Of a stretch of 38,296 nucleotides of DNA, positions 1 to 38,296 are shown in pieces. Within the stretch, counting starts at the first letter, position 1, and every line of letters starts with the position of its first letter. The notes beneath the pieces were generated by a model. That model did no database searches. It was not told the DNA's origin and worked only from the letters and a program-made list of their open reading frames with translations. The position numbers and the translations under genes were made by a program. Origin of the DNA: an uncultured delta proteobacterium (GTDB lineage: Bacteria > Myxococcota_A > Polyangia > Polyangiales > Ga0077539); the NCBI GenBank assembly GCA_903885885.1, contig CAISKJ010001284.1, positions 1-38,296 on the forward strand. The letters run 5' to 3'.

Positions 1-49
1 CAGCGCGGGTGAACGCAGGCAGTCGCGCGTGGCGCTCGGGATGGGCGTG

Positions 50-934
50 TCAACCTGCGCCGACGCTTGCAGTCACGCGGGACGTTCGGGACGCTGCCGC
101 GAAGCGGCTTCGTTCAACGTGAAAAATGCCCAACTCAAAGGGCGTTCGGCCGAGCTGCTCGGCGTCGTTGTTGCCCCAACACGCGGCGAAGTCGTTGTGC
201 ATCACGAAGCAGCCGTGGCCGCGGGCCGAGCGCGACCACACCGACGCCTGGCGCACCCCGAAGCCCAGGTGAATGAGCACGGGCTTGATGAGAAACGCCG
301 TGGTGAAGCTCGCCTCGCCCGGCTCGCCCCACCCGATGAGGCGACCGACGTCGTCCCACGCGAGGGCGAAGCGCCCGCCAAAGGCCACGCCGGCGAGGGC
401 GCCAACACCCGGTGTATCGTGCGTTGACCAAGGCGTCACATCGTCACTGAGGGGCGCGTGCAAACCCCAGTGGCCCAGCGAGCCTGCGTCGTCGAGCACC
501 GCGGTCTGATTGGGGCCCGCGAAGATCTGCCGCGCAAGCGCTCCGCGACCCGCCAACGCAGCCTCGGGCGAGAAGCCCCCGAGGGTGCCGCGCCCGAGCT
601 GACCGCGCGCGTTCGAGCCCCAGCAGCGCACGCGCCCCTCCACAGGCGTAAAGCCCTCGACGGTGCGCGCGCACACGTGCGCAGCGCCCGCTGCGAGCTC
701 GCGCACGAACACCTGATCGGTCGCGATGCCCGGCGCGGCGCCGGGGGCGCTGACCTCGCTCAAGGGCGCCACCGGATCGCGCGCACGCGATGACGGCGTG
801 AGCGTGACGGACCCCGCCGACACCACCACCTCGCAGCTCGCGACCGCCACGGTCAGCGCCGCAACGGTGCACACGCGCGCCGCGGCATGTCGCACGCTGT
901 CCATACAAGCGCGATTGTCGCCGATTGGCGCCAC
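50..934 (-). CDS. RCC1-repeat (beta-propeller) lipoprotein
   Basis: Repeated RCC1-type motifs (RCWGSNARGQLG, ACWGNNDAEQLG, IGWGEPG). N-terminal hydrophobic signal ends in the lipobox LTVAVASC. Start could instead be Met-11 (position 904). Confidence 0.7.
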   Translation of the reverse strand: MAPIGDNRACMDSVRHAAARVCTVAALTVAVASCEVVVSAGSVTLTPSSRARDPVAPLSEVSAPGAAPGIATDQVFVRELAAGAAHVCARTVEGFTPVEGRVRCWGSNARGQLGRGTLGGFSPEAALAGRGALARQIFAGPNQTAVLDDAGSLGHWGLHAPLSDDVTPWSTHDTPGVGALAGVAFGGRFALAWDDVGRLIGWGEPGEASFTTAFLIKPVLIHLGFGVRQASVWSRSARGHGCFVMHNDFAACWGNNDAEQLGRTPFELGIFHVERSRFAAASRTSRVTASVGAG

Positions 935-1011
935 GGCGCAAGAACCGAGCGAGGTACGAAGAGAGAGAACGACGAAGGCGTGATGAACGAGGAGCGACGG
1001 GGCGGGAGGCG

Positions 1012-2973
<1,962 letters not shown>

Positions 2974-2986
2974 CGGGTAATCTCCT

Positions 2987-6592
<3,606 letters not shown>

Positions 6593-6614
6593 GAGATCGA
6601 GTGCCTCCCTGCGG

Positions 6615-6632
6615 TGACTGACGTGTCAGTCA
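6615..6632. promoter_or_regulatory. Perfect 8+8 inverted repeat TGACTGAC-GT-GTCAGTCA upstream of the activase operon (operator candidate)
   Basis: Read directly. It lies 23 nt upstream of the activase ATG (6592, minus strand) in the 204-nt intergenic region. An AAAATTTT island lies at 6687-6694 in the same region. Confidence 0.3.
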
Positions 6633-6796
6633 GGGCAGGGCGGGGGTGTATCAGAAGCGACAGGCACTACGCAAGGCCGGGGCGCGAAAATTTTGCGTAG
6701 AGATCGGGAAGTTACGAAGGCAACGCGCGCAATGTGCGCATTGGCCAGGATGGCACGGAGGTAGGCGCCACCGCGGAGTGGGACGTAGTGGGGCCT

Positions 6797-8185
6797 TCAG
6801 CCGCTCGTGACGACGCGTGCCTTCGCGGCACGGGGCGAGGCGCTCTTCGCTGCGGTGCGCACTACACCGGGGCGGGCGGGCTTCTCGACGTGCTCGCCCG
6901 CGGCGATGCGCTCGATCAGCGCGATGGGGTCGCGATGGCGGGGCTTCGGCATGCGCGCGCCGCGCTTGTGAAGCACGAGCACGCGCTCGGTCTTGGTGGC
7001 CTCGCCGCGATGCCCCTCACCCCAGATCTTGCTCACCTTGCCGACCTCGTTCACGTCGTCGATGATGACGGCGGCGAGGTCGAGGGGCACGTCACCCTTG
7101 ACGGCGTCCCACACCTCGGTCGCGAGCGTGCGGCTCCCGTGCTCCTTGTTGATCACGTCGCCGATGGTGACCACGCAGGTGCCGTCGTCGCGCAGCACGC
7201 GGGCGCACTCGGTCAGCGCCGATCGCAAGAAGCCGCAGTACCCGTGGAAGCGGTGGCGATCGCTGAGCGCCAGCCGCCGATCGGTCTTCTCGACCTGCAG
7301 CGACGCGTCGACGTTGCTCACCGACTCGCCGAGGAGCCACAGGCGAATCCAGTTGAATTTGCCGTAGCGCACGACGTTGAGATAGGGCGGCGACGTCACG
7401 ATGAGCTTCACGCTCTCGGGCGCCACGGCCTTGCTGAGCAGCCGCGCGTCGCCGCGCAGGCCGCGCCCGCGCCGCACGGGCATGCCCTCGGCGAACTCGT
7501 GGGCCATGCGCAGCCGCAGCTTCTCGAAGGCGTTGAAGGGCGGCCGCACGAGGCCCTTCGTGCGAATGTACTTCTCGAGGTAGCCCGGCGACATGCTGAA
7601 TGTGTTGGGCATCGACACGCTGAGGCAGCGCGAACTCACCACGTCGCGCGTGTGGTTGCCGTGCAGAATGCCCGCGAGCGACGCGAGCAGAAAGCGGTCG
7701 ATGCGGTCGCAGGGGTCGAGGCACTCCTTCATGTGAAGAAGCTGCGGCAGCGTGGTTCCCTCTTCGAAGAGCATGCGAATCTCGGGCGGCGCGCGGTCGC
7801 CCACGGGGGCCGGGCGGTAGGTTCGCTCGAGCTCTGCGATGCGCAGAATGGTCTGCTCGTACGAGGGCGGGTCGACCTTCACGTCGGTGAGAATCGCCGC
7901 GAGCGGGTTGAGGTCGACGCCGATGCCCACGCGCCCAGCGACGCAGGCCTCGAGTGCGGTGGTGCCGCGGCCTGAAAAGGGGTCAAGCACCACGTCGCCG
8001 AGGTCGCTAAACTGCTCGATGAAGTACCGCGGAAGCCCGGGCGGGAAGCTCCCCATGTACGAGCACAGCGAGTGGAGCACGTGCCCGTAACGGCGCCCGA
8101 GGAGCTTCCACCACGGGGCGATCCACGCGTCGTCCGACGACACGCCCGGAACACGCCCCGCCCCACCCTGCACCACGCTCAACAT
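6797..8185 (-). CDS. Orphan DNA (amino) methyltransferase, SPPY-type
   Basis: AdoMet motif I VLDPFSGRGTT, then GIGVDLNP, and about 190 aa later catalytic motif IV IVTSPPY, followed by ...ECARVLRDDGTCVVTIGD. Start set at MLSVVQGG (ATG at 8185). The 166-codon upstream extension of track ORF 6797..8683 is Arg/Ser-rich junk that overlaps the divergent gene. Confidence 0.75.
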   Translation of the reverse strand: MLSVVQGGAGRVPGVSSDDAWIAPWWKLLGRRYGHVLHSLCSYMGSFPPGLPRYFIEQFSDLGDVVLDPFSGRGTTALEACVAGRVGIGVDLNPLAAILTDVKVDPPSYEQTILRIAELERTYRPAPVGDRAPPEIRMLFEEGTTLPQLLHMKECLDPCDRIDRFLLASLAGILHGNHTRDVVSSRCLSVSMPNTFSMSPGYLEKYIRTKGLVRPPFNAFEKLRLRMAHEFAEGMPVRRGRGLRGDARLLSKAVAPESVKLIVTSPPYLNVVRYGKFNWIRLWLLGESVSNVDASLQVEKTDRRLALSDRHRFHGYCGFLRSALTECARVLRDDGTCVVTIGDVINKEHGSRTLATEVWDAVKGDVPLDLAAVIIDDVNEVGKVSKIWGEGHRGEATKTERVLVLHKRGARMPKPRHRDPIALIERIAAGEHVEKPARPGVVRTAAKSASPRAAKARVVTSG

Positions 8186-8333
8186 CCGTTGCGACCTCGC
8201 GGGGTCGATGCCCGATCTGCGGGCGCGAACGCAAATTTTTTGCACGCAGTTTTCGACAGGAGCTCCAGAGCTTCGCGAAAATCGCGGATCTCGCGGGTTG
8301 TGCTCCGGCGCGTGCCTGTGCTCAATCGTCGCG

Positions 8334-8789
8334 ATGGACGCCGCCCGACGCGCGACGCTCGCTGGTCTCGCGTGGCTCGCCGTGCAGTTCGCGGTGCCCC
8401 TGGCGCGCATGGACCCGTCGCGGAGCCCGCCCTTCTCGCCGCGCTTCTCGTGGAGCATGTTCGCGGGGCGTCCGCTCGCGACGTGCTCGCACGACCTCGC
8501 GTGGAGCACCCCCGAGGGTGAGCGCCTCGCGATGCCCCTGCCTCCCGCGACGAGCCCGGTGCACCGGATTCTCACCGCGCGTACTCCCGACGAGTTTCGC
8601 CGTGTTGTGCCCCTGCTCACCGCGTACGCCGACTCCGACGCGGTGGTCATCACCGCGCTGAACGACCTGTTGAATAGGCACAAGCGCGCGGTCGACGCAC
8701 GCGGTCGCTACGTGCTCACCAGCACCCTCGTGTGCCGCACGTTCGAGGGGGAGATGCTGCGTCGTACGCTCCGTCTGGGGGCCCCGTGA
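8334..8789 (+). CDS. Hypothetical membrane-anchored/secreted protein coupled to the HTTM gene
   Basis: Start chosen at MDAARRATLAGLAWLAVQFAVPLA (hydrophobic N-terminus). Its TGA stop overlaps the GTG start of the next gene (GTGA at 8786-8789). Confidence 0.5.
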   Translation: MDAARRATLAGLAWLAVQFAVPLARMDPSRSPPFSPRFSWSMFAGRPLATCSHDLAWSTPEGERLAMPLPPATSPVHRILTARTPDEFRRVVPLLTAYADSDAVVITALNDLLNRHKRAVDARGRYVLTSTLVCRTFEGEMLRRTLRLGAP

Positions 8790-9943
8790 CGTACTTCAGC
8801 GGCGCGTGGAGCGGTCGTACGCACGCCTCGATGCACCTCTCGCTCGGGTGCCTCGCAGTGCTCGGGCTCCAACACATGGGCCACGAGTGGAGCGAGTCGC
8901 TCGAGGTGTGGTCCTACGGCCGCGCACACACGCTCACGAGCGCCGCGCCCTCTGTGTGCATCGCCCTCGCTGGCGCGAGCGCCGTCGCCTTTACGCTAGG
9001 TCTGCGTTGGCGACTCGCGGGTGCTGTGCTCTGCGCGTCGATGGCCGCGGCCTACGCGCTCGCGCCCGTCACCTATCACAACAACCTGTACCTCCTCTGG
9101 CTCCTCGTGCTCCTCACGCTGATCGCAGCGCCGATCGCGTACGCGCCTCGCGCGCTGCTTCTCCCAACGGCGACCTTCGCGGATCACACCGCGCTCTTCC
9201 CTCGGCTCGTGCAGTGGCAGGTGGCGATCGTCTACGTCGGGTCGGTGTTCGTGAAGGCCACGCACCCCATGTGGCGAGGCACGGGCGGGGTGATTCGCTG
9301 GCTCGCCGCTGTGCGCGTGCCCGAGACCAACCAGGGGCTGGTGAACCCGCTTTTGCGCCCGATGCTCACACACCGGGGCGTAGCGTCTGCGCTCGACGTA
9401 GGCGTGATGGTCGCCGAGGTGATCATCCCGCTGATGCTCTTCTCGCGGCGCTTTCGACGTACGGGCCTCGCCTGCGGGGTGCTGCTCCACGGCTTCATGC
9501 AGGCCTGGCTCTACCCGCAGCTGTTCACGTTTCTCATGCTGTGGGGCTACTACGCGTTCGTTCCCTCCGGCGACCGCGCCTGGCGGGTCACCTACGCGCC
9601 CGCGTCGGCCTTCGACGCTGCCCTCGCGCGCGTCTACCCGAGGCTCGATTGGATGGGCCGTACGGTATGGGAGCCGGGCGCATCGCTCACGCTCTGCGAT
9701 CCGCAGGGCATAACGCGCGAAGGGGGGGCCGCGCTCCGATGGCTCACGGTGCTCACGCCCGTCACCCTGCTCGGGTTCGCGGCGTTGTCGCTCGCGGCGC
9801 CAGGGATGCGTCAGGTCTTCACGGTGCCCCGCGACGCGCTCGAGAACGTTGCGCTCTTCGCCTGGGCAACCTTGTGGATCCCGGGGGACTGGGGGCGGAC
9901 ACTGGGGTGGGTACGGTCACAGCCCTCCCGGTCACAGAAGTGA
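8786..9943 (+). CDS. HTTM-domain (vitamin-K gamma-carboxylase-like horizontally transferred transmembrane) protein
   Basis: Polytopic membrane protein with the HTTM-like signature YHNNLYLLWLLVLL and several further TM helices. GTG start at 8786 is inferred from the GTGA overlap; an upstream ATG at 8732 is also possible. Confidence 0.6.
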   Translation: MTYFSGAWSGRTHASMHLSLGCLAVLGLQHMGHEWSESLEVWSYGRAHTLTSAAPSVCIALAGASAVAFTLGLRWRLAGAVLCASMAAAYALAPVTYHNNLYLLWLLVLLTLIAAPIAYAPRALLLPTATFADHTALFPRLVQWQVAIVYVGSVFVKATHPMWRGTGGVIRWLAAVRVPETNQGLVNPLLRPMLTHRGVASALDVGVMVAEVIIPLMLFSRRFRRTGLACGVLLHGFMQAWLYPQLFTFLMLWGYYAFVPSGDRAWRVTYAPASAFDAALARVYPRLDWMGRTVWEPGASLTLCDPQGITREGGAALRWLTVLTPVTLLGFAALSLAAPGMRQVFTVPRDALENVALFAWATLWIPGDWGRTLGWVRSQPSRSQK

Positions 9944-9982
9944 CCGCCGTAGGCCCCGGGCGGGGAGAGAGTCTGATCGCCA

Positions 9983-10002
9983 ATGGGAGGGATGTCTCCC
10001 AT
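9983..10002 (+). terminator. Short hairpin ATGGGAG-(6 nt)-CTCCCAT downstream of the HTTM gene
   Basis: 7-bp perfect stem 40 nt after the stop at 9943. No U-tract, so it is only a weak terminator candidate. Confidence 0.2.
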
Positions 10003-10052
10003 CGGCAGGTGATCGCGTGTGGGGGCGACGGTGACAGAATCCCAGCCAGTGT

Positions 10053-10071
10053 TTGCTCGGTTACCGAGCAA
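10053..10071. promoter_or_regulatory. Inverted repeat TTGCTCGG-TTA-CCGAGCAA (possible activator binding site)
   Basis: Perfect 8-bp arms about 75-90 nt upstream of the sigma-54-like element at 10145. That distance is typical for enhancer-binding-protein sites. Confidence 0.3.
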
Positions 10072-10144
10072 GCGCGGAGGGCTGTGGGACGAATTCCTCC
10101 CAGGGCGAGTTCCCAAGTGGGGGAGAAGTAAGGTACATGGCCGG

Positions 10145-10159
10145 TGGCCCGAGCTTTGC
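10145..10159 (+). promoter_or_regulatory. Sigma-54-type -24/-12 promoter candidate upstream of the flp genes
   Basis: TGGCCC-GAGCT-TTGC versus consensus TGGCAC-N5-TTGC. GG and GC have exactly the canonical spacing, with one mismatch in the -24 box. Caveat: it ends only about 14 nt before the proposed GTG start of flp-1. Confidence 0.4.
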
Positions 10160-10173
10160 GATGGAGTTAACTC

Positions 10174-10359
10174 GTGGGCGATCGACGCAATCACCGCATC
10201 TCTCTGCTTGACGACACCACAGGTGCCGTTTTTGTGGAGTACGTGTCGGTGCTGCTCCTGGTCGGCACGATCACGGCCGCAGCGACTTATTCGCTCGGGC
10301 GGCCTCTCGTCGACTACTACCGTTTCGCCCAGTTGATCCTGGCGTTGCCCTTCCCCTGA
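10174..10359 (+). CDS. flp: Flp-family prepilin (atypical, copy 1)
   Basis: 61 aa. LLDDTTGAVFVEYVSVLLLVGTI matches the Flp motif (leader, G/xxxxEY, hydrophobic helix). GTG start. The C-terminus is hydrophobic (QLILALPFP). Confidence 0.6.
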   Translation: MGDRRNHRISLLDDTTGAVFVEYVSVLLLVGTITAAATYSLGRPLVDYYRFAQLILALPFP

Positions 10360-10406
10360 AGGCTTCGCACACACATTTCGCAACGATCGTGAAAGGAACC
10401 GCCACC

Positions 10407-10586
10407 ATGAAGAAGAACAACCGCTCGCTGGTCCGCAACACCGAAGGTCTCTCCACGGTCGAGTACGTGATCCTCCTCATGCTCATCGCTGTGGTGGGCA
10501 TCGTTGCGTGGCGCACCTTCGGTAACACGGTGGTCGGCAAGATCAACGCGGGCAACAGCCAGATCTCGGGTCTCGGCGGCACCTGA
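10407..10586 (+). CDS. flp: Flp-family type IVb/c prepilin (copy 2)
   Basis: MKKNNRSLVRNTEGLSTVEYVILLMLIAVVGIV has the classic Flp processing motif G/LSTVEY plus a hydrophobic helix. AAAGGA RBS lies about 10 nt upstream of the ATG at 10407. The track ORF starts 18 nt earlier at a GTG. Confidence 0.85.
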   Translation: MKKNNRSLVRNTEGLSTVEYVILLMLIAVVGIVAWRTFGNTVVGKINAGNSQISGLGGT

Positions 10587-10688
10587 TCCGCAAAGGCGCT
10601 GTCGCCGACGGCATCGCTCGGCGGCTCGAACGATGCGCCGCGGCTTCCGCAGGGGAGTCCGCGGCGCGCGCGATTTGGAGGGTCTCTT

Positions 10689-11285
10689 TTGGTCGTCTGG
10701 GTGCCTCGTCTCTGCATCCTCCTGTGCGTCGCCATCGCTGCGATTGGCGCGTGGACGGACTATCGCACCCGACAGATTCCAAACTGGCTCACCCTCGGTG
10801 GCATTGTCACCGGTGTCGCGCTCCAGAGCATCGCGGGACACTTCCAGGTCGAAGACCTTCAGTACGGTGGGCAAACGGCCCTCTCCGGAGTCGCACACGC
10901 GATCCTCGGCGCGGTAGTTTGCGGGTTGCCGCTGTGGGCCCTGTTTCGTAAGCAGATCCAGCGCGAAGACGGCACGCTCGACCAGGTTTCGGGCGGCGGC
11001 GACGTGAAGATCCTCGCCGCGATGGGGGCCCTCCTCGGGCTGTATCACGGGCTCGGGCTGGAGTTTCTCTGCCTCGCTGCGACGTCGGTGCTCACGCTCG
11101 CGCGCCTTGCCTGGCATGGGCGACTTCTGCGGGTGCTCTCGAACGCGCTGTTTCTCACACTCAACCCCATTCTTCCGAAGAAATGGCGGCGTCGCATCAC
11201 GGCGGAACTCCTTCACAAGGTCCGCATGGGCGTCCCCATTCTGGTCGGAACTCTGATGTTCGCCGTCAACCGGCTGGCCTGGTGA
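10689..11285 (+). CDS. cpaA: Prepilin peptidase, A24 family (CpaA/TadV)
   Basis: Polytopic protein with AWTDYRTRQIPN (first catalytic Asp region) and GGGDVKILAAMGALLG (second Asp, GxGDxK motif). TTG start at 10689 or GTG at 10698. Confidence 0.85.
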   Translation: MVVWVPRLCILLCVAIAAIGAWTDYRTRQIPNWLTLGGIVTGVALQSIAGHFQVEDLQYGGQTALSGVAHAILGAVVCGLPLWALFRKQIQREDGTLDQVSGGGDVKILAAMGALLGLYHGLGLEFLCLAATSVLTLARLAWHGRLLRVLSNALFLTLNPILPKKWRRRITAELLHKVRMGVPILVGTLMFAVNRLAW

Positions 11286-11309
11286 TTGCCAGTTCGTGAG
11301 GAAGAACCG

Positions 11310-12305
11310 ATGGCACCGCACACGATCGACCCCGCTCCCCGCTCCCTTCGGAAGAACACCGATGGAGCCGTGTATGTGGAGTTTCTGATCGTCTTCATCC
11401 CGTTCTTCATCATGGTTCTGGGCATGATGCAGATCGCGCTCATGTACGCTGCGCACCTTGCGGTGCAGCACGCCGCGGCGTCTGCCGTGCGCGCGGCCAT
11501 CGTGGTGTTTCCCGACTGCGAAGCCCGCTATGATGGAGCCGCGCAGAACGACGTGAACGGCGGCGGGCGCGGCGAAGACCCCGCTTCGATGCTCGCTTCC
11601 GTGTTCGGCGCCGGTGGAGGAGCGAGCTTCCCGGGGCTCGGGGGCGGGAGCGGGGGTGGTGGAGGTGGCGCGCGCCTCGACACGATTCGCTTCGCAGCCA
11701 ATCTCCCGCTTGTCGCGGCCTCGCCGTCACTGCAAGAACTCGAGGGCGACGCTTCGCCTGCGCGGCAGAACCTCCTGGGTGCCATCGGCGGCACGACCTC
11801 GCCCGCCGTGCGCCTCGCGCTCGGCGCCCTCGGCTATAACAACATCGCCGTCGCGATCAACTTCCCCAACATGCCCAACAGCGCGAGCGCAACGTTTCAA
11901 ACGCGCCTCGCAGCGCGTGCGCCCCTCACGGCGCGCGTTACGTACCTGTTTCACTGCGGTGTTCCCATCGTGTCGGCCATGGCCTGCGACGACGCGATCT
12001 CTGTGTTCAGCGGCGTCCCATACCGTCAGGTGGCGCAGCTCGCGCGCTCGCTCTCCGCGGGGCACATCCGTGAGTCCGAGGGCCTCGAGACCGCGCGTCG
12101 TGAGGCCTCTACCCGCTTGCGTAGAGCAGACTACAACCTCCTGGCGCGCGAGCTCGATGCGACCGCTGCTGGGGCAGGCTTGTCGGCGGCGTTCCTCACG
12201 CTCTCGCGCGGCAACTACTCGATCATGCGCGCCGAGGCGACGCTGCCCCTGCAAGGCACGCAGAGCGCCCGCATCCAACGCCCCTGTTTCAACGTCCGGC
12301 GATGA
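11310..12305 (+). CDS. TadE-like pseudopilin with Gly-rich insert
   Basis: The N-terminus DGAVYVEFLIVFIPFFIMVLGMMQI is TadE-like (Gxxxx-E plus hydrophobic helix). Gly-rich tract GAGGGASFPGLGGGSGGGGGGA. GAGGAAG RBS precedes the ATG at 11310. Confidence 0.7.
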   Translation: MAPHTIDPAPRSLRKNTDGAVYVEFLIVFIPFFIMVLGMMQIALMYAAHLAVQHAAASAVRAAIVVFPDCEARYDGAAQNDVNGGGRGEDPASMLASVFGAGGGASFPGLGGGSGGGGGGARLDTIRFAANLPLVAASPSLQELEGDASPARQNLLGAIGGTTSPAVRLALGALGYNNIAVAINFPNMPNSASATFQTRLAARAPLTARVTYLFHCGVPIVSAMACDDAISVFSGVPYRQVAQLARSLSAGHIRESEGLETARREASTRLRRADYNLLARELDATAAGAGLSAAFLTLSRGNYSIMRAEATLPLQGTQSARIQRPCFNVRR

Positions 12306-12829
12306 AAATCTCAGCGCACGCAGGTGATGCCGTGACCCCCAAGAACGCCCCCCACGCGCCTCGGAGCCGCCGTAGACAACGCGGTGCAGCGTATGCCGAG
12401 ACTGTGGTCATGCTGCCCTTCTTCATCGCCGTGTGGTCGTGCATCATCTATGTGCACAACGCATACGCCGAGAAGGTTCGCCTTATGGCAGTGAACCGCA
12501 ACTGCGTGATGACCTACGCTTTCGATGCGTGCGAGCGCACGCCGCCGGGGTGCACGCTCACCCGCGGCGCATCGGGGGGTGAGGGTCCAGGGGAAGTAGG
12601 CGGCTTCGTCGGTGCACTGGGTAGCTTCGGGAGTGGAATTCTCACTGCGGTCACTGGGGCGAGCGTGAGCTCGCGCATGACCTCGTCGGTTAGCAAGCCG
12701 CGCGCGCTCGGCGGCGGCGGCACGAGCGTGCTCGTGGGTAATTCGATGCAGTGCAACACGCGCTACCAAGACAGCCCTGTGCGTTCGCTCGCCGCGGGCT
12801 TCTGCAGCTTTATCGGCATCGGCTGCTGA
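12302..12829 (+). CDS. TadE/TadG-like pseudopilin
   Basis: RGAAYAETVVMLPFFIAVWSCIIYV is a TadE-like N-terminal motif. ATGA start/stop overlap with the upstream gene. Confidence 0.65.
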   Translation: MKISAHAGDAVTPKNAPHAPRSRRRQRGAAYAETVVMLPFFIAVWSCIIYVHNAYAEKVRLMAVNRNCVMTYAFDACERTPPGCTLTRGASGGEGPGEVGGFVGALGSFGSGILTAVTGASVSSRMTSSVSKPRALGGGGTSVLVGNSMQCNTRYQDSPVRSLAAGFCSFIGIGC

Positions 12830-12859
12830 GCGACGATTCGAACGAGGAGACACTCCCCA

Positions 12860-13801
12860 ATGCGATCCCGCTTTCGGCACCTCCCCCACGCCACCCGCCT
12901 CGCCGCTTTCGTCGGCCTCGGCCTCGCGGTGACCTCCATCGCAGCGATGCGCCAGGCGCGCGCGCAGATGCACGAAGGCATGCGACATCTTGCGCGGCAA
13001 CTCATGCCCTACGCCGAGCAGGGCGTGATCGAGGCTCCGCGGCGAGTAGAGATCAACGGCGAGTCGCTCTACCTTGCGATGGGGACGACGCACGATGGCG
13101 TCACCGCCGCGCTCGACTACTACGAATCGTGGTGCGATCGCCGCGCCGGGCACGTGACCGAGTCGGTCGCGCAGTCTGATGGTTCGGCGTTCGGTTCGCT
13201 GTGGTCATCGGGGGGGCGGCTCGGCACGCGCCTCGAGATGGTGCGCGAGGGCGACGAGAGCGAGGGCTACGTCATCTGCGTCGACGTGGGCGATCAGCGT
13301 CTTACAGGTGCAGAACTCGGGCAACGCTTGCGCGCGGTGGTCGACACGGGCGACCTTTCACGCTGGGGCAACCTCCGCTACGCCTACGTGCAGCGGGCGT
13401 CGACCGGTACGCGCATCATCACCGTGGCCACCGACGGCAGGTTCAACCTCTTGCGCATGTTTCCTAGCGAGGGCGACGCACCGGGTGAAGACACGCCGGG
13501 CCTCGCGCGCTTCCCTGGCATGCGTCGCGTGCTCTCGGCCCACGAAGACGGGCACGCCAACAACCTCGGCGTGTACTCCGCGCGGGCCCCCATCGCAGAC
13601 GTGCGTGGCTGGTACCGCTCGGAGATGGCTCGTCGTGGGTGGTCGCTCTCCGACGTGCCCGCCACCGTGCGTCTGCCCGCTGCGGCGGCCAACCACCGAG
13701 ACCGCTCGCTCACGTTCTCGCGCGGCAACGACGCCACCCTGGTGCTCGTGTTCGACCACGCGGACGGCATCACGTCGATGATGTCCCTCGCGGCGCTCTA
13801 A
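12860..13801 (+). CDS. Hypothetical exported/membrane-anchored protein inside the Tad locus
   Basis: 313 aa. N-terminal hydrophobic segment LAAFVGLGLAVTSIAAM. GAGGAG RBS. No motif I recognise. Confidence 0.5.
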   Translation: MRSRFRHLPHATRLAAFVGLGLAVTSIAAMRQARAQMHEGMRHLARQLMPYAEQGVIEAPRRVEINGESLYLAMGTTHDGVTAALDYYESWCDRRAGHVTESVAQSDGSAFGSLWSSGGRLGTRLEMVREGDESEGYVICVDVGDQRLTGAELGQRLRAVVDTGDLSRWGNLRYAYVQRASTGTRIITVATDGRFNLLRMFPSEGDAPGEDTPGLARFPGMRRVLSAHEDGHANNLGVYSARAPIADVRGWYRSEMARRGWSLSDVPATVRLPAAAANHRDRSLTFSRGNDATLVLVFDHADGITSMMSLAAL

Positions 13802-13859
13802 ACACCCCTCGATCATAACGCTGCGTCGATGCGACGCGGGCCGCGGTTGCCGTTGTGTC

Positions 13860-13874
13860 TGGCACTGACTTTGG
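13860..13874 (+). promoter_or_regulatory. Weak sigma-54-like element upstream of cpaB
   Basis: TGGCAC-TGACT-TTGG has a perfect -24 box and correct spacing, but the conserved -12 GC is GG. It lies in the 168-nt gap about 95 nt upstream of the cpaB ATG. Confidence 0.2.
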
Positions 13875-13969
13875 TCTAGTGTCTCCGCGCCTGCGACGGT
13901 ATCCGCGGCGGCGGCGCCGCGCTCGGCGCACGCATCGGCCAACGCGCGGCATCGGTTGAGGGTGATTGG

Positions 13970-14806
13970 ATGAACACGAAGGCGCTTTTCATCGCGATCG
14001 GGGCTGCGGTTCTCGGGCTCGTGTTCTTGCTCATGTACAAGAAGCGTTTCGAAACCGAGGCGTCGGGTGGCACACCCATCCCCGTGCTCGTAGCGGTGCA
14101 AGACATTCCCCTGGGCACCGCGCTCACCGAGACAATGCTCGGGCAGAGGTACATCCCGCAGGCCTACCTCGAGGACCGCTTCATCCGTTACTCCGACCTT
14201 CGTCGCATCGTGGGCGTGCGCGTGAGCATGGGCCTCAAGGCCAACCAGACCGTCATGTGGACCGACCTCGCCACGGCCTCCGACGCGCGCCGCGACCTGT
14301 CGAGCCTCGTGAGCAACGGCATGCGCGCCATCACGGTGCGCGCTGACATCACGAACTCGTTCGGCGGCCTGCTGCGCCCGGGCGATCGCGTCGACGTGCT
14401 CGGTACGCTCTCGCGTACGGGCGGCGAGAACGATCGCGTGACCATTCCGCTGCTCCAGAACGTGCTGGTGCTTGCCGCAGGGCGTGACACGGGCGGTGAG
14501 GCGCAGCGCCAGCAGGTGAACGGTCAGTCGAACCCGTCGAACCAGCCGCAGGACATCTCGCAGGTGACGCTCAGCGTCTCGATGGAAGAGGCGCAGCTTC
14601 TCACGTACGTGTCCGATCGCGGCGGGGCGAGCGGGCGGCACACGGGGCTCACGCTCGTGCTGCGCAACCCCGAAGACATCGCCATCATCGAGAACGTCCC
14701 CGAGACCGGCATCGATGACATCTTCGAGCCCGTGCGTCGCCAGCAGATCTCGCGTCGTCGCCGCCAGATCATCGAGCGCATCGGCCCCAGCAACCCGAAC
14801 CCGTAG
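13970..14806 (+). CDS. cpaB: Flp pilus assembly protein CpaB/RcpC
   Basis: N-terminal TM helix, a SAF-like segment (VLVAVQDIPLGTALTETML...) and an RcpC/CpaB segment (GMRAITVRAD...GGLLRPGDRVDVLGT). Confidence 0.85.
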   Translation: MNTKALFIAIGAAVLGLVFLLMYKKRFETEASGGTPIPVLVAVQDIPLGTALTETMLGQRYIPQAYLEDRFIRYSDLRRIVGVRVSMGLKANQTVMWTDLATASDARRDLSSLVSNGMRAITVRADITNSFGGLLRPGDRVDVLGTLSRTGGENDRVTIPLLQNVLVLAAGRDTGGEAQRQQVNGQSNPSNQPQDISQVTLSVSMEEAQLLTYVSDRGGASGRHTGLTLVLRNPEDIAIIENVPETGIDDIFEPVRRQQISRRRRQIIERIGPSNPNP

Positions 14807-14845
14807 CCTCGCACGAACCTCATCGAGGAGCCGCCGAAGACCGCC

Positions 14846-16189
14846 ATGACCCTCCGCACCCTCCGCACGCTGCGCCTCGCAGGAGCGCTCTCCGTCGCGC
14901 TGTCCGCTGCACTGATCCCCTCGGCGGCCTTCGCGCAACAGCCCGCCGCCACACCTGGTCGTGGCGCGGGGCGCGACCTCACGCTCGCCATCGGCGAGCA
15001 GGTGGTGATCCCCGCGGGCGACATTCGACAGTTCTCCGAGGGCACGCCCGGCATCGTCGATGTGCGCACCTCCAACGACGGTCGTATGATCGTCGTGGGG
15101 CAGCGCGCGGGCAGCACAACCCTGCTTCTGATTCACGCCGGCGGCAACCAGGAGAACCTTCAGATCACGGTGTTTGCGCGGCGCCCCGAGGCCGTGCAAG
15201 CCGAGATTGAGAACCTCCTCGAGGGCTACACCGGCGTGCAGATTCGACGGGTGGGCGCGCGCCTCTACCTCGAGGGCGGCGTGGCCAGCGAGGCCCAGCA
15301 GCGCCGCGTGCAGCAGATCGCGACGCTGTACCCCGGCCAGGTCGAGTCGCTCGTGGCCATCGATCCGACCATCGTCGAGCGCCGCATCAACGTTCGCCTC
15401 GACCTGTACTTCGTCGAGCTGTCGACCAACGCGTCGCGCCGCGTGGGGCTTTCGTGGCCCGCGTTCATCGGTGGCAGCGCGCAAGACTGGCGCCTTGACT
15501 CTTCGTACAACCTCATCGCCCCGCTGGGCGGTCAGTCGGTGCCGCCGGGCGTGCAGTTCGCACGCGCCACGCTTTCGAATCAGCCCCTGCCGCGCCTCGA
15601 CATCGCCGCGAACGGCGGCTACGCGCGGGTGCTCCGTCAGGCCACGCTCATCACGGCCAACGGCAACGAGGCACGCTACCGCAACGGCGGCGAGCTCAAC
15701 TTTCGCCTCGTGGCGGGCAACGGTGGCGCATCGCTCGCGCAGATCGAGTTCGGCACCACCGTGAAGGTCACCCCGCGCTTCGATCCGCAGAGCTCGCGCA
15801 TCGACCTCCGCGTCGAGGCTGACATCTCCGATCCGGTGCAGACGGGCACCGAACTCCCCGGTCGAAACATCTCGCAGCTGAACACTCTGGTGAACCTTCA
15901 GCTCGGGCAGTCGATCATCATGTCGGGCTTTCGCTCGCGCACGCAGACGAACGGCTCGTCGGGTCTGCCGGGGCTTCGATCGATTCCGATTCTCGGGTAC
16001 CTCTTCGGCACCGAGGCCAACGACGAGACCGAGCGCGAGGGCATGATCTTCATCGTGCCCACGGTGATCGAGGGCATCTCGCGCAGCGCGCAAGACCGCG
16101 TGGCCGAGGCGCTTCGCCAGTACGAGCAGTTCTCGGGCGACATGGACGACGTGCGGCTCTACGAAGCCACGGGCGCGCAGTACCGCTAA
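14846..16189 (+). CDS. cpaC: Tad-type outer-membrane secretin CpaC/RcpA
   Basis: Signal peptide (...SAAFAQQ). N-terminal pilus-formation domain (LTLAIGEQVVIPAGDI...IVDVRTS...VVGQRAGSTTLLL). C-terminal secretin signature GLPGLRSIPILGYLFG...IFIVPTVI. Confidence 0.9.
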   Translation: MTLRTLRTLRLAGALSVALSAALIPSAAFAQQPAATPGRGAGRDLTLAIGEQVVIPAGDIRQFSEGTPGIVDVRTSNDGRMIVVGQRAGSTTLLLIHAGGNQENLQITVFARRPEAVQAEIENLLEGYTGVQIRRVGARLYLEGGVASEAQQRRVQQIATLYPGQVESLVAIDPTIVERRINVRLDLYFVELSTNASRRVGLSWPAFIGGSAQDWRLDSSYNLIAPLGGQSVPPGVQFARATLSNQPLPRLDIAANGGYARVLRQATLITANGNEARYRNGGELNFRLVAGNGGASLAQIEFGTTVKVTPRFDPQSSRIDLRVEADISDPVQTGTELPGRNISQLNTLVNLQLGQSIIMSGFRSRTQTNGSSGLPGLRSIPILGYLFGTEANDETEREGMIFIVPTVIEGISRSAQDRVAEALRQYEQFSGDMDDVRLYEATGAQYR

Positions 16190-16250
16190 GACAAGCTGTC
16201 CTCTCGCGGGCGCCGCGGCGCCGCTGCGTAGAGGGCGCCGCAAGGAAGCG

Positions 16251-18029
16251 ATGGATCAGGTCCTCCTCTCGATCGAGACGCCCAACTCCCCTCCGATGAC
16301 CTACATGGTCCCGTCGGGCGGAGAGATCTCAATCGGGCGCGACGAGACCTGCACCGTGGTGCTCGCCTCGCCCGACATCTCGCGTCGGCACGTGAACATC
16401 AACATTCACCCGCAGTCGATCGTCGTGCGCGACTCGTCGAGCAACGGTACGCAGGTCGGCACGCAGCGGGTGTTTCGCTCCGAGCTCCCAGTCCCCTTCG
16501 GCACGCCCATTCAGGTGGGGCCGTATGTGATCCGCGTGATTCGGCAGGGCGCGCAAAACGCGGCCGCCGCGCCGCCGCCGGGGGCCGTGCCGCCTCTTCC
16601 GCCGGTGCCAGGTCGTGGGCCCAACCCCATGGGGCAGACCATGGCTGCGGGTGCCAACGGCGCGCCTCGTCGCAACGTGCCCACCATGATGCCCGGGCAG
16701 GGCCCGCCGGGCATTCCGCAGGGGCCCGCCGCGCCCACCGCGGCCGCGCCGTCGGGCGGCACGATGCACGTCTCGGTGGAGCTGCGGCGACGCATCCACC
16801 GCATGCTGCTCGACCACATGGACCTCGCGGTGCTCGACCGCTCCAAGATGGCCGACAACATGATGCGGCCGAAGGTGCGCGAGGCCCTCAAGCGCATCAT
16901 GGCGCAGGTCGCGCAGGACCTGCCTCCGGGCACCGATCAAGAGCAGCTGATGCAGGAGATGGCCGACGAGGCGCTGGGCCTCGGGCCCCTCGAGCGCTTT
17001 CTGGCCGACGGCACCATCTCAGAAATCATGGTGGTCGATCCGCACACGATCTTCGTCGAGAAGCGCGGCAAGCTCGTGCGGGCCGAGGCGCGCTTCACCG
17101 ACGACGAGGCCGTGCGAAGCTGCATCGAGCGCATCGTGACGCCCCTCGGTCGGCGCATCGATGAGAGCACGCCGCTCGTCGACGCCCGCTTGAAAGACGG
17201 CTCGCGCGTCAACGCGGTGATCAAGCCCCTGGCCATCAAGGGCGCATGCATCACCATTCGTAAGTTTTCGAAGACTCCGCTGGGCTTGAACGACCTTGTG
17301 GGCTTCGGCTCGCTCACCGACCAGATGGCGCGCTTTCTTACGCGCTCGGTGATCGCCAAGAAGAACATTGTGATCTCGGGCGGCACGGGCTCGGGCAAGA
17401 CCACGCTGCTCAATGTGCTCTCGGGCGCCATCCCGAAGGACGAGCGCATCATCACGATTGAAGACGCGGCGGAGCTGCAGCTCAACCAGCCGCACGTGGT
17501 GTCGCTCGAGTCGCGCCCGGCCAACATGGAGGGCAAAGGCGAGTACACGATTCGCGACCTCGTAAAGAACGCGCTTCGTATGCGCCCCGACCGCATCGTG
17601 GTGGGCGAGTGCCGCGGCGGCGAGTGCCTCGACATGCTCCAGGCGATGAACACGGGCCACGACGGCTCGCTCACGACGACGCACGCCAACTCGCCGCGCG
17701 AGGCCATCAACCGCCTCGAGGTGCTCGCGCTCATGTCGGGCATCGATCTCCCCGCGCGCGCCATTCGCGAGCAGATTGCCAACAGCGTGCACCTCGTGGT
17801 GCAGCAGTCGCGCTTCTCCGACGGTTCGCGCCGCGTCACGTGGATCACCGAGGTGATCGGCCTCGACGACAACTTCGAGATCCAGCTCCGGCCCATCTAC
17901 GAGTTTCTTCGCAGCGGCACGGGGCCCGACGGCAAGGTGCTCGGCGAGTACCGCGCGACGGGGTATCTCCCGTCGTTCCTCGATGTGTTCATCTCGCTCG
18001 GCCTCGTGCAAGGGAGGGACTATTTGTGA
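16251..18029 (+). CDS. cpaF: FHA-domain-fused Tad secretion ATPase (CpaF/TadA family)
   Basis: N-terminal FHA-like core (ISIGRDETCTVVLASPDISRRHVNINI...VVRDSSSNGTQVGTQRV). Pro/Ala/Gly-rich linker. ATPase with Walker A GGTGSGKTTLLN, Asp box IITIEDAAEL and His box NTGHDGSLTTTHAN. Confidence 0.9.
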   Translation: MDQVLLSIETPNSPPMTYMVPSGGEISIGRDETCTVVLASPDISRRHVNINIHPQSIVVRDSSSNGTQVGTQRVFRSELPVPFGTPIQVGPYVIRVIRQGAQNAAAAPPPGAVPPLPPVPGRGPNPMGQTMAAGANGAPRRNVPTMMPGQGPPGIPQGPAAPTAAAPSGGTMHVSVELRRRIHRMLLDHMDLAVLDRSKMADNMMRPKVREALKRIMAQVAQDLPPGTDQEQLMQEMADEALGLGPLERFLADGTISEIMVVDPHTIFVEKRGKLVRAEARFTDDEAVRSCIERIVTPLGRRIDESTPLVDARLKDGSRVNAVIKPLAIKGACITIRKFSKTPLGLNDLVGFGSLTDQMARFLTRSVIAKKNIVISGGTGSGKTTLLNVLSGAIPKDERIITIEDAAELQLNQPHVVSLESRPANMEGKGEYTIRDLVKNALRMRPDRIVVGECRGGECLDMLQAMNTGHDGSLTTTHANSPREAINRLEVLALMSGIDLPARAIREQIANSVHLVVQQSRFSDGSRRVTWITEVIGLDDNFEIQLRPIYEFLRSGTGPDGKVLGEYRATGYLPSFLDVFISLGLVQGRDYL

Positions 18030-18895
18030 ACCCCTCGGCGCAGACCACGCTCATGGGCTGGATGTCGGTGCTTCTCCTCGCGGCGGGCGTCGCGGTGGCG
18101 ATCTACATCACCCTCACCGACCCCGAGAGTTTTCTCGCGAAGCTCTACGCCGACTACGTGAAGCACCTCGACGCCGAGCTGCGCGGGCTGTTCATTCAAG
18201 AGCCCACGGGGCGCACCATCGCCAACTGGCAAATCGGCGCCGCGGTGGCCATCGTGACGGTCCACGTGATGGCCGAGCAGCCCGTCGCGTATCCGCTCAT
18301 CCCCTTCGTGGCCATTCTGCCCAAGATCTGGCTTATTGACGCGAAGACCAAGCGACAAGACAAGATCGAGCAGCAGCTCGACTCTTTTCTGACCGCCCTC
18401 GCCAACGCGCTCAAGGCCTCGCCCTCGCTCGGCGACGCGATGGGCAACACGGCCACCCTGCTGCGCTCTCCGTTGAAGGAAGAGCTCGAGCTCACCATGA
18501 AGGAGACGCAGCTCGGCATGCCGCTCGACCAGGCCATTCTCAACATGGGCGGCCGTGTGGGGTCGCGGGCCTTCGCGGGCGCGCTCACCACGGTGCTCAT
18601 CGGTCGGCAGACGGGCGGCGACCTCCCGCGCATCCTCGAGACGTCGGCCTCCACCCTCCGTGAGATGGCGCGCCTCGAGGGCGTCGTGCGCACCAAGACC
18701 GCCGAGGGCAAGGCGCAGGCGTGGGTGCTCGGCGTGATGCCCCCCATTCTCATCGGCATTCTCAACTGGATCGACCCCCAGTGGCTCACGCCCCTCAACA
18801 CCACCTTCATCGGTGGGATCGTCTGGCTCGTGGCCGTGCTCTTCTGGATCGCCGCGGTGTTCCTCGCGCGCAAGATCCTCTCGGTCGACATCTGA
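18026..18895 (+). CDS. tadB: TadB-like inner-membrane platform protein (T2SS-F family)
   Basis: GTG start overlaps the cpaF stop (GTGA at 18026-18029). TM helices plus a T2SSF-type cytoplasmic domain (LDSFLTALANALKASPSLGDAM...). Confidence 0.8.
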   Translation: MNPSAQTTLMGWMSVLLLAAGVAVAIYITLTDPESFLAKLYADYVKHLDAELRGLFIQEPTGRTIANWQIGAAVAIVTVHVMAEQPVAYPLIPFVAILPKIWLIDAKTKRQDKIEQQLDSFLTALANALKASPSLGDAMGNTATLLRSPLKEELELTMKETQLGMPLDQAILNMGGRVGSRAFAGALTTVLIGRQTGGDLPRILETSASTLREMARLEGVVRTKTAEGKAQAWVLGVMPPILIGILNWIDPQWLTPLNTTFIGGIVWLVAVLFWIAAVFLARKILSVDI

Positions 18896-18919
18896 GGGCG
18901 CAGGCGTAGGAGACCCCCA

Positions 18920-19834
18920 ATGGGCATGACACCCGTCACCGCGCTGTTCTTCTACCTCTCCCTGGCGCTCTGCGTGCTGGGCTTCGGGGTCTTCGTCTAT
19001 CAGCTCGCCCTCACTCCGGCAGATATTCAGCCCGATGTGGGCATCAAGGGCCTCAAGCGACAGGCCGTGCTCGATGAGGGTGGTCCCTTCAACACCGTCG
19101 AGCCCCTCATGCGCTGGCTCGCCACGCGCATCGCCGCGCTGCCCATCGCCGACATGCGCGAGAAGGTCAACGCGCAGATTCGCCACGCGGGCGAGTATCT
19201 CGGTCTCACCGCCGACGAGTACCTCGCGCTCTGCGTGCTGGGCTCGCTGGGCTTCGCCCTCTTCGGCTTCGTGGTCGATTATCTGGCCCCCATCGGCGGC
19301 GTGTTCGTGCTGATGTTCGCGGCCTTCGGGGCCATTCTTCCGCACATGCAGCTGTCGGGTGAGATCGAGCGGCGCTTCACGCAGGTGAACCGCGGTCTGC
19401 CCTTCGCCATCGACCTCGTGGCCCTCACCATGAGCGCCGGGTTGGACTTTCCCGGCGCCCTCCGTCAGGTGACCGAGAAGACCTCGGACAAGAACGACGC
19501 GCTCTACGAAGAGATGCAGCGCATTCTGCAGGAGCTCGAGCTGGGGCGCACGCGCAAGCAGGCGCTCCTCGCCTTCGCCGACCGTTGTCCCACCGAGGCT
19601 GTGCGCGATTTCGTCTCGTCGGTGGTGCAGGCTGAGGAGAAGGGCAACCCCCTCGCCGACGTGCTCCAGATTCAAGCCACCATGCTTCGCATGCGACGCA
19701 GCGTGGCCGCGGAGGAGAGCGCGGCGCGCGCGGGCGTGCTCATGATGGGCCCGCTGATGCTCATCTTCGCGACCATCATGCTCATTATTCTGGGGCCCTT
19801 CGCCGTGAACATCATGTCAGGCCACGGGATCTGA
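18920..19834 (+). CDS. tadC: TadC-like inner-membrane platform protein (T2SS-F family)
   Basis: AGGAG RBS. T2SSF-type region RGLPFAIDLVALTMSAGLDFPGALRQV flanked by TM helices. Confidence 0.8.
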   Translation: MGMTPVTALFFYLSLALCVLGFGVFVYQLALTPADIQPDVGIKGLKRQAVLDEGGPFNTVEPLMRWLATRIAALPIADMREKVNAQIRHAGEYLGLTADEYLALCVLGSLGFALFGFVVDYLAPIGGVFVLMFAAFGAILPHMQLSGEIERRFTQVNRGLPFAIDLVALTMSAGLDFPGALRQVTEKTSDKNDALYEEMQRILQELELGRTRKQALLAFADRCPTEAVRDFVSSVVQAEEKGNPLADVLQIQATMLRMRRSVAAEESAARAGVLMMGPLMLIFATIMLIILGPFAVNIMSGHGI

Positions 19835-19850
19835 CAGGGAGCGCACCTCA

Positions 19851-20744
19851 ATGCCCACGCCGCAGCTCGATGTCTACCTCCCCGATGGAACGGTGCAGAA
19901 CTTTCCCCTCACCGACGAGCGCGTGGTGGTGGGCACGTCGACCAAGTGCCAGGTGATGATCGATCGGCCGGAGCTCGCGCCCGAGCACCTGCTCGTCTCG
20001 CCTCGGCCCGACGGGTGTTGGGTCGCCGTCGCGCGCGGGGTGGCCACGCCGACGATCGTCGACAACATGCCCTTCGAACGCGGCATGGTCACCTGGGGCA
20101 AGACCATTCAGGTCGGTCAGGTGCGCATGGTGCTCGCCGACGGCACCCGCGCGAAGAGCAACGCCAACAAAGACAAGGACAAGAAGGAAGAGAAGGTCTC
20201 TCCGGTCATTCTCGGGGCCGCCGTGATCGTGCTGGGCCTCGCCGGGTGGATGCTTCTCACGGAGCCGGGCAACCTCGCGCCGCCGAGCCGCGTGTCGACC
20301 CCGCCGCCGGCCCTCTTCGACGACCTCAACCGCCCGTGCCCGCAGGCCGACCCGTCGCTCATCGTGTCGACCGCCGAGGAGAGCACGCGCATCGCCCTCT
20401 CGAAGGCCGAGCGCATGCCGTTTCGCACGCAAGACGGCGTCGAGGCCGTGACGTACTACGCCCAGGCCGGGTCGTGCTACCGCGCCGCGGGCAACGCCGA
20501 GGCCTCCACCGAGGCGATGCGCCGGGCCAACCTGCTGCGCGCCCGCCTCGAGGAGGAGTACACGGCCCATCGCTTTCGCCTCGAGCGCGCGCTCGAGCAG
20601 ACGCGCTACGAAGACGCCCTCTACGAGGTGAAGATGCTCACGGCGCTCGTGACGCACCGCCGCGGGCCGTACCTCACCGCCCTCAACACGCTCGAGCGTC
20701 AGCTCACCATTCGCATCGATCAGGCCGCTGCCGCGAACCGGTAG
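19851..20744 (+). CDS. FHA-domain membrane protein with helical (TPR-like) C-terminal domain
   Basis: FHA-like N-terminus (RVVVGTSTKCQVMIDRPELAPEHLLV...VDNMPF...IQVGQVRMVL). Lys-rich linker, one TM helix (VILGAAVIVLGLAGWMLL), and a helical repeat-like C-terminus. Confidence 0.75.
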   Translation: MPTPQLDVYLPDGTVQNFPLTDERVVVGTSTKCQVMIDRPELAPEHLLVSPRPDGCWVAVARGVATPTIVDNMPFERGMVTWGKTIQVGQVRMVLADGTRAKSNANKDKDKKEEKVSPVILGAAVIVLGLAGWMLLTEPGNLAPPSRVSTPPPALFDDLNRPCPQADPSLIVSTAEESTRIALSKAERMPFRTQDGVEAVTYYAQAGSCYRAAGNAEASTEAMRRANLLRARLEEEYTAHRFRLERALEQTRYEDALYEVKMLTALVTHRRGPYLTALNTLERQLTIRIDQAAAANR

Positions 20745-20767
20745 CGCTGGTGAACAGGCACATCTCC

Positions 20768-21271
20768 ATGTCGTTGCTTCGCTCGCGTCTTCGCTCTCTC
20801 GCCACCCTCGCGCTCGCGGTCGGCGCGCTCTCCTCGAGCGGCTGCGCGCCCGAGGTCTCGCTGTGTCAGGTCGACGGCGCCCTGCTCGGCACCGACCTCT
20901 ACGTCAACATCGTGGGGTATGTGCGCGTGTACGGCGAGGAGCCCTACGAGGGCCGCGCCACCGTGGCCATTCTCGACAGCGGCGGCCGCACCGTCGCCGG
21001 CGGCACCACCCGCACCTACGATCTCATCGAGTCGGGCGGGAGCTATGTGTGCGTGTACACCGTCGAGCGCAGCGGCGAGGCCTCGCAGCGCCGCCTCGGC
21101 ATCGGGCCCTTTCCGATGGCCATGGTGGGCAACGTGCGCGGCCTCTCGGTGCGCCTCACCATGAACGACCGCAGCGGCAACACGCAGACGGTCACCCTGC
21201 CGCTCTCGCGCGTGCGCGAGGTCGACGAGATGCCGAACTTCAACTGCGGGTCGACCCACTGCGGGCGATGA
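20768..21271 (+). CDS. Lipoprotein, unknown function
   Basis: MSLLRSRLRSLATLALAVGALSSSGC is a signal peptide plus lipobox. An alternative GTG start lies at 20749. Confidence 0.6.
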   Translation: MSLLRSRLRSLATLALAVGALSSSGCAPEVSLCQVDGALLGTDLYVNIVGYVRVYGEEPYEGRATVAILDSGGRTVAGGTTRTYDLIESGGSYVCVYTVERSGEASQRRLGIGPFPMAMVGNVRGLSVRLTMNDRSGNTQTVTLPLSRVREVDEMPNFNCGSTHCGR

Positions 21272-21346
21272 GCCAGCGCCCCTTCGCAACCCGTCGACGC
21301 GATCTACACGACTCCATCGAGCGCGGTGTATAACCGCCGCGCTCGG

Positions 21347-21928
21347 ATGAACGTCACCGCTCGAACCCTCGCGCTGGCACTCGTCGCGCTCGCTCCGTGC
21401 GGCGTCGGCTGCGCCGCGCGCGCCGCGCAGCAGGGGCCCACGACGGACCCCATGGCCAGCGTTACGGCGCAGCAGCTGTACGACACGGGCCTCGCGGCCG
21501 CGCGCGCGGGCGACCTCGTGCGGGCCGAGCAGTACCTCGTGGCGTCGATGCAGCGGGGCATGCCCGAGCCCCGCGTGCTGCGTCAGCTCGTGAGCGTGTG
21601 CGTGCAGGCCTCGCGCTTTCGCGCCGCGGTGGCGTACGCGCGGCCCTACCTCGAGCGGCACCCGCACGACTGGGCGCTGCGGTACCTCCTGGGCACCATT
21701 CTCGAGGGGCTCGACGAGCACCAGTCGGCGCGGCGCGAGCTCGAGGCGGTGATCGCCGACAACGCGCGCCACGCCGAGGCCCACTTTCTCCTCGCGACGC
21801 TGCTGCGAGAGCGCTTCAACGACCCGGTGAGCGCAGACGTGCACTTCCGGCAATACATCGAGATCGCGCCCGATGGCTCGCACGCCGAAGAGGCGCGGGC
21901 AGGGATGCTGAGGCAGGTCGGGCAATGA
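21347..21928 (+). CDS. TPR-repeat lipoprotein (TadD-like candidate)
   Basis: MNVTARTLALALVALAPCGVGC (lipobox) followed by TPR-like helical pairs (AQQLYDTGLAAARAGDLVRAEQYL..., AEAHFLLATLL...). The track ORF starts at a GTG at 21326. Confidence 0.6.
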   Translation: MNVTARTLALALVALAPCGVGCAARAAQQGPTTDPMASVTAQQLYDTGLAAARAGDLVRAEQYLVASMQRGMPEPRVLRQLVSVCVQASRFRAAVAYARPYLERHPHDWALRYLLGTILEGLDEHQSARRELEAVIADNARHAEAHFLLATLLRERFNDPVSADVHFRQYIEIAPDGSHAEEARAGMLRQVGQ

Positions 21929-23088
21929 TCCCCAAAGAGGTCTACGAAGAGACGCTGCTGTCGTTCCTGGCGCCGATCAGGCCCTTTCTCGACGACCCGA
22001 AGGTCTCCGAGATCATGATCAATGGGCCCAACCAGATCTACATCGAGAAGTCGGGGCGGCTCACCCTCACCGAGGCGCGCTTTCCGAGCCTCGAGGCGCT
22101 CAACTCGGCGCTGCGTAACATCGCCCAGTTTGTAGGCAAGATGGTCGACGAGGATCACCCCATTCTCGAGGCCCGCCTGCCCGACGGCTCGCGCATCGAG
22201 GCCATCATTCCGCCGGCGGCGCCCGACGGGCCCGACGTGGCCATTCGCCGCTTCTTCAAAGAGACGCTCACCGTGAAGCGCCTCGTGGATTTTGGCTCGG
22301 TCACCCCCGACTGCGCAACGGTGCTCGAGTGCCTCGTGGCGCTCAAGCAGAACGTCGTGGTGGCCGGCGGCACGGGCTCAGGCAAGACCTCGCTCCTCAA
22401 TGCGCTCGGGTCGTTCATTCCCGACGGCGAGCGCATCGTGATCATCGAAGACAGCCGCGAGGTGCAGCTCCAGCGCGAGCACGTGGTGCAGCTCGAGGCG
22501 CGGCCCGGCGACGCCAAGGGCAAGGGCAAGGTCGCCATTCGCGACCTCTTTCGCGCGACCCTTCGTATGCGCCCCGACCGCATCGTGGTGGGCGAGATCC
22601 GCGGCGGCGAGGCGCTCGACCTCGTGCAGGCCATGACCTCGGGCCACGGCGGCTGCCTCACCACCGTGCACGCGACGTATCCCCACGACACCCTCACGCG
22701 CCTCGAGACCATGGCGCTCATGAGCGATGTGGAACTCCCGCTGTCGGCCTTGCGCATTCAGCTCGCGAGCGCGATCAACATCATCGTGCAGACGTCGCGC
22801 CTCGCCGACGGCTCGCGAAAGATCACGCACGTCTCCGAGGTGCGCGGCTACGACCCGAATCAGGGCTTCAAGATCGTCGACCTGTACCTTCGCAAGTTTC
22901 AGGGCCGCGACGAGCAGGGCAACCTCATCTCGACGCTCGAGCCCACCGGCGAGATGCCCCTGTGCACCGAGACCGTGCACTCGTACGGGATGCAGTTTCC
23001 TGCTTCGTTTTACGAGGCCGCGCGCGTGCGCGCCGAGATGGGCGGCGGCGAGGCGTGGTCGCAACACCAAGAGGGAGGGCACCACTGA
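21925..23088 (+). CDS. Second secretion ATPase (CpaF/VirB11/T2SS-E superfamily), no FHA domain
   Basis: ATGA overlap with the upstream gene. Walker A GGTGSGKTSLLN, IVIIEDSREV, and His box TSGHGGCLTTVHAT. 387 aa with a short N-terminal domain. Confidence 0.85.
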   Translation: MIPKEVYEETLLSFLAPIRPFLDDPKVSEIMINGPNQIYIEKSGRLTLTEARFPSLEALNSALRNIAQFVGKMVDEDHPILEARLPDGSRIEAIIPPAAPDGPDVAIRRFFKETLTVKRLVDFGSVTPDCATVLECLVALKQNVVVAGGTGSGKTSLLNALGSFIPDGERIVIIEDSREVQLQREHVVQLEARPGDAKGKGKVAIRDLFRATLRMRPDRIVVGEIRGGEALDLVQAMTSGHGGCLTTVHATYPHDTLTRLETMALMSDVELPLSALRIQLASAINIIVQTSRLADGSRKITHVSEVRGYDPNQGFKIVDLYLRKFQGRDEQGNLISTLEPTGEMPLCTETVHSYGMQFPASFYEAARVRAEMGGGEAWSQHQEGGHH

Positions 23089-24668
23089 TGGCCTCGCCCG
23101 CGGCGCCTGGCGCGCAGAGCAACACCATCTCGCTCACCATCGTGCAGGGCGAGAGCGCCAACCCCACGGCCACCTTCACGCAGGCCATGGCGGCCCGCAT
23201 GGTCTCCGTCGGCAGCGGCCCCAACGCCCATTGGAAGATCCGCGGACAGGGCGTCGAGGCCCTCCACGCCGAACTCTACTGGGACGGCAACGTGCTCTGG
23301 GTTCGCAACGGCGGCAGCCTCGGCGGCACCTACGTGAGCTCGCAGCGCGCCGACGATTGGACGCAGGTGTTCGACGGCACCGAGATCCAGGTGGGCGCGG
23401 TGCGCATCGCCTCGAAGGTCGTGGGCCCCGACGCGCGCAACCCCGCGGGGGCCGCCCCCGGCGCGTCGTCGCGCAGCGCGGGCTACATCGACGAAGAAGA
23501 GAGCACCATGGTGTTCTCTGCCCAGATGGTGCTCGACGGCGCCGCGGCGCCCATGGCCAGGCCCTCGAGCACGGCCCCGGTGCCGCAGCCCGCGCAGCCC
23601 GCCCCGGCGCGCGGCAGGGCGGGCACCATGGCGCCTCCCGTGGCGATGCACGCGCCCAACAAGCTCGGCCCGCAAGGCCCCGCGGCGTCGGCGCCCGCGA
23701 CGGCCTCGGCGCAGCCTCCGGCGCCCGCCCACGACGACGACGACGAGCCGCAGAAGCCCGCCTCGTCGGAGGCGACGGTGATCCGCGCGTCGCCCTACGC
23801 GGCCCTCGAAGCCGCGGGCATGCTCGGGCCGTTGCCGGCCGCGGGCAATCGCAACCCCATGCCCCTCGATCAGCGCACGATCGCGCCGGGGGCGCTCAAC
23901 GGTCCGTCGTCGGTGGTGGTGTCGCAGTCGGCCGTGTCGCTCCCCGCGATGACGCCGCAGGGGATGCGGCCGGGCACGATGCCGCCGCAGGTGTCGGCCT
24001 CGCTGCAGCCCGTGCAGTCGATGCCGCCGATGAACATGCAGCCGCAGCAGGGGATGTCGCAGCCCGGCGTGTCGCAGCCGGGCGCCTACGACGACCCCTT
24101 CGGCCCGATGGACATTCCCCCGCCCAGCGCCTCGCAGAGCGGCGAGAAGACCGTCGCGGGCACCTCGCCGCGCACGCTCATTCTCGCGGGGATCACCCTC
24201 GTCATCGGGCTCATCGCGGCCATCATGCCGCCGCCCAACCAGCAGCCTCGCAACGCCCCGGCGCGCCCGCAGCCGCAGGTGCTCACCGTCGGCGCTGCGC
24301 CTCCCACGACGAACAACATCTTGCAGTTGCCCATCTCGGAGCCGGGCCTCGTCGGGGTGATCGTGCCCGCGCCCATCCCGATGACCGACGCGCAGGGGCA
24401 CCCGCGCGCGGTGCCTCCGCCCAACCCGCAAGATCCCATGAAGCTCGCCGCCGAGGCCGTGGCGGCCAACCGCTACGCCGACGCGATGGTGCTCTACGAG
24501 CGCCTTGCGGCCGAGCACCCCGAGGCCCCGCTGTTTCGCCAATTCGCGGCCGTGCTTCGCGCGCGCGTCAACTCGATGAACTGCCAGCCAGGAGCGCCAG
24601 GATGCATCCCGTCGAACGCCCCCGTTCCGCCCTCCGTGCAGCCGCCCGGGGCGCGACCCTCGCCGTAG
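23088..24668 (+). CDS. FHA-domain protein with Pro/Gln/Met-rich low-complexity region, TM helix and TPR-like C-terminus
   Basis: ATG overlaps the ATPase stop by 1 nt. FHA-like core (MVSVGSGPNAHWKIRGQGVEALHAELYWDGNVLWVRNGGSLGGTYV). Low-complexity P/Q/M-rich stretch (PQGMRPGTMPPQ...MNMQPQQGMSQPGVSQPG). TM helix LILAGITLVIGLIAAIM. Confidence 0.75.
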   Translation: MASPAAPGAQSNTISLTIVQGESANPTATFTQAMAARMVSVGSGPNAHWKIRGQGVEALHAELYWDGNVLWVRNGGSLGGTYVSSQRADDWTQVFDGTEIQVGAVRIASKVVGPDARNPAGAAPGASSRSAGYIDEEESTMVFSAQMVLDGAAAPMARPSSTAPVPQPAQPAPARGRAGTMAPPVAMHAPNKLGPQGPAASAPATASAQPPAPAHDDDDEPQKPASSEATVIRASPYAALEAAGMLGPLPAAGNRNPMPLDQRTIAPGALNGPSSVVVSQSAVSLPAMTPQGMRPGTMPPQVSASLQPVQSMPPMNMQPQQGMSQPGVSQPGAYDDPFGPMDIPPPSASQSGEKTVAGTSPRTLILAGITLVIGLIAAIMPPPNQQPRNAPARPQPQVLTVGAAPPTTNNILQLPISEPGLVGVIVPAPIPMTDAQGHPRAVPPPNPQDPMKLAAEAVAANRYADAMVLYERLAAEHPEAPLFRQFAAVLRARVNSMNCQPGAPGCIPSNAPVPPSVQPPGARPSP

Positions 24669-25351
24669 CGTTGCTGCCCGTGCTCGGCGCGGGCTGCGGC
24701 ACGCAGCAGGGGCCCACGCTCTTTCCCATCACCCTGCGCGTGATGAGCGACGCGCGCCCCATGCCCGGCGCGCAGATTCTCATTCGCGACCGTGCGCAGG
24801 GCACCACCGACGCGCAGGGGTCGTTTCGCATGCGCATGACGGGCGTCGAGGGCGGCACCGTGCCCGTGACCGTGCGCTGCCCCAACGGCTTCGTCTCGCC
24901 CGCGGAGCCCGTCCCCGTCGCGCTGCGCTCGTCGATCGCCATCGACCGGGCCGCCCACGCCGCGGGTGGCATCGAGACGACGGTGCAGTGCCCTCCCGAC
25001 CAGCGCATCGCCGCGGTGATCGTGCGCACGCCCAACCGCGCCAACCTCCCGGTCTTCTATCAAGGCAGAGAGATTACGCGCACCGACCTGCAGGGCGTGG
25101 CGCACATGATCTTCAAGGTGCACCCGCGCGACGTGCTGATGTTTCGCGTCGACACCACCGCGCAGCCGCAGCTGCGACCGGCCAATCCCACGTTCAACGT
25201 CGCGACGCGCGAGGGCGACGACGTGTACGTGAGCACGCTCAACTTCGAAGAGGCTGCGGCTCCGCGGGTGGTGCGTCGCTCGACGGGCGGCGGCGGGCCG
25301 ATCATTCGTCGCATTCCGCCCGGGCGCGGCGGTGGCGGCGGGTTCTTCTGA
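24602..25351 (+). CDS. Lipoprotein with carboxypeptidase-regulatory/transthyretin-like beta-sandwich segment and Gly/Arg tail
   Basis: MHPVERPRSALRAAARGATLAVALLPVLGAGC (lipobox). ITLRVMSDARPMPGAQILIRDRAQGTTDAQGSF pattern. The C-terminus is RRSTGGGGPIIRRIPPGRGGGGGFF. The start overlaps the upstream gene by 67 nt in another frame. Confidence 0.65.
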   Translation: MHPVERPRSALRAAARGATLAVALLPVLGAGCGTQQGPTLFPITLRVMSDARPMPGAQILIRDRAQGTTDAQGSFRMRMTGVEGGTVPVTVRCPNGFVSPAEPVPVALRSSIAIDRAAHAAGGIETTVQCPPDQRIAAVIVRTPNRANLPVFYQGREITRTDLQGVAHMIFKVHPRDVLMFRVDTTAQPQLRPANPTFNVATREGDDVYVSTLNFEEAAAPRVVRRSTGGGGPIIRRIPPGRGGGGGFF

Positions 25352-25357
25352 CATCGC

Positions 25358-25831
25358 ATGGGAGGGCCGCGCACGATCACCCGGAGGGGGGCGCTAACGC
25401 TGGCGCTGGCGTTGGGCTGCGCGCGCGAGCGTGAGCCCGCGACGCCGGGTGAGACCGTGGCCGCGATGGTGAGCGCGCTCGAGCAGTCGGCGGGCGACCC
25501 CACGGCGCGGCGTCGGGTGTTCGCGCTGCTCTCGCACCGCGCGCAGGCCTCCCTCGAGTCGCGCGCGGCGCGGGCCTCACAGGTTTCGGGGCGCACCTTC
25601 GACGCGTGGGAGATGCTCGCGCCGGGGCGCGTGCGCATGCACGTTCAGTTTGACCCGGGCTCGATCTCGACGCGGATCGAGGGCGAGCGCGCCATGGTGA
25701 CGGCGCGGGGGCGCGCGGGGGGCGTGGCCGACATTCCCCTGGTGCGCGAGGCGGGACACTGGCGGGTTGATCTCAGCCTGCCTGACGCGGTGGCACCGCG
25801 CGGCAACGACCCGCGGCCCGACGCCCGGTAG
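25358..25831 (+). CDS. Small lipoprotein, unknown function
   Basis: RRGALTLALALGC is a lipobox. It is the last co-directional gene of the block, 6 nt after the previous stop. Confidence 0.55.
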   Translation: MGGPRTITRRGALTLALALGCAREREPATPGETVAAMVSALEQSAGDPTARRRVFALLSHRAQASLESRAARASQVSGRTFDAWEMLAPGRVRMHVQFDPGSISTRIEGERAMVTARGRAGGVADIPLVREAGHWRVDLSLPDAVAPRGNDPRPDAR

Positions 25832-25900
25832 CGCAGGGCGCGAGAGAATCTCCGCGCAGGGGGCTTGCCTCGCTCCGAGGGAGTGTGAAATTCTCTGCCT

Positions 25901-26086
25901 GTGGGCGGATTCACCGGTGTGAAGGTGTTCTCGGCGACGCGAGCCAAGGATCGCGAGGAGCTCGGCGAGGTGATCACGCGGTGGCTCCGGGCGAACCCGG
26001 GCTTCGTGATCGTCGACAAGGTGGTGACGCAGAGCTCCGACCGTGAGTTTCACTGCCTCACGATTACGCTCTTCTACCGGGAGTGA
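25901..26086 (+). CDS. Small hypothetical protein (61 aa)
   Basis: GTG start. Balanced, non-repetitive composition (KVFSATRAKDREELGEVITRWLRANPGFVIVDKVVTQSSDREFHCLTITLFYRE) looks like a real alpha/beta mini-protein. No family recognised. Confidence 0.4.
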   Translation: MGGFTGVKVFSATRAKDREELGEVITRWLRANPGFVIVDKVVTQSSDREFHCLTITLFYRE

Positions 26087-26101
26087 CGGGGCGCGAGCGG
26101 G

Positions 26102-28186
26102 CTACTTCGCCGACGGGGCGGGGGGCACGAGCGACGGGCGCGGGGCCTCGTTGCGGAGCGTGAGGTACGTCTGGTCTTTGAGGCCGCGCTCGTAGTCGTT
26201 GAGGAGGCGCATGCCCTCTTGCGGCTTGAGGCGGTCTTGCTTGATGGCCTGATCGATCTGGGCCTTGATCTTCGAGCCGAGCTCATTGGGGAAGTACTGG
26301 GTCATCGCCAGCACCTCGCTCACGGTGTTACCCGGGATGGTCTCTTCGATGTAGTACCCGCGGTCGTCGTCTTCATCGAGGAAGACGTGCACCTCGTTTA
26401 CGCGGCCGAAGAGGTTGTGCAGGTCGCCCATGATGTCTTGATAGGCGCCCGTGAGACAAATGCCGAGGTAGTACGGCCCCTTGGCCACGTCGTGCAGGGG
26501 GAGGGTGTCGCGCACGTCGTTGAGGTCGATGAACTTCGACACCTTGCCGTCGGAGTCGCAGGTGATGTCGACGAGCGTGGCTTGCAGCGTGGGGCGCTCG
26601 TTGAGGCGATGAATGGGCACGATGGGGAAGAGCTGCCCCAGCGCCCAGTGGTCGAGCAGCGACTGGAACACCGAGAAGTTGCAGATGTGCTGGTCGGCGA
26701 GCTGGGTGCGCAAATCACCGAGGTCTTCGGGCACCTGGTCGGGCTCGAGGGTGGCCGCGCGGCGCTCGATGGCCTCGGCGATCTCCCAGTAGAGCTGCTC
26801 GACGCGAGATTTTACCCGCAGGTCGAGGATGCCCAGTTCGAACATCTTCTGCGACTCTTCTTTGATGTCTTGAAGGTCGTGCCAGCTCTCGTTGAGGTTG
26901 CGGTCTGAGAGGTGGTCTTGCGTGTACACGAGGTCGCGCAGCAGCTTGTGGTCGGGCGACTGCTGCACGTACGTCTCGGTGGGCGTCTTCTCGATGGAGC
27001 CGAAGGCTTCGACGACGAGCACCGCGTGGTGGGCCACGGTGGCCCGGCCCGACTCGGAGACGACGATGGGGTGCTGCACCTTCTCTTCGTCGCACACGTC
27101 CATGATGTTGTAGACGATGTTGTCGGCGTACTCCTGCACGGAGTAGTTCATCGACGAGTGGAAGGTCGAGCGCGAGCCGTCGTAGTCGACCGCGAGGCCG
27201 CCGCCCACGTCGACATACTCGACCTCGTGGCCCATCTGACGGAGCTTGGCGTAGTAGCGCGCCGCCTCGCGCACCGCGCGCTTGATGATGAGAATGTCGG
27301 GCACCTGCGAGCCGATGTGAAAATGCAGGAGCTTGAACGACGACGACATGCCCGCGTCGGCGAGGATCTGCGTGGCCTCGAGGATCTCGGCTGTCGAGAG
27401 GCCGAACTTGGCGTTCTCGCCGCCGGAGGTGGCCCACTTGCCGGCGCCCTTGGAGAGCAGGCGGACGCGCAGGCCGATGAAGGGCTCGACGCCCATCTCG
27501 CGCGCCACGCGCACGATGGCGCGCACCTCGGCGAGCTTCTCGGCGATGAGGATGACGCGCTTGTTGAGCTTGCGGCCGATGAGGGCTGTGCGAATAAAAG
27601 CGTCGTCTTTGTAGCCGTTGCAGACGATGAGCGCCTCGGGGTCGGCGTGCTCGGCGAGGCCCGCGAAGAGCTCGGGCTTGGAGCCCACCTCGAGGCCGTA
27701 GTGAAAGGGCTCGCCGGCCGCGAGGATCTCTTCGACCACCTCGCGCAGCTGGTTGACCTTGATCGGGAACACCCCGCGGTAGGCGCCCTGGTACTTGTTC
27801 TCGACGATGGCGTGGTTGAACGCCTCGTTGATGGTGCGCACGCGGTGGTGAAGAATGTCTTGAAATCGAATGAGGAGCGGGGTCTGCAGGCCCTCTTCGA
27901 GCGCCTCGTTCACGACGTCGAGGATGGGGATCTTCGCGCCGATGTCTTGCAGCGGGGCTACGGTGAGGTTGCCGTCGGTGTTGACGCCGAAGTAGCCGCT
28001 GCCCCAACGCTCGATCATGTAGAGCTCGTTGGCGTCGTCGGTGGTCCAGGGGGGGTCTTCCTCGCGGTGGGGGAGCGGGGAGTCGTGATCTTCCAACGTC
28101 GTGGTCCTCGATCGCAGCGGTGACGAAGCGGTGATGTGCAGCGCCCCCTCCGCGCGGTGGAGGGATCGGACGCGCGCCGAATTCAA
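26102..28186 (-). CDS. speA: Biosynthetic arginine decarboxylase
   Basis: Full-length resemblance to SpeA: the N-terminal W..DDANELYMIERWGSGYFGVNTDGNLTV, the PLP region GVFPIKVNQLREVVEEIL, and ...HFHIGSQ.... The start is uncertain. A TTG near 28098 with a GAGGA RBS is an alternative to the ATG at 28186. Confidence 0.9.
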   Translation of the reverse strand: MNSARVRSLHRAEGALHITASSPLRSRTTTLEDHDSPLPHREEDPPWTTDDANELYMIERWGSGYFGVNTDGNLTVAPLQDIGAKIPILDVVNEALEEGLQTPLLIRFQDILHHRVRTINEAFNHAIVENKYQGAYRGVFPIKVNQLREVVEEILAAGEPFHYGLEVGSKPELFAGLAEHADPEALIVCNGYKDDAFIRTALIGRKLNKRVILIAEKLAEVRAIVRVAREMGVEPFIGLRVRLLSKGAGKWATSGGENAKFGLSTAEILEATQILADAGMSSSFKLLHFHIGSQVPDILIIKRAVREAARYYAKLRQMGHEVEYVDVGGGLAVDYDGSRSTFHSSMNYSVQEYADNIVYNIMDVCDEEKVQHPIVVSESGRATVAHHAVLVVEAFGSIEKTPTETYVQQSPDHKLLRDLVYTQDHLSDRNLNESWHDLQDIKEESQKMFELGILDLRVKSRVEQLYWEIAEAIERRAATLEPDQVPEDLGDLRTQLADQHICNFSVFQSLLDHWALGQLFPIVPIHRLNERPTLQATLVDITCDSDGKVSKFIDLNDVRDTLPLHDVAKGPYYLGICLTGAYQDIMGDLHNLFGRVNEVHVFLDEDDDRGYYIEETIPGNTVSEVLAMTQYFPNELGSKIKAQIDQAIKQDRLKPQEGMRLLNDYERGLKDQTYLTLRNEAPRPSLVPPAPSAK

Positions 28187-28258
28187 CGCAACCGTCGCCC
28201 TGCGTCAAGCAACGCCGACGGCCATCACCGCATCGTCACACTGCGCGGGGCGCGCGCC

Positions 28259-28435
28259 TCAGCGTCGACCCTTGAACCCCATCATGCCCTGCACCACCGA
28301 CTCGCTCGCCTCGGCGATTTCGGCGGCCTCGCGGGCGCGGTCCGCGCAGTCTTCGCAGAGCTTCTTCGACTTGCCGCCGACCTTCACGGTCTTGAGGCTG
28401 TCACTCTCGTCGCCACATCCCTTGCACACGGCCAT
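28259..28435 (-). CDS. Small zinc-ribbon protein (58 aa)
   Basis: MAVCKGCGDE...KKLCEDCADRA carries two CxxC pairs. It lies 72 nt upstream of speA on the same strand. The rest of track ORF 28259..29200 is Arg/Ser/Ala-rich shadow sequence. Confidence 0.5.
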   Translation of the reverse strand: MAVCKGCGDESDSLKTVKVGGKSKKLCEDCADRAREAAEIAEASESVVQGMMGFKGRR

Positions 28436-28496
28436 CGTGAGACTCCTCTCGTCGGTCGTATACCGCGACTCGGGGCCCGTGCGGTACCCTCGCGCG

Positions 28497-28964
28497 ATGC
28501 ACCCGTGGAGCCCGCGTGACGCATGGTCGCTCTTGTCGCCCGACGCCGACGCGCGCGTCGAGATGCCGCGCTGGATGCACGCCGCGCGGACCTTTCTCGA
28601 CGCCGAACTCTCGATGGTGGAGGGCGGCGGAGACGGTGAGATTCTCATCGGCGTGGCGCCCGCGCGCGCGGTGGCGAAGGTGACCGTGGTGCGGGTGCGC
28701 ACGATGCTGTTGAGCGATGCGCCCGAGGTGCTCGCGGCGGCCCACGCGGGCGTGCGCGCGATCGGCGGCGCGGGCATGGACGCGCTCGTGGCGAAGGCGC
28801 AGCGCGTGTGGCAGGTGGGGCGCGCGGTGGAGGGCGACGCGCGGGCGCCGCTGGTGCTGGCCGCGGCGCTGGCGACGGTGATGCTGGCGCCCGTGGTGCC
28901 GCCCGACGAGGTGACGATCTTCGGCGTGCGCGGCGCGCGGATGCGGCTCGAGCGGATGGGGTGA
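28497..28964 (+). CDS. Hypothetical protein (155 aa)
   Basis: ATG at 28497 within track ORF 28101..28964. Ala/Val-rich. No recognised motif. Coding status is moderate. Confidence 0.35.
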   Translation: MHPWSPRDAWSLLSPDADARVEMPRWMHAARTFLDAELSMVEGGGDGEILIGVAPARAVAKVTVVRVRTMLLSDAPEVLAAAHAGVRAIGGAGMDALVAKAQRVWQVGRAVEGDARAPLVLAAALATVMLAPVVPPDEVTIFGVRGARMRLERMG

Positions 28965-28982
28965 AGGGCGGGGGGGGAAGAG

Positions 28983-28996
28983 CCGCGGGAACGCGG
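28983..28996. terminator. Short GC hairpin CCGCG-GGAA-CGCGG between convergent genes
   Basis: 5-bp stem in the 36-nt gap between convergent stops (28964 plus strand, 29001 minus strand). Weak. Confidence 0.15.
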
Positions 28997-29000
28997 ACGG

Positions 29001-30458
29001 TTACACGTCGAGGGGGCGTTGCACGAAGCCGTAGGAGGGCTCGCACCACAGGGCTTGCGGCACCACACCGTCAGGGGCGACGACGTGAAGCAGGTATGCC
29101 TGCGGATGTCCGGAGGCCACTTCACGCCATTCGGAGTCGTCGCCGACGCGAAGCGCGACGATCTGGTGCTCGATGTGGGCGAGCACCACAGGGCGCTCAC
29201 TGTTGGCGTTGGGAATCACCCAGGCGTCGGGACGCTTTCGGTTGTGGTGCGGAGGCGCAATGAACTGCCAGAGCGCCAGGGTGGCCGAGCCGTCGAGGGC
29301 GATGCGCGCGAGGGACATGCGACCGTCGACGCCCGTGGGGCCGAAGAGCAGGTCGACGGTGCCCGTGGGCTCTACCGCGACGGGCGGCATGCCCACGGCT
29401 GCGATGGCTTCGGGGTACGTTGCGAGGGTGACGGGACCCTGCGAGGTGCCGGTGTCGGGCCAGAGGGTCATGCGGGCGATGGCAGTGCCTTCGTGGCTGG
29501 CGAAGGCGAGCACGACGTCGACGACGCGGCCCTCATCGCGCTGCGTGGCGGTGGCGCACCACGTCGCGGGGAGCGTGTCGATGCCTGTGGGGAAGGCCAT
29601 CACCACGGGCTGCGCCGCGCGCGCGTGGCAGGTGATGACGAGGAGCGTGAATTGGCCCGCCGCGTCGAGGCCCGCCGCGAGAAACGATGCAGACTCGGTC
29701 TCGGTCTGCCAGCCTACCTCGTAGAGCGAGGCGCGCGGGAGCGGGAGGGTGGTCGGGGCGATGCGCATGAACACGGTCGCACACTGCGCGACACCCGCAG
29801 CGAAGACATTGTCGCCAAGGGTGGCGTACCAGCGGTTCTCTGCGCAGGGGGCGAAGCTCAACGCGGTGGCGATGGTCAGCGCGCGCACCCCTGCGGGCAG
29901 TCGGTCTCTCGCGAAGAGCTGTCCCGTGAGCGGGGCCTCTTCGTGGCCTGAGCGCTGATAGATCTCGGTTTGATTGCCCTGTGTGTGGTGGGCGAGCGTC
30001 AGGGTGAGCGCCTGGTCGCCTGGACACCAGCCGACGGCGAGGTCGATGACGTTCGGGGGCTGCACGGTGAGGGGGACGGCGGCCGATTCGATTGCGGCGC
30101 CCCGCGCGCGCCAGGATACAGAGAGCAGGTATGCGCCCGGTGCGATGTCGTCGGGGGCGAGCGCTCCGAGATCGTGCTTGCTCGTGAGCGTTGCGCCGGG
30201 GGCGAGGGTGACGTACTCGTAGCGCGGGGCGGGGGCGGAGTCTTGATTGCGCTCGCTGAGCGCAGCGAAGGCGCTCAGCGCGTAACGCCCGTCGCCCGTA
30301 GGCATATCACGGAGCGAGAACTCGTAGGGGCTCATCGCATCGGGGGAGGGCACCTCGACGGGGGCGTCTCCCCGGTTGGTGATGGCGACGGTCACCGGGA
30401 TGGAGCAAGCGACGAGCGCCTGCGTGGCCGCGGTCGAGACGATCAGCACGAGAGACAT
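29001..30458 (-). CDS. Lipoprotein, last gene of the effector operon (immunity/inhibitor candidate)
   Basis: MSLVLIVSTAATQALVAC (lipobox). It is the only protein of the six-gene operon with a signal peptide. The N-terminal segment (VTVAITNRGDAPVEV...YEFSLRD...) looks beta-sandwich-like. Confidence 0.6.
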   Translation of the reverse strand: MSLVLIVSTAATQALVACSIPVTVAITNRGDAPVEVPSPDAMSPYEFSLRDMPTGDGRYALSAFAALSERNQDSAPAPRYEYVTLAPGATLTSKHDLGALAPDDIAPGAYLLSVSWRARGAAIESAAVPLTVQPPNVIDLAVGWCPGDQALTLTLAHHTQGNQTEIYQRSGHEEAPLTGQLFARDRLPAGVRALTIATALSFAPCAENRWYATLGDNVFAAGVAQCATVFMRIAPTTLPLPRASLYEVGWQTETESASFLAAGLDAAGQFTLLVITCHARAAQPVVMAFPTGIDTLPATWCATATQRDEGRVVDVVLAFASHEGTAIARMTLWPDTGTSQGPVTLATYPEAIAAVGMPPVAVEPTGTVDLLFGPTGVDGRMSLARIALDGSATLALWQFIAPPHHNRKRPDAWVIPNANSERPVVLAHIEHQIVALRVGDDSEWREVASGHPQAYLLHVVAPDGVVPQALWCEPSYGFVQRPLDV

Positions 30459-30500
30459 AAACCGTGTTCTTTCATGCGCGCGAAGAGAGGTTCATGAGCT

Positions 30501-33500
30501 TTAGGGGTGGGCGAATTTATTGCCAGGGCCGCCCAGGCCGGTGACGCGCCAGCCGCGGTTGCGCAGCACACACACGCCGCAGAAGTAGCCGAGCTCGCCG
30601 TAGCGGCAGTCGGAGTAGCTCATGATGCAGCGCCGATCCCAGCGCTTGGCCTTGGGGTCGGCGTTGCCGCCGAGGCCGCCCCAGGTGACGTTGCTCACCT
30701 TCTCGTTGGCCGCGGTGTCGTGGAGGTTGTCTTTCTGGCCGGGGCCGTCACCCGCGTGCTCGAGGTGCCGATGGTGGCCCACCTCATGCGCCCACACCGA
30801 CTTGAGGCGATCTTCGGCCTCGCCTTCATAGAAGAGCCACGTGGCGCCGAGCGCGCCGCCCACGGCCGGGAGCGACATCGCGCTGCGGGTGAGGTATCCG
30901 CGGTCGGTGATTTTGCCCGCGGCTGCGGTCGCGGTCGTGCAGCCCGGTGAGGGGCAGTTGGTATTGTGCTTGGGGCCGTTGCTCGTAGCCTTCTTGAGGC
31001 CCCAGTAGCTGTGAACCGTCGTCCCGTTGCACTTGTACTGTGCGATGTAATAGGTCGGAGATGCCTTGAACTCCAGGAAGAGGTGCCCGCGCAGGTATCC
31101 CTTGCGCTCGGCCTCGCGCACGAAGGCCATGAGCAGGGCCGCGCGGAACTTCCGCCACGTCGCGGAGCAGATCGTGTCGAGCCAGGTGTTGAGCTCGCCC
31201 TGAGGCAGGTCGACGGTGGTCAGGTCGGGCCAGCCGAAGTCGTTCTGGTCGGCCCAGGGCCACAGGTGCTCTGCGTGGAGGGTGACCTTGTTCTTGTCCT
31301 TGAGTCCGGCCTTCGTGACGTTGCGTGTAACGATCTCTTTGAAGCGGGTCTTGTGCGTGTTGTTGCCGGGGTCGAACACTGCCGAGAGGGCGAGGGTGTT
31401 GGCGGTGCCGCCCTCGTGTACGAAGTACACGTGCGCCGCGCGATAGAACGCGCGAAAGGCGTTGATGAAGCTCGCGCCCCAGTTGCCGCCGCCGCTGCCC
31501 CAGCGAGAATAGGCGCGGAACGAGCTCCGTCGCCACACGCGCATCGCGGGGCCCGCCGCCTGCGGGCGCACCGGGTAGCGGGCCTTCAGGGCTTCCAGGT
31601 TGGGAAACTCATAGCCGTCGAACTTCTCGAAGCGGACCTCGGCGCGCACGCGGTACCCGTCGCCCGCGATGATCGAAGGTCGAAAGAACACCCCGGCGCG
31701 CCCGATGCTCTCTTCGAAGAGGTCGGTGTTCTTACGCTGCGCATCCGCGAGGTGGTCGTGGGCCACCGTGGCCATGCACTCCTTGTCGCCGATCGCCTTC
31801 GGCTTCCACGGCTTGAGGCTCAGGTCGCCATCGGAGAACACCGCCGTGTGGTAGCTCGCCGCGCTCGACGGTCGCACGCCCCCGAGGGCCTCGGTGCAGT
31901 TGATGTACACGGCTTCGCGCTTCGTGTCGGCCCGCGTGTGCTTCGCCTGGTTCTGCGCGAGGGCCCACTGCACGTAGCGCTGCGTGCGAACGAAGCTCTT
32001 GTCGTAATTGGCGTGGCCCGTGTCGATGGCGCTGAGATCGTAGGAGAGCTCGTCGACGGTCCAGTCGACGCGCACCGGACCGAGCGCCGCGCGCATCGTG
32101 TCGATGTCGTCGGTGGAGGGGTTCGCGTCGACGTCGTCGCCGAGGTGCTTGTCACGACTCATGAGCCGCGCCGTCGCCTGAAGAGGGATCCACGGCCGCG
32201 GGATCTCGGCGAGGTCGAGCGTGGTCTTGCCGTCACCTACCACCATGCCCCCGCGGTAATTCAAGAGCCCCATGCGCTCGCGCGGGGCGTTGCCCGAGAG
32301 GAAGGCGTTGCCCTGTTCGTCGAGGGCGGCGTCGGCCGCGGTGTTGTACTGCCGGTCGTCGACCCACACCACCACGTCGTCGAGCACGCGCTTGAGGGAT
32401 TGTTTGTAAGTGTCGTGCGCGAGGTCGGGCGCATCGCTGTTGCCGCGGATGCCCTGAATGTCACCGAAGACCGTGCGCTTGTCGCTCGCGCGAATGTGTT
32501 GAATGGCCTCGTAGAGGTCGCCGCTCTCGGCGGTGTCGATGGCCATTCGCTGATAGTCCGAGGTGGTCTTGTGGCGCGGCACCGAGCGCTTGAACTCGCG
32601 CAGGGCGCGCTCGTAGTGCTCGTTGGTCGAGCCCGTGACGGGCCCCGGGTGAAAGCCGAACTCGGCCAGCTTCATCTGGAGGTAGGCGGTGTCCGCGGTG
32701 GGGGCAACACCGAGCACCATGGGGGCGGGCTCGAGGATGAGGCTCGCGGGGGTCACCCGCGACTCGAACGCGAAGTGATCGGCGTCGACCGCGCCCGGCG
32801 CCACGTGCAGTCGCACCTCCGTGTGCATCGAGGCGAGGGCCAGCCCCTTCTCCTCGTGCGGCCCCGTGTGGGCGCGCACCTCGACGCGGTAGGGCATGTC
32901 GGCGGCGATGAGCGCGTCGCCGTCCTTGCTGTTCTTGATGCCCTCGGCGTAGGCGCCGTCCCAGTCGTCGATGGCGTGCTCCCCCTTGCCGACGAGCGCC
33001 TTCTTCAGCGGTCGTTCGAACACCACCTTGTGGTTCTTGTCGACGACGCGAACGATCCCCTCGGCGAGGCGCGAGGTCTCGCGCACCTCCCACTCGATCT
33101 TCAGCGACTCCTTCTTCGGCTCCTCCGTCGAGGTTCGCACCTTGTACACGTAGGGCGCGTTCTCGTTGTTGGCGTTGCCATCGGCGTCTACGCTGTTGGC
33201 GTCGTCGAGGTACGCCCCTTCGCCGTGCGTATTCTGAATCTCGCCGAGGTACTTCTTGTCCCATGTGAACGTGCGCTCACCAGACTTGAGCTGGTCGCCC
33301 TTGAGCACCGCGAAGAACACTCGGCGACCGCCCTTGTCGACCACCTCGACGGCGCCGCACACGACGTCCGCGGCGTTGGTCCATTTAAGCTCGATGGAGC
33401 CTCCCGCCGTGACGGTGGGCGTGTGCTCGGCCTTCGTCTCTTTGAACACAGGCCAGAAGGGCTTCACGAGCAGCAGGGCCTTCGCGTCGCTGGCCTCGCC

Positions 33501-34229
33501 GTCTTTGCGCGCGCGGAGCACAACCGTGTAGGGAGAGAACGCCACGTTGACGTAGCGCTCGCTGGCGGTGCCCGTCTTGCGCGAGAGCAGGCCCTTCTCG
33601 GTGTTGGCCTCGCCGGTCCAGCCGCCATCGGCCAGCGTGGTCTCTTCCGCCCGCTTCGCGCCCGAGATGTCTTTCTTGTAGATGGGCTCGTCGACGAGGT
33701 CGTCGGGCTTGCCCCAGGTGCCCAGGCCCTCGCTCCAGTCGGTACATTCGCAGTATTGGCTGCCAAACACCATGAAGTCGAGCTTGTCGGCGCAGGCCGC
33801 GAGGCCGTGCGCCACGTACTTCGCCTCGCACTTCTCCTTCTTCGGGATGAACCACCGGTCGAGCGCGCGGAAGCTCACCGCGGCCGCGGGCCGCGCGCGC
33901 TTCAGGTGCACCGTGTGGGTCTGCTTGGGGGCGAGGTCCGAAGTCCAGGCGGTCGGCACCTTGAGCTTGGGGGTGTCGAGCTTCGCGTCGGGCGTCATCG
34001 GGAGCCTGGACGGGTCGTCCTTGTGCGGCCCCGCCTGATCGGTGAGCTTGACGCCGATCGTCTCTACCAGCGCACGAACGACCTCGTCTCGCTCTGCGGT
34101 GCCGAAGTTGTACCGGGCGAGCGCCTTCCAATCGCTGACGCCTTTGGCCTGGGCGATGCTGCTCAGCGTGTCGCCCGCCTGCACGGTGTAGGCGTCGCTC
34201 GCGTCGTGTCTCTTGTAGATCTTTGTCAT
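30501..34229 (-). CDS. 1242-aa LysM / peptidoglycan-binding-like / metzincin-type zinc metalloprotease, no signal peptide
   Basis: LysM at the extreme N-terminus (YTVQAGDTLSSIAQAKGVSDWKALARYN). Two related beta-sandwich modules (…IELKWTNA..GAVEVVDKGGRRVFF… and …LKIEWEVR..GIVRVVDKNHKVVFE…). PG_binding_1-like helix pair (YLQMKLAEFGFHPGPVTGSTNEHYERALREFKRSV). C-terminal HEVGHHRHLEH (HExxHxxxxxH) followed by a Met-turn-like CIMSY. GGAGGGG RBS. Confidence 0.8.
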   Translation of the reverse strand: MTKIYKRHDASDAYTVQAGDTLSSIAQAKGVSDWKALARYNFGTAERDEVVRALVETIGVKLTDQAGPHKDDPSRLPMTPDAKLDTPKLKVPTAWTSDLAPKQTHTVHLKRARPAAAVSFRALDRWFIPKKEKCEAKYVAHGLAACADKLDFMVFGSQYCECTDWSEGLGTWGKPDDLVDEPIYKKDISGAKRAEETTLADGGWTGEANTEKGLLSRKTGTASERYVNVAFSPYTVVLRARKDGEASDAKALLLVKPFWPVFKETKAEHTPTVTAGGSIELKWTNAADVVCGAVEVVDKGGRRVFFAVLKGDQLKSGERTFTWDKKYLGEIQNTHGEGAYLDDANSVDADGNANNENAPYVYKVRTSTEEPKKESLKIEWEVRETSRLAEGIVRVVDKNHKVVFERPLKKALVGKGEHAIDDWDGAYAEGIKNSKDGDALIAADMPYRVEVRAHTGPHEEKGLALASMHTEVRLHVAPGAVDADHFAFESRVTPASLILEPAPMVLGVAPTADTAYLQMKLAEFGFHPGPVTGSTNEHYERALREFKRSVPRHKTTSDYQRMAIDTAESGDLYEAIQHIRASDKRTVFGDIQGIRGNSDAPDLAHDTYKQSLKRVLDDVVVWVDDRQYNTAADAALDEQGNAFLSGNAPRERMGLLNYRGGMVVGDGKTTLDLAEIPRPWIPLQATARLMSRDKHLGDDVDANPSTDDIDTMRAALGPVRVDWTVDELSYDLSAIDTGHANYDKSFVRTQRYVQWALAQNQAKHTRADTKREAVYINCTEALGGVRPSSAASYHTAVFSDGDLSLKPWKPKAIGDKECMATVAHDHLADAQRKNTDLFEESIGRAGVFFRPSIIAGDGYRVRAEVRFEKFDGYEFPNLEALKARYPVRPQAAGPAMRVWRRSSFRAYSRWGSGGGNWGASFINAFRAFYRAAHVYFVHEGGTANTLALSAVFDPGNNTHKTRFKEIVTRNVTKAGLKDKNKVTLHAEHLWPWADQNDFGWPDLTTVDLPQGELNTWLDTICSATWRKFRAALLMAFVREAERKGYLRGHLFLEFKASPTYYIAQYKCNGTTVHSYWGLKKATSNGPKHNTNCPSPGCTTATAAAGKITDRGYLTRSAMSLPAVGGALGATWLFYEGEAEDRLKSVWAHEVGHHRHLEHAGDGPGQKDNLHDTAANEKVSNVTWGGLGGNADPKAKRWDRRCIMSYSDCRYGELGYFCGVCVLRNRGWRVTGLGGPGNKFAHP

Positions 34230-34250
34230 CTGAGCTCGTGCCCCTCCGCG

Positions 34251-35045
34251 TTAGCCCGCGGACTCCAACGCGTCTACCCAGAACATCGGCTCCTCGGCTC
34301 CCTCTTCGGCCTCTTCGTCGTATGCGAGCTCGGTCACCTTGAAGGGGCCATCGCCGTTGGGAAACCGAGCCTTGTAGGCCCCCTGCGCGTCGGTGCTCAC
34401 GACGCGCTCGGCGAGGCCTGGCGGTACGAGTTTGATGGCGACACCCTCCACGGGCGTGCCCGGCGCGGGGCGCTCTCTCACCACGAGAGAAACCCAGACG
34501 GGCGGCTCGATGACAAAATACACCCAGCGCGACATCACCTCGCGGCGATACTCGCCAGGCGGGACGCGCAGCCGAAGCTTGTAGACCGCGCGGTCGTCGC
34601 CGAAATCGAAGGGGACGAGGGTGCTGAGGTCGAGCGAGTGCGAGCCGTTGGCGCTCGGGGGGCCGTCGTCCCACTGAAGGTCGTGCGTCCACACGGGCAG
34701 GAGCACGTTGGGGCGGTAGATCTCGATCGTCGCGCGGCGCGCGTGCGTGTGACCCTTCAAACGCCAGCCGATGGTCACGCTGCCTGAATCGACCTTGTAC
34801 CGAAGCCGGGTGGTGCTGTCGGCGGGCACCGTGGGGTGCGCATGCTGGGTGTAGGACGTGTCGTAGGTGTGCGTGCCCTGGGTGAGCGACAGCGCCTCGA
34901 CGCCGACCACACGACGCACGAAGGAGATACCTTTATGCAGGTCGTAGGCGGCGCGCGCTACAAGGCCCTTGCCGAGGTACTTATGGTCCGTGCTCTCGAC
35001 GTCGAGAAAACTGCTCCCGACGATGGCGGGTGGGGTCCAGGTCAT
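34251..35045 (-). CDS. Hypothetical protein with C-terminal transthyretin/CarboxypepD_reg-like segment
   Basis: AGGAG RBS 8 nt upstream. C-terminus VSLVVRERPAPGTPVEGVAIKLVP...STDAQGAYKARF. Acidic tail. No signal peptide. Confidence 0.55.
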   Translation of the reverse strand: MTWTPPAIVGSSFLDVESTDHKYLGKGLVARAAYDLHKGISFVRRVVGVEALSLTQGTHTYDTSYTQHAHPTVPADSTTRLRYKVDSGSVTIGWRLKGHTHARRATIEIYRPNVLLPVWTHDLQWDDGPPSANGSHSLDLSTLVPFDFGDDRAVYKLRLRVPPGEYRREVMSRWVYFVIEPPVWVSLVVRERPAPGTPVEGVAIKLVPPGLAERVVSTDAQGAYKARFPNGDGPFKVTELAYDEEAEEGAEEPMFWVDALESAG

Positions 35046-35078
35046 CGGTGCGACTCCTGTGGAGATGGCCGGAGGGCG

Positions 35079-35714
35079 CTATTCGGTCTCGTGGTTTCCG
35101 TGCAGCCGTGAGCGGGTCACGTCGTCGAGCTCGCCCGTGGGCTCCATCCCCTGCTGCCGCTGGAAGCGACGGAGCGCGTCGCGCGTCGGCTCGTCGAGCG
35201 CCCCCGTGCTGTGACAGGGAAAGCCGAGGTTGGAGAGGCGCGCCTGCACGCCCGTGAGCTCCTCGACGGGGTCGAGGTGGCCGAGCGCGAGGTCGTACTC
35301 CTCTTCGCGGTCGCCCTCGCCGATGGTGAGTTTCGCCGACTGGGCCTTCGGGGCGATGGACACCTCTACCCAGCCGTCGCCGTTGGTGGTCCCTTGTGAG
35401 ACCTGGCCGTCGACGCGCAGGGTGTAGGGCTCGTTGGCGCGGGGCTCGTCTTCCCACAGGAAGCGCATGCGCAGCTTCGCGGGCACCCCCTTGACCTTCC
35501 ACGTGTGCCGCGCGCCCGTCGGTCGCATGTACGACGTCATGCGCTTGTCGGGGATGGTCACCACGTCGCCCGCGAAGAGCACGTTGGGGTGGCGCCCGAG
35601 CTCATGCAGCCGCGCGTTGTCGGGGTGGTTCCACAGGGTCTGCCAGTAGAAGCCGTACTTCTCCGCGATGCTCGTGAGGCACTCGCCCTGTTGCACGCGA
35701 TGCGTCGTCGACAT
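35079..35714 (-). CDS. LysM + beta-sandwich + PG_binding_1-like protein (211 aa), no signal peptide
   Basis: N-terminal LysM (HRVQQGECLTSIAEKYGFYWQTLWNHPDN...GDVVTIP). Central beta-sandwich-like segment. C-terminus VQARLSNLGFPCHSTGALDEPTRDALRRFQRQQGMEPTGELDDVTRSRL is a classical PG_binding_1 pattern. Strong GGGAGGGAGAG RBS. Confidence 0.75.
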   Translation of the reverse strand: MSTTHRVQQGECLTSIAEKYGFYWQTLWNHPDNARLHELGRHPNVLFAGDVVTIPDKRMTSYMRPTGARHTWKVKGVPAKLRMRFLWEDEPRANEPYTLRVDGQVSQGTTNGDGWVEVSIAPKAQSAKLTIGEGDREEEYDLALGHLDPVEELTGVQARLSNLGFPCHSTGALDEPTRDALRRFQRQQGMEPTGELDDVTRSRLHGNHETE

Positions 35715-35730
35715 CAGTCTCTCCCTCCCG

Positions 35731-36324
35731 TCACTGCGGCTCTTCGCGGCTCTTGCGGAGATAGTCGCCCAGCCAGTGGAGCCGTCGCTGCACCTGCGTG
35801 TCGCGTTGCGACAGGGCGTCGTGTTCGAAGCGGTACTCGCCGATGGTGCTCGCCCGCTCGCCCTCGATGAAGAACCGGTCGACGGGGCCGAACACCTGAC
35901 GCAGCTCGTCGGGCGTGCAGGTGGGCAGGTAGGTGCGCAGCACGCGCGGGTCGTAGTACCGAAAGAGCAGCTTGCGGCCGGCCTCGTCTTGCACGCGCAA
36001 GATGCGACGAAAATGCTGGTGCAGCGCGGCCAGCGACGACGCCGGCGCGCGGAGGTAGACGCCCCATGCCTCACCCCACCCGCGGCGCAGGAGCTCGCGC
36101 GTGGCGTCGTCGTCGCGCGAGAGCCGCACGATCCACGGCGCGGCGCGCGCCAGCGAGGGCGACAGCTCGCCGATGAAGAGGCACCGGTGCTCGAGCTTCG
36201 ACCCCGTAATGATCGGGTGCACCTGCGGGTCGCGCGCCCCATCGAGAATGGCGTACGCCGACGCGTCGTCGCCCGCGGGCCACAGGCGCTCGCGCAGCTG
36301 CTCCATCGGGACCTCGTCGGCCAT
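35731..36324 (-). CDS. DUF4123-family protein (T6SS effector adaptor/chaperone-like, Tap/TEC type)
   Basis: AYAILDGARDP...AAPWIVRL...WGVYLRAPASSLAALHQHFRRILRVQDEAGRKLLFRYYDPRVLRTYL matches my memory of the DUF4123 signature (YALLDGA ... RFYDPRVL). Start set at MADEVPMEQ (36324), 4 nt after the upstream stop. Confidence 0.7.
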   Translation of the reverse strand: MADEVPMEQLRERLWPAGDDASAYAILDGARDPQVHPIITGSKLEHRCLFIGELSPSLARAAPWIVRLSRDDDATRELLRRGWGEAWGVYLRAPASSLAALHQHFRRILRVQDEAGRKLLFRYYDPRVLRTYLPTCTPDELRQVFGPVDRFFIEGERASTIGEYRFEHDALSQRDTQVQRRLHWLGDYLRKSREEPQ

Positions 36325-36328
36325 CGCC

Positions 36329-37276
36329 TCAGGCCCTCGCGCCCGAGCGCGCCAGCGCCCTGCGGGCGCGCTCGCACTCCTCGCAGAAGGGCACGCCGTC
36401 GCGCGCCGCATCGATCAGCGTCTGCGCCTGCGCGTCGTTGTCGTTGGACTCGGGGTGCCCCACCGTGGCGTCGAGCGCCGCGACGTGCGCGTCGTCGTCG
36501 AGGTTGGGCCAGCGCACCTCGCACTGCCCCGGGTCGAGGTCGCTGAAGTACGCGCGGCCCGCCCGGTCGAGCTTGCCCTGCCGCACCTGGCCGTCGGGCG
36601 TCTTGATCCAGTAGGCCTCGCCGGGCATGGGGTTGCCCTCCATGTCGGTGAGCTCGATCTCGACCCAGGTCTTCTCGCGCGGGGGAGGCGCCTCGAGCAT
36701 CGCCCGCGCGGGCACGGTGGCCTCCTCGTCGAGGTCGGGCCAGCGGATCTCGCACTGCCCCGGGTCGAGGTCGCCGAAGTACGCCCGCCCGAGCCGGTCG
36801 AGCGCGCCCTCGCGGACGCGCCCGTCGGGCAGCTGGATCCAGTAGCGCTCGCCGGGCATGGGGTTGCCCTCCATGTCGGTGAGCTCGATCTCGATCCACG
36901 TCTTGGGCAGCAGCTCGCTCGCGAGGGGAATGCGCTCGATCGCCTCGCTGTCGAGGTCGCCCGGCGTCGGCGCGGCCACGAGGTGCAGCCCCGTGCGCCA
37001 CGCCCGCAGCACGCCCCGGGCGAGCGCCTGGCGCACCACCGCGCGGTCGTCGCCCGCGAGGGGCACCACGCGCCCGTAGCGCGCCGTGACGTAGCGCGCG
37101 CACTCGGCGAGCGTGCGGGCCGCGACGCTGTGCGACGAGCCCACGATCTTGTCGATGGCCCGCAGCGCCTGCGCCTCGGTGAGCGCGTTGGCGCGCCGCT
37201 CGCGCCCCGCTCCCCACGGTGTGAGCAGCACCTCGTAGGTCTCGCCGATGAGTCTCCACCGAGGTCGCAGCATCAC
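36329..37276 (-). CDS. Protein with two tandem 77-aa-period beta-sandwich (transthyretin-like) repeats
   Basis: KTWIEIELTDMEGNPMPGERYWIQLPDGRVREGALDRLGRAYFGDLDPGQCEIRWPDLD is repeated as KTWVEIELTDMEGNPMPGEAYWIKTPDGQVRQGKLDRAGRAYFSDLDPGQCEVRWPNLD. No signal peptide. GTG at 37276 or ATG at 37273. Confidence 0.6.
   Translation of the reverse strand: MMLRPRWRLIGETYEVLLTPWGAGRERRANALTEAQALRAIDKIVGSSHSVAARTLAECARYVTARYGRVVPLAGDDRAVVRQALARGVLRAWRTGLHLVAAPTPGDLDSEAIERIPLASELLPKTWIEIELTDMEGNPMPGERYWIQLPDGRVREGALDRLGRAYFGDLDPGQCEIRWPDLDEEATVPARAMLEAPPPREKTWVEIELTDMEGNPMPGEAYWIKTPDGQVRQGKLDRAGRAYFSDLDPGQCEVRWPNLDDDAHVAALDATVGHPESNDNDAQAQTLIDAARDGVPFCEECERARRALARSGARA
36500..36904 (-). repeat. Intragenic tandem direct repeat, 231-bp period, two copies
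   Basis: Near-identical DNA blocks, e.g. GCCGGGCATGGGGTTGCCCTCCATGTCGGTGAGCTCGATCTCGA at about 36620 and again at about 36851. The same 231-nt offset appears between track ORFs 36627.. and 36858.., which share the prefix MGLPSMSVSSIS. Confidence 0.85.
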
Positions 37277-37342
37277 GCAGAGTGCATGGCATCACCACCG
37301 TGCGAGGGTGTCAACGCCTCGCTCGCGCGCCCCCCCACGGAC

Positions 37343-37825
37343 TCAGCGAGCCGTCGCGTTCGGCGGCCCTGCCTCGATCGCCGCGAGGAGCCCCGCGGAG
37401 GCCCGCGCGCAGATGTCGTACACGCGCGCGAACTCGCCCGTGTACCAGGGGTCGGGCACGTCGTCGTGGTCGGCGTCGGGCTCGTACCGACGAAAGAGGG
37501 TGACCTTCGCGCGCTCGGCGTCGGTGCGCGCGAGGCGCGCGAGGTCGCGGTGGTTCTGCCGGTCCATGGCGACGATGCGGTCGAAGCGGTCGAAGTCGGC
37601 GTGCGTGACCTGGCGCGCGCGGTGGGTGATGGCCACGCCCCGGCGCGACGCCTCGGCGCGCGTGCCCGGGTGCGCCGCCTCGCCGACGTGGTTGGCGCTC
37701 GTGCCCGCGCTGTCGACGTGAAACCCCGCGGTGAGTCCGCGCGCGGCGAGGAGCGCGTTGAAGGCCGCCTCGGCGGTGGGCGAGCGGCAGATGTTTCCGA
37801 GGCACACGAAGAGCACGCGCTGCAT
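37343..37825 (-). CDS. Low-molecular-weight protein-tyrosine phosphatase
   Basis: MQRVLFVCLGNICRSPTAEA carries the CX5R(S/T) P-loop. A downstream DPWY segment fits the general-acid Asp region. Start at the ATG at 37825 within track ORF 37343..37903. Confidence 0.85.
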   Translation of the reverse strand: MQRVLFVCLGNICRSPTAEAAFNALLAARGLTAGFHVDSAGTSANHVGEAAHPGTRAEASRRGVAITHRARQVTHADFDRFDRIVAMDRQNHRDLARLARTDAERAKVTLFRRYEPDADHDDVPDPWYTGEFARVYDICARASAGLLAAIEAGPPNATAR

Positions 37826-37971
37826 GGGCGCGAGGGTGCCGCACGTCCGAGGCGCTTGGGAAGGGGGCGCGCGGCGCTGCGTCGTGCGTCGGAGCGGGCG
37901 CATTGTGCGTGCGCGCGGGGCGCAGCGACGGCGCTGGCCGCGACGGCGCGGAGGGTGCTAGGCCCGCGGCG

Positions 37972-38296
37972 ATGCGCGACTCCCTCGATCCGTTGCTTCG
38001 CCCTCGCTCGGTGGCCGTGATCGGCGCCTCGCGCACCCGCGGTACCATCGCCGCCGAGGTGTTTCACAACCTCCTGCGCGGCGGGTTTCAGGGCGCGGTG
38101 TACCCGGTGAACCCGAAGGCCGCGGTGATCCAGTCGGTGCGCGCGTACCCGACGGTCGAAGACGTGCCCGACGCGGTCGACCTCGCGGTGATCGTGCTGC
38201 CCGCGGCGGGCGTGCTCGAGGCCGTCGAGGGCTGCGGGCGCAAGGGCGTCGGGGCCGTGGTGGTGATCACCGCGGGCTTCGGCGAGACGGGCCCCG
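37972..38296 (+). CDS. CoA-binding-domain protein, 5' partial (ADP-forming acetyl/acyl-CoA synthetase or Pat-type acetyltransferase N-terminus)
   Basis: My own translation is MRDSLDPLLRPRSVAVIGASRTRGTIAAEVFHNLLRGGFQGAVYPVNPKAAVIQSVRAYPTVEDVPDAVDLAVIVLPA...VVVITAGFGETGP. This is the typical succinyl-CoA-synthetase-like CoA-binding fold signature. It is open to the window end, which is why the ORF track lacks it. Confidence 0.7.
   Translation, partial: MRDSLDPLLRPRSVAVIGASRTRGTIAAEVFHNLLRGGFQGAVYPVNPKAAVIQSVRAYPTVEDVPDAVDLAVIVLPAAGVLEAVEGCGRKGVGAVVVITAGFGETGP

Follow-up and report, generated by a model that had tools for sequence, protein, structure and literature searches.

A probable Kil-like Tad/Flp pilus locus with a second, stripped-down motor module in an uncultured myxobacterium

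What kind of pilus machine is specified by a Tad/Flp gene block that encodes two CpaF-family ATPases and no TadZ? The question is raised by a co-directional block of often overlapping genes at positions 10174–25831 of a 38,296-bp contig from an uncultured myxobacterium, which was analyzed over its whole length and is referred to here as the window. GC3 frame analysis and ORF calling gave exactly 18 genes in the block, all on the + strand (Table 1). Their products are two Flp prepilins, an A24 peptidase, a pair of TadE-like minor pilins, CpaB, a secretin, an FHA-CpaF motor, TadB, TadC, a second CpaF-family ATPase, two more membrane proteins of FHA-like type, a TPR lipoprotein and three other lipoproteins. 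All Tad core families were detected, based on Pfam and on relatives in structure databases. We read the block as a single operon-like locus, composed of two modules, that specifies a complete Tad/Flp (type IVc) pilus apparatus belonging to the FHA-CpaF, or "Kil-like", class, and assign this reading a probability of about 60%. The distinctive part is a module of four genes (g14–g17, module B) for a TPR lipoprotein, an N1-less CpaF, an FHA/TM protein and a lipoprotein. This additional, stripped-down motor module is unusual, conserved across relatives and had never been studied before.

The gene inventory of a preliminary description, made from the sequence alone, was borne out. The 18-gene co-directional Tad/Flp block was recovered by GC3, ORF calling and Pfam, and Pfam domains were found for the A24 peptidase, CpaB, secretin, CpaF ATPase, TadB and TadC, for the second ATPase (g15) and for the three FHA-containing proteins (g09, the YscD-type g12 and g16). 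The TPR lipoprotein and the three further lipoproteins correspond to g13, g14, g17 and g18, in which lipobox-type signal peptides were recognized by eye, and the overlapping junctions were located at 12302 (ATGA), 18026 (GTGA), 21925 (ATGA) and 23088 (TGATG). Of the two proposed TadE-like pseudopilins, g04 was confirmed by Pfam, and g05 qualifies by its N-terminal motif only.

Table 1 Genes of the block, with positions in the window.
Gene	Coordinates	Strand	Assignment	Evidence
g01	10174..10359	+	Flp-type prepilin, 61 aa	Motif G/AVFVEY, C-terminal ...ALPFP
g02	10389..10586	+	Classical Flp prepilin, 65 aa	Motif G/LSTVEY, Gly/Ser-rich tail
g03	10689..11285	+	TadV/CpaA/KilA-type prepilin peptidase (A24, without methyltransferase domain)	Pfam PF01478 Peptidase_A24, E=2.8e-14
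g04	11286..12305	+	TadE-like minor pilin, 339 aa	Pfam TadE, E=3.3e-7; weak Tad (TadE/G-like) match
g05	12302..12829	+	Putative TadE/F-like minor pilin, 175 aa	Start overlaps g04 stop
g06	12860..13801	+	Predicted secreted protein, 313 aa	Signal peptide by eye
g07	13970..14806	+	RcpC/CpaB/KilB alignment protein	Pfam RcpC, E=3e-22, plus SAF
g08	14846..16189	+	RcpA/CpaC/KilC secretin, 447 aa	Pfam pil_N + Secretin
g09	16251..18029	+	Main motor: canonical FHA, ~80-aa linker, NTD1, CpaF ATPase core	Pfam FHA + T2SSE
g10	18026..18895	+	TadB/CpaG/KilG platform protein	Pfam T2SSF; GTG start overlaps g09 stop
g11	18920..19834	+	TadC/CpaH/KilH platform protein	Pfam T2SSF
g12	19851..20744	+	Bitopic inner-membrane protein	Pfam Yop-YscD_cpl, E=4e-6, under curated cut-off
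g13	20768..21271	+	Lipoprotein, 167 aa, lineage-specific	Lipobox by eye
g14	21326..21928	+	TPR lipoprotein, first gene of module B	Pfam TPR_16/19/14; lipobox by eye
g15	21925..23088	+	Second motor, CpaF paralogue, N2D + CTD only, 387 aa	Pfam T2SSE, E=3e-57, without FHA
g16	23088..24668	+	Degenerate FHA, ~250-aa Pro-rich linker, TM helix, conserved C-terminal domain	Pfam FHA, E=5e-8
g17	24602..25351	+	Lipoprotein, 249 aa, last conserved gene of module B	Lipobox by eye
g18	25358..25831	+	Lipoprotein, 157 aa, lineage-specific	Lipobox by eye

In both Flp prepilins of the preliminary description a G/XXXXEY processing motif precedes a hydrophobic helix. In L022, a distant relative, the pair recurs on the upstream side of the homologous locus; there g02 has a 37% tblastn match and the counterpart of g01 ends in FFPVP. 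The sequence of g02, which had no Pfam match, makes it a candidate major pilin. The GC3 coding signal of g01 is weak and searches of Pfam and NCBIfam gave no match, but BLASTP aligned it end to end (E=0.001) with the small, 72-aa Flp of a Myxococcaceae Kil cluster 2 locus (L028), with which it has the LPFP C-terminus in common. The g03 sequence contains a GGGDVK motif, and g04 weakly matched the TadE protein of L028 (BLASTP, E=2e-4). For g05, which had no match in Pfam and is 29–80% identical in relatives, the likeness to TadE consists of an N-terminal G/AAYAE motif and the adjoining hydrophobic stretch. The g06 protein, without a match in Pfam or NCBIfam, holds a constant position between the minor pilins and CpaB and is kept at 28–79% identity in Sandaracinus and the MAG loci.

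The envelope and platform genes link the block to a Myxococcaceae Kil cluster 2, in which CpaB, TadB and TadC are colinear with those of the block at 35–38% identity (g07 to RcpC of L028, 36%; g10 and g11 to its first and second T2SSF genes, 35% and 38%) and two FHA genes likewise come after TadC. The gene order of the block equals that of cluster 2 with cluster 1 genes inserted. As in M. xanthus Kil, the secretin g08 is made up of Pil_N and Secretin domains, with no Pfam match to Secretin_N/N0; among solved structures, the Tad secretins 8jvb and RcpA 8odn matched it best. A short secretin is normal in adhesive Tad systems, and P. aeruginosa RcpA (426 aa) was among the best matches. This favors an alternative in which the block encodes a Tad pilus of the ordinary kind, for adhesion or surface sensing, with lineage-specific regulators, and in which the likeness to Kil reflects shared myxobacterial ancestry and not predation. 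We regard this alternative as possible but distinctly less probable than a Kil-like machine. The block does share Flp, TadV, TadE/F, RcpC/CpaB, RcpA/CpaC, TadA/CpaF and TadB/C with the Caulobacter cpa and Aggregatibacter tad loci, and CpaF is the best solved-structure match to both g09 and g15. However, the canonical systems use TadZ/CpaE for localization and one bifunctional ATPase (PMC6920026), whereas the block has two ATPases, three FHA-type proteins and no TadZ.

The combination of an FHA-motor fusion and the absence of TadZ is listed as a distinguishing signature of Kil (PMC8460266), and the presence of both parts here argues against an ordinary pilus. Like the Kil apparatus with which M. 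xanthus kills prey, also of the phylum Myxococcota and without TadZ, the block encodes a CpaF-type motor that carries an N-terminally fused FHA domain, and the FHA-linker-NTD1-ATPase layout of g09 is colinear with the N-terminal fragment of Myxococcaceae KilF. Residues 102–578 of g09 match Caulobacter CpaF 9e24 (E=2e-112), and the pThr-binding signature GR..SRxH..SxNGT is intact in 109–110 of 111 homologues. The reported lack of a ParA-like TadZ/CpaE was upheld: neither a ParA/MinD domain nor a K/RGGxGxS/T motif occurred in the real ORFs of the whole window, and a narrower ParA/MinD motif had no match in 28 related loci.

In a neighbor-joining (NJ) tree of the ATPase core only, built on a published alignment, g09 grouped with Bradymonadales (71–79% bootstrap, 61% identity) and together with M. 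xanthus KilF in 0% of bootstraps; the two motors are not sisters in this tree. The core is about equally similar to beta/gammaproteobacterial Tad motors (63%) and to M. xanthus KilF (62%), which is in line with an ordinary pilus, as is the fact that the carriers are uncultured MAGs; from the adhesive Tad motors of Alphaproteobacteria it stands well apart, with 49% identity to Caulobacter. On the other hand, the nearest clade, the Bradymonadales, has been described as Kil-like predators (PMC8460266). Compared by core gene order and ATPase alone, Bradymonas sediminis shows the same contiguous CpaB-secretin-ATPase-TadB-TadC run (DN745_00680-00700; PMC8460266 Supplementary file 2).

The two accessory FHA proteins are a point of divergence from Kil. 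According to family alignment, g12 comprises a degenerate YscD/PrgH-type FHA, a single TM helix and a periplasmic domain that is all-helical and TPR-like and contains two conserved Cys; its single-sequence AF2 model was confident for helices 168–296 only, and Foldseek returned solely TPR-like matches, all non-significant. The pThr-binding signature was present in 0 of 12 family members for g12 and likewise in 0 of 12 for g16, whereas the accessory FHA proteins of the Myxococcaceae locus look canonical, and no homology between the two sets was found outside the FHA fold. One of the three FHA domains sits in the motor g09 itself, and "FHA signaling" may be limited to this motor, since g12 and g16 lack the pThr-binding residues. 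The lack of homology between these accessory proteins and those of Kil is again compatible with an ordinary pilus. The block also differs from M. xanthus Kil in its TPR lipoprotein, and in having a second CpaF paralogue with three partner genes where a single ATPase was described (PMC8460266).

The preliminary description had proposed a single-locus relative or variant of the Kil class, and this proposal stood in part. KilF architecture, cluster 2 colinearity, the LPFP Flp and the absence of TadZ support the class, and the synteny check found CpaB, TadB and TadC in cluster 2 order. A close kinship to M. xanthus Kil is disfavored by the placement of g09 with Bradymonadales and not KilF, and by accessory FHA proteins that have no more than the FHA fold in common with the Myxococcus ones. 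Its description of Kil as split over two clusters and rich in FHA proteins was correct, but this split is "a unique situation" (PMC8460266). Although the block occupies one locus against two or more in M. xanthus, this layout is therefore no special feature of a variant, because a single locus is the norm outside Myxococcus. The locus type is also not unique, being found in Sandaracinus amylolyticus, Pendulispora albinea and ~20 Polyangiales MAGs; Tad(kil) homologues were already on record for Polyangiales, including Sandaracinus (PMC10196010). Genes g05–g17 are colinear in S. amylolyticus and 11 MAG loci, and P. albinea keeps the order g07–g16 without g13, with g17 located upstream. Uncultured MAGs are among the carriers of related loci.

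The second motor, g15, is 46% identical to g09 and alignable to CpaF residues 149–490 only, with intact Walker A and Walker B motifs. In the family of short ATPases, Walker A is conserved in 117 and Walker B in all of 119 members, and identities across Polyangiales are 64–98%; the short ATPase is under strong purifying selection. In the NJ tree these proteins form their own clade (100% bootstrap), and their nearest relatives are CpaF proteins without exception. The neighbors are conserved as well. The short ATPase occurs in 25 related loci, detached copies included. In 24 of these g14 lies directly 5' of it, the exception being L003, which is cut off just upstream, and in 23 g16 was found 3' of it by tblastn; in Sandaracinus this position is taken by a 542-aa gene without a tblastn match. 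The start of g16 overlaps the stop of g15 by one base, which suggests co-translation. Matches of g14 to NCBIfam PilW, Tgl and BamD were weak and all well under cut-offs, and the protein is possibly pilotin-like. The g17 lipoprotein is kept at 32–98% identity; a CarboxypepD_reg-like Pfam match was weak (E=2e-4, under cut-off) and its AF2 model unusable (pLDDT 36). The flanking lipoproteins have relatives in the closest loci only, L004–L007 for g13, which had no family match in Pfam or NCBIfam, and L003 and L005–L007 for g18.

Module B is separable from the pilus genes. In six loci (L008, L012, L013, L018, L019, L023) it stays together among unrelated metabolic genes, with no pilus genes within 10 kb, and in L027 a 7-kb insertion parts the two. 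Module B could thus be an independent envelope machine or regulator whose adjacency to the pilus genes is incidental here. We consider this doubtful, the least probable of the alternatives, since no T2SSF or secretin gene was found in the detached modules, and a CpaF-family hexamer is not known to be active without a T2SSF platform. Moreover, the short ATPase module directly follows TadC-g12 in 14 of 25 related loci, including the distant Sandaracinus and Pendulispora, and the kinship of the short ATPase to CpaF proteins alone also points to a pilus.

Alternatively, g15 might be a dedicated retraction or auxiliary motor, a PilT/PilU analogue that arose by CpaF duplication, with FHA-CpaF extending the pilus and g15 retracting it. 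Retraction ATPase genes (pilT loci) are commonly unlinked from pilus operons, a pattern matched by the detached copies of module B. The intact catalytic motifs and missing platform of g15 would fit as well, and its reduction to N2D + CTD parallels the difference between PilT and PilB (bioRxiv 10.64898/2026.02.24.707734). The resemblance to the type IVa pair, two paralogous hexameric ATPases on one platform, one bearing extra domains at its N-terminus and the other so reduced, is by analogy only, as g15 belongs to the CpaF and not the PilT family. We judge this role unlikely. Caulobacter CpaF R387 is needed for retraction, and its Arg equivalent is conserved among long motors (~80%) and relaxed among short ones (~31%), a poor fit with a simple short-motor retraction scheme. 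Loss of NTD0 in Caulobacter lowers retraction instead of raising it (PMC11300603), and M. xanthus Kil pili retract with KilF as the sole motor known there (PMC12075869). In Bdellovibrio bacteriovorus, a predator-associated Tad system combines a motor that is extended at its N-terminus with additional TadA paralogues (tadA2/tadA3), and TPR and FHA genes are nearby (bioRxiv 10.64898/2026.07.08.737194). There, however, the extension is a ParA-like TadZ domain and not FHA, and the paralogues are encoded at separate loci, tadA2 together with a second secretin, whereas g15 is in-operon, N1-less and accompanied by FHA/TM and lipoprotein partners. The rcpA2-tadA2 module is dispensable for predation (bioRxiv 10.64898/2026.07.08.737194), and the dispensability of the additional paralogues also speaks against a dedicated retraction motor.

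For the Kil-like machine, we propose that module A (g01–g12) would form the complete pilus apparatus, in which the A24 peptidase would cut the two Flp prepilins, the minor pilins would prime the fiber, the FHA-CpaF hexamer would polymerize it together with the TadB/TadC platform, and CpaB and the short secretin would carry it across the envelope. Lacking a platform and secretin of its own, module B would use TadB/TadC of module A, docking there as an auxiliary motor with g16 tethering or regulating it; its adjacency and its missing platform are what argue for this action, and the six loci in which it stands away from pilus genes speak against it. The resulting pilus would probably be dynamic and may serve in contact-dependent killing. 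In place of TadZ, placement and activation would depend on the pThr-binding FHA of the motor and on g12 as a bitopic scaffold. The canonical FHA implies input from a Ser/Thr kinase, and Ser/Thr kinase genes were located downstream of module B in Sandaracinus and in L008.

Third-position G+C frame analysis and an ORF listing of the 38,296-bp window (G+C ~68%) resolved 18 + strand genes (g01–g18, see table) at the coordinates given in the preliminary description, and together with the Pfam matches confirmed its single co-directional Tad block. The block holds a complete Tad-type (type IVc) pilus gene set. The Flp gene g01 gave a weak coding signal, but a Flp pair is present again in a distant related locus (L022), one member ending in ...FFPVP and the other carrying a Gly/Ser-rich tail, and g01 is therefore a real gene. 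Promoter and terminator scans returned matches at chance level, and Rfam and tRNA scans found nothing.

Features of the window and of two related loci (L001, Sandaracinus amylolyticus; L008), with the basis of each assignment
Feature	Position (strand)	Assignment	Basis
g01–g18	10174–25831 (+)	Tad/Flp pilus locus with accessory genes	Frame analysis, ORFs, Pfam
Start/stop overlaps	12302, 21925; 18026; 23088	ATGA; GTGA; TGATG
g01		Flp prepilin	G/AVFVEY then hydrophobic helix; no Pfam Flp match
g02		Flp prepilin	G/LSTVEY then hydrophobic helix; no Pfam Flp match
g03		TadV/CpaA-type A24 prepilin peptidase, 198 aa	PF01478, E=2.8e-14
g04		TadE minor pilin	Pfam TadE
g05		TadE/TadF-like minor pilin	Motif alone
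g07		RcpC/CpaB	Pfam
g08		RcpA/CpaC secretin, 447 aa	Pfam pil_N + Secretin; best PDB matches Tad secretins 8jvb, 8odn
g09		CpaF/TadA-family ATPase, 592 aa	Pfam FHA + T2SSE
g10, g11		TadB, TadC platform proteins	Pfam T2SSF in each
g12	19851–20744 (+)	YscD-type FHA domain protein	Pfam
g14		TPR lipoprotein	Pfam TPR; lipoprotein-type signal peptide by eye
g15		Second T2SSE ATPase, 387 aa, without FHA	Pfam
g16	23088–24668 (+)	FHA protein	Pfam
g13, g17, g18		Lipoprotein-type signal peptides	By eye
CoA-enzyme activase type	2987–6592 (-)	1201-aa fusion, two BcrAD_BadFG ATPase domains + DUF2229
DNA methylase	6797–8683 (-)	N6/N4 DNA methylase, 628 aa
HTTM	8732–9943 (+)	HTTM-domain membrane protein
LysM protein	30501–34229 (-)	1242 aa, LysM and LEM-like matches	Pfam
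ORF	34251–35045 (-)	264 aa
DUF4123 protein	35731–36411 (-)	DUF4123	Pfam
L008, TPR position	7482–10004 (+)	840-aa protein
L001, kinase	14044–17967	Ser/Thr kinase
L008, kinase	13561–15852	Ser/Thr kinase

The locus differs from the canonical Tad systems of Caulobacter and Aggregatibacter in two respects. In those systems TadZ/CpaE is encoded with the pilus genes, whereas here Pfam detected no ParA/MinD-like TadZ/CpaE domain in any ORF of the 38,296-bp contig, the TadZ-type motif K/RGGxGxS/T occurred in no real ORF of the window, and a narrower ParA/MinD motif was absent from the window and from 28 related loci. The lack of TadZ/CpaE noted from the sequence alone was thus upheld for the contig, while a copy may lie elsewhere in the genome, and the negative motif scan ruled out a TadZ domain hidden inside another gene. 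Moreover, canonical systems use a single bifunctional ATPase, whereas the window locus encodes two CpaF-family proteins, the long FHA-bearing motor g09 and the short g15, with Walker motifs intact in both.

Identity between the short motor and the g09 core was 46%. While g09 matched Caulobacter CpaF from residue 5, g15 matched residues 149–490 only, corresponding to NTD2 and the CTD. Its family forms a deep clade of its own (100%), 45–51% identical to every other CpaF, and when 1.8 billion representatives were searched exhaustively, this short clade amounted to approximately one 50% cluster, with everything else at or below 55%. Within the family, identities were 64–98% over 22 genome loci, and homologues fell into at least 120 protein clusters among the matches listed, down to 67% identity. 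Walker A was present in 117 and Walker B in all of 119 family members, which rules out a decayed pseudo-ATPase.

Based on tblastn searches of the related loci, g14, g15, g16 and g17 (TPR lipoprotein, short CpaF, FHA/TM protein and lipoprotein; hereafter module B) travel together as a unit. In loci L008, L012, L013, L018, L019 and L023 module B stands alone amid unrelated genes, among them those for an amylase, an acyl-CoA dehydrogenase and an FGE-sulfatase, and in L027 a 7-kb insertion lies between TadC-g12 and the module. No copy examined contained a platform or secretin gene inside module B. The loci thereby show a separable module, with a catalytically intact CpaF lacking N1 at its centre. 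We consider this conserved second-motor module the feature most worth following. In L008 the TPR lipoprotein is replaced by a larger protein whose TPR part is confined to the C-terminal ~110 residues; its N-terminal 700 residues gave no Pfam match.

The gene content given in the preliminary description stood. The architecture is not singular, as the locus type proved to be widespread and already sequenced in Polyangiales. The nearest named relatives were Polyangiales and Sandaracinaceae MAGs and Sandaracinus amylolyticus, and the complete genomes of S. amylolyticus (CP011125) and Pendulispora albinea (CP089984) share one gene order: CpaB, secretin, FHA-CpaF, TadB and TadC, followed by a protein of ~290 aa, a TPR protein of ~210 aa, the short CpaF and a protein of ~540 aa. 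When the 18 window proteins were compared by tblastn with 27 loci, Sandaracinus and 11 MAG loci kept g05–g17 colinear at 28–99% identity, g13 and g18 were seen in the closest relatives only, and Pendulispora kept the order of g07–g16 without g13, with a g17 homologue upstream. A genome-collection scan by exact peptide patterns from g15 returned close Polyangiales relatives only, and no loci of Myxococcus, Bradymonas or Bdellovibrio. The order common to Sandaracinus, Pendulispora and the MAG loci shows that the locus belongs to a family and is no isolated case. Its two-ATPase arrangement is also present in L021 (OZ243942.1), a complete Polyangiales chromosome 1 of 3,531,598 bp. A size of 3.5 Mb is very small for a myxobacterium, which hints at a reduced-genome lineage still retaining the two-ATPase machine. 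Sandaracinus is among the Polyangiales genera for which a 2023 comparative study reported Tad(kil) homologues (PMC10196010).

The FHA domains of the locus are of two kinds, canonical on the motor g09 and degenerate on g12 and g16, both of them bitopic membrane proteins. The phosphothreonine-binding signature GR...S[RK]xH...SxNG[TV] was kept in 109–110 of 111 FHA-CpaF homologues and in a Myxococcaceae fragment of KilF, the FHA-fused motor of the Kil prey-killing apparatus of Myxococcus xanthus. The Arg/Ser/Asn signature was missing from all 12 members of the g12 family and likewise from all 12 of the g16 family (alignments A1 and A2). In g12, the periplasmic part contains two invariant cysteines together with an ERxPF motif. 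Structures were predicted without an alignment: the g12 model was confident in the helical C-terminal domain only, and Foldseek returned nothing for it below E=0.08 and generic TPR-like repeats only, while the g17 model (pLDDT 36) was unusable. Ser/Thr kinase genes lie just downstream of module B in Sandaracinus and in L008, which are distant from each other, and are candidate inputs for the canonical FHA domain of the motor; at this position the window has an arginine decarboxylase gene on the opposite strand.

As to mechanism, the FHA domain of the long motor would link pilus assembly to Ser/Thr phosphorylation, a coupling also proposed for Kil by its authors (PMC8460266). The g12 and g16 proteins would serve as PrgH/YscD-like inner-membrane scaffolds, taking the place of TadZ in positioning the motors. 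Since g15 comes without a platform of its own, it would work on TadB/TadC. A bolder reading is that Polyangiales Tad machines have re-invented a two-motor design within the CpaF family. The FHA-gated, full-length CpaF would then drive extension, while on the same TadB/TadC pair the N1-less paralogue, held in place by lipoproteins and by an FHA-like membrane partner of its own, would be a dedicated retraction or power-boosting motor. We give this two-motor reading roughly one chance in five. That g15 may act in retraction specifically has several points against it: an Arg equivalent to Caulobacter R387 occurs in ~80% of long motors but in only ~31% of short ones; removal of NTD0 lowers retraction in Caulobacter (PMC11300603); and the Kil pili of M. 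xanthus, for which KilF is the sole motor known, do retract (PMC12075869).

The two-motor reading bears on a wider question, as Tad pili are currently defined by one ATPase for both extension and retraction, by a mechanism that is under active study and for which allosteric, rotary and inversion models were published in 2024–2026. A conserved Tad lineage in which a minimal second CpaF comes with partners of its own amounts to a natural experiment on this mechanism. If the two-motor reading is true, the locus would be a natural exception to the rule of one bifunctional ATPase and an independent parallel to PilB/PilT; if module B is unrelated to the pilus, the finding shrinks to one more uncharacterised Tad locus. 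Two of the carriers, S. amylolyticus and P. albinea, are named species with complete genomes, making the idea testable if they are tractable. Our literature search, which was of limited reach, met with no earlier account of an N1-less CpaF that is encoded within the operon and partnered by FHA/TM and lipoprotein genes. In Bdellovibrio, the principal Tad motor fuses TadZ with TadA, the paralogues tadA2 and tadA3 are encoded elsewhere in the genome, and predation does not require the rcpA2-tadA2 module (bioRxiv 10.64898/2026.07.08.737194). Motor gating differs, with FHA here and in Myxococcus and TadZ in Bdellovibrio, and the scaffolds show no homology between lineages beyond the FHA fold.

The preliminary description had assigned the locus to a Kil-like class, with the kil genes split over two clusters and accompanied by FHA genes, in good agreement with the published account (PMC8460266). 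There, cluster I (MXAN_3102-3108) encodes an FHA protein, the KilA peptidase, the KilC secretin, the KilF FHA-ATPase and KilD (FHA + TPR), and cluster II (MXAN_4648-4661) two FHA proteins, KilH, KilG, KilB, pilins and minor pilins. The authors called the split unique and stressed the FHA-fused motor, the many FHA proteins, the single ATPase and the lack of TadG, RcpB and TadD. Core genes are contiguous in Bradymonas and Bdellovibrio (PMC8460266), and a single-locus layout is therefore unremarkable in itself.

For direct comparison, a chimeric query of KilF and KilH fragments, which retrieved proteins of at most 260 aa, mostly fragments, led to L028, a Myxococcaceae-type cluster II locus with frameshifts; the direct comparison thus covers cluster II and, of cluster I, KilF. 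L028 has the order CpaB, T2SSF, T2SSF, FHA, FHA, then exonuclease VII and other housekeeping genes, with minor pilins and a 72-aa Flp on the opposite strand. The window proteins g07, g10 and g11 were 36, 35 and 38% identical to its genes, in the same order, and g01 aligned over its full length with the Flp of L028, down to a shared C-terminal LPFP. For g05 and the adjacent g06, pairwise BLASTP against the L028 counterparts was not significant. As in KilF, the FHA domain of g09 is at the motor N-terminus and has the canonical signature; the N-terminal half is colinear with the KilF fragment through FHA, low-complexity linker and NTD1 helices (E=1e-13), and its ATPase core shares 62% identity with that of M. 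xanthus KilF. Kil has FHA accessory genes beside its platform genes (MXAN_4648/4649, KilD), which g12 and g16 match in position and domain type. However, by BLASTP and hhalign profile comparison, similarity of g12 and g16 to the FHA proteins of L028 was detected in the FHA fold only, and the two L028 proteins look canonical by eye. Kil also has a single ATPase and no TadD-like pilotin (PMC8460266), whereas the window has g15 and the TPR lipoprotein g14; neither a TPR gene nor a second ATPase was found after the FHA genes of L028, and the single-ATPase status of Kil is taken from the published statement together with the housekeeping genes at that position.

The relationship of the motors was examined by neighbour joining on the 360 CpaF columns of the Kil paper supermatrix (PMC8460266), a published set of 32 taxa without any Polyangia, to which g09, g15 and the homologues of both in Sandaracinus and Pendulispora were added. 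Three of the seven parts of the supermatrix were used, so that the tree rests on the ATPase, whereas the paper analysed four proteins. The three Polyangia long motors formed one clade (100% bootstrap), sister to Bradymonadales (71–79%) and next, weakly, to Bdellovibrionales (36–52%), with alphaproteobacterial (Caulobacter) and Desulfovibrio-type motors distant. Contrary to the grouping expected for a Kil relative, Polyangia and M. xanthus KilF came together in 0 of 300 bootstraps, and the KilF clade joined a beta/gammaproteobacterial group in 291. In keeping with the tree, g09 is about as similar to KilF (62%) as to the motors of Bradymonas (61%) and of Shewanella and Burkholderia (63%), and less so to that of Caulobacter (49%). 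The opposite outcome, in which all core components would fall with adhesive Tad systems and a CpaE gene would adjoin, did not emerge either, given the lack of CpaE and the Bradymonadales sister in the ATPase tree. Nor do these sequences place the locus specifically as sister to Myxococcus Kil; one protein and neighbour joining are weak tools. A Kil-like Tad machine without CpaE is reasonable as a broad classification, and on sequence comparison the kinship to Myxococcus Kil is at the level of class and not of an orthologous accessory set. The locus also shows that the Kil-like, predator-associated class spans more diversity than the Myxococcus model.

The first ring of flanking genes encodes the HTTM protein, the DNA methylase, the CoA-enzyme activase and the arginine decarboxylase, and the outer flanks a LysM protein, a DUF4123 protein and a phosphotyrosine phosphatase. 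The CoA-enzyme activase and DNA methylase genes appear unrelated to the pilus locus. The HTTM gene lies directly upstream of the Flp genes, with a gap of 230 nt. DUF4123 is a T6SS effector-chaperone family, and the - strand genes from the LysM protein to the DUF4123 protein may form a T6SS effector/adaptor island.

Follow-up and report, generated by a model that had tools for sequence, protein, structure and literature searches.

The region directly behind tadC (19851-25831 of the window, i.e., of the whole analyzed stretch of 38,296 nucleotides) is best explained as the downstream end of a Kil-type Tad machine that an uncultured, Polyangiales-like myxobacterium encodes in one operon. Judged by sequence and synteny, the conserved and separable part of this region is not the entire run of seven genes but a unit of four, G3-G4-G5-G6, which would add a second CpaF-family hexameric ATPase (G4) together with three envelope proteins. 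The most likely reading, which we put forward tentatively, is that G4 serves the Kil platform as an auxiliary second motor and is anchored by G5. Tad pili are textbook single-motor type IV filaments. As Tad machines are thought to be single-motor, a second motor behind a Tad core is unusual.

The gene chain on the + strand, from approximately 10389 to 26086, was picked by codon-position GC (GC3 ~0.9). Its upstream part comprises the following genes:

10389-10586, + strand: Flp-type pilin candidate, 65 aa, first gene of the operon (GC3 0.86; hydrophobic N-terminal segment)
10689-11285, + strand: prepilin peptidase CpaA/TadV (Peptidase_A24 2.8e-14)
11286-12305, + strand: TadE-like minor pilin (TadE 3.3e-7; hydrophobic N-terminus)
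12302-12829, + strand: 175-aa protein without family assignment, hydrophobic N-terminus, conserved across related loci
12860-13801, + strand: 313-aa protein without family assignment, hydrophobic N-terminus, conserved across related loci
13970-14806, + strand: CpaB/RcpC, KilB-like (RcpC 3.3e-22, SAF 2.9e-6)
14846-16189, + strand: secretin CpaC, KilC-like (Secretin 4.6e-29, T2SS-T3SS_pil_N 7.9e-8)
16251-18029, + strand: first motor, "KilF"-like, a 592-aa CpaF of class III architecture, FHA-IDR-3HB-NTD-CAD (T2SSE 2.7e-63, FHA 9.1e-12)
18026-18895, + strand: TadB platform protein (homologues at the same position in related loci carry T2SSF)
18920-19834, + strand: TadC platform protein (Pfam T2SSF 2.4e-20)

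The pilin candidate returned no match of its own in the Pfam search; its position matches that of the Flp_Fap genes in the related locus L036. For TadB, a GTG start was placed at 18026, with AGGGAGGGA upstream. Seven co-directional, closely packed genes (G1-G7) follow directly 3' of tadC, and the operon ends at a convergent arginine decarboxylase gene located after the small ORF G8. No excess of terminator-like sites was found.

In terms of gene content, the operon can be classified as a single-cluster Kil-type Tad system, characterized by an FHA-fused CpaF (KilF), the lack of TadZ and an FHA protein after tadC. This identity, the Kil-type Tad system known from Myxococcus, had been missed in the first-pass annotation. 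The central ATPase carries the FHA fusion and falls with its orthologues into one clade (bootstrap 100%), a family search for CbiA/ParA-like genes within 10389-26086 was negative, and G1 follows TadC like the FHA genes in the loci L029 and L034. The system departs from the single ATPase of M. xanthus by encoding two CpaF-family ATPases, at 16251-18029 and 21925-23088, and no second ATPase was present in the Myxococcus-type and other Kil-type loci retrieved (L029, L034, L038).

The genes downstream of tadC are as follows:

19851-20744, + strand: G1, bitopic protein, 297 aa, with a degenerate cytoplasmic FHA-like domain, one TM segment (119-137) and a helical domain in the periplasm in which two Cys are invariant
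20768-21271, + strand: G2, lipoprotein, 167 aa; both the Cys of its signal peptide and a CxSTxCGR motif at the C-terminus are conserved
21326-21928, + strand: G3, TPR lipoprotein, 200 aa, first gene of the unit (TPR_16 1.8e-8; invariant lipobox Cys29)
21925-23088, + strand: G4, CpaF-family ATPase, 387 aa, consisting of NTD and CAD only, without three-helix bundle, IDR or FHA (T2SSE 3e-57)
23088-24668, + strand: G5, bitopic protein, 526 aa, with a degenerate FHA-like domain (FHA 4.9e-8), a disordered linker of ~250 aa, a TM segment (363-381) and a periplasmic TPR-like domain
24602-25351, + strand: G6, lipoprotein, 249 aa, built of two beta-sandwich domains plus a basic tail that has GGFF at its end (lipobox Cys32; C93 and C130 invariant)
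25358-25831, + strand: G7, small lipoprotein, 157 aa, lipobox conserved
25901-26086, + strand: G8, cytoplasmic ORF, 61 aa, 88-95% identical in L001 and L003-L005

The gene chain, family matches, TM segments and lipoboxes bear out the earlier description of seven genes behind tadC. Their grouping into one module was not upheld, considering that G1 occupies a usual post-TadC position and G2 and G7 are restricted to the closest relatives. G1 stays beside TadC where the G3-G6 unit is displaced (L012, L025), and an FHA protein directly after TadC is also found in Kil-type clusters without a second ATPase (L029, L034); G1 thereby fills the FHA-protein slot usual in such clusters. Its C-terminal 130 residues are predicted to be all-helical with a pLDDT of 80-93 there, within a model that is poor as a whole (mean pLDDT 58.5). 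An assignment as T3SS SctD/YscD ring protein was rejected, as RBM (alpha-beta-beta-alpha-beta) domains are missing after the TM segment and the predicted C-terminus is all-helical. Among the related loci, G2 is present only in L002-L005 and G7 only in L001 and L003-L005, in each case the closest relatives, to which G8 is likewise confined. Neither G2 nor G8 was matched in Pfam and NCBIfam searches, and membership of G8 in the unit is doubtful.

Within the four-gene unit, the reading frames are tightly interlocked: G3 and G4 overlap by ATGA, G4 and G5 by TGATG, and G5 and G6 by 67 nt. G3 is, as a TPR-repeat lipoprotein, of the general pilotin type and retrieved generic TPR matches only from the PDB; its identification as a TadD/PilF/PilW/Tgl pilotin was rejected on account of scores far below the model cut-offs (PilW 24.1 bits vs. 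154; Tgl 18.8 vs. 225) and TPR signals that were generic only. An alignment of 18 G5 orthologues revealed conserved short motifs in the linker, including a near-invariant T230, and a CxxxxxxC pair in the TPR-like domain, which itself matches TPR_14 weakly (0.041). The AlphaFold2 model of G6 (mean pLDDT 81.4) shows two beta-sandwich domains, Foldseek returned generic Ig/CnaB-like matches only (TM-score <=0.36), and none of its 65 homologues is annotated.

The distribution of the unit was evaluated at 28 informative places, i.e., this window and 27 related loci, and in the loci examined it was restricted to Polyangia/Sorangiineae-type Myxococcota. G3-G6 directly adjoins the Tad core at 20 of these places, is linked but interrupted at two and detached at six. 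This contiguity is kept in loci with G4 identities as low as 64%, among them those of Sandaracinus and Pendulispora, the latter with its G6 homologue at the start of the Tad cluster. Hence, the module is not mostly Tad-independent, the finding that the first-pass annotation had named as speaking against its proposal; linkage of G3-G6 was found in 22 of the 28 places. The six detached copies, which count against the favored reading, form stand-alone operons amid housekeeping genes, e.g., for a sulfate permease, TerC, an acyl-CoA dehydrogenase and UvrD. Such detachment occurred in several G4 sub-lineages with the four genes always together, as would be expected if G3-G6 were an independent envelope system that merely tends to adjoin the Tad cluster, with G4 energizing another process via G5 and the lipoproteins. 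We regard this as unlikely in view of the linkage across deep divergence, the relocation of G6 into the head of the Pendulispora Tad cluster and a unit devoid of any platform, channel or substrate gene of its own. T2SSF, secretin and pilin genes were found neither inside the unit nor within 7.5-10 kb of the detached copies, and the platform genes nearest to G4 are TadB and TadC of the operon, 2-4 kb upstream. Furthermore, pilT and pilU, too, often lie away from pilBCD, so that detachment alone proves little against a shared machine.

Phylogenetic placement of the second ATPase, proposed as a check in the earlier work, assigns G4 to the CpaF family rather than to PilT or VirB11. Its ranking of PDB profiles was led by CpaF (2.5e-92), followed by VirB11 (4.9e-41), FlaI (1.8e-32) and PilT (1.3e-7), with the same order in NCBIfam. 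A PilT/PilU identity was rejected, as TIGR01420 scored 42.3 bits against a cut-off of 319.1 and PilT structures matched at ~1e-7 in the P-loop region only. The ATPase is intact, as had been noted from its 387-aa translation: the motifs GGTGSGKTS (Walker A), IIEDSRE, LRMRPDRIVVGEIRG and SGHGGC are found in G4 and are conserved within its clade, and Asp box, Walker B/Glu, His box, the R347-equivalent arginine finger and a full-length pore loop are kept. The minimal CpaF architecture has been described as 3HB+NTD+CAD, with the bundle predicted to contact CpaG/CpaH (PMC12019362), and G4 falls short of it. Residue 16 of G4 aligns with CpaF residue 149, placing its start 15 residues ahead of the CpaF N-terminal domain; a remnant of the last helix is all that is left of the bundle, the upstream frame is non-coding by GC3, and all clade members measure ~360-400 aa.

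With 46% identity to KilF, G4 is not a recent copy of the first motor. Its orthologues form their own clade (bootstrap 62-78%) amid other short CpaF-like proteins and separate from the KilF clade, and an exhaustive search of 50%-identity cluster representatives revealed only two or three close ones. Identity across the G4 clade amounts to 64-98%, and dN/dS values of 0.11-0.23, detached loci included, show that G4 is under purifying selection. These values contradict, as do the intact catalytic motifs, the conserved neighbors and the overlapping stop/start codons, the notion of a redundant or decaying paralogue without a distinct role, which we consider highly improbable despite the precedent of Bdellovibrio, whose additional tadA paralogues have expression profiles that differ from those of the main tad genes (bioRxiv 10.64898/2026.07.08.737194).

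Based on the observed gene content, family placement, catalytic motifs, missing bundle, conservation, synteny and purifying selection, we infer the following interactions, shared platform and direction of work. G5 would reside in the inner membrane, its FHA-like domain and disordered linker recruiting or regulating G4 on the cytoplasmic side, while its periplasmic TPR-like domain would contact the lipoproteins G3 and G6 and thereby provide a tie to the outer-membrane/secretin side. G4 may dock, as a second motor, on the TadB/TadC platform that serves this same machine and most likely acts opposite to or after the FHA-KilF, i.e., in pilus retraction, disassembly or reset, because it has lost the three-helix bundle used on the CpaF extension face.

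A retraction role for G4 is plausible as a hypothesis. Such a dedicated motor had been suggested before, and the stripped G4, without an N1 domain, agrees with this suggestion; its C-terminal face, however, has diverged. Compared with the CpaF residues linked to retraction (bioRxiv 10.64898/2026.02.24.707734), KilF retains P386/R387 and the GKVxGxxRxTG turn, whereas G4 carries P-H and GNLISTLEPTG, the R387 position being variable inside both clades. Consequently, KilF may already be bifunctional, and G4 may not dock as CpaF does in retraction. Moreover, PilT-type retraction motors, to our knowledge, need no dedicated lipoprotein partners, so that pure retraction does not explain the tight coupling of G4 to G3, G5 and G6. 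A more far-reaching version is possible yet doubtful: the Polyangia-type Kil system would be a natural two-motor Tad in which the bundle-less G4, recruited by G5, is a retraction/disassembly motor evolved independently of PilT, the two platform-binding orientations proposed for Caulobacter CpaF being split between the paralogues.

The constant company of three envelope proteins would be accounted for if G4 were an assembly, positioning or checkpoint ATPase instead of a filament motor. In this role it would help to nucleate, localize or gate the Kil machine, with G5 serving as its adaptor in the membrane and G3/G6 as its partners in the periplasm; for instance, it could stand in for TadZ, which the cluster lacks, or aid the insertion or opening of the secretin. 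M. xanthus KilD (FHA+TPR), comparable in make-up to G5, gathers at sites of prey contact whether or not the Tad machine works (PMC8460266), and both the pilotin-like type of G3 and the C-face motifs of G4, unlike those for CpaF retraction, fit such a role. Nonetheless, we deem it rather unlikely, considering that G4, at ~50% identity, retains the complete set of catalytic and pore-loop elements found in a working CpaF motor, that G3 fails the pilotin models and that orthology between G5 and KilD is not demonstrable.

Nothing in support was found for the other role suggested in the first-pass annotation, a motor dedicated to effector export, here of toxins that the Kil pilus would deliver, and we rate it as improbable. 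The Kil machine has been proposed to deliver toxic effectors (PMC12075869; PMC12428579), and G2, G7 and other small lipoproteins lie nearby, but family searches revealed no toxin, effector or chaperone-like domain in the unit, and G2 and G7 are missing from most loci. In addition, we know of no CpaF-family ATPase that has been shown to export proteins without pilin and platform.

Both bitopic proteins carry an FHA-type fold, G5 by its Pfam match and G1 by a profile match to solved FHA domains of the PDB (3.8e-6) next to a Yop-YscD_cpl match under Pfam's cut-off (3.9e-6). Phosphothreonine binding by FHA domains follows a consensus of Gly-Arg, Ser-x-x-His and Asn-Gly. Read against this consensus, the respective residues are GT..APEH..ATPT in G1, GS..EALH..LGGT in G5 and GR..SRRH..SNGT, i.e., all canonical, in KilF; alignments of the G1 and G5 orthologues show no conservation of the phosphate-binding Arg and Ser. 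The FHA domains of G1 and G5 thus appear to lack the phosphothreonine-binding residues (Arg, Ser and Asn alike) that the KilF domain possesses, which weakens the earlier idea of the pair as phospho-Thr readers and suggests that not every one of the "FHA proteins" for which kil clusters are enriched reads phosphopeptides. A cytoplasmic FHA-like domain without these residues, followed by a single TM segment, is the likeness that G1 and G5 share with YscD-type scaffolds (T3SS SctD/YscD/PrgH, T6SS TagH/Fha), reflected in weak Pfam and NCBIfam matches to Yop-YscD_cpl and TagH. In contrast to these scaffolds, their periplasmic parts are helical or TPR-like instead of RBM domains, and no other T3SS or T6SS genes are present alongside.

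Among motor pairs, type IVa PilB/PilT offers the likeness of one filament system using a long extension-type ATPase with N-terminal extra domains and a short ATPase without them, the latter possibly encoded apart from the core genes. G4 differs by lying outside the PilT family, and PilT, as far as we know, is not accompanied by a bitopic adaptor and lipoproteins. How one ATPase powers both extension and retraction is an active question, with a nucleotide switch and a physical inversion of the hexamer as proposals. The CpaF of Caulobacter drives both alone, as correctly stated in the earlier work (PMC6920026; PMC12019362). G4 shares ~50% identity with C. crescentus CpaF over NTD and CAD, including catalytic residues, arginine finger and pore loop; unlike it, G4 has neither IDR nor three-helix bundle, carries His at the R387 equivalent in this window and a diverged beta13-beta14 turn, and shares its operon with a full-length FHA-CpaF. 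This same-operon pairing of a full-length and a bundle-less CpaF provides a natural dissection of the single-motor problem, the bundle being predicted to contact the platform on the N-terminal extension face.

Bdellovibrio bacteriovorus is a predator that combines a Kil-related Tad system with multiple TadA-type ATPases; its main motor is a TadZ-TadA fusion, its paralogues lie at other loci (tadA2 with a second secretin, rcpA2, and also tadA3), and the accessible part of the preprint makes no mention of a TPR-lipoprotein/ATPase/FHA-TM/beta-sandwich unit (bioRxiv 10.64898/2026.07.08.737194). A further close comparison is the Kil system of Myxococcus xanthus (Seef et al. 2021, PMC8460266), which has in common with this operon the FHA-fused CpaF, CpaB, secretin, TadB/TadC, prepilin peptidase and the lack of TadZ, as well as FHA-domain proteins encoded immediately behind the platform genes. 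MXAN_4649 and MXAN_4648 hold the positions of G1 and G5, with no sequence orthology to the Myxococcus-type proteins demonstrable beyond the FHA domain. M. xanthus Kil, which is described as relying on one ATPase, is distributed over two clusters, whereas the operon described here forms one cluster and contains in addition the bundle-less CpaF, the TPR lipoprotein and the beta-sandwich lipoprotein. The parts list of the Kil predation machine would thereby be extended by a TPR lipoprotein, a bitopic adaptor whose linear motifs are conserved, and a beta-sandwich lipoprotein of a new family, in an arrangement that is testable, as it is carried by the cultured Sandaracinus amylolyticus and Pendulispora albinea.

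The G+C content of approximately 68% across the window renders raw ORF lists noisy. Third-position GC (GC3, ~0.9) marks a single gene chain on the + strand at ~10389-26086, composed as follows.

Upstream of G1, +: Flp-like pilin candidate
Upstream of G1, +: prepilin peptidase (Peptidase_A24)
Upstream of G1, +: TadE-like protein, then two proteins without family assignment
Upstream of G1, +: CpaB/RcpC, then secretin
16251-18029, upstream of G1, +: KilF-type ATPase, 592 aa, with N-terminal FHA domain (T2SSE 2.7e-63, FHA 9.1e-12)
Directly upstream of G1, +: platform proteins TadB and TadC
19851-20744, +: G1, FHA-like/TM/helical protein
20768-21271, +: G2, lipoprotein
21326-21928, +: G3, TPR lipoprotein
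21925-23088, +: G4, second CpaF-family ATPase, 387 aa
23088-24668, +: G5, FHA-like/disordered linker/TM/TPR protein
24602-25351, +: G6, two-domain beta-sandwich lipoprotein
25358-25831, +: G7, small lipoprotein
25901-26086, +: G8, 61-aa ORF

The seven genes described after tadC in the first-pass annotation (G1-G7) were recovered with matching coordinates and features. Junctions are tight or overlapping (ATGA at G3/G4, TGATG at G4/G5, 67 nt at G5/G6), and a convergent arginine decarboxylase gene ends the operon after G8. A terminator and promoter scan yielded nothing above shuffled controls, terminator-like sites not being in excess. G8 itself comes after the last lipoprotein gene (G7) and before the arginine decarboxylase gene; it has neither signal peptide nor family match, and its counterparts in L001 and L003-L005 share 88-95% identity with it. 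An HTTM-domain membrane protein (8732-9943, +; 3.1e-8) is encoded immediately before the flp gene. On the reverse strand, a BadF/BcrA-type ATPase of 1201 aa with a fused DUF2229 CoA-enzyme-activase domain (2987-6592) and a protein of 628 aa carrying an N6/N4 DNA methylase domain (6797-8683) appear to have no relation to the G3-G6 finding. Two large reverse-strand proteins, at 30501-34229 and 35079-37298, carry LysM in one case and PG_binding_1 (1.9e-10) in the other; they could target cell walls, with possible relevance to predation.

Kil is a Tad-like apparatus for contact-dependent killing in Myxococcus xanthus, its genes lying in two clusters with a single described ATPase, KilF, and with MXAN_4649 (FHA) and MXAN_4648 (FHA and TPR) adjoining kilH; the signature comprises an FHA-fused CpaF, absence of TadZ, and FHA proteins beside the platform genes (PMC8460266). 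Because the window combines an FHA-CpaF, no TadZ and FHA proteins beside TadB/TadC, it encodes a single-cluster Kil-type machine. Its KilF shows the "class III" architecture (FHA, IDR, 3HB, NTD, CAD) of PMC12019362, and the nearest relatives of the window, with G4 identities of up to 98%, are MAGs of uncultured Polyangiales. In Kil-type clusters of other lineages (L034 and L029, the latter from a Myxococcus-like MAG serving as proxy for the M. xanthus cluster), TadC is followed by two FHA proteins without a second ATPase, so that a bitopic FHA protein at this position is a general trait of Kil-type systems. Within the 7.7 kb available of L038, resembling M. xanthus cluster 1, a second ATPase was not found. 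A CbiA(TadZ)-TadA fusion ATPase (L033 866-2899), with the architecture recently described for Bdellovibrio TadZA, is the outgroup closest to the KilF clade of Polyangia.

All window proteins were compared by tblastn with 25 genome loci recovered with G4, and the context was also examined in Sandaracinus amylolyticus, Pendulispora albinea, and four metagenomic contigs. G3, G4, and G5 occur in nearly all informative loci and G6 in most, members being missed in very divergent loci and in contigs ending within the unit. G2 is confined to L002-L005, G7 and G8 to L001 and L003-L005, and G1 remains beside TadC even when G3-G6 is displaced, e.g., by a reverse-strand gene between G1 and G3 in L012 or a segment of ~7 kb in L025. 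From the seven-gene module initially proposed, G3-G6 thus persists as a conserved unit; G1 is tied to TadC, and G2 and G7 are found only in the closest relatives. Among 28 informative places including the window, this unit is contiguous with the Tad core in 20, linked but interrupted in two, and detached in six (L006, L010, L011, L016, L017, L021). Upstream of the detached units no Tad genes were found within 10 kb (L006, L016, L017), ~7.5-8 kb (L010, L011), or 2.2 kb (L021), their neighbors being housekeeping genes (sulfate permease, TerC, acyl-CoA dehydrogenase, UvrD). The six detached loci speak for G3-G6 as an independent system and the 22 linked ones, two of them interrupted, against it; we consider this reading improbable. 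The L025 insertion was compared with the detached L010 and L011 and is not shared. In Pendulispora the G6-type lipoprotein gene (L027 603-1301) stands first in the Tad cluster, ahead of the gene for the prepilin peptidase, instead of following G5. Genes for Ser/Thr protein kinases follow closely after the unit in Sandaracinus (L026 14044-17967), in the detached L006 (13561-15852), and in the divergent L030 (13734-14864, reverse strand), none being present in the window; this proximity may reflect chance, given the kinase-rich myxobacterial genomes, or a genuine link.

The placement of G4 among CpaF, PilT, and VirB11, raised by the first-pass annotation, falls by scores to the CpaF family. Against solved structures the values were 2.5e-92 for CpaF, 4.9e-41 for VirB11, and 1.3e-7 for PilT, and TadA-type models head the NCBIfam ranking, with the PilT model reaching 42 bits at a cut-off of 319; an assignment to VirB11 or PilT was ruled out by both. 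G4 retains Walker A, Asp box, Walker B/Glu, and His box together with an arginine finger of the R347 type and a pore loop of full length, all of them conserved among orthologues. G4 shares 46% identity with the KilF of the window, and its similarity to Caulobacter CpaF is about equal. In a neighbor-joining tree of 170 CpaF-family cores, the VirB11 and archaeal GspE2 outgroups fell inside the tree, making rooting unreliable, and only unrooted groupings were used. The G4 orthologues from 15 places (window and 14 loci) form a clade with two database representatives (bootstrap 62-78%), nested among other short CpaF-like proteins of ~370-420 aa. Polyangia KilF orthologues constitute a separate clade (100% bootstrap), which in the unrooted tree shares a side with the Bd0111 (Bdellovibrio) and KilF (M. 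xanthus) fragments. When 1.84 billion cluster representatives were searched exhaustively with HMMER, only three proved close to G4, namely P0127 at 63%, P0133 at 58%, and the fragment P0128; the remainder of the best 150 matches are at most ~55% identical. Based on its own clade, the 46% identity to KilF, and the few close representatives, G4 represents an old, compact orthologous group rather than the product of a recent tandem duplication. Its dN/dS of 0.11-0.23, detached loci included, compares with 0.3-0.58 for partner genes, values inflated by saturated, codon-biased third positions and of comparative use only; they indicate strong purifying selection on G4, also where detached. In view of this selection, a redundant copy is scarcely credible.

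CpaF is divided into an IDR, a three-helix bundle (3HB), NTD, and CAD, with 3HB, NTD, and CAD as the minimum architecture across phyla (PMC12019362). G4 consists of NTD and CAD and nothing else: its residue 16 corresponds to residue 149 of CpaF in the alignment, only ~15 residues precede the "GPLEPLL"-type NTD start, and GC3 indicates that the frame upstream does not code. All 120 listed homologues, fragments excepted, measure ~360-400 aa. Without the 3HB, G4 departs from canonical CpaF in one defining feature. The conserved catalytic motifs speak against a non-motor assembly or positioning role; we rate such a role as unlikely. Near the G4 clade stands P0146, a CpaF-like ATPase of 372 aa and thus too short for a 3HB (L031 10001-11119; L032 207-1325), an orphan in Planctomycetota-like context without Tad genes within 10 kb and followed by a gene for a DUF1583_N/3-keto-disaccharide-hydrolase protein. 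Two to four tandem CpaF-like cores per predicted protein were seen in P0121-P0126, P0129, P0130, P0132, and P0182 (e.g., three cores in the 1156 aa of P0121, four stretches in the 1605 aa of P0122), which could be genuine fused multi-ATPases or gene-call read-through.

In a 2026 preprint (10.64898/2026.02.24.707734), CpaF has been proposed to retract by flipping, its C-terminal face then lying on the platform; the features linked there to retraction are P386/R387, the C-terminal motif, and the turn between beta13 and beta14. The KilF of the window keeps "SPRE" and a CpaF-like turn ("GKVLGEYRATG"), whereas the corresponding stretches of G4 read "YPHD" and "GNLISTLEPTG"; both C-termini are full-length. 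The R387 position varies within both clades: some distant G4 orthologues carry R or K there, and T, P, K, or V occurs in part of the KilF orthologues. The suggestion that G4 is a dedicated retraction motor is therefore weakened, the retraction-face residues of CpaF being kept by KilF and diverged in G4. These residues are the main evidence against a retraction reading of G4 and do not support a simple transfer of retraction from KilF to G4.

G1 and G5 are both bitopic: a single TM joins an FHA-like domain on the cytoplasmic side to a helical or TPR-like domain in the periplasm, the latter with Cys pairs conserved in the orthologue alignments. Phosphothreonine binding by FHA domains relies, by the Pfam FHA pattern, on Gly-Arg, Ser-x-x-His, and Asn-Gly residues; all three are present in the KilF FHA domain and missing from those of G1 and G5. 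The ~250-aa linker of G5 is disordered and Pro/Ala/Gln-rich with three conserved short motifs, DEEESTMVF, SEATVIRxSPYA, and DDPFGP (residues ~134-143, 227-238, and 335-340), T230 being nearly invariant among 18 orthologues. These are candidate docking or phospho-acceptor sites, which the canonical FHA domain of KilF could conceivably read. A search of L028 and L029 for orthology of G1 and G5 to the FHA proteins of Myxococcus type gave a weak FHA match and nothing beyond (tblastn, BLASTP); hhalign aligned the G1 family with the apparently frameshifted L029 protein over the FHA domain alone (69% probability), and a PDB profile search likewise matched no other part of G1. Its single-sequence AlphaFold2 model (mean pLDDT 58.5) was too poor overall for a fold search. 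G3 is a lipoprotein with TPR repeats and generic TPR matches in the PDB profile search; it fails pilotin family models. The 65 proteins of the G6 family are all labelled hypothetical, and a PDB profile search with G6 gave no match. Its AlphaFold2 model (mean pLDDT 81) has two beta-sandwich domains resembling generic Ig/CnaB/transthyretin-like sandwiches (Foldseek, TM-score <=0.36); a "PilP-like" identity is not supported, none of the 50 listed matches being to PilP or GspC-HR-like folds.

Being close to CpaF and having an intact pore loop, G4 would most plausibly act on a T2SSF-type platform. Its surroundings offer no T2SSF-type proteins other than TadB and TadC of the Kil machine, and genes for a platform, pilin, or secretin are absent from the unit itself; for this reason, we favor G4 as an auxiliary motor working on the Kil TadB/TadC platform, a tentative assignment rated slightly short of even. 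G5 would tether or regulate G4, and G3 together with G6 would connect G5 to the outer layers. Since the bundle is lost on the extension (N-terminal) face, the role of G4 may oppose or follow that of KilF, e.g., in retraction, disassembly, or reset; most of the weight of the auxiliary-motor reading falls on retraction, which taken by itself is less likely than not. An effector-export ATPase, also suggested in the first-pass annotation, is in our view very improbable.

The Kil system (PMC8460266) and FHA-CpaF fusions (PMC12019362) are known already, as are extra tadA paralogues in Bdellovibrio (bioRxiv 10.64898/2026.07.08.737194). In full-text searches of the open-access literature, neither a second CpaF-type ATPase nor the G3-G6 unit turned up in any account of Kil-type clusters, and the finding is relevant to workers on type IV filaments and bacterial predation. 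The TPR lipoprotein, the bundle-less ATPase, and G6 represent an addition seen, among the sampled lineages, only in those of Polyangia/Sorangiineae type. In contrast to the two clusters and one ATPase of M. xanthus Kil, the window combines one cluster with a second ATPase, and in architecture G4 relates to KilF much as PilT does to PilB in the type IVa pilus.

Follow-up and report, generated by a model that had tools for sequence, protein, structure and literature searches.

Domains known to recruit T6SS effectors

TTR-like C-terminal extensions are known on VgrG and PAAR proteins of type VI secretion systems (T6SS), as in EAEC VgrG1-Tle1 and in PAAR-TTR proteins. A study published in 2023, based on dbVgrG, found LysM and PG_binding_1 in vgrG loci, either as stand-alone genes or as N-terminal fusions of T6SS toxins (PMC10673891). 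The same work shows a LysM protein linking an effector to its VgrG, and it points out that these domains can occur together with adaptors, DUF4123 among them (PMC10673891). LysM is also a component of contractile-tail baseplates, as seen for P2 gpX and for the LysM proteins of eCIS (cited in PMC10673891). Periplasmic T6SS metallopeptidases paired with immunity proteins (Tpe/Tpi) were described in 2019, the examples being VgrG2b/PA0261 and Tpe1/Tpi1 (PMC6899460).

Here we analyze a six-gene operon in a 38,296-nt stretch of DNA (hereafter, the window). Our data indicate that the operon is probably an orphan (vgrG-less) auxiliary T6SS effector module, the T6SS itself being encoded elsewhere in the genome. 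An earlier, sequence-only reading had held that LysM and PG_binding modules make sense only outside the cytoplasm and that their combination with a DUF4123 adaptor was undescribed. Both statements are outdated, given the LysM/PG_binding_1 recruitment to the T6SS reported in 2023 (PMC10673891).

Layout of the operon

The operon consists of six co-directional minus-strand ORFs, g1 to g6, between positions 37276 and 29001 (Table 1). Intergenic gaps from g1 to g6 are 4, 16, 33, 21 and 42 nt. The tight packing described in the sequence-only reading is real, as are the coordinates and most of the domain calls. GGAGG-like ribosome binding sites precede g2–g5, in line with the mostly strong sites reported before, and the first five genes indeed show no Sec or Tat features. 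VgrG, PAAR and Hcp had been said to be missing nearby; none of these, nor any other T6SS core gene, is present across the whole 38-kb window, which likewise contains no sheath, tube, baseplate, tape-measure or terminator genes.

Table 1. Coordinates of the six genes and of features within g1 and g5
Feature	Position	Strand	Description
g1	36329..37276	-	315 aa; helical N-terminal region and two tandem TTR-like (CarboxypepD_reg-type) β-sandwich repeats
g1 β-sandwich repeats	approx. 36470-36949	-	two copies, ~80% identical, read directly in the translation
g2	35731..36324	-	197 aa; DUF4123 (Tap-1/TEC-type) T6SS adaptor/chaperone
g3	35079..35714	-	211 aa; LysM, β-sandwich and PG_binding_1, without a catalytic domain
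g4	34251..35045	-	264 aa; TTR-like domain in the C-terminal ~100 residues
g5	30501..34229	-	1242 aa; candidate cargo effector
g5 LysM	34059..34190	-	residues 14-57; Pfam 23.5 bits, above cutoff
g5 FlgD_ig-like β-sandwich and PG_binding_1-like module	32565..33092	-	residues ~380-555; g3 paralog, g3 profile E=2e-26
g5 catalytic region	30504..31712	-	residues 840-1242; candidate divergent adamalysin-like metzincin
Zinc-binding motif HEVGHHRHLEH (HExxHxxxxxH)	30756..30788	-	g5 residues 1148-1158
Met-turn-like CIMSY	30615..30629	-	g5 residues 1201-1205
g6	29001..30458	-	485 aa; downstream partner of g5, candidate immunity protein

The candidate effector g5

The domain order of g5 is LysM, a chain of β-sandwich domains, a PG_binding_1-like module and, at the C-terminus, a candidate divergent metzincin into which a Cys-rich segment is inserted. 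In the AlphaFold model the LysM adopts a β-α-α-β fold (pLDDT >90), and Foldseek resolves the N-terminal half into this LysM plus Ig/MG-like sandwiches. FlgD_ig is matched in homologs of g5, and weak PG_binding_1/LEM matches fall at g5 residues 514-548. None of the g5 homologs carries a signal peptide. The term 'cell-wall-targeting' assigns a function to these modules by inference; the LysM and PG_binding domains may function in loading and not in attachment to peptidoglycan.

The sequence-only reading called g5 a metzincin, and the zinc-binding and Met-turn-like motifs are conserved across the family. H1148, E1149, H1152 and H1158 are invariant in 19 members. In the Met-turn-like motif, C1201 and M1203 never vary and Y1205 hardly does. 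M1203 lies 45 residues past the third zinc-motif His. The Gly position of the HExxHxxGxxH/D consensus is His in g5, with all three zinc-motif His residues and the Glu retained. AlphaFold models of g5 have pLDDT values of 76 and 80, and the catalytic fold was compared using the model with pLDDT 76. The top PDB matches of the catalytic region in Foldseek are all TACE, ADAM-8 or snake-venom metalloproteinases, and they are weak (E=8.8e-3 for the best to 0.5; TM on target 0.4-0.5; long insertions). No Pfam peptidase family, DUF4157 included, matched g5 at E≤0.1, and no peptidase was matched at E≤10 when the g5 family profile was searched against all PDB sequences. The motifs and the model make the C-terminal domain of g5 a candidate divergent zinc metzincin.

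We also considered the PVC-metallopeptidases, the family that the DUF4157 profile represents. These are eCIS releasing peptidases with polymorphic C-terminal toxins, found in eCIS neighborhoods (Zhang et al. 2012, PMC3482391). We rejected this assignment for g5, which lacks a DUF4157 match at the above threshold, has no eCIS neighborhood in the flanks scanned and shows a constant architecture over its relatives, with the peptidase always C-terminal.

Distribution and neighborhoods of related loci

About 45 related loci were found in at least 8 phyla, and they share a constant core, consisting of a TTR-like-domain protein, a ~1250-aa g5 (LysM/multi-Ig/PG_binding/metzincin) and a ~490-aa g6. Relatives of g5 form 31 clusters in 5.8e9 proteins and are encoded at 36 genome loci that span at least 8 phyla, among them Myxococcota, Acidobacteriota and Planctomycetota; an exhaustive g5 profile search returned 126 representative clusters (clustered at 50% identity) at E≤1e-30. 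The core occurs in unrelated neighborhoods, in a patchy, island-like manner, without synteny of the flanks even between close relatives.

Could the operon encode a housekeeping endopeptidase for cell-wall remodeling, with a lipoprotein regulator and no role in inter-bacterial conflict? LysM, PG_binding_1 and a metallopeptidase together form a classic autolysin architecture, and in many lineages the partner is a lipoprotein. However, the absence of export signals from all g5 homologs, the rarity of the family, its island-like spread and its linkage to VgrG, PAAR and adaptors make this explanation very improbable.

The linkage to T6SS genes is seen in only about 8 of the roughly 45 loci and involves VgrG, TssH, PAAR, DcrB and DUF4123. 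Locus L009, the closest in a species-representative genome (g5 71% identical), has the order vgrG, g1, g3, g4, g5, g6; its VgrG scores as T6SS TssI (TIGR03361, 310 bits versus a cutoff of 186). In L017, TssH/ClpV is followed by a VgrG (659 bits) whose C-terminus is a g1-type domain, and then by g5 and g6. Fragments of vgrG occur in L002, and a DUF2169 adaptor (E=2e-91) is found in one further flank. In roughly 35 of the loci, no T6SS hallmark gene was present in the flanks scanned, which extended up to ±10 kb for some loci and about 6 kb upstream and 4 kb downstream for others.

The sequence-only reading had named consistent embedding in phage-tail or eCIS loci as one outcome that would speak against effectors; such embedding was never found around the core. 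We give almost no weight to the possibility that the LysM proteins are structural parts of a phage-tail, tailocin or eCIS particle, serving there as tube initiator or as baseplate 'glue'; it is the least probable of the alternatives. An N-terminal LysM on a cytoplasmic protein is typical of contractile-tail baseplates, and the g5 LysM has a faint PHROG baseplate match (E=0.09). Yet sheath, tube and baseplate genes are absent from 292 flanking ORFs of 38 loci, as are tape-measure and terminator genes; no tube-like domain is present in g5, whose C-terminal part is the conserved putative zinc protease; and the linked VgrGs score as TssI.

Putative docking, adaptor and recruitment proteins

Twin β-sandwich repeats had been claimed for g1, and they are there, being CarboxypepD_reg/TTR-like; the CarboxypepD_reg match is weak in g1 of the window and clear in the L009 ortholog (E=6e-10). 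In about 20 loci the g1 profile matches the gene that immediately precedes g5. It also matches the C-terminus (residues 571-756) of the T6SS VgrG in L017, which sits directly upstream of the g5 homolog, a PAAR_motif protein in L008, whose gene adjoins that of a DcrB/DUF1795 adaptor, and the g5 N-terminus in L011. A choice-of-anchor-D Ig-repeat protein, not a spike, carries the g1-type domain in L021. Occurrence both fused and stand-alone is a pattern typical of T6SS recruitment domains. These fusions to VgrG, PAAR and g5 support the earlier idea of a TTR-like effector-docking element, and we propose that g1 is a free-standing docking domain of the VgrG/PAAR type. The companion idea, that g1 replaces the spike, does not hold. 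Because L009 has vgrG and a g1 homolog side by side, g1 does not stand in for the spike, and the window merely has no linked vgrG.

No Pfam match was obtained for g4, which has orthologs in L009, L045 and L046. Its residues 156-263 align to the upstream proteins of 12 other loci (hhalign probability 94.7%, E=6e-8). Going by this profile alignment, g4 is the form that the conserved gene immediately before g5 takes in the window lineage.

The DUF4123-like assignment of g2 is borne out by Pfam (PF13503, E=4.2e-32; 111.3 bits versus a cutoff of 25.8; profile positions 2-119 of 119), and there is a weak NCBIfam match to the Tla1 chaperone. Four more loci, spread over different phyla, have DUF4123 beside a g5 homolog: L002, L026 (where it is directly upstream of g5), L039 and L045, a 95% relative in which the counterpart of g2 is retained. 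In the window g2 adjoins the effector genes but does not lie between vgrG and effector, there being no vgrG.

Both domains assigned to g3 in the sequence-only reading are confirmed by Pfam: LysM at residues 5-28 scores 22.1 bits (Pfam cutoff 20.9) and PG_binding_1 has E=1.7e-11. Every g5 homolog contains an internal stretch to which the g3 profile aligns, and on this alignment g3 is a mini-paralog of the corresponding g5 module (Table 1) plus a LysM. Orthologs occur in L009, L011, L039, L042, L045 and L046. We propose g3 to be a co-effector or recruitment protein.

One caveat is that the core (TTR-domain protein, g5 and g6) might be deployed by a route other than the T6SS, either undescribed or by cell lysis, with T6SS genes recruited secondarily to a general secreted protease system. 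The many loci with no T6SS gene in the scanned flanks are consistent with this, as are the presence of the family in phyla where the T6SS is not universal and the Ig-repeat fusion of L021. On the other hand, the sole secretion genes ever linked to the core are those of T6SS (VgrG in three loci, TssH, PAAR, DUF4123 in five, DcrB and DUF2169), in independent lineages, and no alternative machinery recurs in the flanks. Moreover, orphan effector–immunity pairs distant from T6SS clusters are ordinary for this system. We consider a non-T6SS route improbable, and the T6SS reading is the one developed below.

The partner protein g6

At 485 aa, g6 is unusually large for an immunity protein. Homologs measure 485-540 aa and start with a CARDB/PKD-like Ig domain; Pfam and PDB searches gave no relatives of g6, and it does not resemble known immunity families.

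The sequence-only reading assigned a Sec/lipobox signal to g6 and, on that basis, an immunity function. Neither the signal nor this basis survives. The N-terminus, MSLVLIVSTAATQALVAC..., has no charged n-region (no K/R) and aligns with the first β-strands of a conserved domain in all homologs. The Cys of 'LVAC' is Gly (ALVGG) in the three closest orthologs (89%, 70% and 54%). Given this alignment and the Gly in orthologs, the Cys is not that of a lipobox but a lineage-specific G-to-C change within a conserved β-strand.

A Sec or lipoprotein signal is found in about 26 of 34 g6 homologs, where it forms an additional N-terminal extension missing from the window gene. Eight versions have no signal peptide, those of the window, L002, L009, L021, L026, L037, L038 and probably L027. 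A Met is conserved exactly at the start site of the signal-less versions (26/34), so a cytoplasmic isoform may arise even from signal-bearing homologs.

These features leave two readings of g6. It might be a co-factor of g5 rather than its immunity protein, one that chaperones or stabilizes g5 in the cytoplasm, is secreted together with it, or serves as a receptor or activator in the envelope. The signal-less versions fit this alternative, as do the conserved Met, the size, the Ig-type start and the lack of resemblance to known immunity families. Signal-less versions would also not neutralize a periplasm-acting toxin in sister cells. Against it, g6 adjoins g5, just downstream, in 38 of 43 loci, and in most lineages it is targeted to the envelope, both of which match the canonical immunity pattern (PMC6899460). 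While a co-factor role is not negligible, we regard it as rather unlikely. [quoted passage not shown]

A proposed role in T6SS delivery

The sequence-only reading had proposed an adaptor/effector module for a non-Sec, contact-dependent route, and the VgrG, PAAR, TssH and DUF4123 genes linked to the core elsewhere support this in the form of a T6SS module. What the analysis shows directly is the gene content, the identity of the domains, their patterns of co-occurrence and fusion, the conserved catalytic motif and the signal peptides of most g6 homologs; from these we infer T6SS-dependent export, the order of loading, periplasmic action, the substrate and immunity as follows. The cargo effector g5 would be made in the cytoplasm without a signal peptide and loaded onto a VgrG/PAAR spike encoded elsewhere. 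Loading would involve TTR-like docking domains acting in trans (g1, g4), the DUF4123 chaperone g2, and LysM/PG_binding_1 recruitment modules on g5 and on the catalytically empty g3. After firing, g5 would act as a protease in the periplasm of the target, while g6 would protect as the cognate immunity protein, sent to the periplasm in most lineages. Signal-less g5 homologs alongside mostly signal-bearing g6 homologs repeat the layout known from T6SS toxins that act in the periplasm and from their immunity proteins, such as VgrG2b/PA0261 (PMC6899460).

A bolder reading, which we hold to be unlikely, is that the trio of TTR protein, g5 and g6 constitutes an unrecognized, horizontally mobile T6SS effector family, with the docking domain usually provided in trans by a free protein, not by a VgrG or PAAR extension, and g6 either exported or cytoplasmic. 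The cytoplasmic state may result from translation starting internally, at the conserved Met, or from the signal peptide having been lost repeatedly. If true, immunity would operate in two compartments, or g6 would have a function other than immunity, for example inhibiting an otherwise self-toxic protease before secretion or acting as its chaperone.

The orphan T6SS module described above most likely adds a new, rare toxin family to a known delivery scheme rather than a new secretion system, and the operon reveals no new secretion principle. If it is indeed such a module, an uncharacterized and phylogenetically widespread zinc-protease family, whose catalytic domain has no Pfam model, joins the T6SS effectors, and the 'effector discrimination' logic of LysM/PG_binding_1 reaches beyond Proteobacteria. 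The loci form a natural series for cargo–spike matching, in which the docking domain is on VgrG, on PAAR, on the effector or free, in the presence or absence of DUF4123. The g6 variants that lack a signal raise a modest but concrete question as to the site of immunity.

Comparison with known systems

Like the LysM/PG_binding_1 systems of the dbVgrG study (PMC10673891), the operon has a LysM at the extreme N-terminus of a signal-less putative toxin (g5), a separate LysM/PG_binding_1 gene (g3) and a DUF4123 adaptor, and the orthologous locus L009 is a vgrG locus. It differs in that PG_binding_1 was confined to gamma-proteobacterial vgrG loci in that study, whereas here it occurs in Myxococcota and other phyla; in that the window copy has no vgrG; and in that free-standing TTR-like docking proteins are absent from the six domain families of that study.

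With the Tpe/Tpi pairs (PMC6899460), the core shares an HExxH zinc peptidase motif and a partner that in most lineages is directed to the envelope (by a signal peptide, as a lipoprotein or through a TM helix); VgrG2b, too, carries a TTR domain beside its peptidase. However, g5 has no detectable sequence similarity to VgrG2b or Tpe1, VgrG2b is not among its Foldseek top 50, and g5, at 1242 aa, is not fused to a VgrG but would travel as cargo. The partner g6 is unrelated to the Tpi proteins and has no signal peptide in the window.

As a peptidase, g5 resembles the adamalysin/ADAM (M12B) metzincins in its HExxHxxxxxH motif and Met-turn, and its nearest structural neighbors are of this type. It departs from them in the replacement of the conserved Gly by His, in E values of only about 1e-2 with no Pfam peptidase family matched, and in large insertions, one of which is a Cys-rich zinc-ribbon-like module (up to five in homologs).

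The operon agrees with DUF4123 (Tap-1/TEC) modules in having an unambiguous DUF4123 gene, g2, shortly before the effector genes; the canonical order is vgrG, DUF4123, effector, immunity, whereas here there is no vgrG and the accessory genes g1, g3 and g4 surround the adaptor. Finally, the sandwiches of g1 and g4 are of the same TTR/CarboxypepD_reg type as the VgrG and PAAR extensions, and beside the same effector family they are fused to VgrG (L017) and PAAR (L008). In the window and most loci, by contrast, the domain is a separate protein, tandem-duplicated in g1 and sometimes carried on Ig repeats or on g5 itself.

Operon layout and surroundings

ORFs were found exactly where the sequence-only reading had placed six tightly packed minus-strand genes (g1-g6, in transcription order), in a window with a G+C content of ~68%. 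Intergenic gaps from g1 to g6 are 4, 16, 33, 21 and 42 nt, and RBSs of GGAGG type precede g2-g5. Profile searches confirmed most of the earlier domain calls, with a DUF4123 match in g2 (E = 4e-32) and PG_binding_1 (E = 2e-11) plus LysM in g3. Comparison of all six proteins with NCBIfam and PHROGs returned generic LysM- or endolysin-type matches only. No Sec or Tat features were found in g1-g5, and a promoter and terminator scan gave nothing beyond background.

Across the 38-kb window, inside or outside the operon, no T6SS gene was detected, in line with the earlier remark that VgrG, PAAR and Hcp are missing nearby. The remaining genes are a Tad pilus cluster, speA, an LMW phosphatase and unrelated genes. 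The Tad/Flp cluster lies on the strand opposite to the operon and has no evident link to it. Downstream of g6 is a possible CxxC...CxxC zinc-ribbon protein (MAVCKGCGDE...CEDCADR...), and a gene of the same size occupies the equivalent place in L045, the locus of a 95% relative.

Coordinates of the operon genes, of their neighbours and of features in loci with g5 relatives
Feature	Location	Coordinates	Strand	Size or content
g1	window	36329-37276	-	315 aa
g2	window	35731-36324	-	197 aa; DUF4123
g3	window	35079-35714	-	211 aa; LysM + PG_binding_1
g4	window	34251-35045	-	264 aa
g5	window	30501-34229	-	1242 aa; LysM at N-terminus
zinc-ribbon-like module of g5	window	~30930-31030		g5 residues ~1067-1097
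g6	window	29001-30458	-	485 aa
start codon at conserved g6 Met	window	30456-30458
possible zinc-ribbon protein	window	28259-28435	-	58 aa
Tad/Flp pilus cluster	window	11286-21928		TadE-like, RcpC/CpaB, secretin, FHA-fused CpaF-type ATPase, two TadB/C-type T2SSF, second FHA/YscD-like, TPR protein
HTTM-domain protein	window	8732-9943	+	unrelated neighbour
N6/N4 DNA methylase	window	6797-8683	-	628 aa; unrelated neighbour
BcrAD/BadFG-type activase with DUF2229	window	2987-6592	-	1201 aa; unrelated neighbour
gene in place of zinc-ribbon protein	L045	8226-8402		58 aa
T6SS-type cargo cluster	L008	7219-15407	-	PAAR_motif protein with g1-type C-terminus; 1106-aa PG_binding_1 protein; 436-aa beta-propeller-like protein; DcrB/DUF1795 adaptor; another 304-aa g1-domain protein; OmpA-family protein
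g0	L006	2529-2906
g0	L002	9294-9656
g0	L039	8865-9626
g0	L001	8615-9049
g0	L005	8275-9090
g3-like paralog	L039	2069-2779	-	LysM/PG_binding_1
g3-like paralog	L039	3099-3776	+	LysM/PG_binding_1
g3-like paralog	L039	3786-4265	+	LysM/PG_binding_1
ORF ahead of DUF4123 gene	L039	7358-8188		weak NlpC/P60-like

The g5 family and its catalytic end

The g5 family is rare (31 clusters among 5.8 billion proteins). Homologs occur in 36 species-representative genomes, spread over Myxococcota, Acidobacteriota, Planctomycetota, Desulfobacterota, Verrucomicrobiota, Ignavibacteriota, Fibrobacterota, SAR324 and several proteobacterial classes. Proteobacterial hosts include the isolate Piscinibacter/Ideonella sakaiensis 201-F6, which is the only cultured host (locus L010); no literature on a T6SS in Ideonella sakaiensis was found. 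An exhaustive search with a profile of the catalytic region yielded 126 representative clusters at E <= 1e-30; almost all of them measure 1100-1400 aa and have the catalytic domain at the C-terminus. The atypical clusters carry only extra PKD, FN3 or Ig domains.

The C-terminal motifs of g5 are HEVGHHRHLEH and then CIMSY; 19 diverse homologs retain all three His, the Glu and the Met without exception. Each half of the protein was modelled with AlphaFold, based on family alignments. For the C-terminal half (pLDDT 76, pTM 0.79), the best PDB neighbours are solely adamalysin-type metzincin catalytic domains (TACE, ADAM-8, snake-venom enzymes), although the similarity is weak (E = 9e-3 to 0.5, TM on target 0.4-0.5, long insertions). 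Given these fold neighbours, the invariant motif and the Met-turn, we accept the C-terminal half as a predicted divergent metzincin; the sequence-only reading had also called a metzincin. g5 matches no Pfam peptidase family and has no sequence similarity to solved peptidases, including VgrG2b; single-sequence and profile searches of the PDB gave no meaningful match for g5, g6 or g1. The N-terminal half (pLDDT 80) is modelled as LysM and then a row of beta-sandwich domains, with generic multi-Ig/macroglobulin proteins as Foldseek neighbours. A second enzymatic domain at residues 115-262 was ruled out, as the model has beta-sandwich domains only.

A Cys-rich, zinc-ribbon-like module ('Y-x-C ... 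G-G-S ... C-x(2-4)-C-x-G') sits between the protease beta-sheet and the HExxH helix, once in the window g5 and as many as five times in tandem in distant homologs (homologs named for the module: P0024, P0026, P0027, P0028, P0029 and P0031). Another homolog, P0012, has instead an insertion of ~90 aa between the zinc motif and the Met-turn.

Two states of g6

In 38 of 43 loci, g6 is the immediate neighbour of g5. No relatives of g6 were found in Pfam, NCBIfam or the PDB, and word-index searches with the single sequence and with a profile recovered three close orthologs only. The window g6 had been taken for a lipoprotein immunity gene. Its N-terminus (MSLVLIVSTAATQALVAC) lacks a charged n-region and, across all homologs, lines up with the opening strands of a CARDB-like domain, and the Cys of the supposed lipobox is Gly in the 89%, 70% and 54% orthologs. 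The lipobox is therefore not real, and the reading as a lipoprotein immunity gene is not supported.

Most g6 homologs (~26/34) are longer at the N-terminus by an extension that bears a hydrophobic signal; clear lipoboxes are seen in thirteen of them and AxA-type sites in others. After this signal come a linker of 25-40 residues and a Met at exactly the start position of the signal-less proteins. The extension is missing in the window, L002, L009, L021, L026, L037, L038 and probably L027. When homologs from L001-L042 were aligned, this Met was conserved in the signal-bearing ones (26/34) at the position where the window, L009, L021, L026 and L037 proteins start. Such conservation suggests that an alternative internal start would yield a cytoplasmic isoform, or else that an exon-like signal-peptide segment was lost cleanly and repeatedly.

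Most likely g6 serves as the immunity protein of g5, since the two are obligate neighbours and most lineages target g6 to the envelope. The signal-less g6 of the window is the main difficulty: it might act before secretion, as an inhibitor or chaperone in the cytoplasm, or else immunity might be organised otherwise in the window clade.

The TTR-like partner and accessory genes

When the six window genes were mapped onto 44 loci, the g5/g6 adjacency and a recurring TTR-like upstream partner defined a constant core of TTR-domain protein, g5 and g6. In the window, g1 carries two beta-sandwich repeats of CarboxypepD_reg/TTR type, ~80% identical. In about 20 loci the gene immediately before g5 encodes a g1-type domain (~170 aa). 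Elsewhere the domain occurs as a fusion, joined to a T6SS VgrG at its C-terminus (L017), to a PAAR_motif protein (L008), to g5 itself at its N-terminus (L011) or to an Ig-repeat protein (L021). This domain is the real conserved partner of g5; the earlier idea that the twin-repeat g1 replaces the spike was not supported. The C-terminal ~100 residues of g4 form a divergent TTR-like domain of g1 type (hhalign probability 94.7%, E = 6e-8), and g4 is thus the 'upstream partner' of g5 in the window lineage. The remaining gene, g3, encodes a catalytically empty mini-paralog of g5, with LysM and a beta-sandwich/PG_binding_1 segment that aligns with g5 residues ~380-555 in every homolog.

Two upstream candidates were rejected. 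A 771-aa protein in L021, considered as a VgrG, has choice-of-anchor-D Ig repeats and ends in a g1-type domain, and a 642-aa ORF in L046, considered as a g1/VgrG relative, encodes an unrelated polytopic membrane protein.

At least 14 loci, though not the window, have a further conserved accessory gene, g0, two genes ahead of g5. Its all-helical product (~120 aa, or a tandem duplicate of 250-300 aa) has an N-terminal ML.IR.EQM..F motif and no Pfam match. L002 and L039 share the order DUF4123, g0, small TTR protein, g5, g6, and L039 also has three g3-like paralogs ~5 kb upstream of this array and a weak NlpC/P60-like ORF just ahead of it.

Links to type VI secretion

The closest locus in a species-representative genome, L009 of a Polyangiales MAG (g5 71% identical), has the order vgrG, g1, g3, g4, g5, g6, with DUF4123 absent; with the curated TssI model its VgrG scores 310 bits, above the cutoff of 186. 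Synteny with the window is limited to the module, which therefore behaves as an island. L045 has the gene order of the window, DUF4123 included, and L046 and L047, from 70% relatives, have only g3-g4-g5-g6. In L017 (Desulfobacterales), TssH/ClpV (53% identical to annotated tssH) is followed by a VgrG (659 bits) with a g1 domain, g5 and g6. In L026 the gene immediately before g5 encodes DUF4123, and in L002 and L039 a DUF4123 gene sits two genes ahead of g5; L002 has Phage_GPD fragments too. In L008 a PAAR/DcrB(DUF1795) cluster lies nearby, a second T6SS-type cargo cluster next to the g5 locus. One flanking ORF among L001-L020 matched the T6SS adaptor DUF2169 (E = 1.7e-91) in a bulk scan; tblastn proxies gave it no specific assignment within these loci.

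Among 292 flanking ORFs drawn from 38 loci, a bulk Pfam scan turned up no genes for a sheath, tube, baseplate or any other tail part, and no recurrent neighbours beyond the TTR-like domain and the T6SS-type items named. Since such genes are missing from the flanks, the alternative that the orthologous operons are embedded in phage-tail or eCIS loci is not borne out. The T6SS is the sole machinery ever linked to g5 loci, in a minority of them (about 8/45). The VgrG, TssH, PAAR and DUF4123 links in relatives support the earlier assignment to a T6SS-type adaptor/effector module.

Proposed mechanism and comparison with known systems

We propose that g5 would be made in the cytoplasm, where the DUF4123 chaperone would stabilise it and hand it over. 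TTR-like docking domains acting in trans (g1, g4), together with the LysM/PG_binding_1 recruitment modules on g5 and g3, would attach it to a VgrG/PAAR spike. The T6SS would then fire g5 into the periplasm of a neighbouring cell, and its metzincin would cleave an envelope substrate there, either peptidoglycan peptides or proteins.

The sequence-only reading proved largely real in its genes, their spacing and most domains, apart from the g6 lipobox; its view of the operon as an undescribed system was not supported. LysM and PG_binding_1 are among six domain families catalogued in 130,825 vgrG loci (PMC10673891, 2023), where they occur as stand-alone genes, N-terminal toxin fusions and C-terminal VgrG fusions. 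Co-IP in that study showed VgrG-effector binding to depend on a LysM protein, and some loci combine LysM/PG_binding_1-type domains with classical adaptors. The window module follows this recruitment logic. It is also alike in logic to the Tpe/Tpi family (PMC6899460, 2019), T6SS metallopeptidases that act in the periplasm and are paired with immunity proteins targeted to the envelope, but g5 is not a detectable Tpe member, nor does it belong to the eCIS 'PVC-metallopeptidase' family. What appears to be new is the g5 effector family itself, its spread beyond Proteobacteria, the TTR-like docking protein that mostly stands alone, the Cys-rich zinc-ribbon-like inserts and the two states of g6. The operon would add an uncharacterised effector family to a known kind of system.

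Follow-up and report, generated by a model that had tools for sequence, protein, structure and literature searches.

A giant LysM- and metzincin-like protein with a conserved downstream partner as candidate T6SS cargo effector in an uncultured delta proteobacterium

Introduction

The stretch of DNA analysed here (the window; 38,296 nucleotides from an uncultured delta proteobacterium) encodes a giant protein that starts with a LysM domain and ends with a HExxH-type zinc motif, and the question arises where such a protein would act and by which route it would get there. A preliminary description had proposed a horizontally acquired, peptidoglycan-anchored protease that acts on the envelope of target cells. 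From our point of view, the protein is probably a cargo effector of a type VI secretion system (T6SS) and belongs to a rare, unnamed family, namely a metzincin-like protease that is encoded together with a 485-aa immunity partner. If this is true, a rare but widespread effector family would join the few protease toxins known for the T6SS, and the idea of LysM and PG_binding_1 as loading markers would reach metallopeptidase cargo.

Results

Coding sequence and composition

The open reading frame at 30501..34229 (minus strand, like all features given below) is real and encodes a product of 1242 aa from an ATG start, for which 31 full-length homologue clusters and 41 genomic loci were found. Direct reading showed no hydrophobic signal sequence at its N-terminus. 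The atypical nucleotide composition reported earlier was not borne out, as neither GC3 nor codon usage sets the gene apart from its flanks: GC3 is 0.904 compared with 0.85-0.97 in the operon neighbours and 0.87-0.92 in the Tad genes, and in synonymous codon usage the gene lies at a distance of 0.065 from the pool of the other window genes, the lowest value among 20 genes. The GC content of the gene (0.667; window range 0.63-0.75) is lower because the protein is Lys-rich, and the local GC dip should hence not be mistaken for foreign DNA. With 6.7% Lys and a K/(K+R) ratio of 0.50 versus 0.07-0.32 in the operon neighbours, the Lys-rich character as such holds, but it is not unique, since the ORF at 2987-6592 (0.58) and the arginine decarboxylase (0.40) share it; it is also a family trait that is seen in the homologue consensus. 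Overall, the gene looks native in composition. The compositional argument for horizontal acquisition thus fails by the test that the preliminary description had itself set, although a more distant past transfer is still indicated because the distribution of the family is patchy and incongruent with taxonomy and because the flanks are non-syntenic.

The N-terminal half

A LysM domain (aa ~13-60; 34050..34193) opens the protein, as had been noticed before, with a Pfam match at aa 14-41 that lies above the cut-off (23.5 versus 20.9 bits) and an AF2 model of the region with pLDDT >90 and the pattern beta-alpha-alpha. It is followed by a conserved beta-sandwich domain (aa ~100-262; 33444..33932) with invariant columns, NVAFSPYT and PFWP motifs, a near-invariant Cys134/Cys160 pair and a strand-rich AF2 model, for which Foldseek matched MG/FN3-type sandwich arrays (E 1e-5). 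The two related Ig/beta-sandwich modules of the preliminary description are found next as FlgD_ig-like modules (aa ~263-372 and ~373-472; 32814..33443), with 32% identity between aa ~278-338 and aa ~381-440 (pairwise E 1e-5), and the AF2 model contains three beta-sandwiches in succession. FlgD_ig is matched by homologues of the giant, in P0074 above the cut-off, and the first of the two modules is missing from distant homologues. The helical PG_binding_1-like segment (aa ~505-555; 32565..32717) remains sub-threshold in Pfam (E 0.042) and is modelled with low pLDDT, but a neighbouring protein of 211 aa has a genuine PG_binding_1 domain with which the segment can be aligned (34% identity, E 3e-5), and the domain exceeds the cut-off in P0074, so that this assignment is also retained.

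The LysM domain and the PG_binding_1-like segment, together with the protease motif and a patchy occurrence across phyla, could be taken to describe a recently acquired wall protease that is tethered to the peptidoglycan of its own producer and either remodels the wall or attacks neighbours. We regard this as very unlikely. Neither a signal peptide nor a lipobox or TM segment was found in the giant or any aligned homologue, which leaves no Sec/Tat route to the wall; in the inspection on which the absence of Sec/Tat signals is based (giant and 21 homologues), the N-termini begin straight with the LysM domain. Recent acquisition is further at odds with the native GC3 and codon usage, and self-anchoring with the repeated linkage to DUF4123, VgrG, ClpV and PAAR. 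The anchoring to peptidoglycan that had been proposed is therefore doubtful, the more so as LysM and PG_binding_1, either stand-alone or fused to the N-terminus, mark effectors in vgrG loci and load them onto VgrG, with LysM mediating the binding (PMC10673891).

The middle domain and the metzincin-like catalytic domain

Downstream of these modules lies a highly conserved, unassigned middle domain (aa 575-888; 31566..32507) with 15 invariant columns in 35 sequences, for which no relative was detected, be it as a match in Pfam or as a PDB sequence match over its 314 residues. Modelled jointly with the catalytic domain by AF2, it gave a pLDDT of 82 and a pTM of 0.83.

The catalytic domain itself (aa 889-1242; 30504..31565) carries invariant H-E-H-H, HD, WD, C-x-M-x-Y and CxxC residues as well as helical and Cys-rich insertions. 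Both motifs that had been described were located, namely HEVGHHRHLEH, in which His replaces the Gly of the metzincin motif HExxHxxGxxH (aa 1148-1158; 30756..30788), and CIMSY as candidate Met-turn with a Tyr (aa 1201-1205; 30615..30629), of which the C, the M and the Y did not vary among 38 sequences. Since H1148, E1149, H1152 and H1158, which correspond to the three zinc-binding His and the catalytic Glu of metzincins, do not vary in alignments of 22 and of 38 homologues (the latter spanning at least 8 phyla at 26-72% identity), and since M1203 and Y1205 are likewise invariant in the 38, the zinc motif is, on sequence grounds, more than a chance occurrence. Position 8 of the motif, His in the giant, is His, Tyr, Ser or Gln in the homologues and never Gly, and the invariant Met of C-x-M-x-Y follows 45 residues after H1158.

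In the AF2 model, a beta-alpha-beta...beta-sheet succession leads to an active-site helix that stops at motif position 8, and the Met and a C-terminal helix come after it. As an order of secondary-structure elements, this fits the metzincin catalytic domain with its five-stranded sheet, active-site helix and C-terminal helix. The weak sequence and fold matches of the region are exclusively to metzincin families. However, the curated models and the fold matches stay below threshold: the whole giant matched no metzincin model in Pfam or NCBIfam, with no cut-off reached, and scans of the individual members (n=38) gave sub-threshold matches throughout, to Reprolysin_5 in six of the 38, M43 in four, Reprolysin_4 in three and M66 in two. 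ADAM-8 and snake venom proteinases were matched by Foldseek without significance (TMt 0.4-0.5, E 0.4-1, probability 0.15-0.4), the best adamalysin rows reaching TMt ~0.5, E ~0.4 and probability 0.3-0.4. Relatives of the catalytic domain number 305 among 1.84e9 representatives. The best reading of the invariant motif, the invariant Met and Tyr, the predicted topology and the exclusively metzincin-type weak matches is that the C-terminus is a metzincin-type zinc metalloprotease.

The operon and its counterparts in other genomes

The giant is encoded by the fifth gene of a tight six-gene operon with intergenic gaps of 4-42 nt. The first gene (36329..37276) encodes a 315-aa protein with two TTR-like repeats, which were read directly and match CarboxypepD_reg weakly; its homologue at L007 stands directly after VgrG, and a module related to its TTR-like one forms the C-terminal extension of the VgrG at L014. 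It is followed by a DUF4123 gene (35731..36324; Pfam E 4.2e-32, weak NCBIfam match to Tla1), a Tec/Tap-type T6SS effector adaptor, and by the gene of the 211-aa protein with LysM (22.1 bits) and PG_binding_1 (E 1.7e-11) matches in Pfam (35079..35714), a proposed co-effector or loading adaptor whose counterpart lies upstream in 5 other loci and is fused to the N-terminus of the giant in L017, L019 and L030. The fourth product, of 264 aa (34251..35045), has no Pfam match of its own; it is linked by profiles to upstream ~300-aa proteins of other loci that match CarboxypepD_reg, from which a C-terminal TTR/CarboxypepD_reg-like module and a role as accessory or adaptor are proposed. The last gene (29001..30458) encodes the 485-aa partner, which is found directly downstream of the giant in nearly all loci. 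Genes for VgrG, Hcp, PAAR and the T6SS core are absent from the window, which holds a Tad pilus locus instead; it is the operon context, not noticed in the preliminary description, with DUF4123, the LysM and PG_binding_1 gene and the conserved partner, that points to a T6SS effector cassette.

The pairing of the giant with its partner is conserved across about 45 loci, whose flanking genes are otherwise unrelated. Relatives of the two occur as a cassette in at least 8 phyla, patchily and sporadically, mostly in uncultured bacteria from soil or sediment. Linkage to the T6SS recurs in several independent lineages: at L007 (Polyangiales, 71% identity) VgrG lies directly upstream of the cassette, at L014 (Desulfobacterales) the gene order is ClpV-VgrG-giant-partner, DUF4123 precedes the cassette in L041, L048, L049 and L052, a split VgrG is found at L049, and PAAR together with DcrB/Eag at L050. 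It counts against a T6SS effector that no T6SS genes were found within 10 kb for roughly 30 of the 40 cassettes with usable flanks, and that the window itself is without T6SS core genes.

This linkage would be equally expected if the giant were a T6SS accessory rather than a toxin, either as a wall-clearing peptidase (TagX/MltE-like) or as a structural protein decorating the spike, with the 485-aa protein as periplasmic partner or regulator. The domains of PG-binding type would suit such a role, as would the size of the partner, which is unusually large for an immunity protein and without catalytic signature. We nevertheless consider it improbable, as the cassette is usually an orphan, sporadic and far from T6SS cores, which is typical of effectors and not of core accessories, as it carries adaptors of the effector type (DUF4123, LysM), and as no membrane anchor or signal would place the giant in the periplasm of the producer. 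There is even less to be said for an extracellular contractile injection system (eCIS) that resembles a phage tail, or for a prophage, with the giant as component or as cargo. LysM proteins are core baseplate components of eCIS and phages (PMC10673891), and besides this parallel an integrase and a Prim-Pol gene lie near one copy (L051), but genes for sheath, tube and baseplate are absent from the window and all flanks examined, ClpV and DUF4123 are specific to the T6SS, and a viral fold library gave no match, which makes this origin highly improbable.

The 485-aa partner

The partner has no match in Pfam or NCBIfam and belongs to a very divergent family with 3 invariant columns; its sequence is without catalytic signature. 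In most lineages its homologues start with a signal peptide or have a lipobox, which matches what is known of immunity proteins to periplasm-acting effectors, e.g., the pair VgrG2b/PA0261 (PMC6899460). An action of the giant on the envelope of target cells, as had been suggested, fits such a periplasmic or lipoprotein partner, and we propose that the partner is an immunity protein, which is probably periplasmic. The signal peptide is absent from the copy in the window and from all Myxococcota copies (copies without signal peptide: window, L007, L048, L039 and L040), which is odd for immunity against a toxin that acts in the periplasm.

These copies could also point to a T6SS effector against eukaryotic or other non-kin targets, or to one acting in the cytoplasm, in which case the Myxococcota copies would act as chaperone or inhibitor in the cytoplasm. 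Extracellular eukaryotic proteins are the classic substrates of adamalysin-type metzincins and Polyangiales are predators, which would both suit such a reading. As the partners are lipoproteins or secreted in most other lineages, which points to the bacterial periplasm, and as the carriers are free-living bacteria of soil, sediment and water, we assign this explanation a small probability.

Discussion

Comparison with known systems

Cargo effectors are loaded by means of TTR and DUF4123 proteins in the Tle1-Tla1-VgrG system, whose effector is a phospholipase. The DUF4123 protein of the window is weakly similar to Tla1, and TTR-like modules either extend VgrG at its C-terminus (L014) or make up proteins of their own; in contrast to that system, the TTR-like modules of the giant's cassettes are mostly stand-alone proteins, and the effector there is no protease but the said phospholipase.

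A parallel in enzyme type might be the C-terminal domain of VgrG2b from Pseudomonas aeruginosa, a T6SS-delivered HExxH zinc metallopeptidase that is toxic only in the periplasm, whose TTR-like module participates in spike attachment and whose immunity protein PA0261 is encoded directly downstream, targeted to the envelope and a lipoprotein in some lineages (PMC6899460). The cassette resembles it in the HExxH motif of the giant, in the TTR-like modules of the upstream proteins and in a downstream partner that has a signal peptide or lipobox in the majority of lineages. Whereas VgrG2b is part of the spike by covalent fusion, the giant is a separate 1242-aa cargo that has an extended three-His motif with a Met/Tyr turn, an extra domain of 314 aa, three beta-sandwiches and a partner of ~485 aa. 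No VgrG2b chain appeared in the PDB sequence searches, nor among the matches listed by Foldseek (50 rows).

With the LysM-marked T6SS effectors, such as the LysM-NlpC/P60 protein BRPE67_05220 of Burkholderia or the LysM adaptor Kalk_10460 with the toxin Kalk_10455 of Ketobacter (PMC10673891), the cassette shares an N-terminal LysM on a candidate toxin that lacks a signal and/or a separate LysM gene that directly precedes it, PG_binding_1 as second marker, and a link to adaptors of the DUF4123 type and to vgrG loci. The giant is far larger than these effectors, and by analogy to them it would bind VgrG.

With regard to the protease, the adamalysins/reprolysins (M12B; ADAM-8, snake venom metalloproteinases) resemble the giant in the HExxHxxxxxH spacing, a candidate Cys-Ile-Met turn, a helical insertion between sheet strands, the best though weak fold matches and the sub-threshold Reprolysin_4/5 matches. 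They differ from the giant family at motif position 8 (His, Tyr, Ser or Gln for Gly), and the third His of the giant is followed by Ala and not Asp; its Tyr two residues past the Met is a feature of astacins and serralysins, its insertions of Cys-rich or zinc-ribbon type are large, and it has neither signal peptide nor prodomain.

Proposed mode of action

The data show the architecture, the invariance of the motif, the conserved cassette and its recurrent linkage to T6SS genes; how the giant is secreted, that it is catalytic, where and on which substrate it acts and how immunity is conferred are inferred from them and could be as follows. As a cytoplasmic product that lacks a signal peptide, the giant would be loaded onto the VgrG spike by its N-terminal LysM region, with LysM and PG_binding_1 as loading markers and aided by the DUF4123 adaptor, the LysM and PG_binding_1 protein and the TTR-like proteins of the operon, and then be fired into a neighbouring Gram-negative cell. 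There, the metzincin-like protease (H1148, E1149, H1152 and H1158 with the Met1203/Tyr1205 turn), acting together with the tightly packed middle domain, would cleave a substrate in the envelope of the target, for which peptidoglycan peptides, lipoproteins and other periplasmic proteins are candidates. The 485-aa downstream protein would serve as the cognate immunity protein.

Neither the conserved 314-residue domain nor the 485-residue partner that came to light here has a known relative, and one could speculate that they belong to a new class of giant two-part T6SS toxins that combines a Gly-less metzincin lineage, the 314-residue domain with a role of its own and a large immunity protein. 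We put this forward as a tentative extension, which we would not expect to hold in full. It would take in the Cys-Ile-Met-x-Tyr turn and the zinc-ribbon insertions, a middle domain that is catalytic or captures the substrate, and an immunity protein of Ig-plus-repeat type that has shifted between periplasm and cytoplasm among phyla. One of the carriers, Piscinibacter (Ideonella) sakaiensis 201-F6, is a cultured organism, which makes the T6SS-effector predictions testable.

Operon and domain architecture

The open reading frame at 30501..34229 (minus strand), which had been described as encoding a signal-less LysM-metzincin, starts with ATG and specifies a protein of 1242 aa without a hydrophobic signal sequence (hereafter the giant). 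It is the fifth of six minus-strand operon genes that are separated by gaps of 4-42 nt. The preceding genes encode a 315-aa protein with two TTR-like repeats (36329-37276, the first gene), a DUF4123 protein (35731-36324; Pfam E 4e-32), a 211-aa protein with LysM and PG_binding_1 domains (35079-35714; Pfam E 1.7e-11) and a 264-aa protein (34251-35045), and the last one a 485-aa partner (29001-30458); for the 264-aa protein and the partner, no Pfam match was obtained. [quoted passage not shown] By inspection, none of the five non-adaptor operon proteins carries a signal peptide. The repeats of the 315-aa protein (window 36500-36920; TWIEIELTDMEGNPMPGE...CEIRWP) are direct, span ~80 aa each and are of the TTR/CarboxypepD_reg type, related to the C-terminal extension of a VgrG in another genome (locus L014).

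Domain borders of the giant were drawn from two AF2 models, covering aa 1-560 (pLDDT 82.1, pTM 0.77) and aa 560-1242 (pLDDT 81.8, pTM 0.83), together with alignments. The LysM domain noticed in the preliminary description was recovered at aa ~13-60 (Pfam, aa 14-41, 23.5 bits vs a cut-off of 20.9) and is followed by three beta-sandwiches (aa ~100-262, ~263-372 and ~373-472), for which Foldseek returned macroglobulin/FN3-type arrays (E 1e-5, generic matches). The two modules at 32910-33467 are indeed related to each other (60 residues aligned, 32% identity, pairwise E 1e-5), and homologues of the giant match FlgD_ig, in one case (P0074) above cut-off. The proposed PG_binding_1-like segment corresponds to a helical stretch of low confidence (aa ~505-555) that contains a sub-threshold PG_binding_1/LEM-like Pfam match (aa 514-548) and aligns (E 3e-5) with the genuine PG_binding_1 domain found in the 211-aa operon protein. 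A middle alpha/beta domain (aa 575-888; 15 invariant columns in 35 sequences) had no match in Pfam or among PDB sequences when searched alone, and no significant fold match in a Foldseek search with the AF2 model of aa 560-1242. The catalytic domain occupies aa 889-1242. Searches with the whole giant against Pfam, NCBIfam and PDB sequences yielded only LysM and the weak LEM/PG_binding_1 match, and no peptidase family of Pfam.

A metzincin-like catalytic domain

The zinc motif HEVGHHRHLEH (window 30756-30788) and the CIMSY motif (30615-30629) are both present as described. Invariant or nearly invariant residues among homologues of 26-72% identity are H1148, E1149, H1152, H1158, H1170, D1171, W1197, D1198, C1201, M1203, Y1205, C1217 and C1220. 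In the AF2 model, a long strand, a helix, a strand, a helical insertion and several strands with a Cys-rich hairpin region precede the active-site helix, which ends exactly at position 8 of the motif and is followed by the third His, the Met and a C-terminal helix. This predicted order of elements matches that of a metzincin with adamalysin-like insertions. We take the Cys-Ile-Met turn to be like that of adamalysins and the Tyr two residues past the Met to be as in astacins and serralysins.

With respect to remote homology, the only protease-related matches of the domain, all of them weak, are metzincins. ADAM-8 and many snake-venom metalloproteinases were among the Foldseek matches listed (target-normalised TM ~0.5, E 0.4-1), a profile search of PDB sequences gave acutolysin-C, trimerelysin II and archaemetzincin (E 0.6-2.3), and Pfam scans of individual members gave Reprolysin_5, M43, Reprolysin_4 and M66, all sub-threshold. 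Since Foldseek scores are local, a shorter query would shift the E-values only about two-fold. SGNH-esterase-like rows in the same output (sialate esterase, XAC1771; E 0.4-0.6, TM ~0.1) were regarded as noise, and a Foldseek comparison of the C-terminal model with a viral fold library returned nothing meaningful. However, the consensus Gly of the metzincin zinc motif is present in no homologue, and no curated metzincin model reached cut-off for the giant or its homologues. Because of this mixed evidence we call the domain metzincin-like and place it in no existing family; the giant belongs to no curated metzincin family, and is very likely a zinc protease.

A profile of the catalytic domain searched against 1.84 billion representatives retrieved 305 proteins at E <= 1e-3, of which 120 reached E <= 1e-30. 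As nearly all long matches have 1100-1600 aa and carry the domain at the C-terminus, it is essentially limited to the architecture of the giant. Some family members have additional C-terminal Ig or FN3 domains, and in others PKD or zinc-ribbon insertions separate the zinc motif from the Met; judging from these sequences, the loop that bears the insertions appears highly tolerant. PKD repeats are found at this position in P0010 and ~100 aa in P0012/P0013, and the distant members P0024 and P0026-P0031 carry runs of CxxC zinc ribbons ahead of the active-site helix.

Probable association with type VI secretion

The homologues of the giant form 31 clusters, every one unnamed, and 41 loci were found in reference genomes. 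Carriers include Polyangiales (71% identity), Piscinibacter sakaiensis 201-F6, Bryobacteraceae and other Acidobacteriota, Planctomycetota, Desulfobacterales, Opitutaceae, Ignavibacteriales, SAR324, Paracoccaceae and others. In nearly every locus a homologue of the partner lies directly downstream, and the upstream position is usually held by a fast-evolving protein of ~300 aa with a CarboxypepD_reg/TTR-like domain, while the remaining flanking genes are unrelated between loci.

T6SS genes lie next to several of these copies, and an association of the cassette with this system is highly probable. In L007, the closest relative, a VgrG is followed by the 315-aa homologue, a LysM+PG_binding_1 protein, the 264-aa homologue, the giant and the partner; just upstream of the 315-aa gene, the window has in place of VgrG a low-molecular-weight phosphotyrosine phosphatase-like gene (37343-37825, minus strand; CLGNICRS motif). 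L014 shows the order ClpV-like ATPase, VgrG (with a TTR-like module as C-terminal extension), giant and lipoprotein partner. Further loci contain DUF4123 with several PG_binding_1 proteins and a second zincin-like protein (L041), the same DUF4123 arrangement in a 95% identical copy (L048), DUF4123 with a split VgrG (L049), PAAR, DcrB/Eag and a PG_binding_1 protein (L050), or DUF4123 (L052). Two fusions thereby connect the parts: the TTR-like module with VgrG in L014 and, in three loci (L017, L019, L030), the LysM+PG_binding_1 protein with the N-terminus of the giant. A survey of 130,825 vgrG loci found LysM and PG_binding_1 domains stand-alone or fused to toxin N-termini, and an effector-VgrG interaction via LysM was shown experimentally (PMC10673891).

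In the L041 island (313-2779, minus strand, and 3099-8191), the second zincin-like protein has 582 aa, the motif HELGHVLGLGH and weak Reprolysin_4/M43 matches, and directly follows another PG_binding_1 protein. The island also contains HEAT-repeat, DUF6931 and NlpC/P60-like genes and resembles a series of T6SS effector/immunity modules.

From our point of view, the giant is probably a T6SS cargo effector, in which (i) the metzincin-like protease would act on the envelope of the target cell; (ii) the LysM, PG_binding_1, DUF4123 and TTR-like proteins would serve loading; and (iii) the downstream 485-aa partner would serve immunity. In its mode of action the giant would resemble VgrG2b and LysM-marked effectors, but it belongs to neither family. 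Searches of the literature for a T6SS metzincin or a LysM-HExxH effector turned up no account of the giant family.

The partner begins with an Ig-like module and belongs to a very divergent family (three invariant columns in 23 sequences), of which a word-index search recovered only 3 close relatives. Most lineages have a partner with a signal peptide or an unambiguous lipobox, a pattern shown by immunity proteins to periplasm-acting T6SS toxins, e.g. VgrG2b/PA0261 (PMC6899460). Copies without a signal peptide are those of Myxococcota (window, L007, L048, L039/L040) as well as L043, L020 and L035; in the window, there is no room upstream for an N-terminal extension. These Myxococcota copies and the few others have lost the signal peptide or never had one, and its absence from the window partner lowers our confidence in the periplasmic target and the immunity step, not in the link to the T6SS. 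In the N-terminus of the window partner, a lipobox-like LVAC is aligned with the strand that opens the mature domain.

Composition and horizontal transfer

The preliminary description had further proposed a horizontal acquisition on the basis of an atypical composition. The GC content of the giant gene (0.667), however, lies within the range of the window (0.63-0.75), and its GC3 (0.904) is similar to that of the five other operon genes (0.85-0.97) and the Tad genes (0.87-0.92). Compared with 19 other genes, the synonymous codon usage of the giant is nearest to the pooled other genes (distance 0.065), a value that we read as a lower bound on atypicality and not as proof of adaptation, because long genes carry less sampling noise. 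The richness in Lys is real (6.7%; K/(K+R) 0.50 vs 0.07-0.32 in the operon neighbours), but is shared by other genes of the window, such as a 1201-aa ORF at 2987-6592 (0.58) and the arginine decarboxylase (0.40), and a Lys-rich consensus is also found in family members from other phyla. Hence the lower GC content arises at first-codon positions because the protein is rich in Lys, and foreign DNA is not its source. As GC and codon statistics resemble those of the flanks, a finding the preliminary description itself had named as refuting its proposal, the compositional case for a recent acquisition fails.

A signal of transfer comes instead from the history of the cassette. The Piscinibacter and Bryobacteraceae copies are 47% identical to the giant vs 33-34% for other Polyangiaceae copies, and the collinearity between the window and L007 stops exactly at the cassette borders. 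On an evolutionary time scale the cassette is mobile, and the copy in the window has been fully ameliorated. At L051, a Prim-Pol/DUF5906 gene and a phage-type integrase (13999-17731) lie ~6-10 kb from the cassette copy, which suggests that an integrative element carries the cassette in that lineage.

Other genes of the window

The region 13970-20744 is a Tad/Flp pilus locus, as had been proposed, with RcpC/CpaB, a secretin, a T2SSE ATPase with an N-terminal FHA domain, a T2SSF protein and an FHA/YscD-like protein; it is unrelated to the cassette. The 1201-aa ORF at 2987-6592 encodes a BadF/BcrA-type CoA-enzyme activase fusion, as rich in Lys as the giant; further genes are a DNA methylase-like ORF (6797-8683) and a gene for an HTTM-domain protein (8732-9943).
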